Assembly (NCBI GenBank): GCA_038087875.1
Contig: JAXLNO010004761.1
Location: 62,001-126,000 of the forward strand
DNA length: 64,000 bases
Source: Malacoraja senta
Taxonomy: Eukaryota
Direction: 5' to 3'
Numbering within the stretch: the first letter of the stretch is position 1; each line of letters begins with the position of its first letter. This document shows, one piece after another, positions 1-64,000 of this stretch. The notes below the pieces were generated by a model. The model was not told the origin of the DNA, did not search any database, and saw only the letters and a list, made by a program, of their open reading frames with translations. Both the position numbers and the translations under genes were made by a program.

Positions 1-930
1 CAGCCTTCTCCCCATAACCCCTGACTCCCGCACTAAACAACAATCTATCTGTCTCTGCCTTAAATATATCCACTGACTTGTAGCCTCCACAGCCGTCTGT
101 GGCAATGAATCCCACAGATTCACCACCCTCTGGCTAAAGAAATTCCTCCTCATCTCCTTCCTAAAGGAATGACCTTTAATTCTGAGGCTGTACCCTCTGG
201 TCCTAGACTCTCCCATTAATGGAAACATCCTCTCCACATCCACTCTATCCGGGCCTTTCACTGTTCGGTGACGTTTCAATGCCCCCCCCCCCCAATCTTC
301 TAAACTCCAGCGAGTACAGGCCCAGCGCCGACAAACGCTCATCGTACGTTAACCCACTCGTTCCTGGGATCGTTCTTGTAAACGCTAACACTTTTGTCTT
401 GCTGATGTTGAGGGATGGATTGTTATCCTGACCATAGGTGCAGGAGTGGGCCATTCGGCCCTTCACGACAGAAGGTTCTCAATGTCTTTCCCATATTCTA
501 TCTCATCTTTGCTGCTCATGTGGCTGAAATACTGTTCTGACCAGTGGACGGACGTCTGGATCCCACTGGCCTGAGACCCGGCCACAAGTTGTGAGTGGCA
601 AGGTCATGACCCCAAGGGACATTGGTGTCAAAGGTCACGGTGGAGGGAATGTTCTGACCAATTCTAACGTCTGAGAAGTGAATAGTGATGATTTGTTAAT
701 TCATCGTGTCTGAAGCAGGTGGGCTCACTTCTGACTAGACTTTACTGTGGACATTTAAACACGAAAAGTAAACTTTCTTTATTAACAATGAATGACCCAG
801 AGAAAGGAAAATGTTACTCTTGGAAGTTCATAGAGTCACAGCATGGAAACAGGCCCTTCCTTCGGCCCAGCTTACCCACACCAGCCAACATGCCCCATCT
901 ATACTAGTCCCACCCCGACTAACATGCCCC
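1..930 (+). repeat. Segmental duplication block A (partner about 55475-56420)
   Basis: Colinear near-identity, including non-TE sequence at 480-830. Confidence 0.9.
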
Positions 931-1204
931 ATCTACACTAGTCCCACCCCGACCAACATGCCGCATCTGCTCTAGTCCCACCCCGACCAACATGCCCCAT
1001 CTGCACTAGTCCCACCCCGAACAACATGCCCCATCTGCAATAGTCCCACCACGACCAACATGCCCCATCTGCACTAGTCCCACCCCGACCAACATGCCCG
1101 ATCTGCACTCGTCCCACCCCGACCAACATGCCCCATCTGCACTCGTCCCACCCCGACCAACATGCCCCATTTGCACTCGTTCCACCCCGACCAACATGCC
1201 CCAT
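885..1204. repeat. 34-bp minisatellite (ctagtcccaccccgaccaacatgccccatctgca), about 9 copies, running into an N-gap
   Basis: 34-nt period directly visible. Confidence 0.95.
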
Positions 1205-1533
1205 NNNNNNNNNNNNNNNNNNNNNNNNNNNNNNNNNNNNNNNNNNNNNNNNNNNNNNNNNNNNNNNNNNNNNNNNNNNNNNNNNNNNNNNNNNNNNNNN
1301 NNNNNNNNNNNNNNNNNNNNNNNNNNNNNNNNNNNNNNNNNNNNNNNNNNNNNNNNNNNNNNNNNNNNNNNNNNNNNNNNNNNNNNNNNNNNNNNNNNNN
1401 NNNNNNNNNNNNNNNNNNNNNNNNNNNNNNNNNNNNNNNNNNNNNNNNNNNNNNNNNNNNNNNNNNNNNNNNNNNNNNNNNNNNNNNNNNNNNNNNNNNN
1501 NNNNNNNNNNNNNNNNNNNNNNNNNNNNNNNNN
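1205..1533. other. Assembly gap (other gaps at 46051-46247 and 52327-52526)
   Basis: Runs of N, each adjoining a tandem repeat. Confidence 1.
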
Positions 1534-1550
1534 TTTGGTTTAGTTTAGAG

Positions 1551-3357
1551 ATGCCTGTACCCGCCTTCTCTCCATACCCCCTGTTCCCTTTAGCCACAAG
1601 GGCCACATTTAACTCCCTCTTAAATATAGCCAATGAACTGGCCTCAACTACCTTCTGTGGCAGAGACTTCCACCTTATCCTTAAACTGTGTGTGACCCCT
1701 TGTTCTGGACATCCCCAACATCGGGTACAATCTTCCTGCATCTAGCCTGTCCAACCCCTTAAGAATTTTGTAAGTTTCTATAAGATACCCCTCAATCTTC
1801 TAAATTTTAGCGATTACAAGCCTAGTCTATCCAGTCTTTCTTCATATGAAAGTCCTGCCATCCCAGGAACCAGTCTGGTGAACCTTCTCTGTACTCCCTC
1901 TATGGCAAGAATGTCTTTCCTCAGATTAGGGGATCGTAAACTGAACGCAATACTCCAGGTGTGGTCTCACCAAGACCCTGTACAACTGCAGTCGAACCTC
2001 CCTGCTCCTATACTCAAATCCTTTTGCTATGAATGCTAACATACCATTCGCCTTCTTCACTGCCTGCTGCACATCCATGTCTACTTTCAATGACTGGTGT
2101 ACCATGACACACAGGTGTCGTTGCATCTCCCATTTTCCTAATCGGCCACCATTCAGATAATAGTCTACTTTCCTGTTTTTGTCATCAAAGTGGATAACCT
2201 CACAATTATCCACATTATACTGCATCTTCCATACATTTGCCCACTCACCCAACCTATCCAAGTCACCTTGCAGCTTCCTTGCATCCTCCTCACAGCTAAC
2301 ACTGCCCCCCCAGCTTCATGTCATCCGCAAACTTGGAGATGTTGCGTTCAATTCCCTCATCCAGATCATTAATATATATTGTAAATAGCTGGGGTCCCAG
2401 CACTGAGCCATGCGGTACCCCACTAGTCACTGCCTGCCATTCTGAAAAGGACCCGTTTACTCCTACTCTTTGCTTTCTGTCTGCCAGCCAGTTCTCTATC
2501 CACATCAATACTGAACCCCCAATACCATGTGCTTTAAGTTTGCATTCTAATCTCTTATGTGGGACCTTGTCGAAAGCCTTCTGAAAGTCGAGATATAACA
2601 CATCCACTGGTTCTCCCTTATCCACTCTACTAGTTACATCCTAGAAAAATTCTATAAGATTCGTCAGACATGATTTACCTTTCATAAATCCATGCTGACT
2701 TTGTCCAATGATTTCACCACTTTCCAAATGTGCTGCTATCCCATCTTTAATAACTGACTCTAGCAGTGTCCCCACTGCCGATGTTAGACTAACTGGTCTG
2801 TAATTCCCCGTTTTCTCTCTCCCTTCTTAAAAAGTGGGGTTACATTAACTACCCTCCAATCCTCAGGAACTACTCCAGAATCTAAAGAGTTCTGACAAAT
2901 TATCACTAATGCTTCCACTATTTCTTGGGCTACTTCCTTAAGTACTCTGGGATGCAGCCTGTCTGGCCCTGGGGATTTATCGGCCTTTAATCCATTCAAT
3001 TTACCTAACACCACTTCCCGGCTAACCGGGATTTCACTCAGTTCCTCCTTTGTCCTCCTCTGCTAGACTCTGAATTTCTCCCAGTCCTTTGGTAGGCTGC
3101 TTTTTCTGGCTAATTTGTATGCTTCATCTTTTGTCTTGATACTATCCCTGATTTCCCTTGTTATCCACGGATGCACTACCTTCCCTGATTATTCTTTTGC
3201 CAAACTGGGATGAACAATTGCTGTAGTTCATCCATGCAGTCTTTAAATGCCTTCCATTGCATATCCGCCTTCAACCCTTTAAGAATCACTTGCCAGTCAA
3301 TCTTGGCCAATTCACGTCTCATACCCTCAAAGTTACCCTTCTTCAAGTTCAGAACCC
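1551..3357 (-). mobile_element. CR1 LINE fragment, degenerate RT and 3' end
   Basis: Minus-strand ORFs with [28 protein letters not shown] and [10 protein letters not shown]. Confidence 0.92.
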
Positions 3358-3358
3358 T

Positions 3359-4295
3359 TGTTAAATAAATACAAATTTACTCTCAATGGTATTATTATCG
3401 AACACACTATGAGCTATACTTACCTTGGTCTAACTGTTGCAGCATCAGGGAGCTTCAATATGGCAGTGAATGCACTAAAAGAGAAAGCTCAAAGAGCTCT
3501 GTATGCAATAAAAAGAAGATTCTACAACATCCAAATTCCAATTAAAATCTGGCTTAAAATATTTGACAGTCTAATTCAATTTAAAATTTTACATAGATTA
3601 TATTATTCAAAAACAAGATTAAATAAATTCTATCCAAATATATCCCCCACTTGCGATAAATGTTTAACCCAAAACGCAACTATAACACAGTCTTTTGTTT
3701 CCTGTATAAAACGTTATAGATTTTGGAGTGATATTTTTGAAATATTAACAAAATTATTTAAGATAAAAATGGAACCTAATAATGAATTGATTATATTTGG
3801 GGTAATGGAAGATGGGAATAAACTGGGGACCACATCACCCCGATCCTGGCCTCTCTCCACTGGCTCCCTGTGCGGTTCCGTATAAACTTCAAGATTCTCC
3901 TCCATGTCTCCAAAGCCCTCAATGGGCTTGCCCCCACCTACATAAAATGTCTTCTCACCCACCACTCCACCTCCAGGCCCCTCAGATTGGCCGACTTGGG
4001 GTTGCTGAATATCCCACGGTCTAGGCATAAGCTCAGGGGCGACCGCGCCTTTGCGGTTGCAGCCCCTAGACTGTGGAACAGCATCCCCTTTCCCATCAGA
4101 ACCGCCCCCTTCATCAACTCTTTTAAGTCAAGAAACTTATCTATACTCCCAAGCCTTTCTTGACGTCCTCTGAGCGAGGGCTATATGTGTATATGTATAT
4201 AGTTTGTTTGTTTATATTATTCTTATAACAAATGTAAAGCACTTTGGCCAACGAGAGTTGTTTTTTAAATGTGTATATAAATAAATGTGACTTGA
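3359..4295 (+). mobile_element. Patchwork of three LINE fragments: RTEX-like (3359-3570), L1-like (3565-3822) and L2 3' end (3823-4295)
   Basis: YTYLG...ALKEKAQRALYAIK, then QFKILHRLYYSKTRL...CDKC, then HITPILASLHWLPV...GDRAFAVAAPRLWNS with an L2 tail. Clade names come from motif recall. Confidence 0.65.
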
Positions 4296-4299
4296 CATG

Positions 4300-5070
4300 A
4301 CTTGAGTTACTCCAGCAATTTATGACTTTTTTTGTAAACCAGCATCTGCAGTTCCTTGATTTTCATCCCAAATCTTCCCTGGTTTCAGGGCTTTTATAAA
4401 CTTTGGCATCTGTACAATGGGTGCATTACAGGGAAACGAAACAGGTCACAGACCAATAAAGAACCATTTTGCAGTAAAGAGCACAATTATATCTAATTTG
4501 TAGACAGCACTCCCAATGTGCAGTAAATTCATATATCAGTCTGACGAAGGGTTTCTGCCCAAAACATTGCCTATTTCCTTCGGTCCATAGATGCTGGTGC
4601 ACCCGCTGAGTTTGTCTACCTTCGATTTTTGTTTACCTTCGATTTTCCAGCATCTGCAGTTCCTTCTTAAACAAAAAATTCATATAACAGGTCACTCCAA
4701 TTTGTGGTCAACACTCCCACCGTGTGGTGAGCCGCTGCACTGCAGGCCCGTCCAATTTGTGGTCAACAATCGCACCGTGTGGTGAACCGCTGCACTGCAG
4801 GCCCGTCCAATTTGTGGCCAACATTCCCACCTTGTGGTGATCCGCTGCACTGCAGGCCCATCTGATGTGATATTTTGGGTAAGAACCCTTTTGTTCCATC
4901 CCAATGTCTCATGTTTCTCCAGAAATGCTGCCTGGCCCACTGAGTTAATCCAGCGAAATAAATTCCTCCTCATCTCCTCCCTAAAGGAATGTCCTTTAAT
5001 TCTGAGGCTGTGCCCTCTGGTCCTAGACTCTCCCACTAGTGGAAACATATTTTAGTTTAGTTTAGACATA
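4300..5070 (+). repeat. Segmental duplication block B (partner about 53630-54700)
   Basis: Colinear similarity, including the 55-bp repeat and the gtgatattttgggtaagaaccct junction. Confidence 0.85.
4697..4860. repeat. 55-bp tandem repeat x3
   Basis: ccaatttgtgg starts at 4697, 4752 and 4807. A two-copy version lies at about 53858-53965. Confidence 0.9.
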
Positions 5071-5348
5071 CAGCACGGAAACAGGCCCTTCAGCCCACAG
5101 AGTTTGTACCGACCAGTGATCACCCTGTACACTCGTACTATCCCACACACTAGGGACAGAATTACCAAAGGCAATTAATCTACAAACCTGCACGTCTTTG
5201 GAGTGTGGGATGAAACCGGACACCCGGAGGAAACCCACGCAGGTCATGGAGAGAACGTGCAAACTCTGTACAGACAGCACCCGTATTCAGGATGGAACCC
5301 GGGTCTCTAGCGCTGTGCGGCAGCAACTCTACCATTGCACCACCATGC
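5051..5348 (-). mobile_element. HE1-like tRNA-derived V-SINE
   Basis: tRNA-like head (gcaatggtagagttgctgcc...cccgggttccatcc), central V-domain, (taaac)n tail. Confidence 0.8.
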
Positions 5349-6591
5349 CAACCCATTTTTTGTTATTTTTCTATCCATGATTCCATTTTCTATTCCACAC
5401 CAGTTCGCTGGTTCACAAATTGTTCACATTGAGAATGTCAACCTGAGGGGCAAATTTTCCACACAGAGGGTGGTGGGTGTGTAGAATGAGCTGCCGGAGG
5501 AGGTGGTTGAGGCTGAGACCCTCACATTTGGTTAGATGTGGAACGTAGACAAAAGGGGGTCAGATGTAGTGAGAAGAGGTTTGAAACGTAAAGCTGGAGG
5601 GGTATAGGTGGAAGGGGAAAGTATGGGACTTGGGGATGGGAGAAGAGTGTACAAAGGAAGGGAAAGGAGCAGAGTGACTGGGGTGGTGGGAGAAGAGTGC
5701 ACACCAGGATGGGGGTTTCCCTTTCTCAGTACCACTATCTCCCATCTGCCGAGTCACATTTCTTTCATCCCTCTTCCCCTCTCCTGGACCAATACACCCA
5801 CACACCTCCCTCTGGCTTACATGTCATTCCTCTACTTATCCAACGCACCTTCATCTCTAGTCTTTGTCATTTACTCCACCCATCTACCACTCACCCCCTC
5901 ACCTGTATCTGCCATCACTTGCCAGGCTTTGCCCGCCCCACCTTACTTTTCCAGCTTTCTTCCCCACTCCAGTCTGAAGGTTCCTGACCCAACACATCTG
6001 TCCACTTCCTCCAGATGCTGCCCGTCCCATCGAGTTCATTCAGCACTGCTTTCATTTCTAAAGATCCAGCATCCTGAATTATATTAAACTTGACCAAAAA
6101 TAAATAGGAACACCCATGGTTAAACTTTCAAAGACTCATCCTCACTGAAACCAAAAGAGCGGTTGAAATATGGCCCTTACCCTCACACCATGTCCATGAA
6201 GATCAAATCCAGATAGACTGGATAAGGTTACAGGAGTGTGCAGCAGTTCAATATTTCAGAAGAAACCTGACCACAATAGAACAGACACCACTTTAACTAA
6301 CAAATCAGTATTTCAAATTAAAGAAGACTTGCGTATCAAGAGAACAATGGGGAAGTTTACTAAAGTAGGGTGAACGGAAGGGACAGGGTTAGCAAATGTA
6401 ATGAGACTGAAGAGCCATGGCTATGAAACCAAGGAATATCTAGATGAGAAACAGTGCTGGAGGTACTGAGTGGGTCAGACGGAGTGATGTTCTAACTGGA
6501 GCCTTTCAGCGAACTACATCCAGATCCAGGCAGCATGACCAAGGTGAATGGACAGATGGAGAGAAGAGCGCAGGCAAGAGTCACATCAAGA

Positions 6592-6858
6592 GCGGTTCGG
6601 TAGAGATGCTGCCTTACCGGACCAGAGACCGCGGTTAGATCCTGACCTCTGGGGTTGTCTGTACCGAGTTTGCATTTTCTCCCTGGGACAACATAGGTTT
6701 TCTCCAGGTGCTCTGGTTTCCTCCCACATACATGCAATTTGTGGGTTAATTGGCTTCTGTACATTGTCCCTGGTGTGTAGGTTAGGGGCGATTGTTGGTT
6801 GGCGTGGACTTGGTGGGCCGAAGGGCCCATTTCTACTCTGCATCTCCAAACTAAACAC
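6592..6858 (+). mobile_element. HE1-like SINE
   Basis: Same head, core and tail as the other copies. Confidence 0.75.
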
Positions 6859-8108
6859 ACTACGGGGATGGGATGGATTAGTCGATTATAATTGCTTTAA
6901 AACAAAGGCATTGAATATTAAAGTGGAGGATTATTTTAACCAGGGACTGTTCTTAGTGTCTAAGTGCTGGAGGTACTCAGTGGGGCTGGCACCATCTGGT
7001 TGATCACAAAGTGGATGGACAGACACGTTGGGTTACGAACCTTCTTCAGACTGATGGAGTTGAGCAGAGAAAGTGGGGAGAGAGAGATGGGAGCAGGACA
7101 AAGCCTGGCAAGTGATAGGTGGATACAGGTGAGGGGGTGTTTGGCAGATGGATGGAGTAAGTGACAAAGGCTGGAGGTGAAAAGGAGACAAAGGTTGTCA
7201 GATAAGAAAATGAGAGCATTGAAATGTAAAGCTGGCGAGATGTATATGGGTGCAAGAGGAAGGAGGAAAATATAAGGCTCAGGGATGAGAGATGAGCGTA
7301 CAGAGGGGAGGAACAGTGACTGAGGTGTTGGGGAAGTGTGTACACCAAGGGTGGGGGTGCAGGGTAAGTTTCCATCAGTATGCTCATCTCCTTCTCAATC
7401 CCACATTTCCCTTTTACCCCCTTCACCCCCACTCTCTGTCACATTATAATTAAAGTTTAATGATTTATGTGTCACAGAAACATAGAAACATAGACAATAA
7501 GCGGAGTAGGCCATTCTCCCTCCCTGCCACATCTATGATAACTGTATCTCCTTCTCTTCTTCTTTCTCCCCATACCCCCTGAACCCTTTAGCCACAAGGG
7601 CCACATCTAACTCCCTCTTAAATATAGCCAATGAACTGGCCTCAAATACCTTCTGTGGCAGAGAATTCCACAGATTCACCCCTCTCTGTGTGAAAAATGT
7701 TTTTCTCATCTAAAGGATTTCCCCTCTATCCTTAAACTGTGACCCCTTTTCCTGGACTTCCCCAACATCGGGAACAATCTTCCTGCACCTAGCCTGTCCA
7801 ACCCCTTAAGAAGTTTGTCATTGTTAATTGTCACTATGTCATGTTGTCACTTGCGAGCGGAGCACCAAGGCAAATTCCTTGTATGTGAACGTATTTGGCC
7901 AATAAACGAATTCATTCATTACACCCATATACCTTCCTCAAGCTTTATACCTCACACCTCCTCTCCTTCTGACACATTCTCACCTTCATCTCCAACCTTT
8001 GTCACTTACTCCACAATCACCCCCTCAGCTTATCCACCCATCACTCGCTAAGCTTCGCCTCACCCCATCTCACTTTCCCAGCTTTCCCCCCACTCCAGTC
8101 TGAAGGAT

Positions 8109-10947
8109 GTGGAGATTTCAATATTGACCTACTAAATCCTAATCAACACAACCTTACAGAAGATTTTATTAATACTATGTACAGCATGAGTCTATATCCT
8201 AAAATCACTAGACCGAGTAGAATTACTTCCCATTGCGCTACACTCATTGACAATATATTTAATATATTGATGTGGAAAATAAAATAGTAAGTGGATTATT
8301 AATTAATGATATAAGTGACCATCTGCCAGTTTTTATAGTTTATGATAATATCCACAGGAACAACAAACCAAACAAATTAATAGAATATAGACGAGTGAGA
8401 TCGGAGGAAGCTATCAATGCACTAAAAAAGGATCTATTGGCACAAAACTGGGATATAATATACCAAAAAAGAGACATTGATAGTGCTTATGAAACATTTA
8501 TTGCTATGTTTAAGTTATTATATGATAAAAATTGTCCAATTAAAGAATATAATAGAAAATCAAAATATACTAAATGCCCATGGATTACAAAGGGATTACA
8601 AAATGCTTGTAAAAAAAAAAAAGCCCTATACAGAGATTTTATAAGAGAGAGAACTAAAGATACAGAAAATAAATATAAAAAGTATAAAAATAAATTAACT
8701 TACATCATAAGAGAAAGCAAGAAAGATTATTATAAGAAGAAATTAGATGACAATAAAGACAATATAAAAAGAATATGGAGCATACTTAATAGCATTATCA
8801 GAAATGGTCCGGGGAGAACAAATTACCCGAAGTATTTTATTGATAAGGATAAGGAAAATTACAATATGGAAGATATAGCTAATAGCTTTAATAATTTTTT
8901 TGTAAATATTGGACCAGACCTGGCTAAACAAATCCCTGATTCAGGGACATCTGGAGAAACGCCTGAGAATTTAGTGGAGAGAAATCTCTGCTCTATGTTT
9001 CTTACGGCAGTAGAAGAAAAAGAACTGTTGGATATTGTCAAAACATGTAAAAATAAAAAGTCTACCGATTTCAATGACATTGACATGTCGCTAGTTAAGA
9101 TGGTCATTGAGGGAATCTCCAAACCTTTAACATTCATCTGTAATTTATCCTTCCAAACCGGTACTTTTCCAATTCAAATGAAAATAGCAAAAATAATACC
9201 AATATACAAAACTGGGAACAAGCATCATTTTACAAACTATAGACCTGTTTCCTTACTCCCACAATTTTCCAAAATATTAGAAAAAATGTTTAATAATAGA
9301 TTAGACAAATTTGTAGAAAAGAATAAATTAATCACAGAAAGTCAATATGGATTCAGAACAAATAGATCAACATCACTTGCAATACTAGAATTAATTGAAG
9401 ACATCACAAACGCCATTGATGAGAAATTATATGCAGCTGGGATATTCATTGACATAAAAAAAGCATTTGATACAATTAATCATGATATTTTATTAAAATA
9501 ATTGGAGAGGTATGGAATTAGAGGAATAGTACTGGACTGGATTAAAAGCTACTTAAGTAACAGGCAGCAGTTTGTAAATCTGGGTAGTCATAATTCTACA
9601 TGCTTGGACATTGTGTGTGGTGTACCACAGAGGTCAGTGCTGGGCCCAAAATTATTTATCATGTACATAAATGATATTTGTAATGTGTCCAATGTCTTGA
9701 GGCTGGTTTTGTTTGCAGATGATACAAATATTTTTTGTTCTGGGGAAAATTTAAAACAGCTATTGGATAAAATAATAAAAGAAATGGGTAAATTGAAAAT
9801 ATGGTTTGATAGGAATAAAATTTCATTAAATCTGAGTAAAACTAAAATAATGTTATTTGGTAATTGTAGAATAAATACACTAGTAAGTATAAAGATAAAT
9901 GGGGTGGAAGTTGAAAGAGTGCATGAAAATAAATTTCTTGGGGTTATAATTGACGATAAAATAAGCTGGAAATCACATATTAAACATGTAAAATTAAAAT
10001 TGTCAAAAAGTATCTCTGTATTATACAAAGCCAAGCAAGCTCTGGATTACAAATCACTCCGTATTCTTTATTGTTCATTAATTTTACCCTAGTTAAATTA
10101 TTGTGCAGAAGTCTGGGGTAATAATTATAAAAAATCGATACACTCATTAACCATGATGCAAAAAAGAGCAATTCGTATTATCCATAATGCTAAGTATCTG
10201 GGTCATACGAATCCATTATTTTTAGAGTCAAAATTATTAAAATTAGAAGATTTGGTCACATTCAAAACAGCTCAGATAATGTTTAGGGCCAAAAATAAAA
10301 AATTACCTGGAAACATTCAAAAATTATTTAACGAGCGTGTGGGGGGTTACAATTTAAGAGGAATATTTAACTTTAAGAAACAAAAAGTCCGTACGACTAG
10401 AAAAACCTTTTGTATTTCGGTTTGTGGAGTAAGAGTGTGGAATAAATTGAACGGGGAATTGAAGCAATGCACAAACATGAATCATTTTAAAATGATATAT
10501 AAAAAAATAATTCTCAAGGGGTACAGGGATGGAGGGGATGGTTGACAAGTGGGGGTTGATGTTTATCTTGCTTTACTATTGTTTACTTATGTTTGGGTAC
10601 TTCAGATATGAAGTTTGTATGTACATAATAGTTGTATGTATATATATGTCTGTAGGTATTATGGGAAATTGCCTAGGGTAGTATTATTATTAGTAATTAA
10701 TTGATTTTTAAATATGATAGAAGTGTTGGGGAAAAGGGGTGAGATTTAATAAGTTATTCTTCTTCTCACTCCTTTTCGAGCTTGTACAGACACAGAGTTG
10801 GACATTGGAACTGATTTTGTTCTTCTCATTGCTTTGTGAATATTGATTGTAATGTCCAATTGTTTGATAATTTCGATTTTGTTAATATTAATGTCTTTAA
10901 TGTCTTTACTTGTTCGGAATAAATAAAAATAAATTAAAAAAAATAAA
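8109..10947 (+). mobile_element. 5'-truncated AT-rich LINE (L2/CR1-group, Crack-like) with an APE C-terminal part and RT
   Basis: One reading frame broken only by stops at 9499-9501 and 10090-10092. Motifs DHLPVF, YRPVSLLP, GVPQRSVLGP and FADDT. A-rich tail. Flanked by AAGGAT repeats at 8103-8108 and 10948-10953. Confidence 0.9.
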
Positions 10948-11090
10948 AAGGATTCCAACCAGATACATCTATCAATTTGCTCCACAGATGCTGACTGACC
11001 CACCTAGTTCCTCCAGCTCTGTTGTTTATGTTCAAGATTCCAGCACCCTGAATTAAAAGAACCTTAAATTAATAATTTATTTACTTTAAA

Positions 11091-11350
11091 GATAGTGTGG
11101 AAACTGGCCCACCGAGTCTGCACAATCCATCAATCACCCCGTACACTAGCACCATCCTACACACTACGGACAGTTTACTAAAAACAATTAACCTACAAAT
11201 CTGAATGTCTTTGGTGTTGGAAGAAGCCAGAACACCTGGAGAAAACCCACGTGGTCATAGGGAGAACATACAAACTCTACAGACAACACATGTTGTCAGG
11301 ATTGAACCCAGGTTTCTGGCGCTGTGAGGCAGCAACTCTACCACTGTGCT
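11091..11350 (-). mobile_element. HE1-like SINE, diverged
   Basis: Same head and core. Confidence 0.7.
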
Positions 11351-11813
11351 TCCCAATCTTCCCCCCCAACACTGAAACCCAAGAGAGATTTTGAAACAGG
11401 GGCCTTACATTATTGCTATCTCCATAAAGACCAGATCCTGATAGAGGTGACAAAGATGTACAAAACAGTCAAATTAATATACCACAAATATTAAACTCTA
11501 CGTTCCCTGTAACAGGAGACAACTACAATTACTTTAACCGGGGAACATGGCTCTGCCCAAAGACAAAGTGCTGGAGGCATTCAGCAGTTCAGGCACCAAC
11601 TACCGGACTGCAAGGTGAATGGACCGATGACATTGAGATGGGACCCTTCAGACAGATGGAGTTGGATGAAGTAGAAGAGGTGGAGAGAGTCAAATCTTGT
11701 AATTGAGAGGTGGATACAGTGGAGGGAGGTTATTGGGAGAGGCGTGCAGTGGGTGACGAAGTCTAGATGTGAAAAGTGGACAAAAGGGAGTCAGATAAGG
11801 GGAGAAGAGGGTT

Positions 11814-13680
11814 AGATACATAGATACATAGAAAATAGGTGCAGGAGCAGGCCATTCGGCCCTTCGAGCCTGCACCGCCATTCAATATGATCATGGCTGA
11901 TCATCCAACTCAGTATCCCGTACCAGCCTTCTCTCCATACCCCCTGATCCCTTTAGCCACAAGGGCCACATCTAACTCCCTCTTAAATATAGCCAATGAA
12001 CTGGCCTCAACTACCCTCTGTGGCAGAGAGTTCCAGAGATTCACCACTCTCTGTGTGAAATTTTTTCCTCATCTCGGTCTTAAAGGATTTCCCCCTTATC
12101 CTTAAGCTGTGACCCCTTGTCCTGGACTTCCCCAACATCGGGAACAATCTTCCTGCAAGTAGCCTGTCCAACCCCATAAGAATTTTGTACGTTTCTATAA
12201 GATCCCCTCTCAATCTTCTCAATTCTAGCGAGTATAAGCCAAGTCAATCCAGTCTTTCTTCATATGAAAGTCCTGACATCCCCGGAATCAGTCTGGTGAA
12301 CCTTCTCTGCACTCCCTCTATGACTATAATGTCCTTCCTCAGATTTGGAGACCAAAACTGTACGCAATACTCCAGGTGTTGTCTCACCAAGACCCTGTAC
12401 AACTGCAGTAGAACCTCCCTGCTCCTATGCTCAAATCCTTTTGCTATGAAAGCTAACATACCATCCGCTTTCTTCACTGCCTGCTGCACCTGCATGGCTA
12501 CTTTCAATGACTGGTGTACCATGACACCCAGGTCTCGCTGCATCTCCCCTTTTCCTAATCGGCCACCATTTAGATAATAGTCTGCTTTCCTGTTTTTGCC
12601 ACCAAAGTGGATAACCTCACATTTATCCACATTATACTCCACCTGCCAAATATTTGCCCACTCACCCAGCCCATCCAAGTCACCTTGCAGTCTCCTAGCA
12701 TCCTCCTCACAGCTTACACTGCCCCCCAGCTTAGTGTCATCCGCAAACTTGGAGATGTTGCCTTCAATTCCCTCATCTAGCTCATTAATATAAATTGTAA
12801 ATAGCTGGGGTCCCAGCACTGAGCCTTGCGGTACCCCACTAGTCACTGCCTGCCATTGTGAAAAGGACCCGTTTACTCCTACTCTTTGCTTCCTGTTTGC
12901 CAGCCAGTTCTCTATCCACATCAATACTGCACCACCAATACCGTGTGCTTTAAGTTTGTATATTAATCTCTTATGTGGGACCTTGTCGAAAGCCTTCTGA
13001 AAGTCCAGATACAACACATCCACTGGTTCTCCCCTATCCACTCTACTAGTTACATCCTCGAAAAATTCTATAAGATTCGTCAGACATGATTTACCTTTCG
13101 TAAATCCATGCTGAATTTGTCCAATGATTTCACCACTTTCCAAATGTGCTGCTATCCCATATTTAATAACTGACTCTAGCAGTTTCGCCACTACAGATGT
13201 TAGACTAACTGGTCTGTAATTCCCCGTTTTCTCTCTCCCTCCCTTCTTAAAAAGTGGGGTTACGTTTGCTACCCTCCAATCCCCAGGAACTACTCCAGAA
13301 TCTAAAGAGTTTTGAAAAACTATCACTAATACATCCACTATTTCTGGAGCTACTTCCTTAAGTACTCTGGGATGCAGCCTATCTGGCCCTGGTGATTTAG
13401 CGGCCTTTAATCCATTCAATTTACCCAACACCACTTCCCGACTAACCTGGATTTCACTCAGTTCCTCCATCTACTTTAACCCGCGGTCCCCTGCTATTTC
13501 CGACAGATTATTTATGTCTTCCTTAGTGAAGACGGAACCAAAGTAGTTATTCAATTGGTCCGCCATATCCTTGTTCCCCATGATCAATTCACCTGTTTCT
13601 GACTGCAAAGGACCTACATTTGTTTTAACTAATCTCTTTCTCTTCACATATCTATTAAAACTTTTGCAGTCAGTTTTTGC
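11814..13680 (-). mobile_element. CR1 LINE, 5'-truncated, with a long open RT frame
   Basis: 408-aa ORF at 12244-13470 with all RT motifs and a (ctatgtat)n tail. Interrupts an older repeat whose halves lie at about 11760-11813 and from 13681. Confidence 0.95.
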
Positions 13681-13809
13681 GTTGAAATGTGAAGCTGGAG
13701 GCGTATGGGTGGAAGGGGAAGAGGGAAGTATGGGACTTGGGGATGGGAGATGAATGTACAGAGGAAGGGAAGGGGCAGAGTGATGGGGTGGTTGAGGAAG
13801 AACGCACAC

Positions 13810-14140
13810 CAGGGTGGGGGTTCAGGGAAAAAGGGGGTTCCCACCACCAGGGTGGGGGTTCAGGGAAAGAGGAGGTTCCCATCACCAGGGTAGGGTGTTC
13901 GGGGAAAGACGGGGTTCCCATTTCCAGGGTGGGGGTCCAGTGAAAGAGAGGGTTCCCATCACCAGGGTGCGGGTTCAGAGAAAGAGGGATTCCCATTACC
14001 AAAGTGGGAATTCAGGGAAAGGGGGGTTCCCATCACCAGGGTGCGGGTTCAAGGAAAGAGGTGGTTCCCATCACCAGGGTGGGGGTGCAGGGAAAGAGGG
14101 GGTTCCCATCACCAGGGTGGGGTTCAGGGAAAGAGGGAGC
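13810..14140. repeat. About 39-bp G-rich minisatellite (ccagggtgggggttcagggaaagagggggttcccatca), about 8 copies
   Basis: Periodicity directly visible. A short version lies at about 15220-15290. Confidence 0.9.
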
Positions 14141-17100
14141 TCTTAGCCGAGGAAAGGTGAAGGAAAATGTCAAAGTTTCCTGAAGAATGGAACATCAACC
14201 AAGAATGTTGTCATTAAACGCCTGCTTGGATTGTCGATGACTTCCGAGGCAAATTCCCAGGCTTTCATCGTTAAAGTTTGACCACTCAATGTCTGTAATA
14301 AAATTGCATCTTTACCCCCCCCCCCCCATCAACAACAAAGAGACATTCAGACGCAGTGAGAACCAGAATGCAGCAAGAGACACAATAAGAAAGAATTGAA
14401 CTGAATAAATCTCATCTTTAACGTTCAAATTGTTGCTGCATTTTAAGTTATTCACATTTTAGGCATTAATATCCCTTTTCCACTTGCCATGCCCGTCAGC
14501 TGTGCCTGCGCAGTAATGCCTGCATATTCTACATCACAATGGGAGCCCAATGGGCGGAATGGATGCGCTGTCGGAGAGCGGCTAAGAACGGATGCGGGGA
14601 GGGGGATGGAGTGAGTGCGTGGGGGGCCTGGAAGGGCAAGGAGCGGAGTGAGGGGGTGAGATCAGGAGCGTCACAACCGGAATACGTCAGCCACGCCTGC
14701 GTAGTTGGGGCTATGGGTGAGTGGTGGAATATTGCGTTGGGGGACCAGGCCTCCTGTGTCAGAATGAACTTAGTCGAGTGAACATTAAATTACTTTCCCT
14801 GCAACAGCAGCCAACTAGGATTACATTAACCAGGGAATGTAACCTGGTCCAAAACAAAGTGCTGGAGGTACTTGGCAGATCAGGCACCATCTACCCGACC
14901 ACAAAGGGAATGGACAGATGCGGTCATTTCCTGTTCGGACCCTTTCAGACTGATGGAGTCGGACAGAGAAAGTGGGATAGAGGTGAGAGCAGGATAAAGC
15001 CTGTGATGTGATTAGTGGATACAGGGGAGAGTGCGATGGGTTGTGACATTGGCTAGGGGTGACAAGGAGACAAAAGGTGCAACAGATGAGAAGAGTGAAA
15101 CGTAAAGCTGGAGGGAGGGATACGGGTGGAAGGGGATAGAGTGAAATATGAGACTGGTTTGGGAGGTGAGCATACACAGGGAAGGAGCAGAGTGACCAAG
15201 GTGTTGAGGGAAGTGTTCACACCAGGGGGGGTGTGCAGGGAAAGAGGGGGTTCCCATCACCAGGGTGGGGATTCAGGGAAAGAGGGAGCTCTTAGCCAAG
15301 GAAAGGTGAAGGAAAATGTCAATGTGTGAGAGTTGGCAGCCCTGCATTCAGGACCTGATGCAAAATTCAGAGCAATGGTCAAGGCTGCATGAAGAGCTGC
15401 CTTGCAATTTAACCACAATGATTCGTCTATTCTGAGCTCTGGGCTGTTTCACTTCCTGTTTTTATCTCAACTAAATTTCACAATGTGTAAATAAACATCA
15501 GAAGTGTGAAGGACAAAGAAAACATCCCAAAACCTATTGAAACATGCAAAAGAGAATCAGGGGTGGATTATTTGTCACTTTGAGCCTGTTCAATCATTCC
15601 AAACAATCTCATATTCCAATTCTCTCCCGATAAATGTTGATGCATTTTATGTCAAATAAATCTAACCCCTACCTAACAGGATTCAGTGACCTGCCATCTA
15701 CCATTTTCTGTGGGGTGAATTTCAATGGCTCACCATATTCACAATGAAGAAATGTCTCAGCCCTAAATGTTTCACCCCTTATCTTGCGTCCAAAACCCCT
15801 TGTTCCAGATCCTACAGTCACTGGAAATATCTTTATGTATCAAGTCTGTCTAGCTCTGCTTTGAATGTTGTTTAATTTAGAGAGGTAATGTTTAAATCTT
15901 CCAAACTCCCGTGACTACTGGCTCAGTCAGCTCCTCCTCTCCTTACACATTAGTCCTGCCATTCCAGGAATCAGTCTGGTCAGCCTTGGCTGCATTACAT
16001 CTGTGGCTGAAAAACCCTTTCTCCGGTAAGGAGAGCACAAAGACATGTTTGGAAAGACATGGGCCAGGCACAGCCAATTGTGATGGGGCCAGTTGGACAT
16101 CTTGGTCAGCATGTGTGCGTTGGGTCGATGTGTCTATTTCCATGCTCTACAGCTCTATGACTCTCTGCTGCATCTGTGTATATTTGGCAAGTAACTCAAC
16201 TGACTGACATCACCCGGAAACCTCTTTGCTTCCTCTTTGCTTCTCCTACTTACTCTCATTTTCATGTCATCAAACTTAGAAACATTAAATTTGTTTCCTT
16301 GTCAATACCATTGATGAACATTGAAAATAACGGACTCAAGAACTGGATTGATTCTGGATCATTCATCACCAACTGCCACCCTAACGAAGTCTTCTCTCTG
16401 TTTCCTGTCTGCCAAATAATTTTCAATTCATGCCTGTTTAATATTGTCTAATCCACATATTAAAAAATTCAAAGACCTTCTAAAAATTTGACACCTCTTG
16501 TTCTCCCTGAAACAAACAAAAACAATCTGCTGGAAGGACTCAGTGGGTCAGGCAGCATCTGTCGAGGAAAATGTGCAGATGACCCTGTATCGTGACTCTT
16601 CTTCAGTTGCCATTGGTCATCTGTCCATTTACTTCCACAGATGATTCCTGTTCCACAAATTCCCTCCAGCAGTTTGCTCTTTGCTCGTGTTTCCAGAATC
16701 TGCAAACTCTTGGGTCTCCACATCTTCTCCCTTATCTATTCTACATGGTACATCACCATCATCTCCAATAGATTTGTTAGCCATGATTTCGCTTACATAA
16801 ATTCAAAAAGACATTGTCTTATCGCATAAATTATTTTATAATATCCAAACACTGTTTTGGAACATGGAAACACCAAACCAGGTTGGAGATTGAAATATTT
16901 TTTAATGAAGTCATTTAGTAGAGAGAAACACCACTATTTTATTTTTTAATCAGTGGAAAGTAGCAAAAATAATGTTAAAAATTATGCTTTTTGGTCAAGA
17001 GACCAACAATGCAATAGTTAGTTACTATCCTTATAATAAATACATCCTCAGCACACATGCCCCATGTTCTGTTCTCACGTATTAAAAAAATCTCATAGTA

Positions 17101-19309
17101 ATAAAAAATTACATAAATAGAAATATACGGAATTACTTTTAAATGTAAAGGGTAAATAGAGACGTTGTTTCTGAAGATAACATCAGCGTGAAAGATGAAG
17201 GATCTGTGTTAGGCCCTGTTTACACTTCTGCTGTGAAACTCAGCAAGTGCCCCAACGGAGACATTTGCACCAGATAAGACAGGTGATGATCCCAGTGTTT
17301 AGAATGTGAGAGTGACAGACAGTGTGAGTTGGAGGGGGAGATGAGATGAATTACGAAGAGAAAGATTCAGGGACTGGGGAAAAATATCAAAACAGAGGGT
17401 GAGCAGCAATAAAAACGAATTGTATTTCTCTGCAGAATTCACACAATATGGGGGAAATGAGTTGTTAACCCGGATTAAGGAAGGAGCCTGATTAGATTTC
17501 TTGTCACAATGAGGACGACACTAACTCCTGAGCTGATGATGAGCTGCACTTTGTGATTCCCTCCAGAATTTTTGCTTATAAATCTTTGTTTTTGGATATG
17601 GGCCTTAGTGCTTAGGCTTCCATTTTTAACCCATGAGGATGTGACCATCCTTATTTCACCACTGAGGTGTTTAGTAAATTATGTAAATGAAAGGAGTAGG
17701 CCCCACAAATAACGAAGGACCACCAACATCGTTCTTGATGTTGCTGTACTGAGGGACAACAAAGTCTATCTTTCTTGGCTAACAACCTAACCTTCAGCCT
17801 CCAAGATGCAGGTACATTTTCTAGCAATGTTACTAAATTTTGAGATATTAAAAATCAAGTCTGCAATTTATCCCATCAGATAAAGCATAAAAAGTTTAAT
17901 TTGACGCCTAATTCACTTTCATATCTTCAGTATTAATAAAGTTATGGCCATTTTCATACTCGGAAATTAGTATCTTGTTCCCTATTGCTTTTCCATTGAC
18001 TTAACACAAAAGCTGTGACCGAGGACAGTCAAAAGCCAATAACTTTCTTAAAAATTACGAGAACTGAATGATATTTTCAGTTATTATAGATTGAAGCATT
18101 CTGAAACAAATATAAAACATCTTACTTGGATGACCTGAAATTAAAGCATATAATTAGTTAATTACCTAATTGTAGCTAATTACAAAATTGACCGTTGTGA
18201 CGGAAATAGTAATAAACACCCAGACTGCCTTGAAAATTCAAAAATGTGATATTCTCAAGATCAGAACTTTAATATTATTGTATTATATGCTGTAAGTCTG
18301 TAACAGATAGGTAAATACATTACAATTTCTAGCAATAGACTAGGTCTTTATGGAGAAGATCAGTTGCTAGCTGGTACATTGGCATATCATAATCAGTAGC
18401 ATCATCATACTCCTCAGATTGTAACCAATAAGCAACTCTGTGCACCTTGTTTTTCCTCAACTTTTCCATTTTGGCATTGTAAACTACAAGTTTTTGCTCT
18501 TTAAATCACGCATGACATGCCTTTCTGCCCACTACTTTCCCCATTAAGAATGTCCTGTAGATTCCCTTTCTTAAGAAAAGGATAATTTAAAACAAATAGC
18601 CTAAGTATCAAAATAACAAACTAATCCCATTCACACAGGAATTCACAATATAACATGATTTTTAAATCTCATTGTCATGAATTTATATGCCAGATGGAAG
18701 GAATTTAATGTTTAATTCCCATAAACTAATCTAGAAACATCCACTCAATATAATCAAAATCTCTGTAGAACCTGCAATGTGGTGTTACATATATATTGCA
18801 ATTAGTGATGGAAATGGGTTTTAGGACTGGGGATGCGCTAAGGTCCGTGAGGCTGAGGTTGGGCAGGAAGGGGAGGGGGTAGTCGCTATAAGCCCCCCAT
18901 GAGAAATTGTATCTAACACTGATATTGAAGATAGACAAAAGCTGGAGTAGCTCAGCAGGACAGGCAGCGCAGCGACTCTGGAGAGAAGACCCTTCTTCAG
19001 ACTGAACTGAACGGTGAGAGTACTTGTGATTGTCTAAAGAAGGGTCTCGACCAGAAACGCAACCCTCTCCCCAGAGCCCCTGCCCGTCCTGCTGAGCCAC
19101 CACAGACAGGGAGTTGAAGGTAGACACAGGGGGGTCCACCTTCAACTTCAGAGCCAAACAAAAAACACAGAGTGCTGGAGGAACTCAGCGGGCAAGGCAG
19201 CACCCGCGGAGGGAACATATTACTGATCAGGAGCCGCCACGGGCCAGGACTCTCCCCCCCCCACCCGAACAGAAAGGAACCGCAGATGCAGCCGTCACTG
19301 CAAAACGTC

Positions 19310-19520
19310 TAAGAAGGAACTGCAGATGCTGGAAAATCGAAGGAAGACAAAAATGCTGGAGAAACTCAGTGGGTGAGGCAGCAACTATGTAGCGAAGGAA
19401 ATAGCCAACGTTTCGGACCAGGTCTGAAGAAGGGTTTCGACCCGAAACGATGCCTATTTCCTTTGCTCCATAGATGCTGCCTCACCCGCTGAGTTTCTCC
19501 AACATTTTTGTCTACCGCAA
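19310..19520. mobile_element. Penelope-like terminal repeat, inverted pair, with a hammerhead-like motif
   Basis: Left arm is the reverse complement of the right arm. CTGAAGA-A-GGGT-TTCG-ACCC-GAAAC at 19424-19448. Confidence 0.6.
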
Positions 19521-19879
19521 AACGTCAATGATTCCGGGAATGCCGAGAGAGCTGGAGAGAGACGAGATGGGGAGCGGGAGAGAGAGAGCGCGCGAGAGAG
19601 AGAGAGGGAGGGAGAGAGCGAAAGACAGAGAGACACAATGTGGGTCAGTAGGTCCATACATTGATGACACATTCTATAACTACTTGCTAACTACTGGCTG
19701 TTAAGAAGTGCTACAATAATAGTTAACAAATCGTTTATGTCTGACGGCCGTGCAGCGGTTGTTATCCATGTTCGTTTTGTAAAAAAATCCGTATGGCGAA
19801 TGTTAAAAAAAAAATCTTTATTTAACAAAGCGAATATGTATTTCCGTACGAAATACGGAAAATTAACGCGGGGCTCCCC

Positions 19880-19935
19880 TTAGGCGCGGGCCCCAATTGG
19901 GAGACATCGGTCCAATCGGCTTAAGGTCGGCCCTG
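19880..19935. mobile_element. Possible hAT-like DNA transposon terminus
   Basis: Ends in gcttaaggtcggccctg, similar to CAGGGCCGGCC-type TIRs. No partner TIR found. Confidence 0.3.
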
Positions 19936-19946
19936 CCCTGACTCTA

Positions 19947-20435
19947 CTAACTTCAAGAGCCCTATCTAGCTCTCTCTTGAAAGCATCCAGCGAAGCGACC
20001 TCCACAACCCTCTGAGGCAGAGAATTCCACACTCACAACCCTGTGTGAAAAAGTTTTTCCTCATCTCCGTTCCAAATGGCTTGCCCCTTATTCTTAAACT
20101 GTGATCCCTGGTTCTGGACTCTCCCAACATCAGGAACAAATGACCTGCCTCTAGTGTGTCCAAACCCTTAATAATCTTATATGTTTCAATAAGATACCCT
20201 CTCATCCTTCTAAATTCCAGAGTATACAAGACCAGACGTTCCATTCTCTAAGCATATGACAGTCCCGTCATCCCGGGAATTAACCTTGTAAACCTACGCT
20301 GCACTCCCTCAATAGCAAGAATGTCCTTCCTCATATTAGGGGACCAAAACTGCGCACAATACTCCAGGTGTGGTCTCACTAGGGCCCTGTACAACTGCAG
20401 AAGGACCTCTTTGCTTCTATACTCAACTCCTCTTG
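19947..20435 (-). mobile_element. CR1 LINE 3' fragment
   Basis: LEFRRMRG.LIETYKI peptide and typical CR1 3' UTR. Confidence 0.88.
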
Positions 20436-21118
20436 TTTGAATCCTTTATCCTTTAAATGTAAAGGATGCCCTTTGTGTTCATATTAAACCTTATCATCTC
20501 ACCTCAAACCCGTGTCCTCTGGTTCTTGATACCCCCACACTGGAAAAAAGGCTCTGTTCATTCAGCCTATCTATTCCCCTCAATAATTCAACTATCTCAG
20601 CCTCCTGCACTCCAAGGAATAAAGTCTGAGGGAGCACAATTTTTCAGGCCCATACAGCTGATCCAATATTGGTCTCAACACCACCTTCCCACTTTTCCCA
20701 CGTCTCCTGACTTCTGTTGAGTTTATAGTCAAGCATCCTCTTCCTTGAACATATTCAATGTCTCAGCCTCTGCAGCTCCTTTGGGAAGATGACATCAAAA
20801 ACTGTTGTGCCAGTCAGAGCAATATGGGATAACTTTGGTGTAATGACAAAACATTGTCCTCAATGAGTGTGCAATGGTCTTCTGATTTCTGCCAAAGCCA
20901 TGGTCAACAGCTTCACCTGTTGCAGGTGGACAGGAGAGGAGGAGGTCAAGTAGGTCAATCCCTTGTGTTGGCTCATTCTCTACCTGCTGTAGAAAGAGCC
21001 TGGCAGACACATCCTTCATGGTTTGGCCATCTCAGTGAGTGGTCGTGTGACCAAGCCACTCCCAATGATGGATGCTGAGGTCCACACCCAGTGTACACTC
21101 TGTACTCTTGCTTCTTTT

Positions 21119-22750
21119 AGAAACATAGAAACATAGAAATTAGGTGCAGGAGTAGGCCATTCGGCCTTTCGAGCCTGCACCGCCATTCAATATGATCATG
21201 GCTGATCATCCAACTCAGTATCCAGTACCTGCCTTCTCTCCATACCCTCTGATCCCTTTAGCCACAAGGGCCACATCTAACTCTCTCTTAAATATAGCCA
21301 ATGAACTGGCCTCGAGTACCCTCTGTGGCAGAGAGTTCCAGAGATTCACCACTCTCTGTGTGAAAAAGTTCTTCTCATCTCGGTTTTAAAGGATTTCCCC
21401 CCTTATCCTTAAGCTGTGACCCCTTGTCCTGGACTTCCCCAACATCGGGAGCAATCTTCCTGCATCTAGCCTGTCCAACCCCTTAAGAATGTTGTAAGTT
21501 TCTATAAGTTCCACTCTCAATCTCCTAAATTCTAGAGAGTATAAACCAAGTCTATCCAGTCTTTCTTCATAAGACAGTCCTGACATCCCAGGAATCAGTC
21601 TGGTGAACCTCCTCTGCACTCCCTCTATGGCAATAATGTCCTTCCTCAGATTTGGAGACCAAATCTGTACGCAATACTCCAGGTGTGGTCTCACCAAGAC
21701 CCTGTACAACTGCAGTAGAACCTCCCTGCTCCTATACTCAAATCCTTTTGCTATGAAAGCTAACACACCATTCGCTTTCTTCACTGCCTGCTGCACCTGC
21801 ATGCCTACTTTCAATGACTGGTGTACCATGACACCCAGGTCTCGCTGCATCTCCCCTTTTCCTAGTCGGCCACCATTTAGATAATAGTCTGCATTCCTGC
21901 TTTTGCCACCAAAATGGATAACCTCACATTTATCCACATTATACTGCATCTGCCAAACATTTGCCCACTCACCCAGCCTATCCAAGTCACCTTGCAGTCT
22001 CCTAGCATCCTCCTCACAGCTAACACTGCCCCCCAGCTTAGTGTCAACCGCAAACTTGGAGATATTGCCTTCAATTCCCTCATCCAGTTCATTAATATAT
22101 ATTGTAAATAGCTGGGGTCCCAGCATTGAGCCTTGCGGTACCCCACTAGTCACTGCCTGCCATTGTGAAAAGGACCCGTTTACTCCTACTCTTTGCTTCC
22201 TGTTTGCCAGCCAGTTCTCTCTCCACATCAATACTGAACCCCCAATGCCATGTGCTTTTAGTTTTTATACTAATCTCTTATGTGGGACCTTGTCGAATGC
22301 CTTCTGGAAGTCCAGATACACCACATCCACTGGTTCTCCCCTATCCACGCTACTAGTTACATCCTCGAAAAATTCTATAAGATTCGTCAGACATGATTTA
22401 CCTTTCGTAAATCCATGCTGACTTTGTCCAATGATTTCACCACTTTCCAAATGTGCTGCTATCCCATCTTTAATAACTGACTCTAGCAGTTTCCCCACTA
22501 CCGATGTTAGATTAACTGGTCTGTAATTCCCCATTTTCTCTCTCCCTCCCTTCTTAAAAAGTGGGGTTACGTTTGCTACCCGCCAATCCTCAGGAACTAC
22601 TCCAGAATCTAAAGAGTTTTGAAAGATTTTTACTAATGCATCCACTATTTCTGGAGCTACTTCCTTAAGTACTCTGGGATGCAGCCTATCTGGCCCTGGG
22701 GATTTATCGGCCTTTAATCCATTCAATTTACCCAAAACCACTTCCCGACT
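21119..22750 (-). mobile_element. CR1 LINE, 5'-truncated
   Basis: ORFs 22265-22798 and 21386-22231 carry RT motifs; (ctatgttt)n tail. Confidence 0.95.
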
Positions 22751-24129
22751 TTTAATGTCATTCGAGATTTTGCTCAGCTGACCAATAATGGTGGGCATTC
22801 AATAGGACAGTGAAAGCTTCCCAATGGTGAAATCTGTGGAATCCTTCCCATGAAGAGGCAAGTGAGGAAAAAGTATGTTCTTTCTCCTTTCACCAGGGCC
22901 AATCCTCTCTCCGGGAATGGTTCAGTTTATCCTAATGGGTGCAATGGAATTGCCAGCATGTTTAATGAACACAACCCTCTATGGAGGTTTTTTCATCATG
23001 AAATGGCAGGACCTCACTGGATTGCATGTACTTTCTCGTGGAACATCAGGCCCAGCAGCATGCAGCAAAGCACCTGGAGCTCTCCCATTTGAGATCCATT
23101 CGAAATGTTCAAAATCCCAAAGGTGCAAGTTCCATTCCAGATGGAATCTTTATTTGTGATATAATTCTATACCTGAACCCATTTGTATCAACACCAGTGG
23201 TGCCGGAACCCTGAGCTGGAGGGGGAGTGTCATTTAGTTTGACAAGAGGCAGTGTCAGTTACTGTGCAGTGTGAGGGAACCTCAGCTTGTCCTGTGCTGG
23301 GTTCAAAGCCACGTTGCTGCTTCTCCAGAATTCCACACAAGTTCCTCTGCAGAAGGTCAGTAAACTTCAGACATTATTCTTCATTGGTAATAGTGGATTA
23401 AATGAACGGGATTAAATGATTGAAATGTAGTTTGCAAAACTGATGTACTTCTTCAAATGTTATTGTGAAATGTGTTCTCCTATTACAATGATGGTGTCTT
23501 CACTAAAAAGGGAACAAATTTCATTATTTTTGCTACATCCGACTGATTAAAATCTAAAATAGCGGTGTTTCTCTTGACTATTCAAATGCACTTTATTCTT
23601 TCCAACATTTCAAATTTCCTGTTTCCTACCTGCTGTATGAAAAGATTTCAATATATAACCTTGTTTGTTGTTTCTGCTTTCCAAAACAATGTTTTGATCT
23701 TTAAAAAAAAGAAATTGTTGGGTGAAACATTTTCCTCGACAGATGCTGCCTGAGCCCTGAGTTCCTCCAAGAATTTGTTTGGGTTTTTTTTTGCTTCAGG
23801 GAGAAGAAGTGGATGTGTTGAATTTTCAGAATGTCTTTGATAAAACCATGCATAAAAGATCAACAAGGAATATTAAAATATGTGGATTTGGCAATGTTCA
23901 ACTGGGATGGATTGAAAATTCTTTAGCAGGCTCGGAACCGAGACTTCTTTTGGGTGGCACATGGTGACTAATAAGCCATCATTGAAACCATTGCTTGAGC
24001 CTGTTATTTTCAATGTACATTAATGATTTTGACAAGGAAGTTAATTTAATATTTCTAAGTTTGATGACATGAAACTGAGAGTAATTAGGAGAAGCAAAGA
24101 GGATGCAAAGAGATTTTCAGGTGATCTCA

Positions 24130-25065
24130 GTCAATAGACAATAGACAATAGGTGCAGGAGTAGGCCATTCGGCCCCTCGAGCCAGCAAAGCCATTCAATG
24201 TGTTCATGGCTGATCATCCCCAATCAGTATCCCGTTCCTGCCTTCTCCCCATATCCCCTGACTCCGCTATTTTTAAGAGCCCTATCTAGCTATCTCTTGA
24301 AAGCATCCAGAGAACCTGCCTCCACCGCCCTCTGAGGCAGAGAATTCCACAGATTCACAACTCTCTGTGAGAAAAAGAGTTTCCTCATCTCCGTTTTAAA
24401 TGAAGATTTATTCTTAAACTGTGGCCCCTGGTTCTGGACCCCCAACATCGGGAACATGTTTCCTGCCTCTAGCGGGTCCAAACCCATAACAATCTTATAT
24501 GTTTCAATGAGATCCCCTCTCATCCTTCTAAACTCCAGAGTGTACAAGCCCAGCTGCTCCATTCTCCCAGCATATGACAGTCCCGCCATCCCGGGAATTA
24601 ACCTTGTAAACCTACGCTGCACTCCCTCAATAGCAAGAATGTCCTTCCTCAAATTAGGGGACCAAAACTGCACACAATACTCCAGGTGTGGTCTCACTAG
24701 CGCTCTGTACAACTGCAGAAGTACCCCTTTGCTCCTATATTCGATTCCTCTTGTTATAAAGGCCAACATGCCATTCGTTTTCTTCACTGCCTGCTGTATG
24801 CTTACTTTGATAGACTGATGAACAAGGACCCCCAGATCCCGTTGTATTTCTCCTTTTAATGTTCTTCTTTATATTCCTGGCCAGCTGCCCCTTGTACTTC
24901 ATCTTTTCAGCCCGTATTGCCAGTTTTGTTTCCTTCTGTTGTCCTATGAAAGTTTTCCAATCCTCTGGCTTCCGGCTACTCTTTGCTGTGTTGTACATCT
25001 TTTCTTTTAGTTTTATTCTATCCCTAACTTCACTTGTCAGCCACGGTTGCCTCCTACTTCCCTTA
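24130..25065 (-). mobile_element. CR1 LINE fragment with an internal deletion
   Basis: ORF 24290-24787 is the RT C-terminus. 24850-25065 corresponds to the pre-RT linker. Confidence 0.88.
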
Positions 25066-25077
25066 GTTGAGAAAAAA

Positions 25078-25136
25078 TCAGGAAGTAAAACAGCCCAGAG
25101 ATCAAAATAGACGAATCATTGTGGTTGAATTGCATA
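25078..25136 (+). promoter_or_regulatory. Candidate haematopoietic regulatory cluster (ETS, RUNX, octamer-like)
   Basis: CAGGAAGT at 25079-25086, TGTGGTT at 25120-25126 and AATTGCAT at 25128-25135, all 115-170 nt upstream of the leader exon. Short motifs can co-occur by chance. Confidence 0.35.
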
Positions 25137-25262
25137 ACTACCCTAACTACTTGTGCTGCCACCTTCTGTGAGCTATCAACGTGGACTCCGAATGCACTGA
25201 AGATATGTGTCTCAAACTGGCTCAGTCTAAAATTCTGTTATTTCCCACAGGGAATCCACAGA

Positions 25263-25350
25263 ATGAGGCCCAGGTTTTTCTGCAGCAGTTTGCCAGCTGG
25301 TTTGATGTTCGGTGTCTTTGTTTTCTTGCTTCGACCTGTTTCCACACAGA
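25263..25350 (+). CDS. Signal-peptide exon MRPRFFCSSLPAGLMFGVFVFLLRPVSTQ
   Basis: Acceptor tttcccacag ends at 25250, ATG at 25263, hydrophobic core LMFGVFVFLL, phase-1 donor cagA|gtaagt at 25351. Confidence 0.85.
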
Positions 25351-25499
25351 GTAAGTGCTTTCTCTTCACCGGTCACAATCACGTTGCTTTACTTTATCAT
25401 TGTCCATGTAAACCGACACCCCATTGTAAATCTCTCTTTCCTCTCCACGTCCCACAAATCCACCCCATCCTTGCTGGAGCTTCATTTGTGACAGGGAGA

Positions 25500-27990
25500 T
25501 GACTAGCAACTCAATGTTCCATGTTTCTATGGGAAAAAGATGGGGGAATTGCTCTATTAATCAGGGAAACTATCTTGTTGGCACTCAGAGTGGAGACTCT
25601 GGATGGTTTGTCCATTGAGGTGATATGGGTGAAAATTAGAAAGGTGCAAGCAATTCAACGGAATTGTACGAGAGGTCCCCCAAGAGTGAGCAGGAAATAG
25701 AGGAACAGATGTTAACACAGATTACTGAAAGATTACACAAATGGATGTCTTGGGGGGTGACTAATGGTATATTCAATAGGATGTTTTGTAACAGTTGTAA
25801 CAGTTGTGAATAGTGCAACGTGAGAAAGGAATCCAAAATGGACCTTGTGTTGGGAATGGGTCTGGCCAGGTGACTGATGTTTTAGTGAAAGAGTATTTTG
25901 GAGACAGTGAATACAACTCCATAAGTTTTAAAATTGGTTAGAATTGGGATAAGTCTGTTCTGTGCGACAAGACGTTAATTTGAGTAAGGCAAATGACACC
26001 ATTATTAGGCAGGAGCTTGGTAAGGTACACTCAGAGCAGTTGTTATTAAGTTACTCCAAGTCTGAGATTGACAATTGTCTGAAGGTCAGTTGATCCAAAC
26101 TCAAGACCGGCAAGTTCCAGTAAGGAGGAGAGATAAGACTGACAAAGTAAGGGAACCTGAGATGACCAAATAAATGTGTAAATTTGGTCAAAAATAGAAA
26201 GGAAACACATGCAAGGTTCAAGAATATGATAGCAGAGAGGGCCATTGAGGAATATAAAGCAAGGAGGCAAGAGCTCAAACGGGCGATTAGAAGGGAGAAA
26301 ATAGGCCACAAAATGGCTGTGGCGATTTGGAGTAAAGAAAGTTCCAAGGCTTCTTATACTTACATTAAAATCAAGATGGTAGACAAGGAGAAGGTAAACA
26401 AGGATAAATGAAGGAAACTGAAACTGGAGTTAGGGGATGTAGGTGAGGTGTCAGATAACTCCAGGGATAAGAGGAGCAAGGGAAAAGGAAAACAAAGGAA
26501 ATAAAATAAAATATGTCAGTAAAAAGGTGGGGTGGATTGTTTGGGGATTTGTTGCCTGAAAGTCAAGAATTCAATGTTCATACCATTAAGTTGTCAGATA
26601 CCCAAGAGAAATATGAAGTGAGATTTCTTCAGTTTGCATGTGGCCTCACTGGCAATGGAGGAGGCCAAGGACAGAAAGATCAGTGTGGGAATGGGAGTTA
26701 AAATGGTTTATTTGTTTAGAGAGAGAATTCAGCGAATTAAAGAACTGTGAGTCACATGACAATATTGGAAAGGATTCTTTGGGATATAATTGACTCCCAT
26801 TTGGAACAAAATAGATGAGGGGATTAAAGACAGTAGGCATGACTTTTACGTGGCATTGTCCACAATGATTTTAGTAAGGCACTTGGTAAAGTTCTCCATG
26901 ATAGACTGATGCTGAAGATTAATAAGCATGGGATTAACATTGAATTGTTTGTCAGGATTCAGAATGGGCAGACTAGAAAACAGAGGAAAAGGCAATATTC
27001 AGGCAGGAAATCTGTGACCAGTGGAGTTCTATATGGATCTCTGCCAGGACTACTGTCGGTCATGATTTAGACAAAGAATTTAAATGTAGATGGGTTGGTT
27101 AGTACATTAGTAGATGGGAACAAGATTGCTGCACTGTGAACAACGCTGTCAAAGTATCAAAGTATGTTGTAAAGTAATGAATGGGATATAGACCAGCTAC
27201 AGAAATGGGTGGACAAATGACAGATCAAGTTTAATCCAAGCATCTGTGAGGTGTTGCACTTTGGGAGGTTGAATATAAGGGGAAGATATACAATTAACGG
27301 CAAGGCCCTTAACAGCATTGGTGTACAGAGGGACCTTGGGATCCAAGTCCCAAACTCTCTGAAAATGGTAATACAGGTAGACAGCGTGGCAAAGAAGGCA
27401 GATGGCATGCCTTTGGTTGGATCATTGGGTATAAGAGTCAGGAAGTCAGGATGTGATGCAGCTTTGTAGGACTTTGGTTAGGCCGGATTGCAAGCATTGC
27501 ATGCAGTTCTGGATGCCCCGAAAAGATGCAGAGGCTTTGGAGACAGGGCTGAGAAGGTTTACAAGAATTATGCCTGTGTTACTGGATATTAGCTACAGGG
27601 AGAGGTTGAATAGACTTGGATTGTTTTCTCTGGAATGTTTGACATTGAAGTGAGGCTTGATAGAATTCTACCAAATTATGAGCGGCAAGGTCAATGTAGA
27701 CAGTCAGAATCTTTTCCCCAGGATGGAAATATCAAATACAAGAGGGCATGGGGGGTTTTTAGGTGAGAGAGGCAAAGTGTGAAGGAGATGTGAAGGACAA
27801 GTATTTTACAGTGGTGAGTGGCTGGAACATGCTGCTGGTGGTGTTGGAGGGAGATGTGTGAATGGGATTTAAGAGACTTTTGGATAGGCACATGGACATG
27901 CAGGGAATGGCGAGATATGGATTATGTGCAGGCAGATAAGAGTTGGTCGTGGCATTATGCTCGACATCGACCTTGTGGGCCGAGGGGCTT
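25500..27990 (+). mobile_element. Old, heavily degenerate CR1 LINE in intron 1 of the Ig locus
   Basis: Residual peptides LHFGRLN, QRDLGIQV, RTLVRP and ERLNRLGLFSLE, plus a CR1-type tail. Confidence 0.75.
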
Positions 27991-28421
27991 GTTCCTGTGC
28001 TGAACTGTTCTATGTTGTAAAGCACTGTGGAATGAGGAGCAGGCAGGGAGGCAGGAGCATGTTTATTTTGTTCCAGGTCTGTCCGACAAGGGCCGGGGAT
28101 GCGGTGTGTACAGGATCGGCCTGGTCTCCACCCACATCAGGAAACCCCGTCACAGGGAACACCGACTGGAGACCCGACACAAACGCCCTTCCACCTCCGT
28201 CTTTCTCCCACTCACTCTTCTCATGTCATGAAGTATCCCTGGATCAGGCCAGGTTATTCCAGCCAGCCATCTATTCACAAACTGTGTCCGTCTCACTGGA
28301 GGTTCTGTGGGAGATCAAAACATTCTGGAAATAAATGAAATTCAAAATTAATAATTACAGACATGGAGTGGAGGAAATGTGCTTAAAATGTTAATTCCTA
28401 CATTTTTCCTATTTCCAACAG

Positions 28422-28757
28422 AAATCAGAAATCAGATTTATTTCTTGGATAATGGAGGCGGCATTGTGTTAAAAGGACCGGACAATCCTGCGAGTGTTGT
28501 CTGGGAATGGGAACCACACTCAGGGCCGGGAAAACACGCTGTGGTAACTCTCCGCGCCGAGAACAAGGGCTTGTGGAGCAGAGAGCGGGACAATGGCTGG
28601 GGAAACATAGACAAGAACCAGGAGGTGGATGTGGATCACCGTACTGGTAATCTGGCAATAAACAAACCCACATTTAAATGGTCAGGATTGTTCACTTTGA
28701 CCGAAACACATCCGAGGAACCAGATCCTGAAACGATATGAAATATATGGGATCAAAG
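28422..28757 (+). CDS. Ig domain 1, V-like with no cysteines (KIRNQIYF...VLKGP...WEWEP...GNLAINKPTFKWSGLFTL...YGIK)
   Basis: Acceptor tttcctatttccaacag, 336 nt, open frame, phase 1-1, donor aaaG|gtgagt. C-strand Trp and E/F-strand pattern retained. Paralogous to exon 33317-33661. Confidence 0.85.
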
Positions 28758-28959
28758 GTGAGTGGGCGAGACACGGATCCACAATATGTTTCTCTGTAAA
28801 TAATGTCACGTGTAATGATGAAATATGGCGGGAATTGTGAGACTTCTTCCACCCGATGAATCTCCCAATGATACAATTGGGGGAAAGATTTGTCTTCATT
28901 GATTCTGTGGGCCTGCGGTGAGATTGTCGAGTGACACTGCTGCTCAATGTTACCCAGTG

Positions 28960-29935
28960 AACCAGATCCATGCCTCACTTGGTTGAGATCCCAGAGGAAG
29001 TCCTTCATCTGTGGAACTTACACTGGTGGCAGAGTTCCCACCTTGAGGGCGGTTGGGGGAGACATGACAGGGACAAATGGTCAAACGTATCAATCCAGTT
29101 ACATCTAAATGTTGTTTGCATTCACTGGTCAGAGTGTAGCCGGTTGCACCAGCAGTGTCACGGTGAACAGCCGGCATTTACCTGTGTGAATATGAACAGC
29201 TTCAGGACTTCCACCTATGCGTTTCACAACGAGGAATTCCACAACTTGCTGACAGTTCTTGCGGTGAATCTGCCAGCGCTCCCCTTCACTTCTCCACGTG
29301 GAGACCAGGACTGGAGCAGGAATATGCTGATATTCCCGGACACTGGCACTGGGAAAACTGCTCCCGGATCCGGTGCCTGCAGGGGTGGAGACTCTTCAGG
29401 AATCAAAACTAATCGTTATTGTAGAATTAGACTCTTTCATGATAAAAAATTGAAATATTCAATATTAATAAATGTGTTTACTTCTAAAGGTTGGTGCCAC
29501 TCAGAACCATTCCAACAGCATGGGAGCTTTAGCCGAGGATGAACAAGGCCTTTGCATCCTGTAGATAATTCTCCACAGGTGTAAAGGGATTGGGATTTGT
29601 TCATTGCTCTAACGTTTGCCGAGATACAGTGAATGAGGTTGGATGCAACTACTTTGATCTTCATGTTTTCCCCAGCGAAATTTCCATTGCAGAATATTCT
29701 AGGCTGCAGGAGTACGTGCTGAGGGACACACTGAAGATCAGTGCAGACAAAGCAAAGGCATTGTGGAATAGAACTACAGTCCATGGACCTTCTGCCACCA
29801 GTCCCCGCCGAGCTAAATCTAATGTACAAACCTCTGAAACACATGAATTGGTATAATCTCAGGATGCAGCATGAGTGTCAAGAGTGTTATGTACACAAAA
29901 TGTGTGAACACTGCCAAAGTGAGGATCAATAACAC
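28960..29935 (+). mobile_element. Degenerate L1/Tx1-like LINE 3' part
   Basis: Peptide LQEYVLRDTLKISADKAKALWNRTTV resembles Tx1-type ORF2 C-termini (from recall). Confidence 0.5.
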
Positions 29936-30306
29936 TATGTCTGTGTAGTCTGGACAATATCAAATTCAGATTTAGGTTCATATTAGTTCATTGTCATATA
30001 CATTTGGGTAAAACACATTCATTGTTCAGATAAAGTAAATTATAATAAAAGGTACATTAAAAAATGCAACAAAAACAATACAGCAGAATGGTGCAAAGAT
30101 TGCAGTGCAGTCTGAAGTAATGCAAAATAAAACTAACGATTATGAAAATGCCCCAGGGGATGATGAGTGTTTGTGGCTCTGGGCTTGGACTAGCTGGAGT
30201 TTAGAAGAATGAGGGGCGGGTCTAGGTTTTAAGTTGAGTTGAGCCCAGTCATTGGACTTGTACTAACCACTACTCACTCTGAATCTCATTGATCTGTTTT
30301 TCACAT

Positions 30307-30577
30307 TCGAGGCAAGTCCACAGAGGCCTCTGCTGGGCAGTGACGTCACACTCAGCTGCACAATCTCCAGACTCTCAGATACAGTCAGTCTTCACTGGAG
30401 ACACATCGACTCATCCCAGCAGAACAGGAGCAACACTGATCAGATCCGCCTGGATAACACGGTCTATCTGATGGTTCAACACGTTACAGTGGAGGATGGG
30501 AAGCTGTATGATGTGTGATTTGCAGGAAAACGGAAACATTGTTCACACAAGTAATGGAGATTTTACTGTAAACAACA
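30307..30577 (+). pseudogene. Ig domain 2, C2-like, disabled
   Basis: Aligns to exon 34704-34976 (VEASPQRPLLGSDVTLSCTISRLSDTVSLHW...). Acceptor reads cacAT instead of cacAG. Length is 271 nt (3n+1). An extra base near 30510 gives TGA at 30516-30518; removing it restores LYxCDLQENG. Donor aaca|gtgagt is intact. Confidence 0.85.
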
Positions 30578-31627
30578 GTGAGTGTAAACACCTCCCATTG
30601 GATATCAAGTAGACACTTGTCTCACGGTGCTTCTTGTAATATTATGTGTGCGCCCTGTGAAGAACTGTGGCAGTGACCAACTGCTTTCCAGTATAAAATG
30701 CTGCAATGATCAGGGAGAAGTTTACAGAAAGTCTCTCTGTGGAGCAGCTGCCTGCTTGTCTCTGTGTGACAGACACACAGCACAGGAGGGGGTGTCTTTC
30801 TGTAACCATTGTTCAGTCAAGTATTTTGTCAGTTTATCTTGCCATCAATGCTCCAGTATCTGAGACTGAGATACTGATACAGGACTCACGTCAAAGTGTC
30901 AGATAGAAAGTGTAGTCACCATGACAACCACCAGCACTTGCTGCTCACACTCACACTGGGGGTCCCGGCCCACACATTAGCACTGAACAACAATCCATCC
31001 CCTCTCCCCTCACTGACCCTTCTCTCCGAGTCTGGTGTTGCTTGAAGTGATTCCACCTGCTGCAGACTCGGGTGTCAGATCAGCATTCAGCTGGGAGCAG
31101 GACCCGGGAACAGGGAAGGACAGGGAATCAATGGGTGTGAATGGGAGAGGGATGGTGGGAATAATGGGAATGAAGGGACGGGAAGACCCGACCCACTTGA
31201 AGTGCCAACCTGTCCGGGTCAGTCCCCGCGCAGGCATCCTCTGGGCTGCTTCTGTCCGCAGCCTGAACCTGCACCATCTCCTGCAGACAGACTGACAGAG
31301 ACATTCACCTCCGAGACCGCTCTCGGGAGTCTCCTGGAGGTTTCATTCCATCCCGGGAGATTCCCGGACAGTCCGGGTGTGGGGGCGAACGTAATGTTGA
31401 AATGTAGAGTGGAATATCCAAACTTCACTGCAATTTACTGCCGTACAGGACATTGTATTTTATAAAGATCTGATGAGTTTAGTGCGGCATTCATGAAAGA
31501 TGTTACATTTGAAACTTGATCAGCTGAACAAAACACCACGAATGTTTATAAGAATACGATTGAGAATCTATGTATGGCACGGTAACTGTAATACTGAAAG
31601 GAGTTATCCTCTGTCTCTCTGATACAG

Positions 31628-31972
31628 ATTTATATAATGGGAAATACACACTTTACCGCTCCAGCACAGATCACAGTGAACTTCACCTAGGTTGTTCTGG
31701 GAGTTATGGTCGTAGCTATTCCCGTGCTCACTGGACCTGGGCACCTCTTCACCTTCATCAACAGCAGAAAGTAATAGCATCTGCAGAAGGTTCTCAGCCC
31801 AACAATGTCAAAGGGACCGACTTCGGGAATCGACTGGTGACCTCAGGGAAACCCTTCGATGGCAAGGATTTCAGTGTGAGGATTGTTCCCGTTTTGTTTC
31901 AAGATGCCGGAGTTTACGCTTGTTTTCTGGAATCAAATCGATTTCCCACCATTTATCTAATCACAGTAAAAG
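31628..31972 (+). CDS. Ig domain 3, V-set with Cys pair (ELHLGC...HWTW...DFSVRIVPVLFQDAGVYAC)
   Basis: 345 nt open frame, phase 1-1, canonical splice sites, classic DxGxYxC motif. Confidence 0.9.
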
Positions 31973-32050
31973 GTATGAGACAGAATGTTGCCACTGAGTT
32001 TACTGATGAACTTATTGTTTAAAATGTAAACAACCTGCTTGTTTCCACAG

Positions 32051-32311
32051 TCACAGCTGAACCGTCTGATGCAGTGACTGAGGGAGACACCGTTACCCTG
32101 ACCTGCTCTGTGTCTCACGTCATTGGGTCAATGAGACTGGTTTGGATCAATGGCGATGGCAAAAGTGTTGGAGAAAAGACACTGACTGTGGAAGAGAAAT
32201 CACCGAGTCTGGTTATTCAGAAAGCTGAGAGAGGCAGAGGGAACTGGAGATGTGGTTTGTTTCATCAAGACCTGCCACGGCTTTTTGTCCCGTACTATCA
32301 GGAGCCCCGTG
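32051..32311 (+). CDS. Ig domain 4, C2-set with WxC F-strand (VTLTCSVS...LVWIN...GNWRCGLF)
   Basis: 261 nt open frame, phase 1-1, acceptor tttccacag, donor G|gtaagt. Confidence 0.9.
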
Positions 32312-33316
32312 GTAAGTGATAAGGGTTTGTTCTTCATACTTAGAGTCATGATTGAGTTTTGATGTCGCTTATTGATCCTGAAATTTGAGTGGAATATTTT
32401 CTTCCAGTTTGAGTGGTCTAACTATGTTATGATCAATGAATTCTCAAATTTCAAATAACACTTCCCGAACCCCACTTCTCCCCCCCCTTCATTGTGCACG
32501 CATTTATCCCACCACCCAGTTATCCTATTCTCTTCCCTTCCTCTTTCAACTCATCTCCCACCCCTTCCTTGCAGTTTTCCTTTTATGTTCTTGCTCCACT
32601 TCCACCCATATCCCTCCCTCTGTTACTGATCTGACTGTAGATCAGTCAGTATTAGTTGACCTGATCTACGTCATGTTTTACTGCATGCCGCTGTGTACTC
32701 AAGCAGTCATCATATTATCTAGTCTGTTAGTCCAGCGTCTAGTTAGATTCGTTGCTGAGCTTGAGCTTACAACACCTAACTATTTGAGCTCTGTGTGTTT
32801 ACTATAACAAACAACTTCTTCTTATGTATGGATCCTGTTATTACACATGTTTATACTGACAACCTTTTGTCTCCATTTCACCCCTCCATTTTGTCATTAT
32901 CTCCATCCATCTACTCATCACCATTCCCCACCTATATCCACCTATCACTCACCATGCTTTGTCTCATGCCTACTTCCCTTCCCCAGTTGTCACTCTCCCA
33001 TTCCATCAGCCTGATAATGCATCCTGACATGAAACGTCATCAATCCATTCCCTCCACAGATGCTGCCTGACCCATTGAGTTTCTCCAACACTTTGCGTTT
33101 GATGAACATTCCACAATCTGCAGTTTCTTGTGTCTCCATGGAGACCCACTGGTCAGCGTGGACAGATTGCTGCAGAGGGCCTGTCTCCATGCTGTTCCAT
33201 GATGATGAATTATAACGTACAACTTAGTAAAGATTAATTCTCTGCAATATTGCTAATGACAAGGTCAGTGATAAATGATTGTCCAACATTTACACATTTG
33301 TTCTCTTTTCCTACAG

Positions 33317-33661
33317 GAAGAGGACATTCTATTTACTTTTTCCATCAGGAAGGCAACTTTGTATTGAAAGGACCAGACAGTCCTGGAAATGGCCCCATTG
33401 ACTTGGAATGGAGGCCACACTCAGGGCAACAAACCACAAAGCGATTGGCCACTTTCCGCAGAGAAGATCAGCAGTGGGCCGTACAATGGAGTGATGAGTA
33501 GAATCAAATACCAGGCATCTCCCAGAGGATGCATGCGGACTGGGGTACCCTTAATCTGAGGATCAGGATGCCCACATTCAAACTTGCAGGACTGTTCACC
33601 TGGAATCAGACACAGCCCGCTGGCAAACTCCTGAGACAGTGGGAACTATTTGGGATTAAAG
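33317..33661 (+). pseudogene. Ig domain 5, Cys-less V-like paralog of domain 1, with an in-frame TAG
   Basis: 345 nt, phase 1-1, canonical sites. Reads GRGHSIYFFHQEGNFVLKGP...WSDE*NQIPGISQRMHADW...PTFKLAGLFTW...LFGIK, with the stop at 33499-33501. Confidence 0.85.
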
Positions 33662-34075
33662 GTAATAGAGTCATAGTGTCACACAGCACTGAAACAGGCC
33701 CTTTGGCCCAATTCATCCATACTGACCAACTACCCATCTAAACATCCCATTTGCCCTCATTTGGCCCATATTCCTTCAACCTTTTTTTCTATATACCTGT
33801 TTAAATGCCCTTTAAATGCTGCACCTGCATCAAACACTTCCTCTGCTTGATCTTTCCATAAAGTATGTTCATGTACCACTCTTTTTGTCAAAAAACTGCC
33901 CCTAATATTAAGGTGTATATCAAATCTGCCCCTCTCACATTAAACATGGACTATCTAGTTTTTGATTCCCCAACCCTGGAAAAAAGACCATGTGCGTTTA
34001 CTATAGATATGCCTCTCATGATTTTATTCACTTCCATATAATCTCAGTTAAAGACATCCAAGAAATATAATCAGT

Positions 34076-34103
34076 CTGAAGAAAGGTCTCAACCTGAAAT
34101 GTC
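34076..34103 (+). ncRNA. Minimal type-I hammerhead-ribozyme-like motif with a complete core
   Basis: CTGAAGA, extra A, stem II AGGT-CTCA-ACCT, GAAA, T, GTC. Stems I and III are very short, so activity is unproven. Confidence 0.4.
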
Positions 34104-34143
34104 ACCTATCTATGTTCTACTATACTAAAAAACATCCCTACCT

Positions 34144-34580
34144 GGAAGCGTTGATGTGGGAGACGAGGGGGGCGAGGGGGACAGGTGGTCACTACCTGGA
34201 AGTGTTGATGTGGGAGACGAGGGGGCGAGGGGGACAGGTGGTCACTACCAGGAAGTGTTGATGTGGGAGACGAGGGGGCGAGGGGGACAGGTGGTCACTA
34301 CCAGGAAGTGTTGATGTGGGAGACGAGGGGGCGAGGGGGACAGGTGGTCACTACCAGGAAGTGTTGATGTGGGAGATGAGGGGGCGAGGGGGACAGGTGG
34401 TCACTACCAGGAAGTGTTGATGTGGGAGACGAGGGGGCGAGGGGGACAGGTGGTCACTACCAGGAAGTGTTGATGTGGGAGACGAGGGGGCGAGGGGGAC
34501 AGGTGGTCACTACCAGGAAGTGTTGATGTGGGAGACGAGGGGGCGAGGGGGACAGGTGGTCACTACCAGGAAGTGTTGAT
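34144..34580. repeat. 53-bp G-rich minisatellite, 8 copies plus a partial copy, in the Ig5-Ig6 intron
   Basis: Units start at 34144, 34198, 34251, 34304, 34357, 34410, 34463, 34516 and 34569, and are nearly identical. Confidence 0.95.
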
Positions 34581-34703
34581 GACATCACTGAGCACGGTAG
34601 CTCAACATTCAGCCGACTGTCTGTCTGCTGGAAAAAGACAATTCTGCCCACAGTAGTTCAGAAAGCTGTTGGTGAACTGAACCACATGTGTCTGTTTCCA
34701 CAG

Positions 34704-34976
34704 TTGAGGCAGACTCACCGAGGCCAGTGATGGGCAGTGACATCACCCTCAGCTGTACCATCTCCAGACTCCCAGATACCATCAGTCTTCAGTGGAAACC
34801 AAGAGGCTCATCTCAGCAGAACAGGAGGAACAACGCTGATCAGATCCGTCTGAATAACGCCGTCTATCTGATGATCCAACACGTTGGAGAAGGATATCCT
34901 AATCTGTACACATGGGAAGTGCAGGAAAATAGCTCCATTGTTCTCACTGGAGACACCAATGTTGAAGTGGATCAGG
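34704..34976 (+). CDS. Ig domain 6, C2-like, second Cys replaced by Trp (ITLSCTIS...LQWK...LYTWEVQ)
   Basis: 273 nt open frame, phase 1-1, canonical splice sites. Confidence 0.88.
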
Positions 34977-35296
34977 GTGAGTCCAAAGCTGCCTTGCAGC
35001 AGGTATTAAATAGTTCTTGATACCAAACTGTTCCACATGTTGTATAGTGAGCACTGACTCCACCCGTGGGCTTCCACACTGCAGGATGTGGACATTGCCT
35101 TTACCCTGGGACATGGTGTAAATATAAAATGGTGGCACTAAGATTGATGGAGCCACACAGGAGAACCAAGGGATTCATTTCAGTTCACCTGCATGAATCA
35201 AAGAGAATAATATCCAGTGATGGAAATAACATCTAGTTTTCAGTGTATAACTGAAGAGGAAAATGTGAACTAATTCAAGTATAAATGCAGAAGAAA

Positions 35297-35960
35297 TACC
35301 AGAATCAGAATCAGAATAACATTTTATTGGCCACGTAATCATACACAAGGAATTTGACAGTGCTTTGCTCGCATATGGTAAAAACACGATATACAGCAGA
35401 CAATTAAAAATAAAACATTATAATTTAAACATGTGAAAATAAAGTACCGGAGTAAAAAGAGGCTACCGACTTTTGGCTGTTGAGTAGAGCTACGGCTCGT
35501 GGGAAGAAGTTGTTTTTATGTCTGGCGGTGGCAGCTTTGACAGTCCGGACTCACCTGCCAGAGGGAAGTGATTCAAAGAGTTTGTGGCCAGGGTGAGAGG
35601 GGTCAGAGATGATCTTGCCCGCTCGCTTCCTGGCCCTTGCAGTGTACAGTTCATCAATGGAGGGAAGGTTGCAGCCAATAACCTTCTCTGCTGATCGGAC
35701 GATTCGCTGCAGACTCCAGGTGTCGTGCTTGGTGGCTGAGCCAAACCAGACCATGATGGAGAAGGTGAGGACAGACTCTATGATGGTAGTGTAGAATTGG
35801 ACTATCATTGCCTGTGGCAGGTTGTGTTTCCTCAGCTGCCGCAGGAAGTACATCCTCTGTTGGGACTTTTTGACTGTGGAGTCGATGGTGGCCTCCCATT
35901 TAAGGCGCTTGGAGATGATGATTCCGAAGAAATTAAATGACTCCACAGTTATGACTGTGG
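35297..35960 (-). mobile_element. Rex1/Babar-type LINE 3' fragment
   Basis: KKSQQRMYFLRQLRK...IESVLTFSIMVWFG...DPSHPGHKLFESLPSGR and a (attctg)n tail. Short tail copies also at about 7813-7915, 42670-42860, 50905-50990 and 51250-51325. Confidence 0.8.
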
Positions 35961-36124
35961 TGTTGTTGAAGATGTGGGGGGAGGGGAGGGGGAACTCTAC
36001 AATCAGGAGGGGAGGATTGAGTCTACAATCAATTCCACTGTCTATAGAGCACTGAGCTTCAGGTTGTTGCGATGTCAACAGGACACCAGCTTTATGATTA
36101 GGGTGACTTGGACATCGTGCTGAA

Positions 36125-36505
36125 GTAAGCATGCAGGTACAGCAGGCAATGGAGAAAGCAAATGGCATGTTGGCCTTCATAGCGAGATTTGTGTATAGGA
36201 GCAAAGAGATCCTACTGCAGTTGTACGGGGCCCTGGTGAGACCACACCTGAAGTATTGTGTGCAGTTTTGGTCTCCTAGTTTGAGGAAGGACATTTTTTC
36301 TATCGAGGGAGTGCAGCATAGGTTCACGAGGTTAATTCCTGGAATGGCGGACTGACATATGATGAAAGAATCGATCGACTGTGTTTATATTCACTGAAAT
36401 TTAGGATGAGAGGGGATCTTATAGTAACGTATACAATTATTAAGGGATTGGGCAGGCTAGATGCAGGAACAATGTTCCCCATGTTGGGCGAGTCCAGAAC
36501 CATGG
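36125..36505 (+). mobile_element. CR1 LINE fragment
   Basis: MQVQQAMEKANGMLAFIAR...[13 protein letters not shown]. Confidence 0.88.
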
Positions 36506-36614
36506 GACCCAGCTGACATCCCAGAGCCGGGGGTTTGTCCCTGTGGAAACTCACAACATTGTATCTCGGCGTGTATGGAAATCTAATTCTTTGTTCCCTG
36601 TCCCTCTCTTGCAG

Positions 36615-36953
36615 ATTTACATAACAAGACGTACACAGTTTATCGCTCAGTCACAGATCACAGTGAACTCGACCTGATTTGTGAAGCTTCTCCTGAGCTC
36701 AGCGAAACCAAATGGACTTGGAAATCACCACGTTTCCAGAATCAAGAGAAGGAAATAGCTTCTTCTCACAGGTCTGAGCCGATACATGTCGACAGGAGCT
36801 ACTTTGGGAATCGACTGGAAACCACAGAGGGAAATGTGAATGGCAAGAATTTCCATGTGAGGATTGTCCGCGTGCAGTTTGCAGATGCCGGAGTTTACAC
36901 ATGTTCCACAGGATCAAATAAAAATGTGAACATTGAACTAATCACAGTTACAG
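36615..36953 (+). CDS. Ig domain 7, V-set with Cys pair (ELDLICEA...KWTWK...NFHVRIVRVQFADAGVYTC)
   Basis: Translated by hand because it is absent from the ORF track. 339 nt open frame, acceptor ctctcttgcag, donor acaG|gtagga. Paralog of domain 3. Confidence 0.9.
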
Positions 36954-37758
36954 GTAGGAGACCGGTTGTTACTACTTTCAAGAATTAAGTTACTGGTGTA
37001 GAGTTTCTAATCTGAGTACAGACAGCAATGTCAGCAGAAATTTCCAAGTTTGATGAATTATTTTACCTACAGAGCTTCCTCTTCAACTTATTTGTATTTT
37101 GCTGAACCCAAAATCTGCCCTAAACAACATTATTGGGAATCATATCAAATGTTATTTTCATTTATTTTGCTGAAAACACATTGTTTTATACATAAGAGAG
37201 GGAATATGATGAAATGTGATTCAGATAGGTGCAAATGAGCTTCTATCGGAAATATTTAAAAATCATTCAATTTCTCTTAACACATTCCCCAAGTTTCTTT
37301 GACCCCAAACGACACATCCTAATTTTTGAAGGCTCACTCGATGCTTAAAACTGAGTGTATTTTGTGGAATTTATCGGTTAATATTTTCCTGGATGAGTGT
37401 TGTGGCCGAAACTGTGGCCAGAGACAATGATGTGGGCATTGGTTGCTCTTTGTATAATTAGTTCAAAACTGTTGTGAATGATTATGGAAAAGACACTTGG
37501 AGAGGTACATGGATGGGAAAGGTGCAGAGGGATATGGGCCAAATGTGGGAACATATTTTAGATGGAGCATCTTGGGTGGCATGGATGAGTTGGGCTGAAT
37601 GGACCGAATTGTTTCATGCCGTATGACTATGCCTCTAACTCTTGATGTGTAATATAATTTTCACACTTAGAACGCCAGATACTGGTGTCAAAGTACTGAG
37701 AAGAACACAACACAATCCAGACAAAATTCATTGTTTTACGATTTTCTTCTTTCCACAG

Positions 37759-38028
37759 TCACAACTGAACCATCTGGCGCAGTGACTGAGGGAAAAAAGA
37801 TTACCCTGACCTGCTCTGTGTCTCATGTCACTGAGTCATTGCGACTGGTTTGGATCAATGATGAAGGCAAAGTTGTAGAGGAGAAAAATCTCATGCAAAC
37901 AAAGCAGGAGGACAATTCTTTGCAGCTGATTATTGCAATAGCTGATGGAGTAAGAAGGAAATGGACATGTGGTTTGTTTCAACAAAGCACAGCCAAGGTT
38001 TTCATTCTATATAATCTGCAGGTGAACA
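37759..38028 (+). CDS. Ig domain 8, C2-set with WxC (ITLTCSVS...LVWIND...KWTCGLF...LYNLQVN)
   Basis: 270 nt open frame, phase 1-1, donor aacA|gtaagt. Paralog of domain 4. Confidence 0.9.
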
Positions 38029-38644
38029 GTAAGTTTCTTAGCCTCTGCTCTTCATTATCTCGACACAGAGTTCTTGGCACGTTGCTATTCTTTTTGGATA
38101 ACTTTTAACATTCCATGTCTTACTGCAAGTAGAGCTCAATCATAGACATTTCCTTCAAACTCCTTGTCCATGCCTATAAGGTCACTTCAATTGTAAGTAG
38201 TCCAGGTCTCTGAAGCACATGTGAGCACATGGATCACTACTGCTGGCAGACCACTGACCAAGACCTGTGTTGGCCATCTCATTGAAGGTGATCGGGAATT
38301 TCATCATCAATGTCTGTCCTTGTTGATAAGTGTCTCCACAGGTATGAAAACTGGTCCAGTAGTATGAAAACCAGTGTGTCACTGTGAACCTTTTTGTCAG
38401 AGGTCAGTATAGTAAGGTGGGCAGCTTGGTGGAAGATCTTTGCCATAACAGCCAAACTGTGCCCCTTAAAGATCACAAAAGTAGTGAAAATCATCTTAAA
38501 AATAATTGTACAAGTTTCTTTCACCTGTTCTGATGCTGTAAAACATTACAGCGCTTGAAGCATCCACAGTAACTTCACCAAAGGCTGCCATGTCAGAACA
38601 GAAGATGTGGGGGAGGGAATACTGATGTCTTCACCTTGTCTGAG

Positions 38645-38950
38645 TATGATGGCTCAGTGGTAGGGTTGCTGCCTTACAGCGCCAGGGACCCGGGTTCAAT
38701 CCTGACTACAGGTGCTGTCTGTATGGAGTTTGTACCTTCATCCCGTGCCCTGCGTGGGTTTTCTCCAGGATTTCCGGTTTTCTCCCAAATTCCAAAGATG
38801 TACAAGTCTGTATGTTAATAGGCTTGATTTAATTGTATGTTGTCCCTGGTGTGTGTTGGATAGTGTTAGTCTGTGGGAATCGCTGGTTGGTGCGGACTCG
38901 GCGAGCAGAAGGGCCTGTTTCCGCGCTGTATCTCTAAACTAATCTAAACA
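38645..38950 (+). mobile_element. HE1-like SINE
   Basis: Full-length copy with a taaac tail. Confidence 0.8.
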
Positions 38951-39711
38951 TGCCCTTTCCTCCCAATCCCACCCATCCATTAATCCCTGCCCTTCATGGG
39001 GTACCAAGCCTCGGAGAAAGACGTTTTGTACAATGCTGACAGAAGGCAAAGCACTGATCCCTAACAGAGGAAGATCCTGTAAACACCCAGGCACAAAGAA
39101 ACAATCTCCACCACACATAGATCAATGAAGAGTCAGTGAAGCACAACGTGGAAAGTATCAATGTCCCAACAGGAACACTTTAATTCCTCACAGATAATGA
39201 CATCATCCAATCATAGAATTGTGGAATGGTTGTAGCACAGAAGGTGGCCATTTGACCCATCATATCCATGCTAACTCTCATCCAGAGCAACTCGCTAATT
39301 CTACCCCCTCTCCTTTTGCCATTACATTGCAGCTTTTTCATCACTATATATTTCTCCAATTCTCTCTGGAAAACCACGATAGAACCCAGCTCCCCAACTG
39401 ATGCAGACAGTACACTTCAGACTCCAACTACCTGCTGCCTAAAAAGATTTTCCTCAAGTCATTCTAGCATGTTTTCCCCTTTATTTTAAACCTATAACTT
39501 TTTGTGCTCAGCCTTTCCACTGAAGGGAGCATCCTTCCACAATCCATTCTGTTCAGACTGAATAAATGATGCATAAATGAACAATGATGCCATTGATGTG
39601 ATGAAAGAGCATTATTGACTCTTGTCTTCAAACTCTCTCTTCAGTGTGCCATGGTAATAACTGGACAGAGAACACCATAAATAGAATCTCAATGATACCA
39701 ACCATGTTTAC

Positions 39712-40030
39712 TGTTTAGTTTAGTTTAGAGATACAGCGCGGAAACAGGCCCTTCGGCCCACCGGGTCCACGCCAACCAGCGGTCCCCGCATATTAACACT
39801 ATCCTACACCCACTAGGGACAATTTTTACATTTACCAAGCCAATTAACCTACAAACCTGTAAGTCTTTGGAGTGTGGAAGGAAACCGAGGATCTCGGAGA
39901 AAACCCATGCAGGTCCTGGGGAGAAAGTACAAACTCCGTACAGACAGCACCCGTAGTTGAGATCGAGCCCGGGTCTCCGGCGCTGCATTCACTGTAAGGC
40001 AGCAACTCTACCGGTGCGCCACCGTGCCGC
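39712..40030 (-). mobile_element. HE1-like SINE
   Basis: Full-length, well-preserved copy. Confidence 0.82.
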
Positions 40031-41917
40031 ATTCATTGTGTCATCTCTTTGTGACATGTTTACAGTTTGACTTGCCGATTCAACTGCTTCAATGCACCAT
40101 CTGATGTGATTATTTGACTGAACACAGCAACCTGCTCCCTGATGGTCACTGTGTGGTATAGGTTGGTGTTATTAATCCTTGCTCCTGGCGAGCAGCAGTC
40201 TCCCCCTGGGACAGGACAACAGGGCTCTGACTACAGTCAGCTGAGAGTCCACTTAGGAATGAAGACTTTGGTTGTCCTCTGCCTGTGCCTCAGTGCCTGT
40301 AAAACCCTGCTCCGTCAGCCGCTGCACCAAGGGAGAAGCCACCCCCACCCACACCCACTCCCACTGTGGTGTCCCCACCTCCCAGATTGGAAATCTGTGC
40401 TCCCCGCTGAGCAGAGGCCTCCCCATGTACGCTCATCTAGCACAGTCTCACTATGGAGCAGAACTGAAGTTGAACTTTATTTTACAAGGGTCGCGCACAC
40501 CAGCCTCTCCATCCTTTGGCCTCATTGCAGACTGATGCTTTTGGGTGTTGAGCTGTCCTTAAAGGGCAGGAGATATCAATCAGTGAGTGAATAGATTAGG
40601 TGGTGTGTGGAATTAATGCATGGATCAACCATCTCCAATTTTACACTAAAAACACATGAAGATGTGTTCATTAGGGTTGCAATAATAATGTGTTCAACCT
40701 CATTGACATCAGTAGGCAATGGTTACATGCACAATACAGTTTTAGTACTTGAAGACCAAAATTAATTTTAGGAGTTGAAAATCCGAATGAAAAATAATAA
40801 TAATAATCAGCAGGACAGATAGGAACTGTGAAAGAGGAACAAGTCCAGCCATGATCGCATTAAATGGCGGTGCTGGCTCGAGGGGCTGAATGGCCTACTC
40901 CTGCACTTATTGTCTATTGTCAAAGATCCTTTCTATGAATCTGACAACGTTTTATTCATCATAAAACATGAATCACTTCTTTCCCTTTCCACGGATACTA
41001 CTCAAACGGCTGAGTATTTCTAACCTTTACAGTTCTTGTGCTCCTGGTTAGAGAGGATTGAAGCTGGAGGGCAATATCCACTCTGTTGTCAGCAGTGCTC
41101 ATTCAACCATTGTTCCAGGCTTAGACTATGATAAACATTTGTCCACTGTACAGTGGGAAGTATCACAGCAGAATCAGCTACTTTATCAGCCAACCATCAG
41201 CTCCCATCTCCTGCCTGAGGAAGTCAGCTGATTGTAACCAAGAAATGGAAACTTGTGAGAATGTTTACAGTCTATAACTGATGGCTACTGAGGCAAGTTG
41301 TGGCTCTCTGATCTTTCTGTGTAAGGTCAATTAATCTGGAAAAAAAAGACACAATGTGCTGGAGTAACTCAACGGGTCAGGCGGAATCTCTGGAGAACAT
41401 GGGTAGGTGAGGTTTTGGGTCGGAACCCTACTTCAGACTAAAGGGCTGTTCTGCAATGATCTGACCACGTGGTGATTGCGTCACCATCCTCTGTGTAAAC
41501 CATTATCAAATAAACATGCCAGAAGTTGAAGTATAGCTAGTGTAGTCATGTAGAAAATATGGTCTCCAATTTGCCCTCAATATGTTCCTATTTACTGAGG
41601 GATGAATATTGGACAGGAAACCAGGAGACCAAGGTATCTCCACTGCACTTTGGTGATTCAAACTTAAAGTGAAAACTTTGCCTTGTGTACCATCCTAATA
41701 TGGTCATAATTTAGGGAACTGTGTTTCCATGGACTCTGATTTCATACACAAGGTCTTATCCCACCATTAAATGTCTCTGACATACATCTGAAGCAATGTT
41801 CCTGGTCATTCTGGTGGATCTCATCATTAATGGGGTACAGTTTAAACACTGGATTGCTGCTTCTTTAAAATCAAGCCGGATTAAAGTCTTAATCAGAAAA
41901 TAATACTTATTTTCCAG

Positions 41918-41995
41918 AAATTAATGTGACCCCAGTACCTGAGATGAGCCATGTTACTGAATACATGTGTGTGAGTAGGAAGACAAAGCAAGAAG
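41918..41995 (+). CDS. Cytoplasmic exon with ITSM-like TEYMCV (INVTPVPEMSHVTEYMCVSRKTKQE)
   Basis: Acceptor cttattttccag, donor gaaG|gtaaat, 78 nt, open in phase 1-1. Confidence 0.7.
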
Positions 41996-42489
41996 GTAAA
42001 TAGATGACTCAGTCAATGAATCTCTAGTTGCAGAGGTGTTGTATTTGATGAAGGAACCTATTTCACATTTCACAGTTTTGTAACAAGAATGTGAGGAAGG
42101 GAACCTCAAGCACACAAACTAATTGATCAATTCAACCGTCTCTCTTGTGTCAATTCACCCCTCAGTCCCAATCTTCCCCATCCAACTGCAGGTCTTACTC
42201 TGCATTGGTCAATTGACTAATTTTCACTGGACTATCATGGTCAACCCATGAATGTTGAGACATCACCATGAACAACATATTCACACTCCTAATTTATTGT
42301 TGATCCTGATTAACAGCTTGGTTAGTGGCTCTCTAAAGAATGGACAACACTTGCCCTTTCAAAAGTCACCATCCCTTTCACAAAATATCATCTAGCATTA
42401 AATGCCTCCAATTCACTTTGCCACTAGTTCAGATTTTATTCTGAAGTGAAAATAACAACAACATTTCAGAATGGTTTGAGCATCATTAA

Positions 42490-42670
42490 TAGATGGCGGA
42501 TAGGTGATGTTTCGGATCGAGACCCTTCTTTTGAGTCTGAAGAAGGGTCACGACACGAAACTTCACCTATACATGTCCTCCAGAGATGCTGCCTGACCTG
42601 CAGAGGTAGTCCAGCACTTTGTGTCCATTTGTGTATTAACCAGCATCTGCAGTTCTTTGTTTCTACCTTA
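42490..42670. mobile_element. Penelope-like terminal repeat, inverted pair
   Basis: Hammerhead-like motifs back to back, centred near 42532. Confidence 0.6.
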
Positions 42671-43851
42671 GACAGAATCAGAATCATATTTTATTCGCCA
42701 AGTATGTTTTGCAACATACGAGGAATTTCACTGGCCAGGTCAGTCATACAATTAAAAAGCAACAGACACAAAAACACATTTTAACATGAACATCCACCAC
42801 AGTGACTCCTACACTTTCCTCACTGTGATGGAAGGCGAAATAAAGTTCAAGTCCTTCACGTGTTCTTCCTCGGTCAGGGACAGTATTGTTTTTGCCAGAA
42901 TTTAGACCACATTTCTGATGAATCTGATGAACAGAGAAATCTTTCTTGAAAAATCTGAAGGAACCTTTCAATAAATCAGTCATTGCTCATGTTTTAATGA
43001 TAAAAATATCAATTCCTTACCTTGTTCCACAGTATGGATCAATTGTATTCCACTGTGTTCCACTGTAAAGGGATCGATTGTATTCATATATTGTCTTTCT
43101 GCTGATGCAACAAAAGATTTTCCCAGAACCTCGGCACACATGACAATAAACTAAACTGAACCTCAGCTGATCATATCTCCCCATATTCCTTGATCTTAGT
43201 CCACATATGACATCTCTAGTTTGTGCTTTGCAGTCTTTTTTTCCACTAACCAGTGGTCTTTGTAATTTATGCTTCATTTATGTGTTGTGATGCCTTAGTC
43301 AAAATGCCTCTGATGCTGCTGCAGGCAACATTTTCATTGTACCTGTACCTCGCCATTGTTGTGTATCTGTCAATAAATTCCACAACTACTAAAATGTACT
43401 GAATGATTTGGCTCCAGCCAAATGTGTGGTAGAGAATGTAACCGATTCTTTGTTCTCCTCATCTTCATCCTTATTGTCTCTTGTCTTAAACCTTTACCCC
43501 TGGTCATGGTCTCCCCCAACAGGGAACATCTTCCTCCATCCAGACTGGTCTACCTGTTGGAAGTGACTATGTTTCCATGAGAACCATTGTCATTCTTCTA
43601 AACTCCACAAGCCAAATTAACTCAAATTCTCTTTGTAATTTCCACCATCCCAGGAAGAAGTCAAAACAAGGTGGTTAGGAGATGTGACTTTTCATGGAGG
43701 GTTTTTGTTAACTGCCGGAGGTACTCTATGGGTCGAGCAGCATCTATGGAGGAAAAGCGATGATCAGCGTTTCGTATCATGACCCTGCATTGACTTAAAT
43801 CATCCTTTTTCAAATACAAATACATTTTTTGTTTCCAACTTATTTCCACAG

Positions 43852-43908
43852 ATACAGAGGAAGATATTCATTATGGATCCATCTCTTTCCAGCCAAAAGC
43901 ATCTGGTG
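43852..43908 (+). CDS. Cytoplasmic exon with ITIM IHYGSI (DTEEDIHYGSISFQPKASG)
   Basis: Acceptor ttatttccacag, donor gtG|gtaaaa. An alternative in-phase donor lies 3 nt upstream. 57 nt, phase 1-1. Confidence 0.75.
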
Positions 43909-44102
43909 GTAAAATGCCTTTATTTAAATATGTTTTAATCTTTTATCACAGTGAGGATTATTGGCACTGAGCAGTCTGAAACCCTGATGTCTTTGGCCAC
44001 TTTACAACAGGATCAGGCATTCCTGGGATAAAGTCCCTCGCCCTGTCCGTGGACATGAAGTGGGACAGTTAGCTGAGGCTCAGTTAGGAGCCCAACCTTC
44101 TC

Positions 44103-44285
44103 TGAGTGTGTTCTGCTCCCCTAAACTACAGGAAGTGTGTTCTGGTCCCCTAAACTACAGGAAGTGTGTTCTGGTCCCCTAAACTACAGGGAGTGTGTTC
44201 TGGTCCCCTAAACTACAGGGAGTGTGTTCTGGTCCCCTAACCTACTCTAAGTGGGTTCTGGTCCCCTAGCCTACTCTGAATGGGT
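44103..44285. repeat. 29-bp minisatellite (gtgtgttctggtcccctaaactacaggaa), about 6 copies
   Basis: Periodicity directly visible. Confidence 0.9.
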
Positions 44286-44580
44286 ACAATAGCCACTCCA
44301 GAGATCCAACCAGTGACATCCAGGCTGCTGTTACAACACTGTTGTGCATTGTCGTTGGTGATGAGAAGTGAAACCAAGACACCATTTATGTCCATCTGAA
44401 GAACATTCTTCTGCACAACTCCTGACTGAGCTACAAGTGATCAGCACAAACTTCGTTGAATTACAACTTTTTGATATTGATTAGTAGGACTGGATGTTAC
44501 AATCCCTAAGTTTATTCACCACAACTGACACCCAATATTCTCGGGGGTGACCACGAGGTGATTTTGCTACCAATCAGACA

Positions 44581-45235
44581 CATCTTCAGTTGTGTACCTC
44601 AACATCACTGGGTGTTTCGGCCTTTTATCACAAGACACCCTCAGTCAAGGCAGGCCCACCGCAGGGTGATCAGCCCTGGGTGTGTGTCTTATGGTTAGCC
44701 TCTAGATGGTCACGTGGCAGCCCAGACAGCATCTATTCTCTTCAGCCACAGCCAGTGACTGCTCCATTCAGCTTTTTTCCTTCCATCTTCCTCTCTACCG
44801 CTGACTGTGGCTGGTTGGGCTCTGGACTCGTGTCCGTTGGTGGGACAGTACTTGGTTGAGCTTCGCCTGGGGTGCTGATACCCTGTGGACTGCGGTGGTT
44901 AACCTGCCACTGGGCTTCACTCGACTGATTTGACCTACCTCTCAGAAGGTAATGGTCAATGCGAGGCCCCTCACCAAGCTCTCCCAGGCACTTTTCCCTG
45001 CCCTGGTGGATCTTGAGACCCTTCTCTGATGTTATCTTTTCCCAGCCACAGATGCAGCTTCGTAGCTTATGTCCTGCCAGGGCTGCTGCTCTGTCAATTG
45101 CTGTGCTAGTTATCTTATTCATAGTCGATTCCTTCCATAGCAATATAAGGGTGTCTTGTTCATGCTGACCATTCCTGCAGCTCACTGTAAATGCAGAGGT
45201 ATGAGCATACAGATGACAGATGGGTTTTCTGGAAT
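44581..45235 (-). mobile_element. HERO/NeSL-like (RLE-type) non-LTR element, internally deleted
   Basis: N-terminal zinc-finger-like peptide LRSCICGWEKITSEKGLKIHQG...RIDHYLLRGRSNQSSEAQ, followed within about 200 nt by a putative 3' UTR. No RT. Family assigned from recall. Confidence 0.55.
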
Positions 45236-45370
45236 TCAATGTCTTGTTGATCTACTGTCAGGAAGAGCAAAATGTAGTAAGCTTTAGACTTTTATATTCC
45301 ATTTGTCATTTCCTTTGTCAACATAATCCACCAGTGTCATTTTCAATTGTGATGTTTGCATTTATTACAG

Positions 45371-45414
45371 GCAGCAGCGATAATACACTGTCCTCCAATC
45401 AAGCATCAGGCACT
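45371..45414 (+). CDS. Cytoplasmic spacer exon (GSSDNTLSSNQASGT)
   Basis: Acceptor ttttattacag, donor act|gtaagt, phase 1-0, which matches both neighbouring exons. Confidence 0.7.
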
Positions 45415-45546
45415 GTAAGTATATTGATTCTTGTTGATGAAATCCCAGATCGTACAAGTATGAATTAAAGCTGTAATCTGTTTACTGATCTAAACAGCGA
45501 CAACAGCAACGGTCTTAAATACAATTGGTATTTCTTTCTCTTTCAG

Positions 45547-45609
45547 AACCTTGTTTCTTCAAAGGAAGATGAGTCATCTGTCATCTATGCTGAAACAGTA
45601 AAAACATAA
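45547..45609 (+). CDS. Terminal coding exon NLVSSKEDESSVIYAETVKT*
   Basis: Polypyrimidine acceptor tttctttctctttcag, phase 0, TAA at 45607-45609, tyrosine in an acidic context typical of receptor tails. Confidence 0.7.
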   Translation, partial: NLVSSKEDESSVIYAETVKT

Positions 45610-45886
45610 ACATGAATACTGTGAAGAGAGTGGAAAGTAAAGGCTTGGACTTTGACAAGTGCAACGTTGTAATGTTTGGAATTGAATTTTTTACTTCATC
45701 TATATTACTAAAACTAAGATATTGACCACTTTCTGACTTTCTGATTCGTGATTTCTGAAAGAACGCCGCCACTTACGGCCGTGATTTTTGGCCACCTCGC
45801 TCACAGTCCCCCTCCGCTGAGCTGGACTGGAGGCTTTTTCCCATCGATGAAAAATCAGAGAGTTGTTAATGTTTTAGTATTGGTTG

Positions 45887-46480
45887 TGAGTGTGTGTGTG
45901 TGTGTGTCTGTGTGTGTGTTTTCAGAAATTATATTGGTTGTAAAGTGTTTGCAAATTTGGAGACTTTAAACGTTTGAATCATTCGGTTTCCACACTATGT
46001 TTACCACGTTCTGAAGTTACTTAGCATTTTAGTCTTGGTTGTGTGTGTGTNNNNNNNNNNNNNNNNNNNNNNNNNNNNNNNNNNNNNNNNNNNNNNNNNN
46101 NNNNNNNNNNNNNNNNNNNNNNNNNNNNNNNNNNNNNNNNNNNNNNNNNNNNNNNNNNNNNNNNNNNNNNNNNNNNNNNNNNNNNNNNNNNNNNNNNNNN
46201 NNNNNNNNNNNNNNNNNNNNNNNNNNNNNNNNNNNNNNNNNNNNNNNTGCGACTGTGTGTGTCTGTGTGAGTGAGTCTGTGTCTTTGTGAGTCTGTGTGA
46301 ATGAGTCTGTGTGTGTGTGTGTGTGTGAGTGAGTCTGTGTGTGCGTGCGTGCGTGTCTGAGAGTGCGTGCGTGAGTGAGAGAGTGTGCGTGAGTGAGAAT
46401 GCGTGTGTGAGTGAGAGTGCGTGCGTGTCTCAGAGTGTGTGTGTGTCTGAGAGTGTGTGTGTGTCTGAGAGTGTGTGCAT
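45887..46480. repeat. (GT)n/(GTGA)n compound microsatellite spanning an N-gap
   Basis: Direct inspection. Confidence 0.9.
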
Positions 46481-46488
46481 GTGTACGT

Positions 46489-46897
46489 ATAGGGGGGTTG
46501 CACGCAAGGTCACCGGGTCAAAGGGCATGATGCATGGAGCCGCTCAATCCATCTGGAGGACATCGCAGCTTCCGGTATATGTTGTTAATACACGAAACGC
46601 GTACTTTCCTACCTGTTAAAAACCGCCAAAATGGTGAATTTTTGCGCTGTAAATAATTGTGGAAGTCGGGGTAACCGTGAGAGACATCTATCCTACTTCA
46701 GAATTCTAAACGTGAAGCGAAATGAAGGTAAAGAGAAGCGAGAGCTGAAGGGACAACAACAGCTAAAGTGCTTGGCGAACATTGGCCGTGCAGATATCGA
46801 GATTGAAAATATTGGGAATTATCGCCTTTGCTCACTGCATTTCATCAACAGCAAGGCATTATTTGTGTTTTTTCTTGATTCCTTTGATATCGGGTAG
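46489..46897 (+). mobile_element. THAP-domain DNA-transposon remnant (ISL2EU/Harbinger- or Kolobok-type; superfamily unresolved)
   Basis: ORF 46631-46897 MVNFCAVNNCGSR...RLCSLHF carries the C2CH THAP signature. The usually conserved Pro and Trp are replaced. No transposase catalytic domain follows. Confidence 0.7.
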
Positions 46898-47758
46898 GGG
46901 GCGCTGCTCTGGGCAGCGGCCATGTCAGCAGCACGTCAGTTTTTTCAACTTGTTTTTATTTTTTAGTATGTTTTAGTATGTATTTTGTGTTTCTTTGTGT
47001 GTCTTGCGTGGGGGGTGGTGTGGGGGGGTAAGGGGGAAACCGCTTCGGTCGCCTCCTCCATGGAGAGGCGACTTTTTCCAGGTCGCCTCCCCCGTGGCCT
47101 AACATCAAGGATCGGTGCGGCCTTTCCCGGAGACGCGCCCGGGGCTTCAGCAGCGGGCACAGCGTGGACTCTCGGCGTGGAACGGGTGAGCCCTCGCTGG
47201 GGCTCGCTGGAGGGGAGCGCTCCGTTTCGCTGGCCCGGGGCAGCCGGCAGCCTGAAGTCGCAGCCTGAAGTCGCGGTCTGCAGAGCTCCAGCTGGTGCGG
47301 CGTCTACAGCCCGGGATCCCTCGTGGGGGAAGAAGAAGCCATCACTGCCGGCCCGCGGCCAACTTCTACCGCAGGGCCGGCATGGACTTACCAACACCCC
47401 TGCAGGGGAGCTTCGACCGCCGGCCCTGCAGTCTACGGTGCTTCTGGCTGCGGCGGAGACTTTAAATCTCGACAGCCGGCCTGCGGCCTACAACAACTTA
47501 AAGCCGCGGTCTCCGGTGAGGAAGAGCCGATCCTGGACTGACTCTGGACTCAGGTCCTGTTCACGGAGGGGAAATGGAGGAGGATTGGCCAAATTTTTGT
47601 GCCTTCCACCACAGTGTTGAATGCTGTGGTGGATGTTTGTGTTACCTTTTTTTTTTTATTGTGGTTGTGTGTTCTTATTATTGTATCGCTGCTGACAACC
47701 CAAAATTCCACCAGCTTGGGTGTGTGGTCATTAAAAATACTATACTATACTATACTAT
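46896..47758 (+). mobile_element. GC-rich non-autonomous retroposon-like insert with a (TATAC)n tail
   Basis: Abrupt composition shift relative to both flanks, microsatellite 3' tail, no recognisable protein. Confidence 0.45.
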
Positions 47759-48409
47759 CTAAAAAGTTTCAGAAGTGATAAATCTGGCTGTAAAATTTTA
47801 AAATCGCCCATGGTTCTGAAGTGGGTTTGTACATGCAAAAAGGAAATGCTTCTGAAGCTAAATTTATCATTAAAGAAATCTCCAGACTTACGAGTGATGT
47901 GTAGAAAAGTTTTCTATCATTATGCTATTGAGATGTATATTTTGGCAAATAATAAAATGTCCTGACAGCTTAAACACCCACTGTCCTTCAATAGGATATT
48001 GTCAATTTGCTGAGGTTGATTATGTCCAATTAACAGCTAACAAGTATGCCATTCCTTGGCTTGCATCTGAGTAAAATGTAATTTGGGTGATCACAGAGGA
48101 AGAGGACTTAACTTATAGATGCCGTGGACAGTGGAACATTTTGATTCTGTTGTGGGGGGAAGTTCATGTTGAATTCTATAATGTGTTGTGTCATTATTTA
48201 TTTTATGTAAAGCACTTTGGTTTCAACGCGAGTTGATTTAAACATGCTATATAAATAAAATGTACTTACTTACTTACGTATGGTTTGTGATTTTTTTACC
48301 CACACCCACCCAAAACCACCCTCACCCACTCGAAACCACCCTCACCAACCACACCCACCCTCACCCACCGGAAACCACCCACACCCACCCGAAACCACCC
48401 TCACCCACC

Positions 48410-48925
48410 CTTACAGGGTCTTGGTGAGACCACACCTGGAGTAATGCGTACAGTTTTTGTCTCCTAATCTGAGGAAAGACATTCTTGCCATAGAGGGAGT
48501 ACAGAGAAGGTTCACCAGACTGATTCCTGGGATGTCAGGACTTTCATATGAACAAAGACTGGATAGACTCGGCTTGTACTCGCTGGAATTTAGAAGATTG
48601 AGGGGGGGATCTTATGGAAACTTACAAAATTCTTCAGGGGTTGGACAGGCTAGATGCAGGAAGATTGAACCCGATGTTGGGGAAGTCCAGAACAAGGGGT
48701 CACAGTTTAAGGATAAGCGGGAAGTCTTTTAGGACCGAGATGAGAAAAACATTTTTTTTTCACACAGAGAGTGGTGAATCTGTGGAATTCTCTGCCACAG
48801 AAGGTAGTTGAGGCCAGTTCATTGGCTATATTTAAGAGGGAGTTAGATGTGGCCCTTGTGGCTAAAGGGATCAGGGGATATGGAGAGAAGGCAGGTACAG
48901 GATACTGAGTTGGATGATCAGCCAT
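48410..48925 (+). mobile_element. CR1 LINE 3' fragment
   Basis: SPNLRKDILAIEGVQRRFTRLIPG. The terminal part resumes at about 49477-49563 after a nested insert. Confidence 0.9.
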
Positions 48926-49475
48926 CTTCTTCTGTCGTGTGTCTTTTAGACCTGCAGCTCTGTTGAGGCGAGCCAGGCCAATGTATCATCGTCCAGGTCA
49001 ATCAGACCTCGTTCACCGTTCGGTGGCCGATGTGTGCTCCACTGTCTGTGGTGGGTCCCCACACTCGCAGGAGGCACTCGCTGTCCACGAAGCCCCCACC
49101 TCTTCATCACTACTCCATAGCGTCCTCAAGCGGTTGAGGGTTGACCACTGCTTTCGGGGCAGGTCCTGGCCAGGGACGTCCATGGGGTCATCGATGTAAT
49201 GGTGTAGCCTAGATGTTTCCGCTGACTTCAACTGGTCTCTCCATCTCGTCTTGACCATCTGGTCAAAGACAGCCTCTACGCGGCCTCCTCTACGAGTAGC
49301 TTACAGGATCATAAGCCCACAAAGCGAAACCAATGTCTTTACCACGTCTGCAGACCGCTAAAAGCCATGCCTCCCCAGGCCAGGCGGCACCGTTAAATGC
49401 CGCCAACTTTCGAGGTTTAGCGCTACTGCAGCTCAATGTTGAAGGCCTTACCACCGCCAAGCTCAACGTCATCGA
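48925..49475 (-). mobile_element. Ingi/Vingi-like LINE 3' fragment nested in CR1
   Basis: PGQDLPRKQWSTLNRLRT...SCECGDPPQTVEH and a short (gaa)n tail. Confidence 0.55.
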
Positions 49476-49564
49476 ACAGATGATCAGCCATGATCACATT
49501 GAATGACGGCGCTGGCTCGAAGGGCCGAATGGCCTACTCCTGCACCAATTGTCTATGTTTCTAT

Positions 49565-49800
49565 GAAACCGCTCTCACCAGAAACCACCCACAAAACACC
49601 CTCACGCACCACACCCACCCTCAACCACCCACACCCACCCACCCGAAATCACCCTCAACCACCCACGCACCCGAAACCACCCGAAACCACCCACACACCC
49701 GAAACCACCCTCACCCACCCTCAACCACCCACACACCAGAAACCACCCTCACCCACCCGAAACCACCCTCACCCACCCGAAACGACCCTCACCCACCCGC
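49565..49800. repeat. C/A-rich repeat of about 20 bp (cacccacccgaaaccaccct); also present at 48296-48410
   Basis: The same motif lies on both sides of the CR1/Vingi insert at 48410-49563. Confidence 0.85.
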
Positions 49801-49804
49801 CCAA

Positions 49805-50480
49805 AGCTCCAACCGCCAACCGCCGACCTACCTGCCTTCACCAAGATGGCCGCCGGCTGCCGACCTCACCTGCCCTTACCAAGATGGCCGCCGAATGCCG
49901 ACCTCACCAAGATGTTCTCTATCAATCTATGACTAAGTGACTGCAAACATTTTACCTTCAGTGTGAAGCAGCATCATCACATTCGCCGCCATTTTGTGTC
50001 GGCCTTCACATTTGAAAACAAACCGCCATCGAGCCTCTGCCAGCTGAAGCCACGCCCTCGGATCGCCGGTGACGTCACGGCGCAGGGAGGGCGGACGTCA
50101 CGGCGCAAGGCGGGCGGGGAGGGCGAACGTCACGGCGCAGGGCGGGCGGGGAGGGCAGACGTCACGGCGCAGGGCGGGCGGGGATGGCGAGTCATCTTCA
50201 TCTTGTTCCCGCTCCACGTCTCCAACCGCCAACCCCGCGCCCGCCCGCGACCTCACCTGCCCTCACCAAGATGGCCGCCCTCCCGCCGGTCCCGCCCCTT
50301 CCCCCCCGGGGCCGAGTCTCCCCGTCGACCGCATGAAAATGGCGGCGCGCGGGCGGGAGGAGAAGCGGCAGTTGGTGACGTCGCTGCCGACGGACCTGAG
50401 GTAAATAAATAAATAACTGTTGATCAGCGGCTGCAGCGGATTGTGCAGGATCGGGTCACGTGGGGGAGAAGTGAGTGGGT
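49805..50480. promoter_or_regulatory. CpG-island promoter, possibly bidirectional, with a non-coding first exon
   Basis: High CpG density. TGACGTCA at 50070-50077. Four tandem GACGTCAC/GGGCGG units at 50070-50185. YY1-type AAGATGGC(C)GCC motifs near 49842, 49880 and 50267, and AAAATGGCGGC at 50337. Donor ctgag|gtaaat at 50400/50401. Confidence 0.65.
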
Positions 50481-50729
50481 GAGTGAGGTCAATGACCACA
50501 TACAGTACAGTACAGTACAGGCCGGTACAGTCACGTGTGTGGACATGTGTGTGGGGGGGAGAGAGAGAGAGCTGAGGGCAATCTCCACATAAACCACGTC
50601 TGGGGGAATCAAACTGGTCAAACTGGGGTCAATTATATAAACTCACCGTCTGGAGCAGCGTCCTGAGATAAAACACCTTATAAATAAACATCTCCCTCTC
50701 TCTGGCTCCCAACCCCCCCTCTCTGTAAA

Positions 50730-51245
50730 TAATCAATAAATCACCACATAAACTGCACGTCTGGGGGAATAAACCCGGTAAATCTGGGGTAAATAATGTT
50801 ATAAACCCACTGGGGAGCAAATTAAACCCAGTAAAACGGGATAATAATGTTATAAACACACAGGGGAACAAAGTAAACCCTGTCTGGGGTAAAACTGAGG
50901 TAAATTAAATAAGTTTATTGGCCAAGTATTCACATACAAGGAATTTGCCTTGGTGCTCCGTCCACAAGTAACAACATGACATACAGTGACAGTAAATAAT
51001 GTTATAATACAGTAAATAATGTTATAAACCCACAGGGGAGCGGAATAAACCCGGTCTGGGGTAAAACTGAGGTAAATAATGTTGTAACCACACAGGGGAA
51101 CAAAATACATCCAGTCTGTGGTAAAACTGGGTAAATAATGTTATAAACACACAGGGGAGCAAAATAAACTCGGGCTGGGGTAAATAATGTTATAAACCCA
51201 CAGGTGAACAAAATAAACCCAGTCTGGGGTAAACTGAGGTAAAGT
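50730..51245. repeat. Degenerate repeat of about 55-65 bp (taaataatgttataaacccacaggggagcaaaataaacccagtctggggt), about 7 copies
   Basis: Recurrent taaataatgttataa anchor. Confidence 0.8.
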
Positions 51246-51394
51246 AAGGAGGTTTATTGGCCAAGTACTCACATACAAGGAATTTGCCTTGGTGCTCCGC
51301 CCACAAGTAACAACAGGACATACAGTTGTTCCAACATGACATACGGGTCTTCCAGTCCCGCCTCAAGACCCATCTCTTCACCTCTGCATACCCT

Positions 51395-53320
51395 TAGTCC
51401 AAATCTGAGGAAGGACATTATAGCCATAGAGGGAGTGCAGAGAAGGTTCACCAGACTGATTCCTGGGATGTCAGGACTTTCATATGAAGAAAGACTGGAT
51501 AGACTTGGCTTATACTCGCTAGAATTTAGGAGATTGAGAGGGGATCTTATAGAAATATAGATACATAGATACATAGAAAATAGGTGCAGGAGTAGGCCAT
51601 TCGGCCCTTCGAGCCTGCACCGCCATTCAATATGATCATGGCTGATCATCCAACTCAGTATCCCGTACCTGCCTTCTCTCCATACCCCCTGATCCCTTTA
51701 GCCACAAGGGCCACATCTAACTCCCTCTTAAATATAGCCAATGAACTGGCGTCAACTACCCTCTGTGGCAGAGAGTTCCAGAGATTCACCACTCTCTGTG
51801 TGAAAAAGTTTTTCCTCATCTCGGTCTTAAAGGATTTCCCCCTTATCCTTAAGCTGTGACCCCTTGTCCTGGACTTCCCCAACATCGGGAACAATCTTCC
51901 TGCATCTAGCCTGTCCAACCCCATAAGAATTTTGTACGTTTCTATAAGATCCCCTCTCAATCTCCGAAATTCTAGCGAGGAAAAGCCAAGTCTATCCAGT
52001 CTTTCTTCATATGAAAGTCCTGACATCCCAGGAATCAGTCTGGTGAACCTTCTCTGCACTCCCTCTATGGCTATAATGTCCTTCCTCAGATTTGGAGACC
52101 AAAACTGTACGCAATACTCCAGGTGTGGTCTCACCAAGACCCTGTACAACTGCAGTAGAACCTCCCTGCTCCTATACTCAAATCCTCTTGCTATGAAGGC
52201 CAACATACCATTCGCTTTCTTCACTGCCTGCTGCACCTGCATGCCTACTTTCAATGACTGGTGTACCATGACACCCAGGTCTCGCTGCACCTCCCCATTT
52301 CCTAATCGGCCACCATTTAGATAATANNNNNNNNNNNNNNNNNNNNNNNNNNNNNNNNNNNNNNNNNNNNNNNNNNNNNNNNNNNNNNNNNNNNNNNNNN
52401 NNNNNNNNNNNNNNNNNNNNNNNNNNNNNNNNNNNNNNNNNNNNNNNNNNNNNNNNNNNNNNNNNNNNNNNNNNNNNNNNNNNNNNNNNNNNNNNNNNNN
52501 NNNNNNNNNNNNNNNNNNNNNNNNNNGGCCGCAGTGACCAGTGTGCGGCCGCAGTGACCAGTGTGTGGGTGCAGTGACCGCAGTGACCAGTGGTGACCAC
52601 AGTGAGTTAAGGGTTGAGGGTTGGGGTTTGACCCTTCGAGCCAGCACCGCCATTCAATGTGATCATGGCTGATCATCCCCAATCAGTACCGCGTTCCTGC
52701 CTTCTCCCCATATCCCCTGACTCCACTATTTTTAAGAGCCCTATCTATCTCTCTCTTGAAAGTATCCAGAGAACCTGCCTCCACCGCCCTCTGAGGCAGA
52801 GAATTCCACAGACTCACCACTCTCTGTGAGAAAAAGTGTTTCCGCATCTCCGTTCTAAATGGCTTACCCCTTATTCTTAACAGTGTGTGGCCCCTGATTC
52901 TGGACTCCCCCAACATCGGGAACATGTTTCCTGCCTCTAGCGTGTCCAAACACCTTAATAATCTTACGTTTCAATAAGAATTCCTCTCATCCTTCTAAAT
53001 TCCAGAGTGTACAAGCCCAGCCGCTCCATTCTCTCAGCATATGACAGTCCCACCATCCCGGGAATTAACCTTGTAAACCTACGCTGGGCTCCCTCAATAG
53101 CAAGAATGTCCTTCCTCAAATTAGGGGACCAAAACTGCACACAATACTCCAGGTGTGGTCTCACTAGGGCCCTGTACAACTGCAGAAGGACCTCTTTGCT
53201 CCTATACTCAACTCCTCTTGTTATAAAGGCCAACATGCCATTGGCTTTCTTCACTGCCTGCTGTACCTGCATGCTTACTTTCAGTGACTGATGAACAAGG
53301 ACCCCCAGAACCTGTTGTAC
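51395..53320. mobile_element. Cluster of CR1 3' fragments (+ 51395-51555; - 51557-52326; - 52630-53320)
   Basis: Repeated [18 protein letters not shown] peptides, interrupted by an N-gap and a 20-bp tandem repeat. Confidence 0.9.
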
Positions 53321-54907
53321 TTCCCCATTTCACACAAGAGGTTAACAACTAGTTCACGTTAACTTTCCTCAACCAAGTACAATGTAGAACCACTTTAAAT
53401 TCCTCGCTGTCTTCTTAATCATAACAATTAGTCATCAACTGAAAACCAGTCTTCATAAAGTGCCCCAATTAAAACACAATTGGACATCTATCCAGGAGAC
53501 AAATTCATTCTTGCCACTGCCTTCATGAAGTAAATGGAACCACACCCAGAAATCAGTCTGAGGCTCCCAACCCAAAATCTCACCTATCCATGTTCTCCAC
53601 AGATGCTGCCTGACCCGCTGAGTTACTCCAGCACTTTGTGTCTTGTTTTGTAAACCAGCACCTGCAGTTCCTTGATTTTCATCCCAAATCTTCCCTGGTT
53701 TCAGGGCTTTTACTAAATTTTGGTATCTGTGCAATGGGTGCATTACGGGGAAAGGTAAATGGGTCACAGAGCAATAAAGAACCATTTTGCAGTAAAGAGC
53801 ACAATATCTAATTTGTAGACAGCGCCCCCAATGTGCAATGAATTCGCTAACAGGCGCTCCAATTTGTGGTCAACACTCCCACCGTGTGGTGATCTACCGC
53901 ACAGCAGGCCCGTCCAATGTGTGGTCAACACTCCCACCGTGTGGTGATCCACTGCACTGCAGGCTGGAAAAAATCGAAGGTGGACAAAAAATGCTGGAGT
54001 AACTCAGCGGGTGAGGCAGCATCTATGGAGGGAAGGAATAGGTGACGTTCCAGGTCGAGACCCTTCTTCAGACTGAAGTTGGGGTGGGGGTGCGGATAAA
54101 GGAAGGAAAAGGCAGAGACAGAAGGCTGTGGGAGAGTTGGGAAGGGGAAGGAGGGAGAAACCACTGAAATTGGAGAATGGGAAGATGAGGCCAGTGGTGG
54201 GATCCCGTTGGAGGTGGCAATAATGTTGGAGGATTATCTGTTGTATGTGACGGCTGGTAGGATGGAAGGTTAGGACATGGGGGGGCTGTGTCCTTGTTAC
54301 GAGTAGGGGGATGGGGAGTAAGAGCAGAGCTGCGGGATATAGAGAAGACTATGATAAGAGTGCTGGAGAAACTCAGCAGGTCAGGCATCATCTCTGGAGG
54401 AAAAGGATTTGTGATATTTTGGGTAAGAACCCTTCTTCTATTCCATCCCAAAATCACTTGTTTCTCCAGAGATGCTGCCTGACCCACTCAGTCACTCCAG
54501 CAATGTGTCTATCTTGGTATAAACCGGCATCTACAGGTCTTGGTTTCTACATTTTACATCAGCCAGATTCAATTTCAGTTGTGATAAGGTTAGGGTATCA
54601 TCACTTTAGTAAAGATACATCCTTTTATTCTGACACTGTGCCCTCTGGTCCGAGACTCTCCCGCTAGTAGAAACATCCTTTTAGTTGGAGATACAGCACA
54701 GAATCAGCACAATTCCAGTTGCACCAGAAAAAAAATCATTAAAACCCTGGACACTTCAAATTACAACAATTGAAAGGAAAAGTCAGCAGAATTAATCAAA
54801 GAAGCAAACACAATTCAGTAGAGAGCGATAGTGTTCTCACCGACGTCATGCCCTGGAGATGTAGATCCACATCAGACACAAGGGGAGACTCCCTGTCTCT
54901 ACCCTGA

Positions 54908-55145
54908 GCACTGCTCCCATCCACAGCCCAGGACCACTGCTCCCATCCACAGCCCAGGACCACCGCTCCTATCCACAGCCCAGGACCACTGCTCCCATCC
55001 ACAGCCCAGGACCACTGCTCACATCCACAGCCCAGGACCACTGCTCCCATCCACAGCCCAGGACCACTGCTCCCATCCATAGCCCAGGACCAGTGCTCCC
55101 ATCCACAGCCCAGGACCCACTGCTCCCATCCACAGCCCAGGACAA
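54908..55145. repeat. 26-bp minisatellite (ccactgctcccatccacagcccagga), about 9 copies
   Basis: Periodicity directly visible. Confidence 0.93.
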
Positions 55146-56647
55146 CTGTACTCAGACACTCCCACAACTCCCCCTTTTATACACAGCAGCTGACAATTTT
55201 CTAATCAGCTTCAATCAAGCTGATTACCACATTCACCATTCGCCCACCAGTGGCCAATCAATGTTTGTTGCACACATCACGATATCCTCCTGGGGCAGTG
55301 TTTGTCTGCAGGACAATAATTGCCCTCCGACTTGTTGCTTTTTACACAAAGTGGCTGCTTGCATTTCCTTAAGTCAGAGACGACACACAGAAACAGAATT
55401 AGGCCGTTCGGCCCTTCGAGTATACCCCACCATTCAATCATGGCTGATCTATCTCTCCCGCCTAACCTCATTCTCCTGCCTTCTCCCCATAAGCCCTGAC
55501 ACCCGCACTCATCAACAATCTATCTATCTCTGCCTTAAATATATCCACAGACTTGTGGCCTCCACCGCCATCTGTGGCAATGAATCCCACAGATTCACCA
55601 CCCTCTGGCTAAAGAATTTCCTCCTCATCTCCTTCCTAAAGGAAAGTCCTTTAAATCTGAGGCTGTGCCCTCTGGTCCTAGACTCTCCCACTAGTGGAAA
55701 CATCCTCTCCACGTCCACTCTATCCGGGCCTTTTCACTGTTCGGTGACGTTTCAATGCCCCCCCCCCCCCCCAATCTTCTAAACTCCAGCGAGTACAGGC
55801 CCAGCGCCGACAAACGCTCATCGTACGTTCACCCACTCGTTCCTGGGATCGTTCTTGTAAACGCTAACTCTTTTGTCTTGCTGATGTTGAGGGATGGATT
55901 GTTATCCTGACCATAGGTGCAGGAGTGGGCCATTCGGCCCTTCACGACAGAAGGTTCTCAATGTCTTTCCCATATTCTATCTCATCTTTGCTGCTCATGT
56001 GGCTGAAATACTGTTCTGACCAGTGGACGGACCTCTGGATCCCACTGGCCTGAGACCCGGCCACAAGTTGTGGGTGACAAGGTCATGACCCCGAGGGACA
56101 TTGGTGTCAAGGGTCACGGTGGAGGGAATGTTCTGACCAATTCTAACGTCTGAGAAGTGAATAGTGGTGGATTTGTTAATTCATCATGGCTGAAGCAGGT
56201 GGGCTCACTTCTGACTAGACTTTACTGTGGACATTTAAACAGGAAAAGTAAACTTTCTTTATTAACAATGAATGACCCAGAGAAAGGAGAATGTTACTCT
56301 TGGAAGTTCATAGAGTCACAGCATGGAAACAGGCCCTTCCTTCGGCCCAACTTGCCCACCCCGACCAACATGGCCCCATCTACACTTGTCCCACCCCGAC
56401 CAACATGCCCCATCTACACTAGTCCCACCTGCCCGCGTTTGGCCCATATCCCTCCCAAACTGTCCTATCCAAGTGTCTCTTAAACATTGTGATAGTCCCA
56501 GCCTCAACTACCTCCTCCAGCAGCTCATTCCATACACCCACCACCCTCTGTGTGGAAAAGTTGCCCCTCAGATTGACATTATTAATGTGAACCATTTGTG
56601 CACAACTCTGCTGGTGTGAGTAATAAATGAAATGATAGCAAAAATAC

Positions 56648-56945
56648 ACAGTTGTGCAGCGGTAGAGTTGCTGCCTCACAGCGCCAGAGACCGGGTTCCA
56701 TCCTGAATACGGCAGCTGTCTGTACGGAGTTTGCACGTTCTCCCCGTGACCGGCGTGGATTTTTCTCCGGGTGCTCCGGTTTCCTTCCGCATTCGAAAGA
56801 CCTGCTGGTTTGTAGGTTAATTGGCTTCTGTAAAATTGTCCCTAATGTGTGTAGGATGGAGTTAGTGTACGGGGTGATCACTGGTCGGCGATGACTCGAT
56901 GTGCCGAATGGCCTGTTTCCGCGCAGTATCCCTAAAATCTAAACA
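56648..56945 (+). mobile_element. HE1-like SINE
   Basis: Full-length copy. Confidence 0.8.
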
Positions 56946-58249
56946 ATACCCGGTGACTTGGCCTCCACCGCCCTCTGTGGCAATGAATTCCAGATTCACC
57001 ACCCTCCGGGCTAAAGAAATTCCTCCTCATCTCCTTTCTAAAGGCAGGAGTGGGAAAGGCAGTGAGGGTGAGGGGCCAGACGTGGGCATGTGGGACTAGC
57101 TTCGATAGGCATGTCTGTGTGTTTCTGTGCTGTGGGACTTGGCTCAACAGGGTAGTAGTTTGATGCTTCAGCCTGCAGCAACCCAGGAGAACTGTGTTCC
57201 AGATGCTTCATTAGTTTGTTGTTCTGCACATCGATCGGGAGACGATGAAAACTCCCATTCACCCGCAGCCGCCAGAGCAAACAGTATACATACAGTGATG
57301 ACAAACGCAATAAATGCAATATCCAGTGCAGAACAGTGCAAGATTGTGTTGCAGAAAGCCCGGGGTTGCACGGACGAGAGGGGCCGAAGGGCATGTCGCC
57401 GGGTAGGGCGACCACCGACGCTGTCCGTGTGGAGTTTGCTTCGCTTCCCCCTCCGTGGTGGACCGGATGCGGGTCGGGGCAGGGGAGGCGAGCTCAGCCT
57501 TCCAAGCCTCAATCCAAGCTCAGCCTTCCTCCCGCGCATCCTAGCCCCGACGGGCCGAGTCCTGTCGCCTTCCTCCCGGACAAACAACCGAGGGGAAAAA
57601 CACAGACGAAACCTCTTCCAACCACCCGAATCCCTCAGGGAATGTCCCTGTCCTGTCCTGTCTTTGAAATCAAGCCGTCACAATTGTGCACGATCAGTCA
57701 GCATTATCCTTTTTTTAATATATAGACAAAAGCTGATCAAGTTCAAGTTGGAATTTATTGTCACATGCACCATTATGGTACAGTGATATTTGAGTTACCA
57801 TACAGCCATACTGAGTAAAAAGCAACAAGACACACAGCCACATAAAAATAAAATCCAACATAAACTTCCACACAGCGGAATCACATTGAATGGCGGTGAT
57901 GGCTGGAAGGGCCAAAGTTCTCACCATGGATGGCTGACCTGCTGAGTACTACCGGCACTTTGGAGGGGAATGGACAGGCGACGTATCGGGTCTGGACACT
58001 TCTTTGGACTGATGGAGTCGGGGGAGAAAGCTGGAATAAAGAGATGCGGTTGGGACAGACTCCAGGACTTGATTAGGAGGGGCAAGTTTCCTTAATTTGA
58101 AGAATTCAATGTTCATGTCATTGGGCTGTAAGCTATGAGGTGCTCTTCCTCCAGTTTGCGTGTCACCTCACTCTGGCAATGGAGGAGGCCCAGGACAGAA
58201 ACATCAGTGTGGGAGTAGGAAGTGGAGTTAAAATGGTTGGGAACCGGGA

Positions 58250-59700
58250 GATCCAGTTCTGACCTTCTCCATAATTATATTGAAACTAATGGTATTGTGA
58301 TCACTGGACCCGAAGTGCTCCCTAACACATACCTCCGTCAACTGACCTGTCTCATTTCCTAACAGGAGGTCCAGCACTGCCCCTTCTCTAGTAGGTACCT
58401 CTATGTATTGCTGCAAAAAACTATCCTGCACACATTTTACAAACTCCAAACCATCCAGCCCTTTTACAGAATATGTTTCCCAGTCTATGTGACCCGTTAA
58501 TCCCTACTCTGTTTCCTGTCTGCCAACCTATTTTCTATCCATGTCAGCACTCTACCCCCAATACCCTATGCCCTAAATTACCTACATGCTTACTTTCAGT
58601 CACTGAGGAACAAGGACCCCAGAACCCGCTGTACCTCCGCATTTCCCAACTTGACATAATTTAGATAATAATCTACCTCACATTTATCCACATTAAAACC
58701 GCATCTGCCATGCATCTGCCCACTCCCCCAACCTGTCCAGGTCACCGTGCATTCTCATAGCATCCTCCTCACAGTTCACACTGCCACCCAGCTTTGTGTC
58801 ATCTGCAAATTTGCTAATGTTACTTTTTAAATCTCTTCATTGATGTATATGGTAAATAGCTGCGGTCCCAGCACCGAGCCTTGCGGCACCCTACTAGTCA
58901 CTGCCTGCCATTCTGAAAGGGACCCGTTAATCCCTACTCTGTGTTTCCTGTCTGCCAACCACTTCTCCATCCATGTCAGCACTCTACCCCCAATACCATG
59001 TGCCCGAATTTTGGCCACTAATTTCCTATGTGGGACCTTATCAAATGCTTTCTGAAAGTCCAGGTACACTACATCCACTGGCTCTCCCTTGTCCATTTTC
59101 CTAGTTACATCCTCAAAAAATTCCAGATTAGTCAAGCATGATTTCCCCTTCGTAAATCCATGCTGACTCGGACCGATCCTGTTACTGCTATCTAAATGTT
59201 CGGCTATTTCATCTTTTATAATTGACTCCAGCATTTTCCCCACCACTGATGTCAGGCTAACTGGTGTATAATTCCCTGTTTTCTCTCTCCCGCCTTTCTT
59301 AAAAAGTGGGGTAACATTAGCTACCCTCCAATCCACAGGAACTGATCCTGAATCTATGGAACATAGGAAAACGATCACCAATGCGTCCACAATTTCTAGA
59401 GCCACTTCCTTAAATACTCTGGGATGCAGACCATCAGGCCCAGGGGATTTATCATCCTTCAGTCCCATCAGTCTATCCAACACCATTCCTGCCTGATATG
59501 GATTTCCTTCAGTTCCTCCGTCACCCCAGATCCTCTGGCCACTAGTACATCAGGAAGATTGTTTGTGTCCTCGGTGAAGACGGATCCAAAGTACCCTGTT
59601 CAACTCATCTGCCATTTCCTTGTTCCCCATAATAAATTCACCTTTTTCAGTCTTCAAGAGTCCAACTTTGGTCTTAACTAATGTTTTCCTCTTCACATAC
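58250..59700 (-). mobile_element. CR1 LINE fragments (endonuclease piece and RT piece)
   Basis: PTREGAVLDLLLGNE...HFGSSDHN, and ORF 58827-59486 with RT motifs. Confidence 0.92.
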
Positions 59701-60810
59701 GTAAAGAAGGAACAGCAGATGCCGGTTTACAAAGAGAGACACAATCTCCTGGAGTAACTTGCACATCTGGAGAGCATGGACAGGCAACATTCTAGGTCAG
59801 GACCCTTCTTCAGACTGCTTGGTGTGGGGGGTGAAGAAAGTTGGAAAGGAGAGGAGGGAGTGGTCGCCTTAGATTCCCTTCCCTCTGCAGGTGCAGCCTG
59901 ACCTACTGAGTTCCTCCACTGCTTTAGAGGGAAAGGACAGACGACGTTTTGAGTCAGGACCCTTCTTCAGACTGAGTGGAGAGGGTGGGGGGAGGAAGCT
60001 GAAAAAGAGAGATGGGGGCTGGACAAAGCCTGGCAAGTGACAGGTGGACACAAAATTCTGGCGTAACTCAGCGGGACAGGCGGCATCTCTAGAGAGAAGG
60101 AATGGGTGACGTTTCAGGTTGAGACCCTTCTTCAGAAGTGATAGGTGGATATAGGTGAGGGTGACAGAAGATACTGCAGATGCTGGAATTTTGCATAGAA
60201 CACAATTTATTTAGATGCAACAGAATCTCTTGCCCAGAGTGGGGGGGATCGAGGACCAGAGGACATGGGTTCAAGGTGAAGGGAAAAAGATTTAAAAGGA
60301 AACCGAGGGGTATCCTTTTCACACAGAGGGTGGTGGGAGTATGGAACAAACTGTCAGAGGAGGTAGTTGAGGCTGTGACTATCCCAAGAAACAGTTAGAC
60401 AGTTACATGGATAGGACAAGTTTGGAGGGATATGGACCAAACACAGGCAGGTGGGGTCTAGTGTAGCTGGGACATGTTAGTCGGTGTGGGCAAGTTCGGC
60501 CGAAGGCCTGTTTCCACACTGTATCACTCTATGACTAACACAGAGTGCTGGAGTAACTCAGCGGGTCAGGCAGCATCTGTGGAGAACATGGATAGGTGAC
60601 ATTCACAGAGTGCTGGAGTAACTCAGCGGGTCAGGCAGCATCTCTGGAGAACATGGATAGGTGACATTTCAGAGTGCTGGAGTAACTCAGCGGGACAGGC
60701 AGCATCTCTGGAGAAAAGGAATGGGTGATGTTTCAGGTCGACACTGAAGATGGGTCTCGACCCTGAAACGTTACCCATTCCTTCCAGCATTTTGTGTCTA
60801 CCTAAACAGC
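59700..60810. mobile_element. Cluster of Penelope-like terminal repeats, tandem and inverted
   Basis: At least five copies of tgctggagtaactcagcgggtcaggcagcatct. Hammerhead cores at 60108-60135 (-) and 60744-60772 (+). Confidence 0.6.
60108..60135 (-). ncRNA. Minimal type-I hammerhead-ribozyme-like motif with a complete core
   Basis: Minus strand reads CTGAAGA-A-GGGT-CTCA-ACCT-GAAAC-GTC, with palindromic ACGT at stem III. Confidence 0.45.
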
Positions 60811-60812
60811 CC

Positions 60813-62249
60813 CTATCTATCCACGTGGCGGTGTGCCAGCAGGCTGGAGGAGCGGGCAAAGGGCTTGCTGCAGAGCAGGCAGGTGAAGGGGCGCTGGCCG
60901 GTGTGGACTCGTCGGTGCTCCAGCAGGCGGTCAAGGCGGGTGAAACCCTTGCCACACTCAGCGCACACATGTCTCTCTCCGGTGTGTATCAGCTGGTGCT
61001 CCCGCAGCCCCCGTGCTCTCTTGTCGCAGTGGGAGCCGCTGCTCGCCGGTGTGGGTCCGCCGGTGCTGCCACAACCCCCGTGAGCTATCAAACTCCTCAC
61101 CACAGTACGGGCAGTCGTAGGGCTGGCCACTGGTGTGCACGCACTGGTGAGACAGGGCGTGGGAGGCCATGGTAAAGCGCTCTCCACACACCGGGCTGGG
61201 GACGGGACGGTCGCCGGTGTGCACCCGCTGGTGGGACAGCAGTCTGGTGGAGCTGGCGAAGCCCTTGCCGCACTGGGCACAGGTGTATGGGTGCTCGCCG
61301 GTGTGGGTGCGCTGGTGCCTCAGCAGGGTGGTGGAGAGGGTGAAGCCCTTGCCGCACTGGGCGCAGGTGAAGGGGCGCTCGCTGGTGTGGGTGCGCTGGT
61401 GGGACAGCAGGTTACCGGACTGGGTGAAGCCCTTGCCGCAGTGGCTGCAGATGTAGGGACGCTCGCCGGTGTGGTTGCGCTGGTGGGACAGCAGGTTACC
61501 GGACTGGGTGAAGCCGTTGCCGCAGTAGCTGCAGTTGTAGGGACGCTCGCCGGTGTGGGTGCGCAGGTGGGTCAGCAGGTTGCTGGACTGGGTGAAGCCA
61601 TTGCCGCAGTAGCTGCAGGTGTAGCGACGCTCGGCGGTGTGGTTGCGGTGGTGGGACAGCAGGGTACCGGACTGGGTGAAGCCCTTGCCGCAGTAGCTGC
61701 AGGTGTAGGGACGCTCGCCGTGTTGGATGCGCTGGTGGGACAGCAGGTTACCGGACTGGGTGAAGCCCTTGCCGCAGTAGCTGCAGGTGTAGGGACGCTC
61801 GCCGGTGTGGGTGCGCTGGTGGGACCGCAGGTTGCCGGAGAGGGCTAAACCCTTGCCGCACTGGACGCAGGTGAAGGGGCACTCGCCGGTGTGGGTGCGC
61901 TGCTGGGACCGTAGGCTGCCGGAGAGGGTGAAGCCCTTGCCGCACTGGACGCAGGTGAAGGGGCGCTCGCCGGTGTGCACCCGCCGGTGGTTCCTCAGCC
62001 CCGACAACCGGGCAATGTTTTGCCGCAGGTGCCGCAGTAATAGGGCTTCTCGCCAGTGTGAACCCGCTGGTGCATCTTCAGCTGTTTCGCCATCTTGAAG
62101 CTCTTGTCGCACTCCGAGCCGTTGAAGGGGCGTTCTCCCATGTGCACCCGCCAGTGGATGTCCAGCCGGCTCGGGCACCGCCAGGCCTTGCCACATACGT
62201 CACATTCATAACGCTTCTCCTTGTTGTGCCCCGTCATGTGGTCCCCCAT
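60813..62249 (-). pseudogene. C2H2 zinc-finger gene with about 17 finger units in a single coding exon, two frameshifts
   Basis: Three ORF-track segments join into one array: MGDHMTGHNKEKRYECDVCGK..., then the TGERP-linked fingers, then ...HRHVDR*. Frame changes at about 62013-62022 and about 61025-61045. Several fingers lack a Cys or His. Minus-strand acceptor cccctcctgcag, with the exon starting at 62383. Confidence 0.85.
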
Positions 62250-62483
62250 CGAATCTCAGCCCCTCGAAGCTCAGCCCACACACCGAGCAGATGGAAGGGG
62301 GGGGGGGGCTCACCGGCACCCTGGCCGCCCTCAATGGCCGCTCACGTCCCCGTCTCTCCGTCCACAGCAACGGCTCCTAAACCCTGCAGGAGGGGAACAC
62401 AGAGGGTCAACAAGCTGGCAAACAGGACATTACTAGCACATATTGGGTGCATTTATGGCGGAGGAAACCGTTATATAATTCTG

Positions 62484-62797
62484 CGCGGCACAGGGGCGCA
62501 GTCGTACAGTTGCTGCCTCACCTCCAGAGACCCGGGCTCGATCCTGACTACGGGTGCTGTCTGTGTAGAGTTTGCACATTCTCCCCTTGACCTGCGTGGG
62601 TTTTTACTCCAGGTGCTCCAGTTTCCTCCAACATTTCAAAGACGTTCAGGGTTGTAAATTAATCGGACTCCGCAAAATTGTTAAATTGTCCCTGATGTGC
62701 GTAGCATAGTGCTAGTGTACGGGGTGATCGCTGGTCGGCGCAGAGTCCGTGGGCCGAAAGACCTGTTTCCGCGCTGCATCTCTAAACTAAACTAAAC
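62484..62797 (+). mobile_element. HE1-like SINE
   Basis: Full-length copy with a (taaac)n tail. Confidence 0.82.
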
Positions 62798-63415
62798 CAA
62801 AGAAGGATCTCGACCCAAAATGTCACCCATTCCTTCTCTCCACAGATGCTGCCTGACCCGCTGAATTACTCCAGCACTTTGTGTCTATCTTCTCCACAGA
62901 TGCTGCCTGACCCGCTGAATTACTCCAGCACTTATCATAGATTCATAGAGTGATACAGCGATGGAAAGAGGCCCTTCGGCCCAACTCGTACTTGCACTCC
63001 TAGATCCCTCGGCTCCACACATTCCGCCAGCGCCCCGCCATTCACAGTGAAGACCCTGCCCTGGTTTGACTTCCTAAACTGCAACACCCTCCCCACCCCC
63101 AAACAATGTGACTCCTCCCTGTGGCTCCCTGCCCCTTACCCCTGCCCACCTCCTGCTCCTTACCCCCCCTTTGCTACCTCCCCCCTCCTCCCCACCCCAA
63201 ACAATGTGAACCCACCCCCACCTGGCTCCCTACCCCCTTTCTTGGCTCACTTGACCCCTCTATCTCCCCCTCAGTTCCCTGCCCCCCCCCATTCATCCCC
63301 CTCGGCACCAAACCCACTCCCCCTTGAATCCTCCCCCTCCCTTTGCTGCCTGTTTCCCCCCGCTACTCACTTCACCCCCTTTCCACCTCCAGCCTCTCAC
63401 CCCTCTCCTCCCTCC

Positions 63416-63416
<1 letters not shown>

Positions 63417-63490
<74 letters not shown>
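63417..63490. repeat. (CT)n microsatellite
   Basis: Direct inspection. Confidence 0.98.
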
Positions 63491-63494
<4 letters not shown>

Positions 63495-63589
63495 AGAAGC
63501 AATTCTGTTCCTCAGACTTTTATTAATGCATTTTAGGTATGTACTTTTGTAGCAAACTTAACTACCCAGGCATTTACTTTTAATTTCTA

Positions 63590-64000
63590 TTGCACTATTG
63601 CAGATGACACAAAGCTGGGTGGCAGTGTGACCTGTGAAGAGGATGTTAGGAGGTTGCAGGGTGACCTGGACAGGTTGAGTGAGTGGGCAGATGATTGGCA
63701 GATGCAGTATAATATAGATAAATGTGAGGTTATCCACTTTGGCGGCAAAAACAAGGGGGCAGATTATTATCTCAATGGGGTTAGGTTAGGTAAGGGGGAG
63801 GTGCAGCGAGACCTGGGTGTCCTTGTACACCAGTCACTGAAGTTGGCGTGCAGGTACAGCAGGCAGTGAAGAAAGCTAGTGGAATGTTGGCTTTCATAAC
63901 AAGAGGATTTCAGTATAGGAGTAAAGAGGTTTCTTCTGCAGTTGTATAGGTCTCTGGTGAGACCACATCTGGAGTATTGTGTGCAGTTTTGGTCTCCTAA
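63590..64000 (+). mobile_element. CR1 LINE fragment running off the window
   Basis: ADDTKLGG...RLQGDLDRLSEWAD.WQMQYN. Confidence 0.9.

What the first reader, a model, noticed from the sequence alone, without database searches (positions are those of the whole stretch)
25263..45609. Eight-Ig-domain CD4/LAG-3/DICP-like receptor locus with an inhibitory-type tail
Seen in sequence: a leader exon, eight symmetric phase-1 Ig exons and four tail exons splice in frame, yet the ORF track shows them only as scattered fragments and misses Ig7. Established knowledge: a V(Cys)-C2 pair with WxC in the C2 F-strand is characteristic of CD4 and LAG-3 D1-D2 and D4, and teleost DICP D2 domains have a similar LxWxN...WRC pattern. 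CD4 and LAG-3 have four domains and DICPs one or two. Inference: this is a member of a lineage-specific chondrichthyan inhibitory receptor family related to those groups. I cannot place it as CD4 (no Cx(C/H) motif in the tail exons found) or as LAG-3 (no FxxL(D/E)). I cannot confirm novelty without a search.
Basis: partly seen in the sequence, partly recalled or inferred. Interest (0 to 1): 0.85.

Follow-up and report, generated by a model that had tools for sequence, protein, structure and literature searches.

The report
Damaged eight-Ig skate immune receptor gene
This is a real gene for an eight-domain inhibitory-type immune receptor from a large, unnamed shark and ray receptor family whose domains are built like CD4, LAG-3 and G6F, but this copy carries four disabling lesions and is most likely a recent pseudogene.

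Summary

Spliced RNA contigs of closely related species join Ig5-Ig6-Ig7-Ig8 exactly at the predicted sites.

The gene belongs to a multigene family found in sharks, rays and a chimaera, with more distant relatives in eels, salmonids and other early-branching teleosts. Every database name I saw was either "uncharacterized" or a generic look-alike. About equal numbers of members have ITIM/ITSM tails or a lysine in the membrane span, which is the pattern of paired inhibitory and activating receptors. Manta rays have intact eight-Ig orthologues.

Profile and predicted-structure searches place the C-D pair nearest CD4 D1D2 and LAG-3, and the A-B pair nearest G6F and CD4 D3D4. The CD4 and LAG-3 tail motifs are absent, so it is neither.

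This copy is broken. Ig2 has lost its splice acceptor and carries a frameshift. Ig5 has a stop codon where relatives read Tyr. A 592-bp deletion has removed the transmembrane exon. The juxtamembrane exon is missing.

The scan noted another eight-Ig ITSM/ITIM receptor elsewhere in this genome (s1-140236). I could not test identity with the skate MDIR family.

The parts
25263..25350 (+). Leader (signal peptide) exon, phase-1 donor
   Evidence: ATG followed by a hydrophobic core; donor AGA|gtaagt. tblastn identity to family N-termini is 62-82%.
28422..28757 (+). Ig1: A-type domain (V-like, no Cys pair), intact
   Evidence: AG/GT borders in phase 1-1. phmmer finds 32 proteins in 1.84 billion, the best at 77% identity.
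30307..30577 (+). Ig2: B-type C2 domain, dead exon. The acceptor AG has become AT at 30305-30306. A 1-nt insertion at 30511 leads to a stop at 30516-30518.
   Evidence: Alignment with Ig6, the A. radiata orthologue and the R. longicauda B exon.
31628..31972 (+). Ig3: C-type V domain with Cys pair
   Evidence: Pfam V-set; splice borders; tblastn to family proteins.
32051..32311 (+). Ig4: D-type C2 domain with WxC (NWRC)
   Evidence: Pfam ig/Ig_3. It is 84-90% identical to skate proteins and 92% DNA identity to the R. longicauda exon.
33317..33661 (+). Ig5: second A-type domain, with an in-frame TAG at 33499-33501
   Evidence: RNA contigs of related species read C at 33501, giving TAC. R. longicauda has Tyr.
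34704..34976 (+). Ig6: second B-type C2 domain (the F-strand Cys is replaced by Trp, as in orthologues)
   Evidence: Spliced joints 33661/34704 and 34976/36615 in contigs of X1, X2 and X4.
36615..36953 (+). Ig7: second C-type V domain
   Evidence: Pfam V-set at 7e-8. Joints 34976/36615 and 36953/37759.
37759..38028 (+). Ig8: second D-type C2 domain with WxC (KWTC)
   Evidence: Joint 36953/37759. Contigs end at 38029 and run on elsewhere.
41449..41450 (+). Scar of a 592-bp deletion that removed the transmembrane exon
   Evidence: Three-way alignment with A. radiata L002 (16850-17441) and R. longicauda L001. Both keep an intact TM exon with AG/GT borders.
41918..41995 (+). Tail exon 1, phase 1-1, ITSM (TEYMCV)
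   Evidence: It is 85% identical to XP_032868266.1 and to other skate tails.
43852..43908 (+). Tail exon 2, phase 1-1, ITIM (IHYGSI)
   Evidence: 90-95% identity. An X4 contig lies on 43652-43909 and has 98 further letters that do not lie on the stretch.
45371..45414 (+). Tail exon 3, phase 1 to 0
   Evidence: The interval is colinear with L001 and L002.
45547..45609 (+). Last exon: VIYAET (one residue off ITIM; several family members, including the R. longicauda orthologue, have [VI]IYAQI) and stop TAA

Best explanation
The locus is one gene of a large family of Ig receptors found in cartilaginous fishes.

Shown: the ectodomain unit has four domains in a fixed order.
- A is V-like and has no disulfide.
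- B is a C2 domain.
- C is a V domain.
- D is a C2 domain with WxC.
The unit is two copies of a V-C2 pair. In the predicted models each pair has one unbroken strand across the domain junction and superposes on CD4 as a two-domain unit. This gene carries the unit twice, giving eight Ig domains, as its manta ray orthologues do.

Inferred: intact members work as paired receptors. One set has a plain membrane span and a tail with a YxN site, an ITSM and two ITIMs, and would recruit SHP-type phosphatases and inhibit. The other set has a lysine in the membrane span and a short tail, and would pair with an ITAM adaptor and activate.

Shown in the sequence as assembled: this copy is of the inhibitory type but has been disabled by four lesions.
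- Ig2 has lost its splice acceptor and has a frameshift.
- Ig5 has a nonsense codon.
- A 592-bp deletion removed the transmembrane exon.
- The juxtamembrane exon is gone. That loss is shared with the thorny skate locus.

Inferred: the tail exons are still open, so the decay is recent. It fits birth-and-death turnover in an immune multigene family. Any transcript would end in Ig5. If Ig2 and Ig5 were skipped, it would encode a secreted protein carrying a tail that no longer has a role.
For: Family.
- Only 32 proteins in 1.84 billion match Ig1. They are RefSeq or GenBank models of Amblyraja, Rhinoraja, Leucoraja, Mobula, Narcine, Pristis, Scyliorhinus, Heterodontus, Callorhinchus and others, named 'uncharacterized' or given a generic look-alike name.
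- Where neighbouring domains were all detected, they follow the cycle A-B-C-D; some models skip or repeat a type (A-B-D, A-C-D, a doubled D).
- Mobula P0008, P0036 and P0037 are A-B-C-D-A-B-C-D plus TM plus tail. Their second half is 61-79% identical to Ig5-Ig8.
- Of 110 members, 33 have a plain TM with ITIM/ITSM and 31 have a charged residue, nearly always Lys, in the membrane span and no ITIM.

Fold.
- hhalign of A-B against C-D gives probability 97% and E 2.8e-11 over 169 columns.
- The AlphaFold models have pLDDT 86 and 85. Each has one long strand across the domain junction.
- Foldseek with the C-D model puts CD4 D1D2 in the top 14 of PDB (TM 0.58-0.75). LAG-3 and rat CD4 D3D4 follow. All of the top 14 Swiss-Prot models are CD4.
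- Foldseek with the A-B model puts G6F first, and CD4 D3D4 scores TM 0.63-0.66.
- The profile of C-D against PDB sequences ranks LAG-3 first at 1.4e-13, with WxC aligned.
- WxC is present in D domains: W in 88 of 90, C in 90 of 90.

Lesions: Ig2; Ig5; TM exon; juxtamembrane exon.

Orthology of the compared loci: 88-94% DNA identity, colinear through introns.
Against: - No reads of the same species could be laid, so each lesion rests on this one assembly.
- A search for the deletion junction in public runs listed none, but it used only 2 sampled words.
- All Ig exons are phase 1-1 and the tail frame is preserved. Skipping Ig2 and Ig5 would therefore give an in-frame secreted six-Ig product.
- Several RefSeq models in A. 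radiata and L. erinacea also join a D domain straight to tail exon 1 without a membrane span. A soluble form could be a used isoform.
- The inhibitory and activating roles are inferred from motifs alone.
- The structures are predictions for an orthologue (Mobula), not for the window's own protein.
Confidence: 0.7

Rival explanations
1. The gene is functional and makes a secreted decoy. Ig2 and Ig5 are skipped (all exons are phase 1-1), and Ig8 is spliced directly to tail exon 1. The product is a soluble six-Ig protein that competes with membrane-bound paralogues for their ligand.
For: - The frame is kept across every proposed skip.
- The tail exons are still open.
- TM-less models with a D domain joined to tail exon 1 exist in A. 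radiata and L. erinacea (P0030, P0112, P0115).
- Secreted forms are usual in comparable fish receptor families such as DICP and NITR (bioRxiv 10.1101/2021.06.11.448072).
Against: - It needs two independent exon skips.
- Ig5 still has good splice sites, so it would normally be included and would bring the stop codon into the message.
- A signalling tail on a secreted protein has no role.
- Four separate lesions in one gene are more simply read as decay.
Confidence: 0.12
2. The lesions are errors of the assembly or belong to one null haplotype. The species has an intact eight-Ig membrane-bound inhibitory receptor here.
For: - RNA contigs of related species read TAC at the stop position and splice Ig5 to Ig8 normally.
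- The tail and seven of the eight Ig exons are open.
- The 1-nt insertion lies in a short GT-rich run where sequencing errors are plausible.
Against: - The four lesions are of three different kinds: two substitutions, a 1-nt insertion and a clean 592-bp deletion. It is unlikely that all are artefacts.
- The juxtamembrane exon is also missing in the A. radiata assembly.
Confidence: 0.12
3. The locus is the skate's own CD4 or LAG-3 gene, or a pseudogene copy of one.
For: - The best sequence and fold matches among solved structures are LAG-3 and CD4.
- The architecture is V-C2-V-C2 with WxC.
Against: - No Cx(C/H) and no (F/Y)xxL(D/E) in the tail exons here or in the family tails inspected. PMC10768021 uses these motifs to tell CD4 from LAG-3 within the family.
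- The tail is split over four or more exons, whereas the LAG-3 tail is one exon.
- There are dozens of paralogues per genome, including activating forms.
- RefSeq names shark CD4 and LAG-3 as such, according to PMC10768021, but not these proteins.
- The window holds no CD4/LAG-3 neighbour genes, only transposon ORFs and a zinc-finger ORF.
Confidence: 0.02

Closest known systems
CD4 / LAG-3 family (MHC class II co-receptor and checkpoint receptor)
   Same: - Four-domain V-C2-V-C2 unit derived from a duplicated V-C2 pair.
- One unbroken strand across each V-C2 junction in the predicted models.
- WxC in the F strand of a C2 domain.
- One V domain without a disulfide, like CD4 D3.
- Best profile hit is LAG-3, and best fold hits are CD4 D1D2 and D3D4.
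   Different: - No Lck clasp Cx(C/H) and no (F/Y)xxL(D/E).
- WxC occurs only in the D type; the B type has YxC.
- It is a multigene family with activating (TM Lys) and inhibitory (ITIM/ITSM) members, and with 2 to at least 15 domains.
- CD4-specific Pfam families do not match.
- Sequence identity to CD4 is only about 15%.
G6F (LY6G6F), MHC class III-encoded V-C2 receptor, and fish G6F-like
   Same: - The A-B pair model superposes best on G6F in Swiss-Prot models (E 8.7e-11, TM 0.63).
- Intact family tails carry a YxN site (HLYSNV). From my own knowledge, G6F signals through a Grb2-binding YxN site.
   Different: - G6F has two Ig domains and is a single-copy gene. Here there are four domain types in a multigene family.
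- The YxN-bearing exon is lost in this copy.
- No sequence-level test against G6F was possible.
Paired activating/inhibitory Ig receptor families (KIR, LILR, CD300; fish NITR, DICP, LITR)
   Same: - Multigene family.
- Near-identical ectodomains are coupled either to ITIM/ITSM tails or to a charged membrane span.
- It includes secreted and broken members.
- Exons diverge about as fast as introns.
   Different: - The domain types differ (CD4-like V-C2 rods).
- It is found mainly in cartilaginous fishes.
- No ligand is known.
Skate MDIR (modular domain immune-type receptors; Cannon et al. 2006, Immunogenetics 58:362)
   Same: From my recollection of that abstract:
- a large skate multigene family;
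- four ectodomain subfamilies;
- one to six domains;
- one form with a positively charged membrane residue and others with ITIMs;
- distant similarity to pIgR.
Here pIgR is the second-best profile hit.
   Different: - MDIRs are described as CD300/TREM/NKp44/pIgR-like (PMC3031540). No CD300, TREM or NKp44 chain is among the 60 best PDB matches listed for either profile.
- No protein of Raja eglanteria or named MDIR appeared in the family search.
- The paper and the sequences (ABC86796.1 and others) could not be reached. I put the chance that the two families are the same at roughly one in four.

Membership tests
CD4 | V-C2-V-C2 ectodomain with rod-like V-C2 pairs | tested here: met
   AlphaFold models of orthologous A-B and C-D pairs each have one strand running across the junction. 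As two-domain units they superpose on CD4 D1D2 and D3D4 at TM 0.6-0.75. These are predictions, not solved structures.
CD4 | Cx(C/H) Lck-binding motif in the cytoplasmic tail (PMC10768021) | tested here: not met
   None in the four tail exons or in the family tails inspected.
CD4 / LAG-3 | WxC in strand F of both C2 domains (D2 and D4) | tested here: inconclusive
   D-type domains have W in 88 of 90 and C in 90 of 90. B-type domains have Y-x-C in 59 of 70 or Y-x-W in 11 of 70, not WxC.
CD4 / LAG-3 | Conserved genomic neighbourhood (LAG-3 upstream of CD4) | tested here: not met
   Within the 64 kb there are only reverse-transcriptase ORFs, a THAP ORF and a C2H2 zinc-finger ORF. The window is too short to exclude more distant linkage.
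LAG-3 | (F/Y)xxL(D/E) inhibitory motif, with the tail encoded by a single exon | tested here: not met
   The motif is absent. The tail is split over four exons here, and over six in the R. longicauda orthologue counting the TM and juxtamembrane exons.
ITIM-bearing inhibitory Ig receptors (functional class) | Type I membrane protein with cytoplasmic (S/I/V/L)xYxx(I/V/L) and/or TxYxx(V/I) | tested here: inconclusive
   The motifs are present (TEYMCV, IHYGSI). The membrane-spanning exon is deleted in this copy. The feature is met in orthologues P0049, P0062 and P0036.
Paired receptor multigene family | Activating counterparts with a charged membrane residue and similar ectodomains | tested here: met
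   31 of 110 family proteins have a charged residue, nearly always Lys, in the span and no ITIM, typically with the span motif GYLxVKLxVAxGLI. 33 have a plain span with ITIM/ITSM.
DICP (bony fish) | D1 and D2 domain types with their diagnostic cysteines; linkage to the MHC | not testable with these tools
   No DICP sequence could be obtained. None of the teleost relatives of this family listed is named DICP, and no zebrafish protein was listed.
MDIR (clearnose skate) | Sequence identity with MDIR1-5 (for example ABC86796.1) | not testable with these tools
The indirect evidence leans against identity.
G6F | Two-domain V-C2 ectodomain, YxN tail, MHC class III location | tested here: inconclusive
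   Only fold similarity of the A-B pair was tested. Sequence and linkage were not.

The most novel reading that the evidence does not exclude
The family is an undescribed sister group of CD4, LAG-3 and G6F. It would be a pool of V-C2-V-C2 receptors, kept in cartilaginous fishes and some early-branching teleosts as an expanded set of paired activating and inhibitory genes. The single-copy MHC class II co-receptors of jawed vertebrates would have been drawn from the ancestral pool. Members might bind MHC or MHC-like ligands and serve as the NK-type receptor system that has not been identified in sharks and rays.
Probability: 0.2. Interest if true: 0.8.

Novelty: new variant of a known kind. Interest (0 to 1): 0.45.

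Why it matters
To my knowledge (no literature search here addressed it), sharks and rays have no well-described counterpart of the paired NK-type receptors of mammals (KIR, LILR) or of bony fish (NITR, DICP). The origin of CD4 and LAG-3 is also still argued from a few single-copy genes.

This family carries the CD4-type V-C2 rod, including WxC. It is expanded to dozens of genes, and it is split into ITIM-bearing and Lys-in-membrane forms. It gives a concrete set of genes for testing both questions.

The locus itself adds less. It is a recently broken copy. It is useful as an example of birth-and-death turnover, and as a warning that conceptual 'repaired' proteins from this cluster should not be annotated as functional.

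Tried and rejected
- **Single-exon searches against PDB sequences.** They gave only weak generic Ig hits (JAML, PD-1, pIgR, titin). The CD4/LAG-3 signal appeared only with family profiles.
- **Pfam on exons and on full-length relatives.** Only generic Ig families matched, and no CD4-specific family. A weak sub-threshold match of the TM plus tail to SIT (E 0.002) was not pursued.
- **Search for a TM exon.** I used a hydropathy scan and low-stringency tblastn with eleven family TM/tail segments. Nothing was found between 38029 and 41917. The deletion found later explained this.
- **Second read-laying run (37950-43940).** It was meant to show what follows Ig8 in transcripts. The output was swamped by repeat-derived contigs, and no joint from 38028 was listed. 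It gave only weak support: low-depth contigs across the interval, and one contig that stops at 43909, at the end of tail exon 2, with further letters that lie elsewhere.
- **Ig8 exon as query in the large protein database.** The aim was to catch transcript fragments running past Ig8. There were no hits in the allowed length range.
- **Public runs holding the deletion junction.** None was listed, but only two words were sampled, so this says nothing either way.
- **MDIR paper.** It was not held, either by DOI as I entered it (last digit mistyped) or by PMC id, and nor was a related review.
- **Supplement of the elephant shark genome paper.** It is not held, so its 'CD4/LAG3-like' genes could not be compared.
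- **DICP.** Only descriptions could be read, not sequences.
- **ESM Atlas feature search.** It returned generic Ig clusters, including a 'LAG3 fragment' cluster at score 0.91. I treat this as a lead only.

Full report
**What is in the sequence.** On the + strand between 25263 and 45609 lies a chain of exons of an Ig-superfamily receptor.

- The leader exon (25263-25350) starts with ATG, encodes a hydrophobic signal and ends at a phase-1 donor.
- Eight Ig-sized open segments follow. Seven of them have AG/GT borders in phase 1-1: Ig1 28422-28757, Ig3 31628-31972, Ig4 32051-32311, Ig5 33317-33661, Ig6 34704-34976, Ig7 36615-36953 and Ig8 37759-38028.
- Pfam calls Ig3 and Ig7 V-set, and Ig2, Ig4, Ig6 and Ig8 generic Ig. 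It finds nothing for Ig1 and Ig5.
- The eight exons are two copies of a four-domain unit. Ig1/Ig5 are type A, Ig2/Ig6 type B, Ig3/Ig7 type C and Ig4/Ig8 type D.
- Four small exons at 41918-41995, 43852-43908, 45371-45414 and 45547-45609 encode a tail with TEYMCV (ITSM), IHYGSI (ITIM) and VIYAET, which is one residue off an ITIM. A stop codon follows.

**Evidence from RNA.**

- No run was on record as RNA. Four runs of two related organisms, marked 'RNA?' (a guess; two of them 'probably DNA'), hold about 6-9% of the stretch's sampled words.
- Their contigs are about 95% identical to the exons. They carry GT..AG joints at exactly 33661/34704, 34976/36615 and 36953/37759. Ig5 to Ig8 are therefore spliced as predicted in relatives.
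- Contigs run on for 39-57 nt before Ig5 and for 96-222 nt after Ig8 into sequence outside the stretch laid.
- A second lay over 37950-43940 was dominated by repeats and listed no joint from Ig8. It did show low-depth contigs through the interval, and one contig that stops at 43909, at the end of tail exon 2, with 98 further letters that lie elsewhere.
- None of the listed runs held most of the stretch's words and no holder was on record as RNA, and both read-laying runs are used. Nothing is known about expression of this copy.

**The family.**

- A full scan of 1.84 billion representative proteins with Ig1 found only 32 matches.
- These matches, and the 89 relatives of one of them, are RefSeq or GenBank models from skates, rays, sawfish, sharks and the chimaera Callorhinchus. 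Each is named 'uncharacterized' or given a generic look-alike name such as VCAM1-like, CD276 homolog or CEACAM5-like.
- Weaker relatives at 25-30% identity occur in eels, where all four domain types appear in the same order. Relatives of those eel proteins occur in tarpon, salmonids, mudminnow and mormyrids.
- In 110 proteins, wherever neighbouring domains were all detected they follow the cycle A-B-C-D. The usual form is leader-A-B-C-D-TM-tail. Variants include C-D, A-B-D, A-C-D (and a doubled D) and eight domains, and one S. canicula model has 15 detected domains, lacking only a first A.
- Mobula birostris and M. hypostoma have eight-Ig proteins of 963-992 aa. Their second half is 61-79% identical to Ig5-Ig8 here. 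The eight-domain form therefore predates the split between skates and manta rays.
- 33 members have a plain membrane span followed by a tail with ITIM/ITSM. 31 have a charged residue, nearly always Lys, in the span, a short tail and no ITIM. This is the signature of paired inhibitory and activating receptors. The roles themselves are inferred from motifs.

**Relation to CD4, LAG-3 and G6F.**

- Single exons give only weak generic Ig hits in the PDB.
- A profile of 90 C-D pairs ranks LAG-3 first (E 1.4e-13, two stretches). One alignment runs from the V domain through the junction into the C2 domain and matches WxC to WxC. pIgR is second and CD4 scores 2e-7.
- AlphaFold models of the Mobula orthologue's C-D and A-B pairs are confident (pLDDT 86 and 85). 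Each shows one strand of 15-16 residues crossing the domain junction. PMC10768021 describes such a strand as a rarity among Ig structures and notes it has been used as an argument for CD4's V-C2 duplication.
- Foldseek with the C-D model gives CD4 D1D2 as the top 14 PDB matches (TM 0.58-0.75, rmsd 4.2-5.0 over about 197 columns). LAG-3 and rat CD4 D3D4 follow. The non-CD4/LAG-3 two-domain Ig proteins in the list superpose poorly (TM 0.36-0.41, rmsd 9 or more).
- All of the top 14 Swiss-Prot models are CD4.
- The A-B model is closest to G6F (E 8.7e-11, TM 0.63). CD4 D3D4 scores TM 0.63-0.66. Among PDB chains CD4 is its best two-domain superposition.
- A-B and C-D are homologous as pairs (hhalign probability 97%, E 2.8e-11, 169 columns). 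This is the same duplication history proposed for CD4 and LAG-3.
- WxC is nearly invariant in D domains. B domains have YxC or YxW. 49 of 70 A domains have no cysteine at all, like CD4 D3.

The gene is nonetheless not CD4 or LAG-3.

- There is no Cx(C/H) and no (F/Y)xxL(D/E) in this tail or in the family tails inspected.
- The tail is split over several exons.
- CD4-specific Pfam families do not match.
- The window's neighbours are transposon ORFs and a zinc-finger ORF.

**This copy is damaged.** I fetched two loci. L001 is R. longicauda LOC144591061 and L002 is A. radiata LOC116966230. They are colinear with the window through introns at 88-91% and 92-94% identity, so I treat them as orthologous. 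Against them the window shows four lesions.

1. Ig2 has AT where A. radiata, Ig6 and the R. longicauda B exon have the acceptor AG. An extra A at 30511 shifts the frame into a stop at 30516-30518. No alternative in-phase acceptor rescues the exon.
2. Ig5 has TAG at 33499-33501. R. longicauda has TAC, and all four RNA runs read C at 33501.
3. Between 41449 and 41450 the window lacks 592 bp that both other species have. That segment contains an intact TM exon with AG/GT borders.
4. The juxtamembrane exon (L001 11408-11509), which carries the YxN site in intact members, has no counterpart in the window or in A. radiata.

Exons and introns differ from R. longicauda by similar amounts: 89-93% identity for exons against 86-90% for introns. 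That fits fast evolution or relaxed constraint.

**Reading.** Four independent lesions of three kinds make a recent pseudogene, or a null haplotype, the best explanation. I put it at about 0.7.

- A secreted six-Ig decoy made by skipping Ig2 and Ig5 stays possible. All exons are symmetric and the tail frame is kept, and some RefSeq models in related skates also join D to tail exon 1.
- An assembly artefact cannot be excluded without reads of this species. A junction search listed none, but it sampled only two words.

**Known or new.**

- I found no paper that names this family.
- PMC6238376 mentions 'several CD4/LAG3-like molecules' reported with the elephant shark genome. That supplement is not held.
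- The skate MDIR family of 2006 resembles this family in outline. It is described as CD300/TREM/pIgR-like. No CD300, TREM or NKp44 chain is among the 60 best matches listed for either profile, and no MDIR-named protein appeared. The sequences could not be compared directly. I estimate about a one in four chance that the families are the same.
- DICPs could not be tested either.
- The scan's own notes record another eight-Ig ITSM/ITIM receptor and other ITIM receptors elsewhere in this genome. I did not check these.

Noticed in passing
window 34138-34581: A minisatellite of 8.4 copies of a 53-bp unit at 98% match lies in the Ig5-Ig6 intron. This intron is 1042 bp here against 754 bp in R. longicauda, and the repeat may account for part of the difference (not checked).
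   Followed up: partly
window 29167-29385 and 29629-29871: Two open stretches in the Ig1-Ig2 intron match the C-terminal parts of two short A. radiata models at 75-85% identity (XP_032885416.1 and XP_032868270.1; both are leader + A domain + this sequence). There is no Pfam match. They may be alternative terminal exons of 'A-only' secreted forms, or repeat-derived sequence swept into gene models.
   Followed up: partly
L002 14529-15835 against window 32711-40871: The A. radiata locus runs from the Ig4 region straight to the region upstream of the TM exon. It lacks the whole Ig5-Ig8 block. This is either a four-Ig version produced by unequal crossing-over or an assembly collapse.
   Followed up: partly
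L002 about 17085-17196: A. radiata keeps an intact TM exon with good splice sites, but its RefSeq model XP_032868266.1 skips it and joins the D domain to tail exon 1. Either the model is wrong or a soluble isoform is used.
   Followed up: partly
window 60958-62196 (- strand): A 412-aa ORF with at least nine C2H2 zinc fingers lies in the GC-rich end of the window.
   Followed up: partly
window 46631-46897 (+ strand): An 88-aa ORF has a THAP domain (E 4.7e-6). It sits just after a TG/CA-rich microsatellite and an N gap at 46051-46247.
   Followed up: partly
window 8272-10092, 12244-13470 (-), 21386-22231 (-), 35551-36327 (-): These are reverse-transcriptase ORFs, plus one ORF with an ALKBH8_N-like match in the Ig6-Ig7 intron. 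Copies of these repeats dominate the RNA contig libraries.
   Followed up: partly
P0012 and P0062 tails: The TM plus tail of intact family members gives a weak, sub-threshold Pfam match to SIT, the SHP2-interacting transmembrane adaptor (E 0.002-0.07).
   Followed up: no

What the first reader, a model, noticed from the sequence alone, without database searches (positions are those of the whole stretch)
28422..38028. Ectodomain looks like a CD4-type four-domain cassette duplicated out of register
Seen in sequence: Ig1/5, Ig2/6, Ig3/7 and Ig4/8 are pairwise paralogs (for example VLKGPD...PHSG...PTFK..GLFT, and VTxEPS.AVTEG..VTLTCSVSHV..S.RLVWIN), so a four-exon block was tandemly duplicated. 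The order is V(no S-S), C2, V(S-S), C2(WxC). Established knowledge: mammalian CD4 is V(S-S), C2, V(no S-S), C2. Inference: Ig3-4-5-6 reads as a CD4-ordered unit flanked by two half-units, a circular permutation that places a disulfide-less, Trp-rich V domain at the distal tip. This could bear on how the four-domain CD4/LAG-3 ectodomain arose from V-C2 pairs.
Basis: partly seen in the sequence, partly recalled or inferred. Interest (0 to 1): 0.7.

Follow-up and report, generated by a model that had tools for sequence, protein, structure and literature searches.

The report
Damaged eight-Ig CD4/LAG-3-like skate receptor
The stretch holds eight antibody-like domain exons, two in-register copies of a four-domain unit that folds most like CD4/LAG-3 and belongs to a large unnamed fish immune-receptor family, but this copy is broken and the proposed "out of register" permutation is not supported.

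Summary
Eight single-exon Ig domains lie at 28422-38028 on the + strand, and Ig1/5, 2/6, 3/7 and 4/8 are paralog pairs (40-63% aa identity, E 5e-20 to 1e-31).

- Ig2 has lost its acceptor (AG to AT) and carries a +1 frameshift.
- Ig5 carries an in-frame TAG where relatives have Tyr.
- No transmembrane exon follows Ig8.

So this copy is probably a pseudogene.

The four-domain unit A-B-C-D is the basic module of a large unnamed receptor family. A is V-like with no Cys pair, B is C2, C is V with a Cys pair, and D is C2 with WxC. The family occurs in sharks, rays, chimaera and some teleosts, with ITIM/ITSM tails or a Lys in the membrane span. Members carry 4, 8 or 16 domains, and A always follows the signal peptide.

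The 4-to-8 duplication is in register and older than the shark-ray split.

A confident model of the module (pLDDT 89) has LAG-3 and CD4 as top Foldseek hits. The C-D part also matches them by sequence profile. It is neither CD4 nor LAG-3.

Nothing supports a circular permutation.

The scan reached the same family reading before on other DNA of this genome (s1-140236, s1-140125).

The parts
25263..25350 (+). Signal-peptide exon (starts MRPRFF, ends VSTQ), ends in phase 1
   Evidence: tblastn with skate relatives P0044, P0072 and P0001 (79-91% identity); ATG and GT donor read
28422..28757 (+). Ig1 = A-type domain of block 1: V-like, no Cys pair, Trp-rich; 336 nt, phase 1-1
   Evidence: 76% identity to A. 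radiata P0001; no Pfam hit
30307..30577 (+). Ig2 = B-type domain of block 1, a broken exon: AT in place of the acceptor AG, extra A at 30511 (frameshift), TGA at 30516-18; 271 nt
   Evidence: DNA alignment with Ig6; relatives' contigs lack the A at 30511; translation stops at residue 211 if the exon is included
31628..31972 (+). Ig3 = C-type domain of block 1: V-set with Cys pair; 345 nt
   Evidence: the B-to-C joint is seen in a relative's spliced contig
32051..32311 (+). Ig4 = D-type domain of block 1: C2 with WxC; 261 nt; only a 78-nt intron separates it from Ig3
   Evidence: D profile matches LAG-3 D2
33317..33661 (+). Ig5 = A-type domain of block 2, with in-frame TAG at 33499-33501 where relatives have Tyr (SDEYNQ)
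   Evidence: relatives' contigs read TAC; the D-to-A joint 32311|33317 is seen in spliced contigs
34704..34976 (+). Ig6 = B-type domain of block 2; 273 nt; the F-strand Cys is replaced by Trp (YTW)
36615..36953 (+). Ig7 = C-type domain of block 2: V-set with Cys pair; 339 nt
   Evidence: (V-set E 8e-8)
37759..38028 (+). Ig8 = D-type domain of block 2: C2 with WxC; 270 nt
38029..41917 (+). Stretch where relatives have a transmembrane exon and a juxtamembrane exon; none is recognisable here, there is no N gap, and SINE-like copies are present
   Evidence: tblastn with the TM and juxtamembrane parts of P0077, P0063 and P0012 gives only chance-level hits; hydrophobicity scan
41918..45609 (+). Four tail exons: 41918-41995 (TEYMCV, an ITSM), 43852-43908 (IHYGSI, an ITIM), 45371-45414, and 45547-45609 (VIYAET, then stop). 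Ig8 spliced straight to the first tail exon would stay in frame
   Evidence: 85-95% identity to the tails of A. radiata P0031 and L. erinacea P0077

Best explanation
The stretch is the ectodomain-coding part of one gene. Its signal-peptide exon lies at 25.26 kb and its tail exons run to 45.6 kb. The gene belongs to a large unnamed family of Ig-superfamily receptors found in cartilaginous fish and some teleosts. The family's building block is a four-exon, four-domain module, A-B-C-D. A is V-like without a disulfide, B is C2-like, C is V with a disulfide, and D is C2 with WxC. In the predicted structure the module forms two rigid V-C2 rods (A-B and C-D) joined by a hinge. This fold, and the C-D sequence, are nearer to CD4/LAG-3 than to any other solved or Swiss-Prot protein. 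Here the module is present twice, in register (ABCD-ABCD). That arrangement arose before sharks and rays diverged and is kept in many species. Intact relatives are type I membrane proteins of two kinds. One kind has ITSM/ITIM tails and is inferred to be inhibitory, recruiting SH2 phosphatases. The other has a Lys in the membrane span and a short tail, and is inferred to be activating through an ITAM adaptor. The outer block evolves fast and is inferred to bind ligand; the inner block is conserved and is inferred to act as a stalk. This particular copy cannot make such a receptor as assembled. Ig2 has lost its acceptor and is frameshifted, Ig5 has a nonsense codon, and the transmembrane exon is missing. 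It is most likely a decaying paralogue in a birth-and-death gene cluster.
For: Pairwise paralogy and exon structure. Family and architecture: the A-domain search finds 32 representative proteins. These and 69 further relatives are chondrichthyan 'uncharacterized' proteins, plus eel and other teleost proteins. Domain parsing gives ABCD 26 times and ABCDABCD 13 times, and a 15-domain catshark model (BCD followed by three ABCD units, probably a 16-domain protein cut at its N-terminus); A sits at residue 20-35 in most models that start with it. Age of the duplication: in the module tree, block-1 and block-2 modules form separate clades (SH-aLRT 97 and 85). Each clade holds both sharks and rays, the window's two blocks fall one in each, and eel modules are the outgroup. 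Internal V-C2 duplication: hhalign gives A~C E 1.6e-8 and B~D E 3e-7, while cross pairs are weak. CD4/LAG-3 likeness: model pLDDT 89 and pTM 0.88, with single long strands running across the A-B and C-D junctions; Foldseek; VIA-align; profile hits of D and C-D to LAG-3 and of C to CD4 D1. Signalling types: tails and Lys-containing membrane spans of relatives. Lesions. Spliced contigs of relatives show the A-B, B-C and D-A exon joints at the predicted borders.
Against: No sequencing run from the window's own individual was available, so the TAG, the extra A and the AT acceptor rest on the assembly alone. With Ig2 skipped only one stop remains and all other exons are open, so the decay is slight, and a null allele or a recently dead gene cannot be told apart. 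The CD4/LAG-3 link is fold-level plus weak sequence similarity (14-25% identity). TM-scores for the whole module are only 0.30-0.38. At single-domain level many V domains tie, and CEA, pIgR and MXRA8 score in the same range by profile. No CD4-specific Pfam family is hit. Function of any family member is untested.
Confidence: 0.75

Rival explanations
1. One reading: the ectodomain is a CD4-ordered unit (Ig3-4-5-6 = D1-D2-D3-D4) flanked by two half-units. On this view the cassette is circularly permuted relative to CD4, and a D3-like disulfide-less V domain has been moved to the tip.
Against: A follows the signal peptide in most family models that include it, including plain four-domain proteins and eel proteins. 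D, not B, precedes the membrane span, as D4 does. Full-length CD4 and LAG-3 align in register. LAG-3 D3D4 also picks C-D, with the highest identity seen (25%). A has no detectable affinity to D3. The Cys-pair pattern varies among CD4/LAG-3 orthologues.
Confidence: 0.07
2. The gene is intact and working. The stop, the frameshift and the lost acceptor would be assembly errors or a private null allele, and the membrane span would be supplied by an exon too diverged to recognise. Alternatively the product is a secreted eight-domain protein, because Ig8 spliced to the first tail exon stays in frame.
For: Apart from Ig2 and one TAG, every exon is open with good splice sites. The A. radiata model P0031, which shares this tail (85-90% identity, also ending VIYAET), likewise joins a D domain directly to the tail with no membrane span.
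Against: There are four independent defects. A substitution and a non-homopolymer insertion are unlikely assembly errors. All relatives' contigs carry the intact states. There is no N gap between Ig8 and the tail. The best-matching A. radiata relatives here are several short partial gene models with neighbouring locus numbers (LOC116966230, 231 and 233); I did not place them on that genome.
Confidence: 0.12
3. The likeness to CD4/LAG-3 is generic. Any V-C2-V-C2 protein would rank them first, and the family is really closer to another IgSF group such as SLAM/CD2, CEACAM, B7, pIgR/CD300-like or the skate MDIR genes.
Against: LAG-3 and CD4 outrank Ly-9, IGSF8, pIgR and B7-H3 by 3-4 orders of E-value and fill the first 17 Swiss-Prot ranks. 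LAG-3 D2 is the only solved domain aligned end to end with D, and it shares the rare WxC. C-D superposes as a rigid pair on CD4 D1D2 and LAG-3 D3D4. None of the 128 relatives listed that carry a source name is named MDIR, SLAM or B7; the only such automatic names are one 'CEACAM1-like' and one 'CD276 homolog'.
Confidence: 0.3

Closest known systems
CD4 / LAG-3 family (MHC class II co-receptor and its inhibitory relative)
   Same: Four Ig domains in V-C2-V-C2 order. Two rigid V-C2 rods, each with a strand running from the V domain into the C2 domain. WxC in the last C2 domain. One exon per domain, as in shark CD4 and LAG-3 (PMC10768021). Best Foldseek and VIA matches to the module. D aligns with LAG-3 D2.
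   Different: The second domain has YxC, not WxC. The first V domain has no Cys pair and no detectable sequence likeness to D1 or D3. The tail has ITSM/ITIM motifs spread over several exons, not Cx(C/H) or (F/Y)xxL(D/E). The family is multigene, with 4, 8 or 16 domains and activating partners. Sharks have separate true CD4 and LAG-3 genes.
Teleost G6F-like (thrombocyte collagen receptor, four Ig domains; PMC3528668)
   Same: Four extracellular Ig-like domains and a type I membrane protein. Clusters named 'g6f-like' are the nearest ESM-Atlas structures (TM 0.45 and 0.39). From my own recollection of Ohashi et al. 2010, which I could not read here, G6F-like was reported to resemble CD4/LAG-3.
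   Different: The G6F-like tail carries YxN and an ITAM, not ITSM/ITIM. No relative found by sequence is named G6F-like.
Ly-9 (SLAMF3) and the SLAM/CD2 family
   Same: The N-terminal V domain has no disulfide and is followed by a C2 domain. Ly-9 is a tandem V-C2-V-C2 duplicate. ITSM in the tail. NTB-A, 2B4 and CD48 are among the top structural neighbours of A and A-B.
   Different: No sequence-profile hit. Ly-9 ranks below all CD4 and LAG-3 entries. The third domain has a normal Cys pair.
B7-H3 (CD276) 4Ig form
   Same: A V-C exon block duplicated in tandem to V-C-V-C. Weak profile hits of C and D. One skate relative is auto-named 'CD276 antigen homolog'.
   Different: B7 V and C domains all have Cys pairs. 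There is no WxC and no ITIM/ITSM tail. The structural rank is far lower (rank 37).
Skate MDIR genes (modular domain immune-type receptors, Cannon et al. 2006)
   Same: As I recall the abstract: a large skate multigene family built from four Ig domain types in varying numbers, with charged-TM and ITIM forms and distant likeness to pIgR/CD300 and FcR. Here C hits pIgR and A hits the Fc epsilon receptor weakly.
   Different: Could not be compared, because the paper is not held and no MDIR sequence was available. None of the relatives retrieved carries that name.

Membership tests
Unnamed chondrichthyan/teleost A-B-C-D receptor family | Domain order signal peptide-A-B-C-D, repeated as whole units | tested here: met
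   Window order is leader, then A B C D A B C D. The same order occurs in 26 four-domain and 13 eight-domain relatives.
Unnamed chondrichthyan/teleost A-B-C-D receptor family | Close sequence relatives in the family | tested here: met
   Per-domain identity of 74-95% to L. erinacea, A. radiata and R. longicauda proteins. The window's blocks nest inside the skate clades.
Unnamed chondrichthyan/teleost A-B-C-D receptor family | Transmembrane span followed by an ITSM/ITIM tail, or a Lys-bearing span | tested here: not met
   Tail exons are present, but no TM or juxtamembrane exon is found. This copy is defective.
CD4 | Cx(C/H) LCK-binding motif in the cytoplasmic tail (PMC10768021) | tested here: not met
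   Tail exon translations and relatives' tails have no Cx(C/H). They carry TxYxxV and IxYxxI instead.
CD4 / LAG-3 | WxC in strand F of both D2 and D4 | tested here: not met
   D (fourth domain) has W and C nearly invariant. The B (second domain) consensus is YxC. Window Ig6 has YTW.
CD4 / LAG-3 | V-C2-V-C2 ectodomain of two rod-like pairs | tested here: met
   The model has strands 101-116 and 317-329 crossing the domain borders. CD4 and LAG-3 are the top Foldseek and VIA hits.
CD4 / LAG-3 | Recognised by CD4-specific Pfam models (PF05790 C2-set, PF09191 CD4-extracel) | tested here: not met
   Only generic Ig families are hit, both in the window exons and in eight relatives.
LAG-3 | (F/Y)xxL(D/E) motif in a single-exon tail | tested here: not met
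   The tail is split over four exons and no such motif occurs.
SLAM/CD2 family | Sequence or profile likeness of the N-terminal V domain | tested here: not met
   The deep A profile finds no SLAM, CD2 or CD48 chain at E up to 10. Structural neighbours only tie with NITR and TCR V.
MDIR (skate) | Sequence identity with the deposited MDIR1-5 proteins | not testable with these tools
   The paper is not held and no MDIR sequence is available. No retrieved relative is named MDIR.
G6F-like | YxN plus ITAM tail | tested here: not met
   The motifs described in PMC3528668 are absent from this tail and from the relatives' tails read.

The most novel reading that the evidence does not exclude
The A-B-C-D family is a third, so far unnamed, ancient branch of the CD4/LAG-3 (and perhaps G6F-like) lineage. 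It would already have been present in the common ancestor of cartilaginous and bony fish. In this branch one V-C2 pair (C-D) kept the ancestral CD4/LAG-3 features and the other (A-B) diverged. The branch then expanded into paired inhibitory and activating receptors and multiplied its whole four-domain unit (4, 8, 16 domains). If true, it supplies an outgroup for testing how the V-C2-V-C2 ectodomain of CD4/LAG-3 arose.
Probability: 0.45. Interest if true: 0.6.

Novelty: new variant of a known kind. Interest (0 to 1): 0.45.

Why it matters
CD4 and LAG-3 are thought to descend from a V-C2 pair that was duplicated once. Outgroups that could test this idea are scarce and disputed, for example the lamprey 'CD4-like' molecule (PMC10768021).

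This family is old, having members in sharks, rays, chimaera, eels and salmonids. It shares the fold, the junction strands and the WxC C2 domain of CD4/LAG-3, while its own two V-C2 pairs are still recognisably paralogous. That combination would give comparative immunologists material for testing the duplication idea.

The family would also add an unstudied group of paired inhibitory and activating receptors to the cartilaginous-fish immune repertoire.

For this locus alone the result is more modest. It is a damaged copy, and the specific circular-permutation idea is not borne out.

Tried and rejected
- **Single-sequence AlphaFold of Ig1.** It gave pLDDT 36 and was unusable.
- **Searches with single sequences or two-sequence profiles.** The PDB and Pfam searches with the window's own domains gave only generic Ig hits, and none for Ig1/5. 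Deep family profiles were needed.
- **Alignment of Ig1 with the two pieces of Ig5.** It was poor, so Ig1 alone was used for the library search.
- **Extra upstream Ig exons that would shift the register.** I looked and found none.
- **A hidden transmembrane exon.** None was found.
- **MDIR comparison.** The paper is not held and no sequences were available.
- **Supplement of the elephant-shark genome paper.** I wanted it to trace the nurse-shark 'obscurin-like' deposit AGQ17915.1, but it is not held.
- **Sequencing runs.** No run matched the window at 99% or more, and none is on record as RNA. The reads therefore show relatives' states and splice joints, not this individual's.
- **ESM Atlas feature search.** It gave only generic Ig clusters.
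- **Synteny with CD4/LAG-3 neighbours.** The rest of the window holds transposon remnants and one C2H2 zinc-finger ORF, so nothing could be said.


Full report
**What is in the stretch**

On the + strand there are eight stop-free segments with Ig-domain features, each bounded by splice sites in phase 1.
- Block 1: Ig1 28422-28757, Ig2 30307-30577, Ig3 31628-31972, Ig4 32051-32311.
- Block 2: Ig5 33317-33661, Ig6 34704-34976, Ig7 36615-36953, Ig8 37759-38028.

tblastn of each segment against the whole window finds exactly one paralogue each:
- Ig1/5: 40% identity.
- Ig2/6: 63%.
- Ig3/7: 48%.
- Ig4/8: 51%.
- E-values run from 5e-20 to 1e-31.

At DNA level only the exons align, at 68-76%, so the duplication is old. 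I call the four domain types A (Ig1/5), B (Ig2/6), C (Ig3/7) and D (Ig4/8).

A signal-peptide exon lies at 25263-25350. No further Ig exon exists upstream, so Ig1 is the first domain.

- *Ig2.* It has AT where its paralogue Ig6 has the acceptor AG. An extra A at 30511 shifts the frame into a TGA at 30516-18.
- *Ig5.* It has an in-frame TAG at 33499-33501, at a position where every skate relative has Tyr.
- *No membrane span.* Between Ig8 and the tail exons no transmembrane or juxtamembrane exon can be found with the corresponding parts of three relatives. There is no N gap there.
- *Tail exons.* They lie at 41918-41995, 43852-43908, 45371-45414 and 45547-45609.

With all exons joined, translation stops at residue 211. 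With Ig2 skipped, only the TAG remains.

Contigs from four public runs were laid on 28400-33700. They are 90-95% like the window, so they come from relatives or paralogues. They read TAC at the TAG and lack the extra A. Some are spliced, with joints at the predicted A-B, B-C and D-A exon borders. No run from the window's own individual was found, so the lesions rest on the assembly.

The best-matching A. radiata relatives are several short partial gene models with neighbouring locus numbers. One of them also joins a D domain directly to the tail.

**The family**

A HMMER search with Ig1 against 1.8 billion representative proteins found 32 proteins. A family-profile search found 69. All are from sharks, rays, skates and the elephant fish. 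Nearly all are 'uncharacterized'; the few automatic names are 'obscurin-like', 'VCAM1-like' and 'CD276 homolog'.

Weaker hits, and a search seeded with an eel protein, add eels, tarpon, salmonids, mudminnow and mormyrids.

Parsing all of these with domain profiles gives ABCD 26 times and ABCDABCD 13 times. There is also a 15-domain catshark model (BCD followed by three ABCD units), probably a 16-domain protein cut at its N-terminus, and shorter variants. A sits directly after the signal peptide in most models that start with it.

Relatives have either a tail with ITSM-like, ITIM and terminal ITIM motifs, or a membrane span with a central Lys and a short tail. That is the usual signature of paired inhibitory and activating receptors. 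The function itself is inferred, not shown.

**Age and register of the duplication**

I made a maximum-likelihood tree of 71 whole modules, rooted on the eel modules. All membrane-proximal modules of eight-domain proteins fall in one clade (SH-aLRT 85). All distal modules, together with the four-domain proteins, fall in its sister clade (SH-aLRT 97). Both clades hold sharks and rays, and the window's blocks fall one in each.

So the 4-to-8 duplication predates the shark-ray split and copied the whole ABCD unit. The proximal clade has short branches and follows the species tree. The distal clade is long-branched with lineage-specific copies. For example, Ig1 is 33% identical to the first A domain of Mobula, while Ig5 is 71-83% identical to the second.

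Within the module, hhalign relates A to C (E 1.6e-8) and B to D (E 3e-7), but not the cross pairs. The module itself therefore looks like an older V-C2 duplication.

**Relation to CD4/LAG-3**

*Profile searches against solved structures*
- The A profile finds nothing from CD4, LAG-3, CD2, SLAM or CEACAM. Its best hits are the Fc epsilon receptor (E 0.02) and sodium-channel beta-4.
- The C profile hits are led by MXRA8, pIgR and PD-L1.
- The B profile hits are led by titin, NCAM and Ig light-chain constant domains.
- The D profile aligns end to end with human LAG-3 D2. The alignment includes WxC and the following strand (E 2.4e-5).
- The whole-module profile puts LAG-3 second, behind a theoretical CEA model (48.9 bits). 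Its C-D part matches both LAG-3 D1-D2 (27 bits) and D3-D4 (20 bits), and C matches CD4 D1 (E 2e-6). The A-B part matches neither protein.
- No CD4-specific Pfam model is hit.

*Structure*
- An AlphaFold model of a little-skate module, built with 57 aligned modules, has pLDDT 89 and pTM 0.88. Single long strands cross the A-B and C-D borders. PMC10768021 describes this feature as rare and typical of CD4.
- By Foldseek, LAG-3 and CD4 lead the PDB list (E 3e-18 to 1e-16, against 1e-15 or worse for the rest).
- They also fill the first 17 Swiss-Prot ranks, aligned over the whole module in register. IGSF8 and Ly-9 come next.
- In the search that does not lean on Foldseek, single V domains form a plateau. 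A neighbours NITR11, NTB-A, 2B4, CD48 and TCR V. C neighbours CAR, nectin-1 and CD4 D1.
- ESM-Atlas structure neighbours include 'g6f-like' and CD4 clusters.

**Verdict on the interpretation**

'CD4-type four-domain cassette' is supported at fold level, and by sequence for C-D.

The gene is not CD4 or LAG-3, for these reasons:
- The tail motifs differ.
- WxC is absent from the second domain.
- The family is multigene.
- Sharks have their own CD4 and LAG-3 (PMC10768021).

'Duplicated out of register / circular permutation' is not supported, for these reasons:
- The ectodomain is two whole family units.
- The A-first order is universal and ancient.
- CD4 and LAG-3 align in register.
- C-D resembles both V-C2 pairs of LAG-3.
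- A shows no likeness to D3.

They are not exclusive, and the third (A with D3) fails. The data cannot tell in-register homology from an independent V-C2 duplication. The test that would decide this is listed under next steps.

**Earlier notes of this scan**

Two notes on other pieces of the same genome (s1-140236, s1-140125) describe sister genes and reach the same family reading. I saw them, after my own fold searches. Two notes on this window are confirmed: no transmembrane exon (s1-141676), and a tail with ITSM, ITIM and an off-by-one terminal ITIM (s1-141296).

**Novelty**

I found no paper naming this family. The skate MDIR family could not be compared. The locus is a probable pseudogene. 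The interest lies in the family.

Noticed in passing
window 34138-34581: A 53-bp minisatellite, 8.4 copies at 98% identity, in the intron between Ig5 and Ig6. It reads open in all three frames and could be mistaken for coding sequence.
   Followed up: partly
window 29629-29871: A stretch in the Ig1-Ig2 intron matches, at 85% identity, the C-terminal 78 residues of the A. radiata gene model P0001 (leader + A domain + this piece). It has very high contig depth in all runs, so it is probably an exonised repeat. It has no Pfam hit.
   Followed up: partly
window 60961-62199 (- strand): A 413-aa open frame with at least nine C2H2 zinc fingers (zf-C2H2 E 6e-56) in the GC-rich end of the window. It is unrelated to the Ig gene.
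   Followed up: partly
window 35551-36327 (- strand), 27221-27650 (+), 8263-10542 (+), 12247-13470 (-): Retrotransposon remnants (reverse-transcriptase-like frames; one hits the ALKBH8_N-type LINE tail domain) inside and around the gene, including the Ig6-Ig7 intron.
   Followed up: partly
window 38573-38830 (+) and 39725-40032 (-): Two inverted copies of a SINE-like element sit in the stretch where the transmembrane exon should be. Further copies lie at 5065-5286 and 56585-56890.
   Followed up: no
relatives P0034, P0023, P0006 (skate, sawfish, horn shark): Family members with a conserved membrane span holding a central Lys (xIWIxxLxxYLxxKLxVAxGLICY) and a short tail with no Tyr motif. These are candidate activating partners of the ITIM forms.
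   Followed up: partly
window 44105-44268: A 29-bp tandem repeat, 5.7 copies, in the intron between tail exons.
   Followed up: no
window Ig6 (about 34900-34910) and skate relatives P0077, P0044, P0057, P0063: In skates the F-strand Cys of the block-2 B domain is replaced by Trp (YTWEV where the family consensus is YxCEV). This domain therefore cannot form the usual disulfide.
   Followed up: partly
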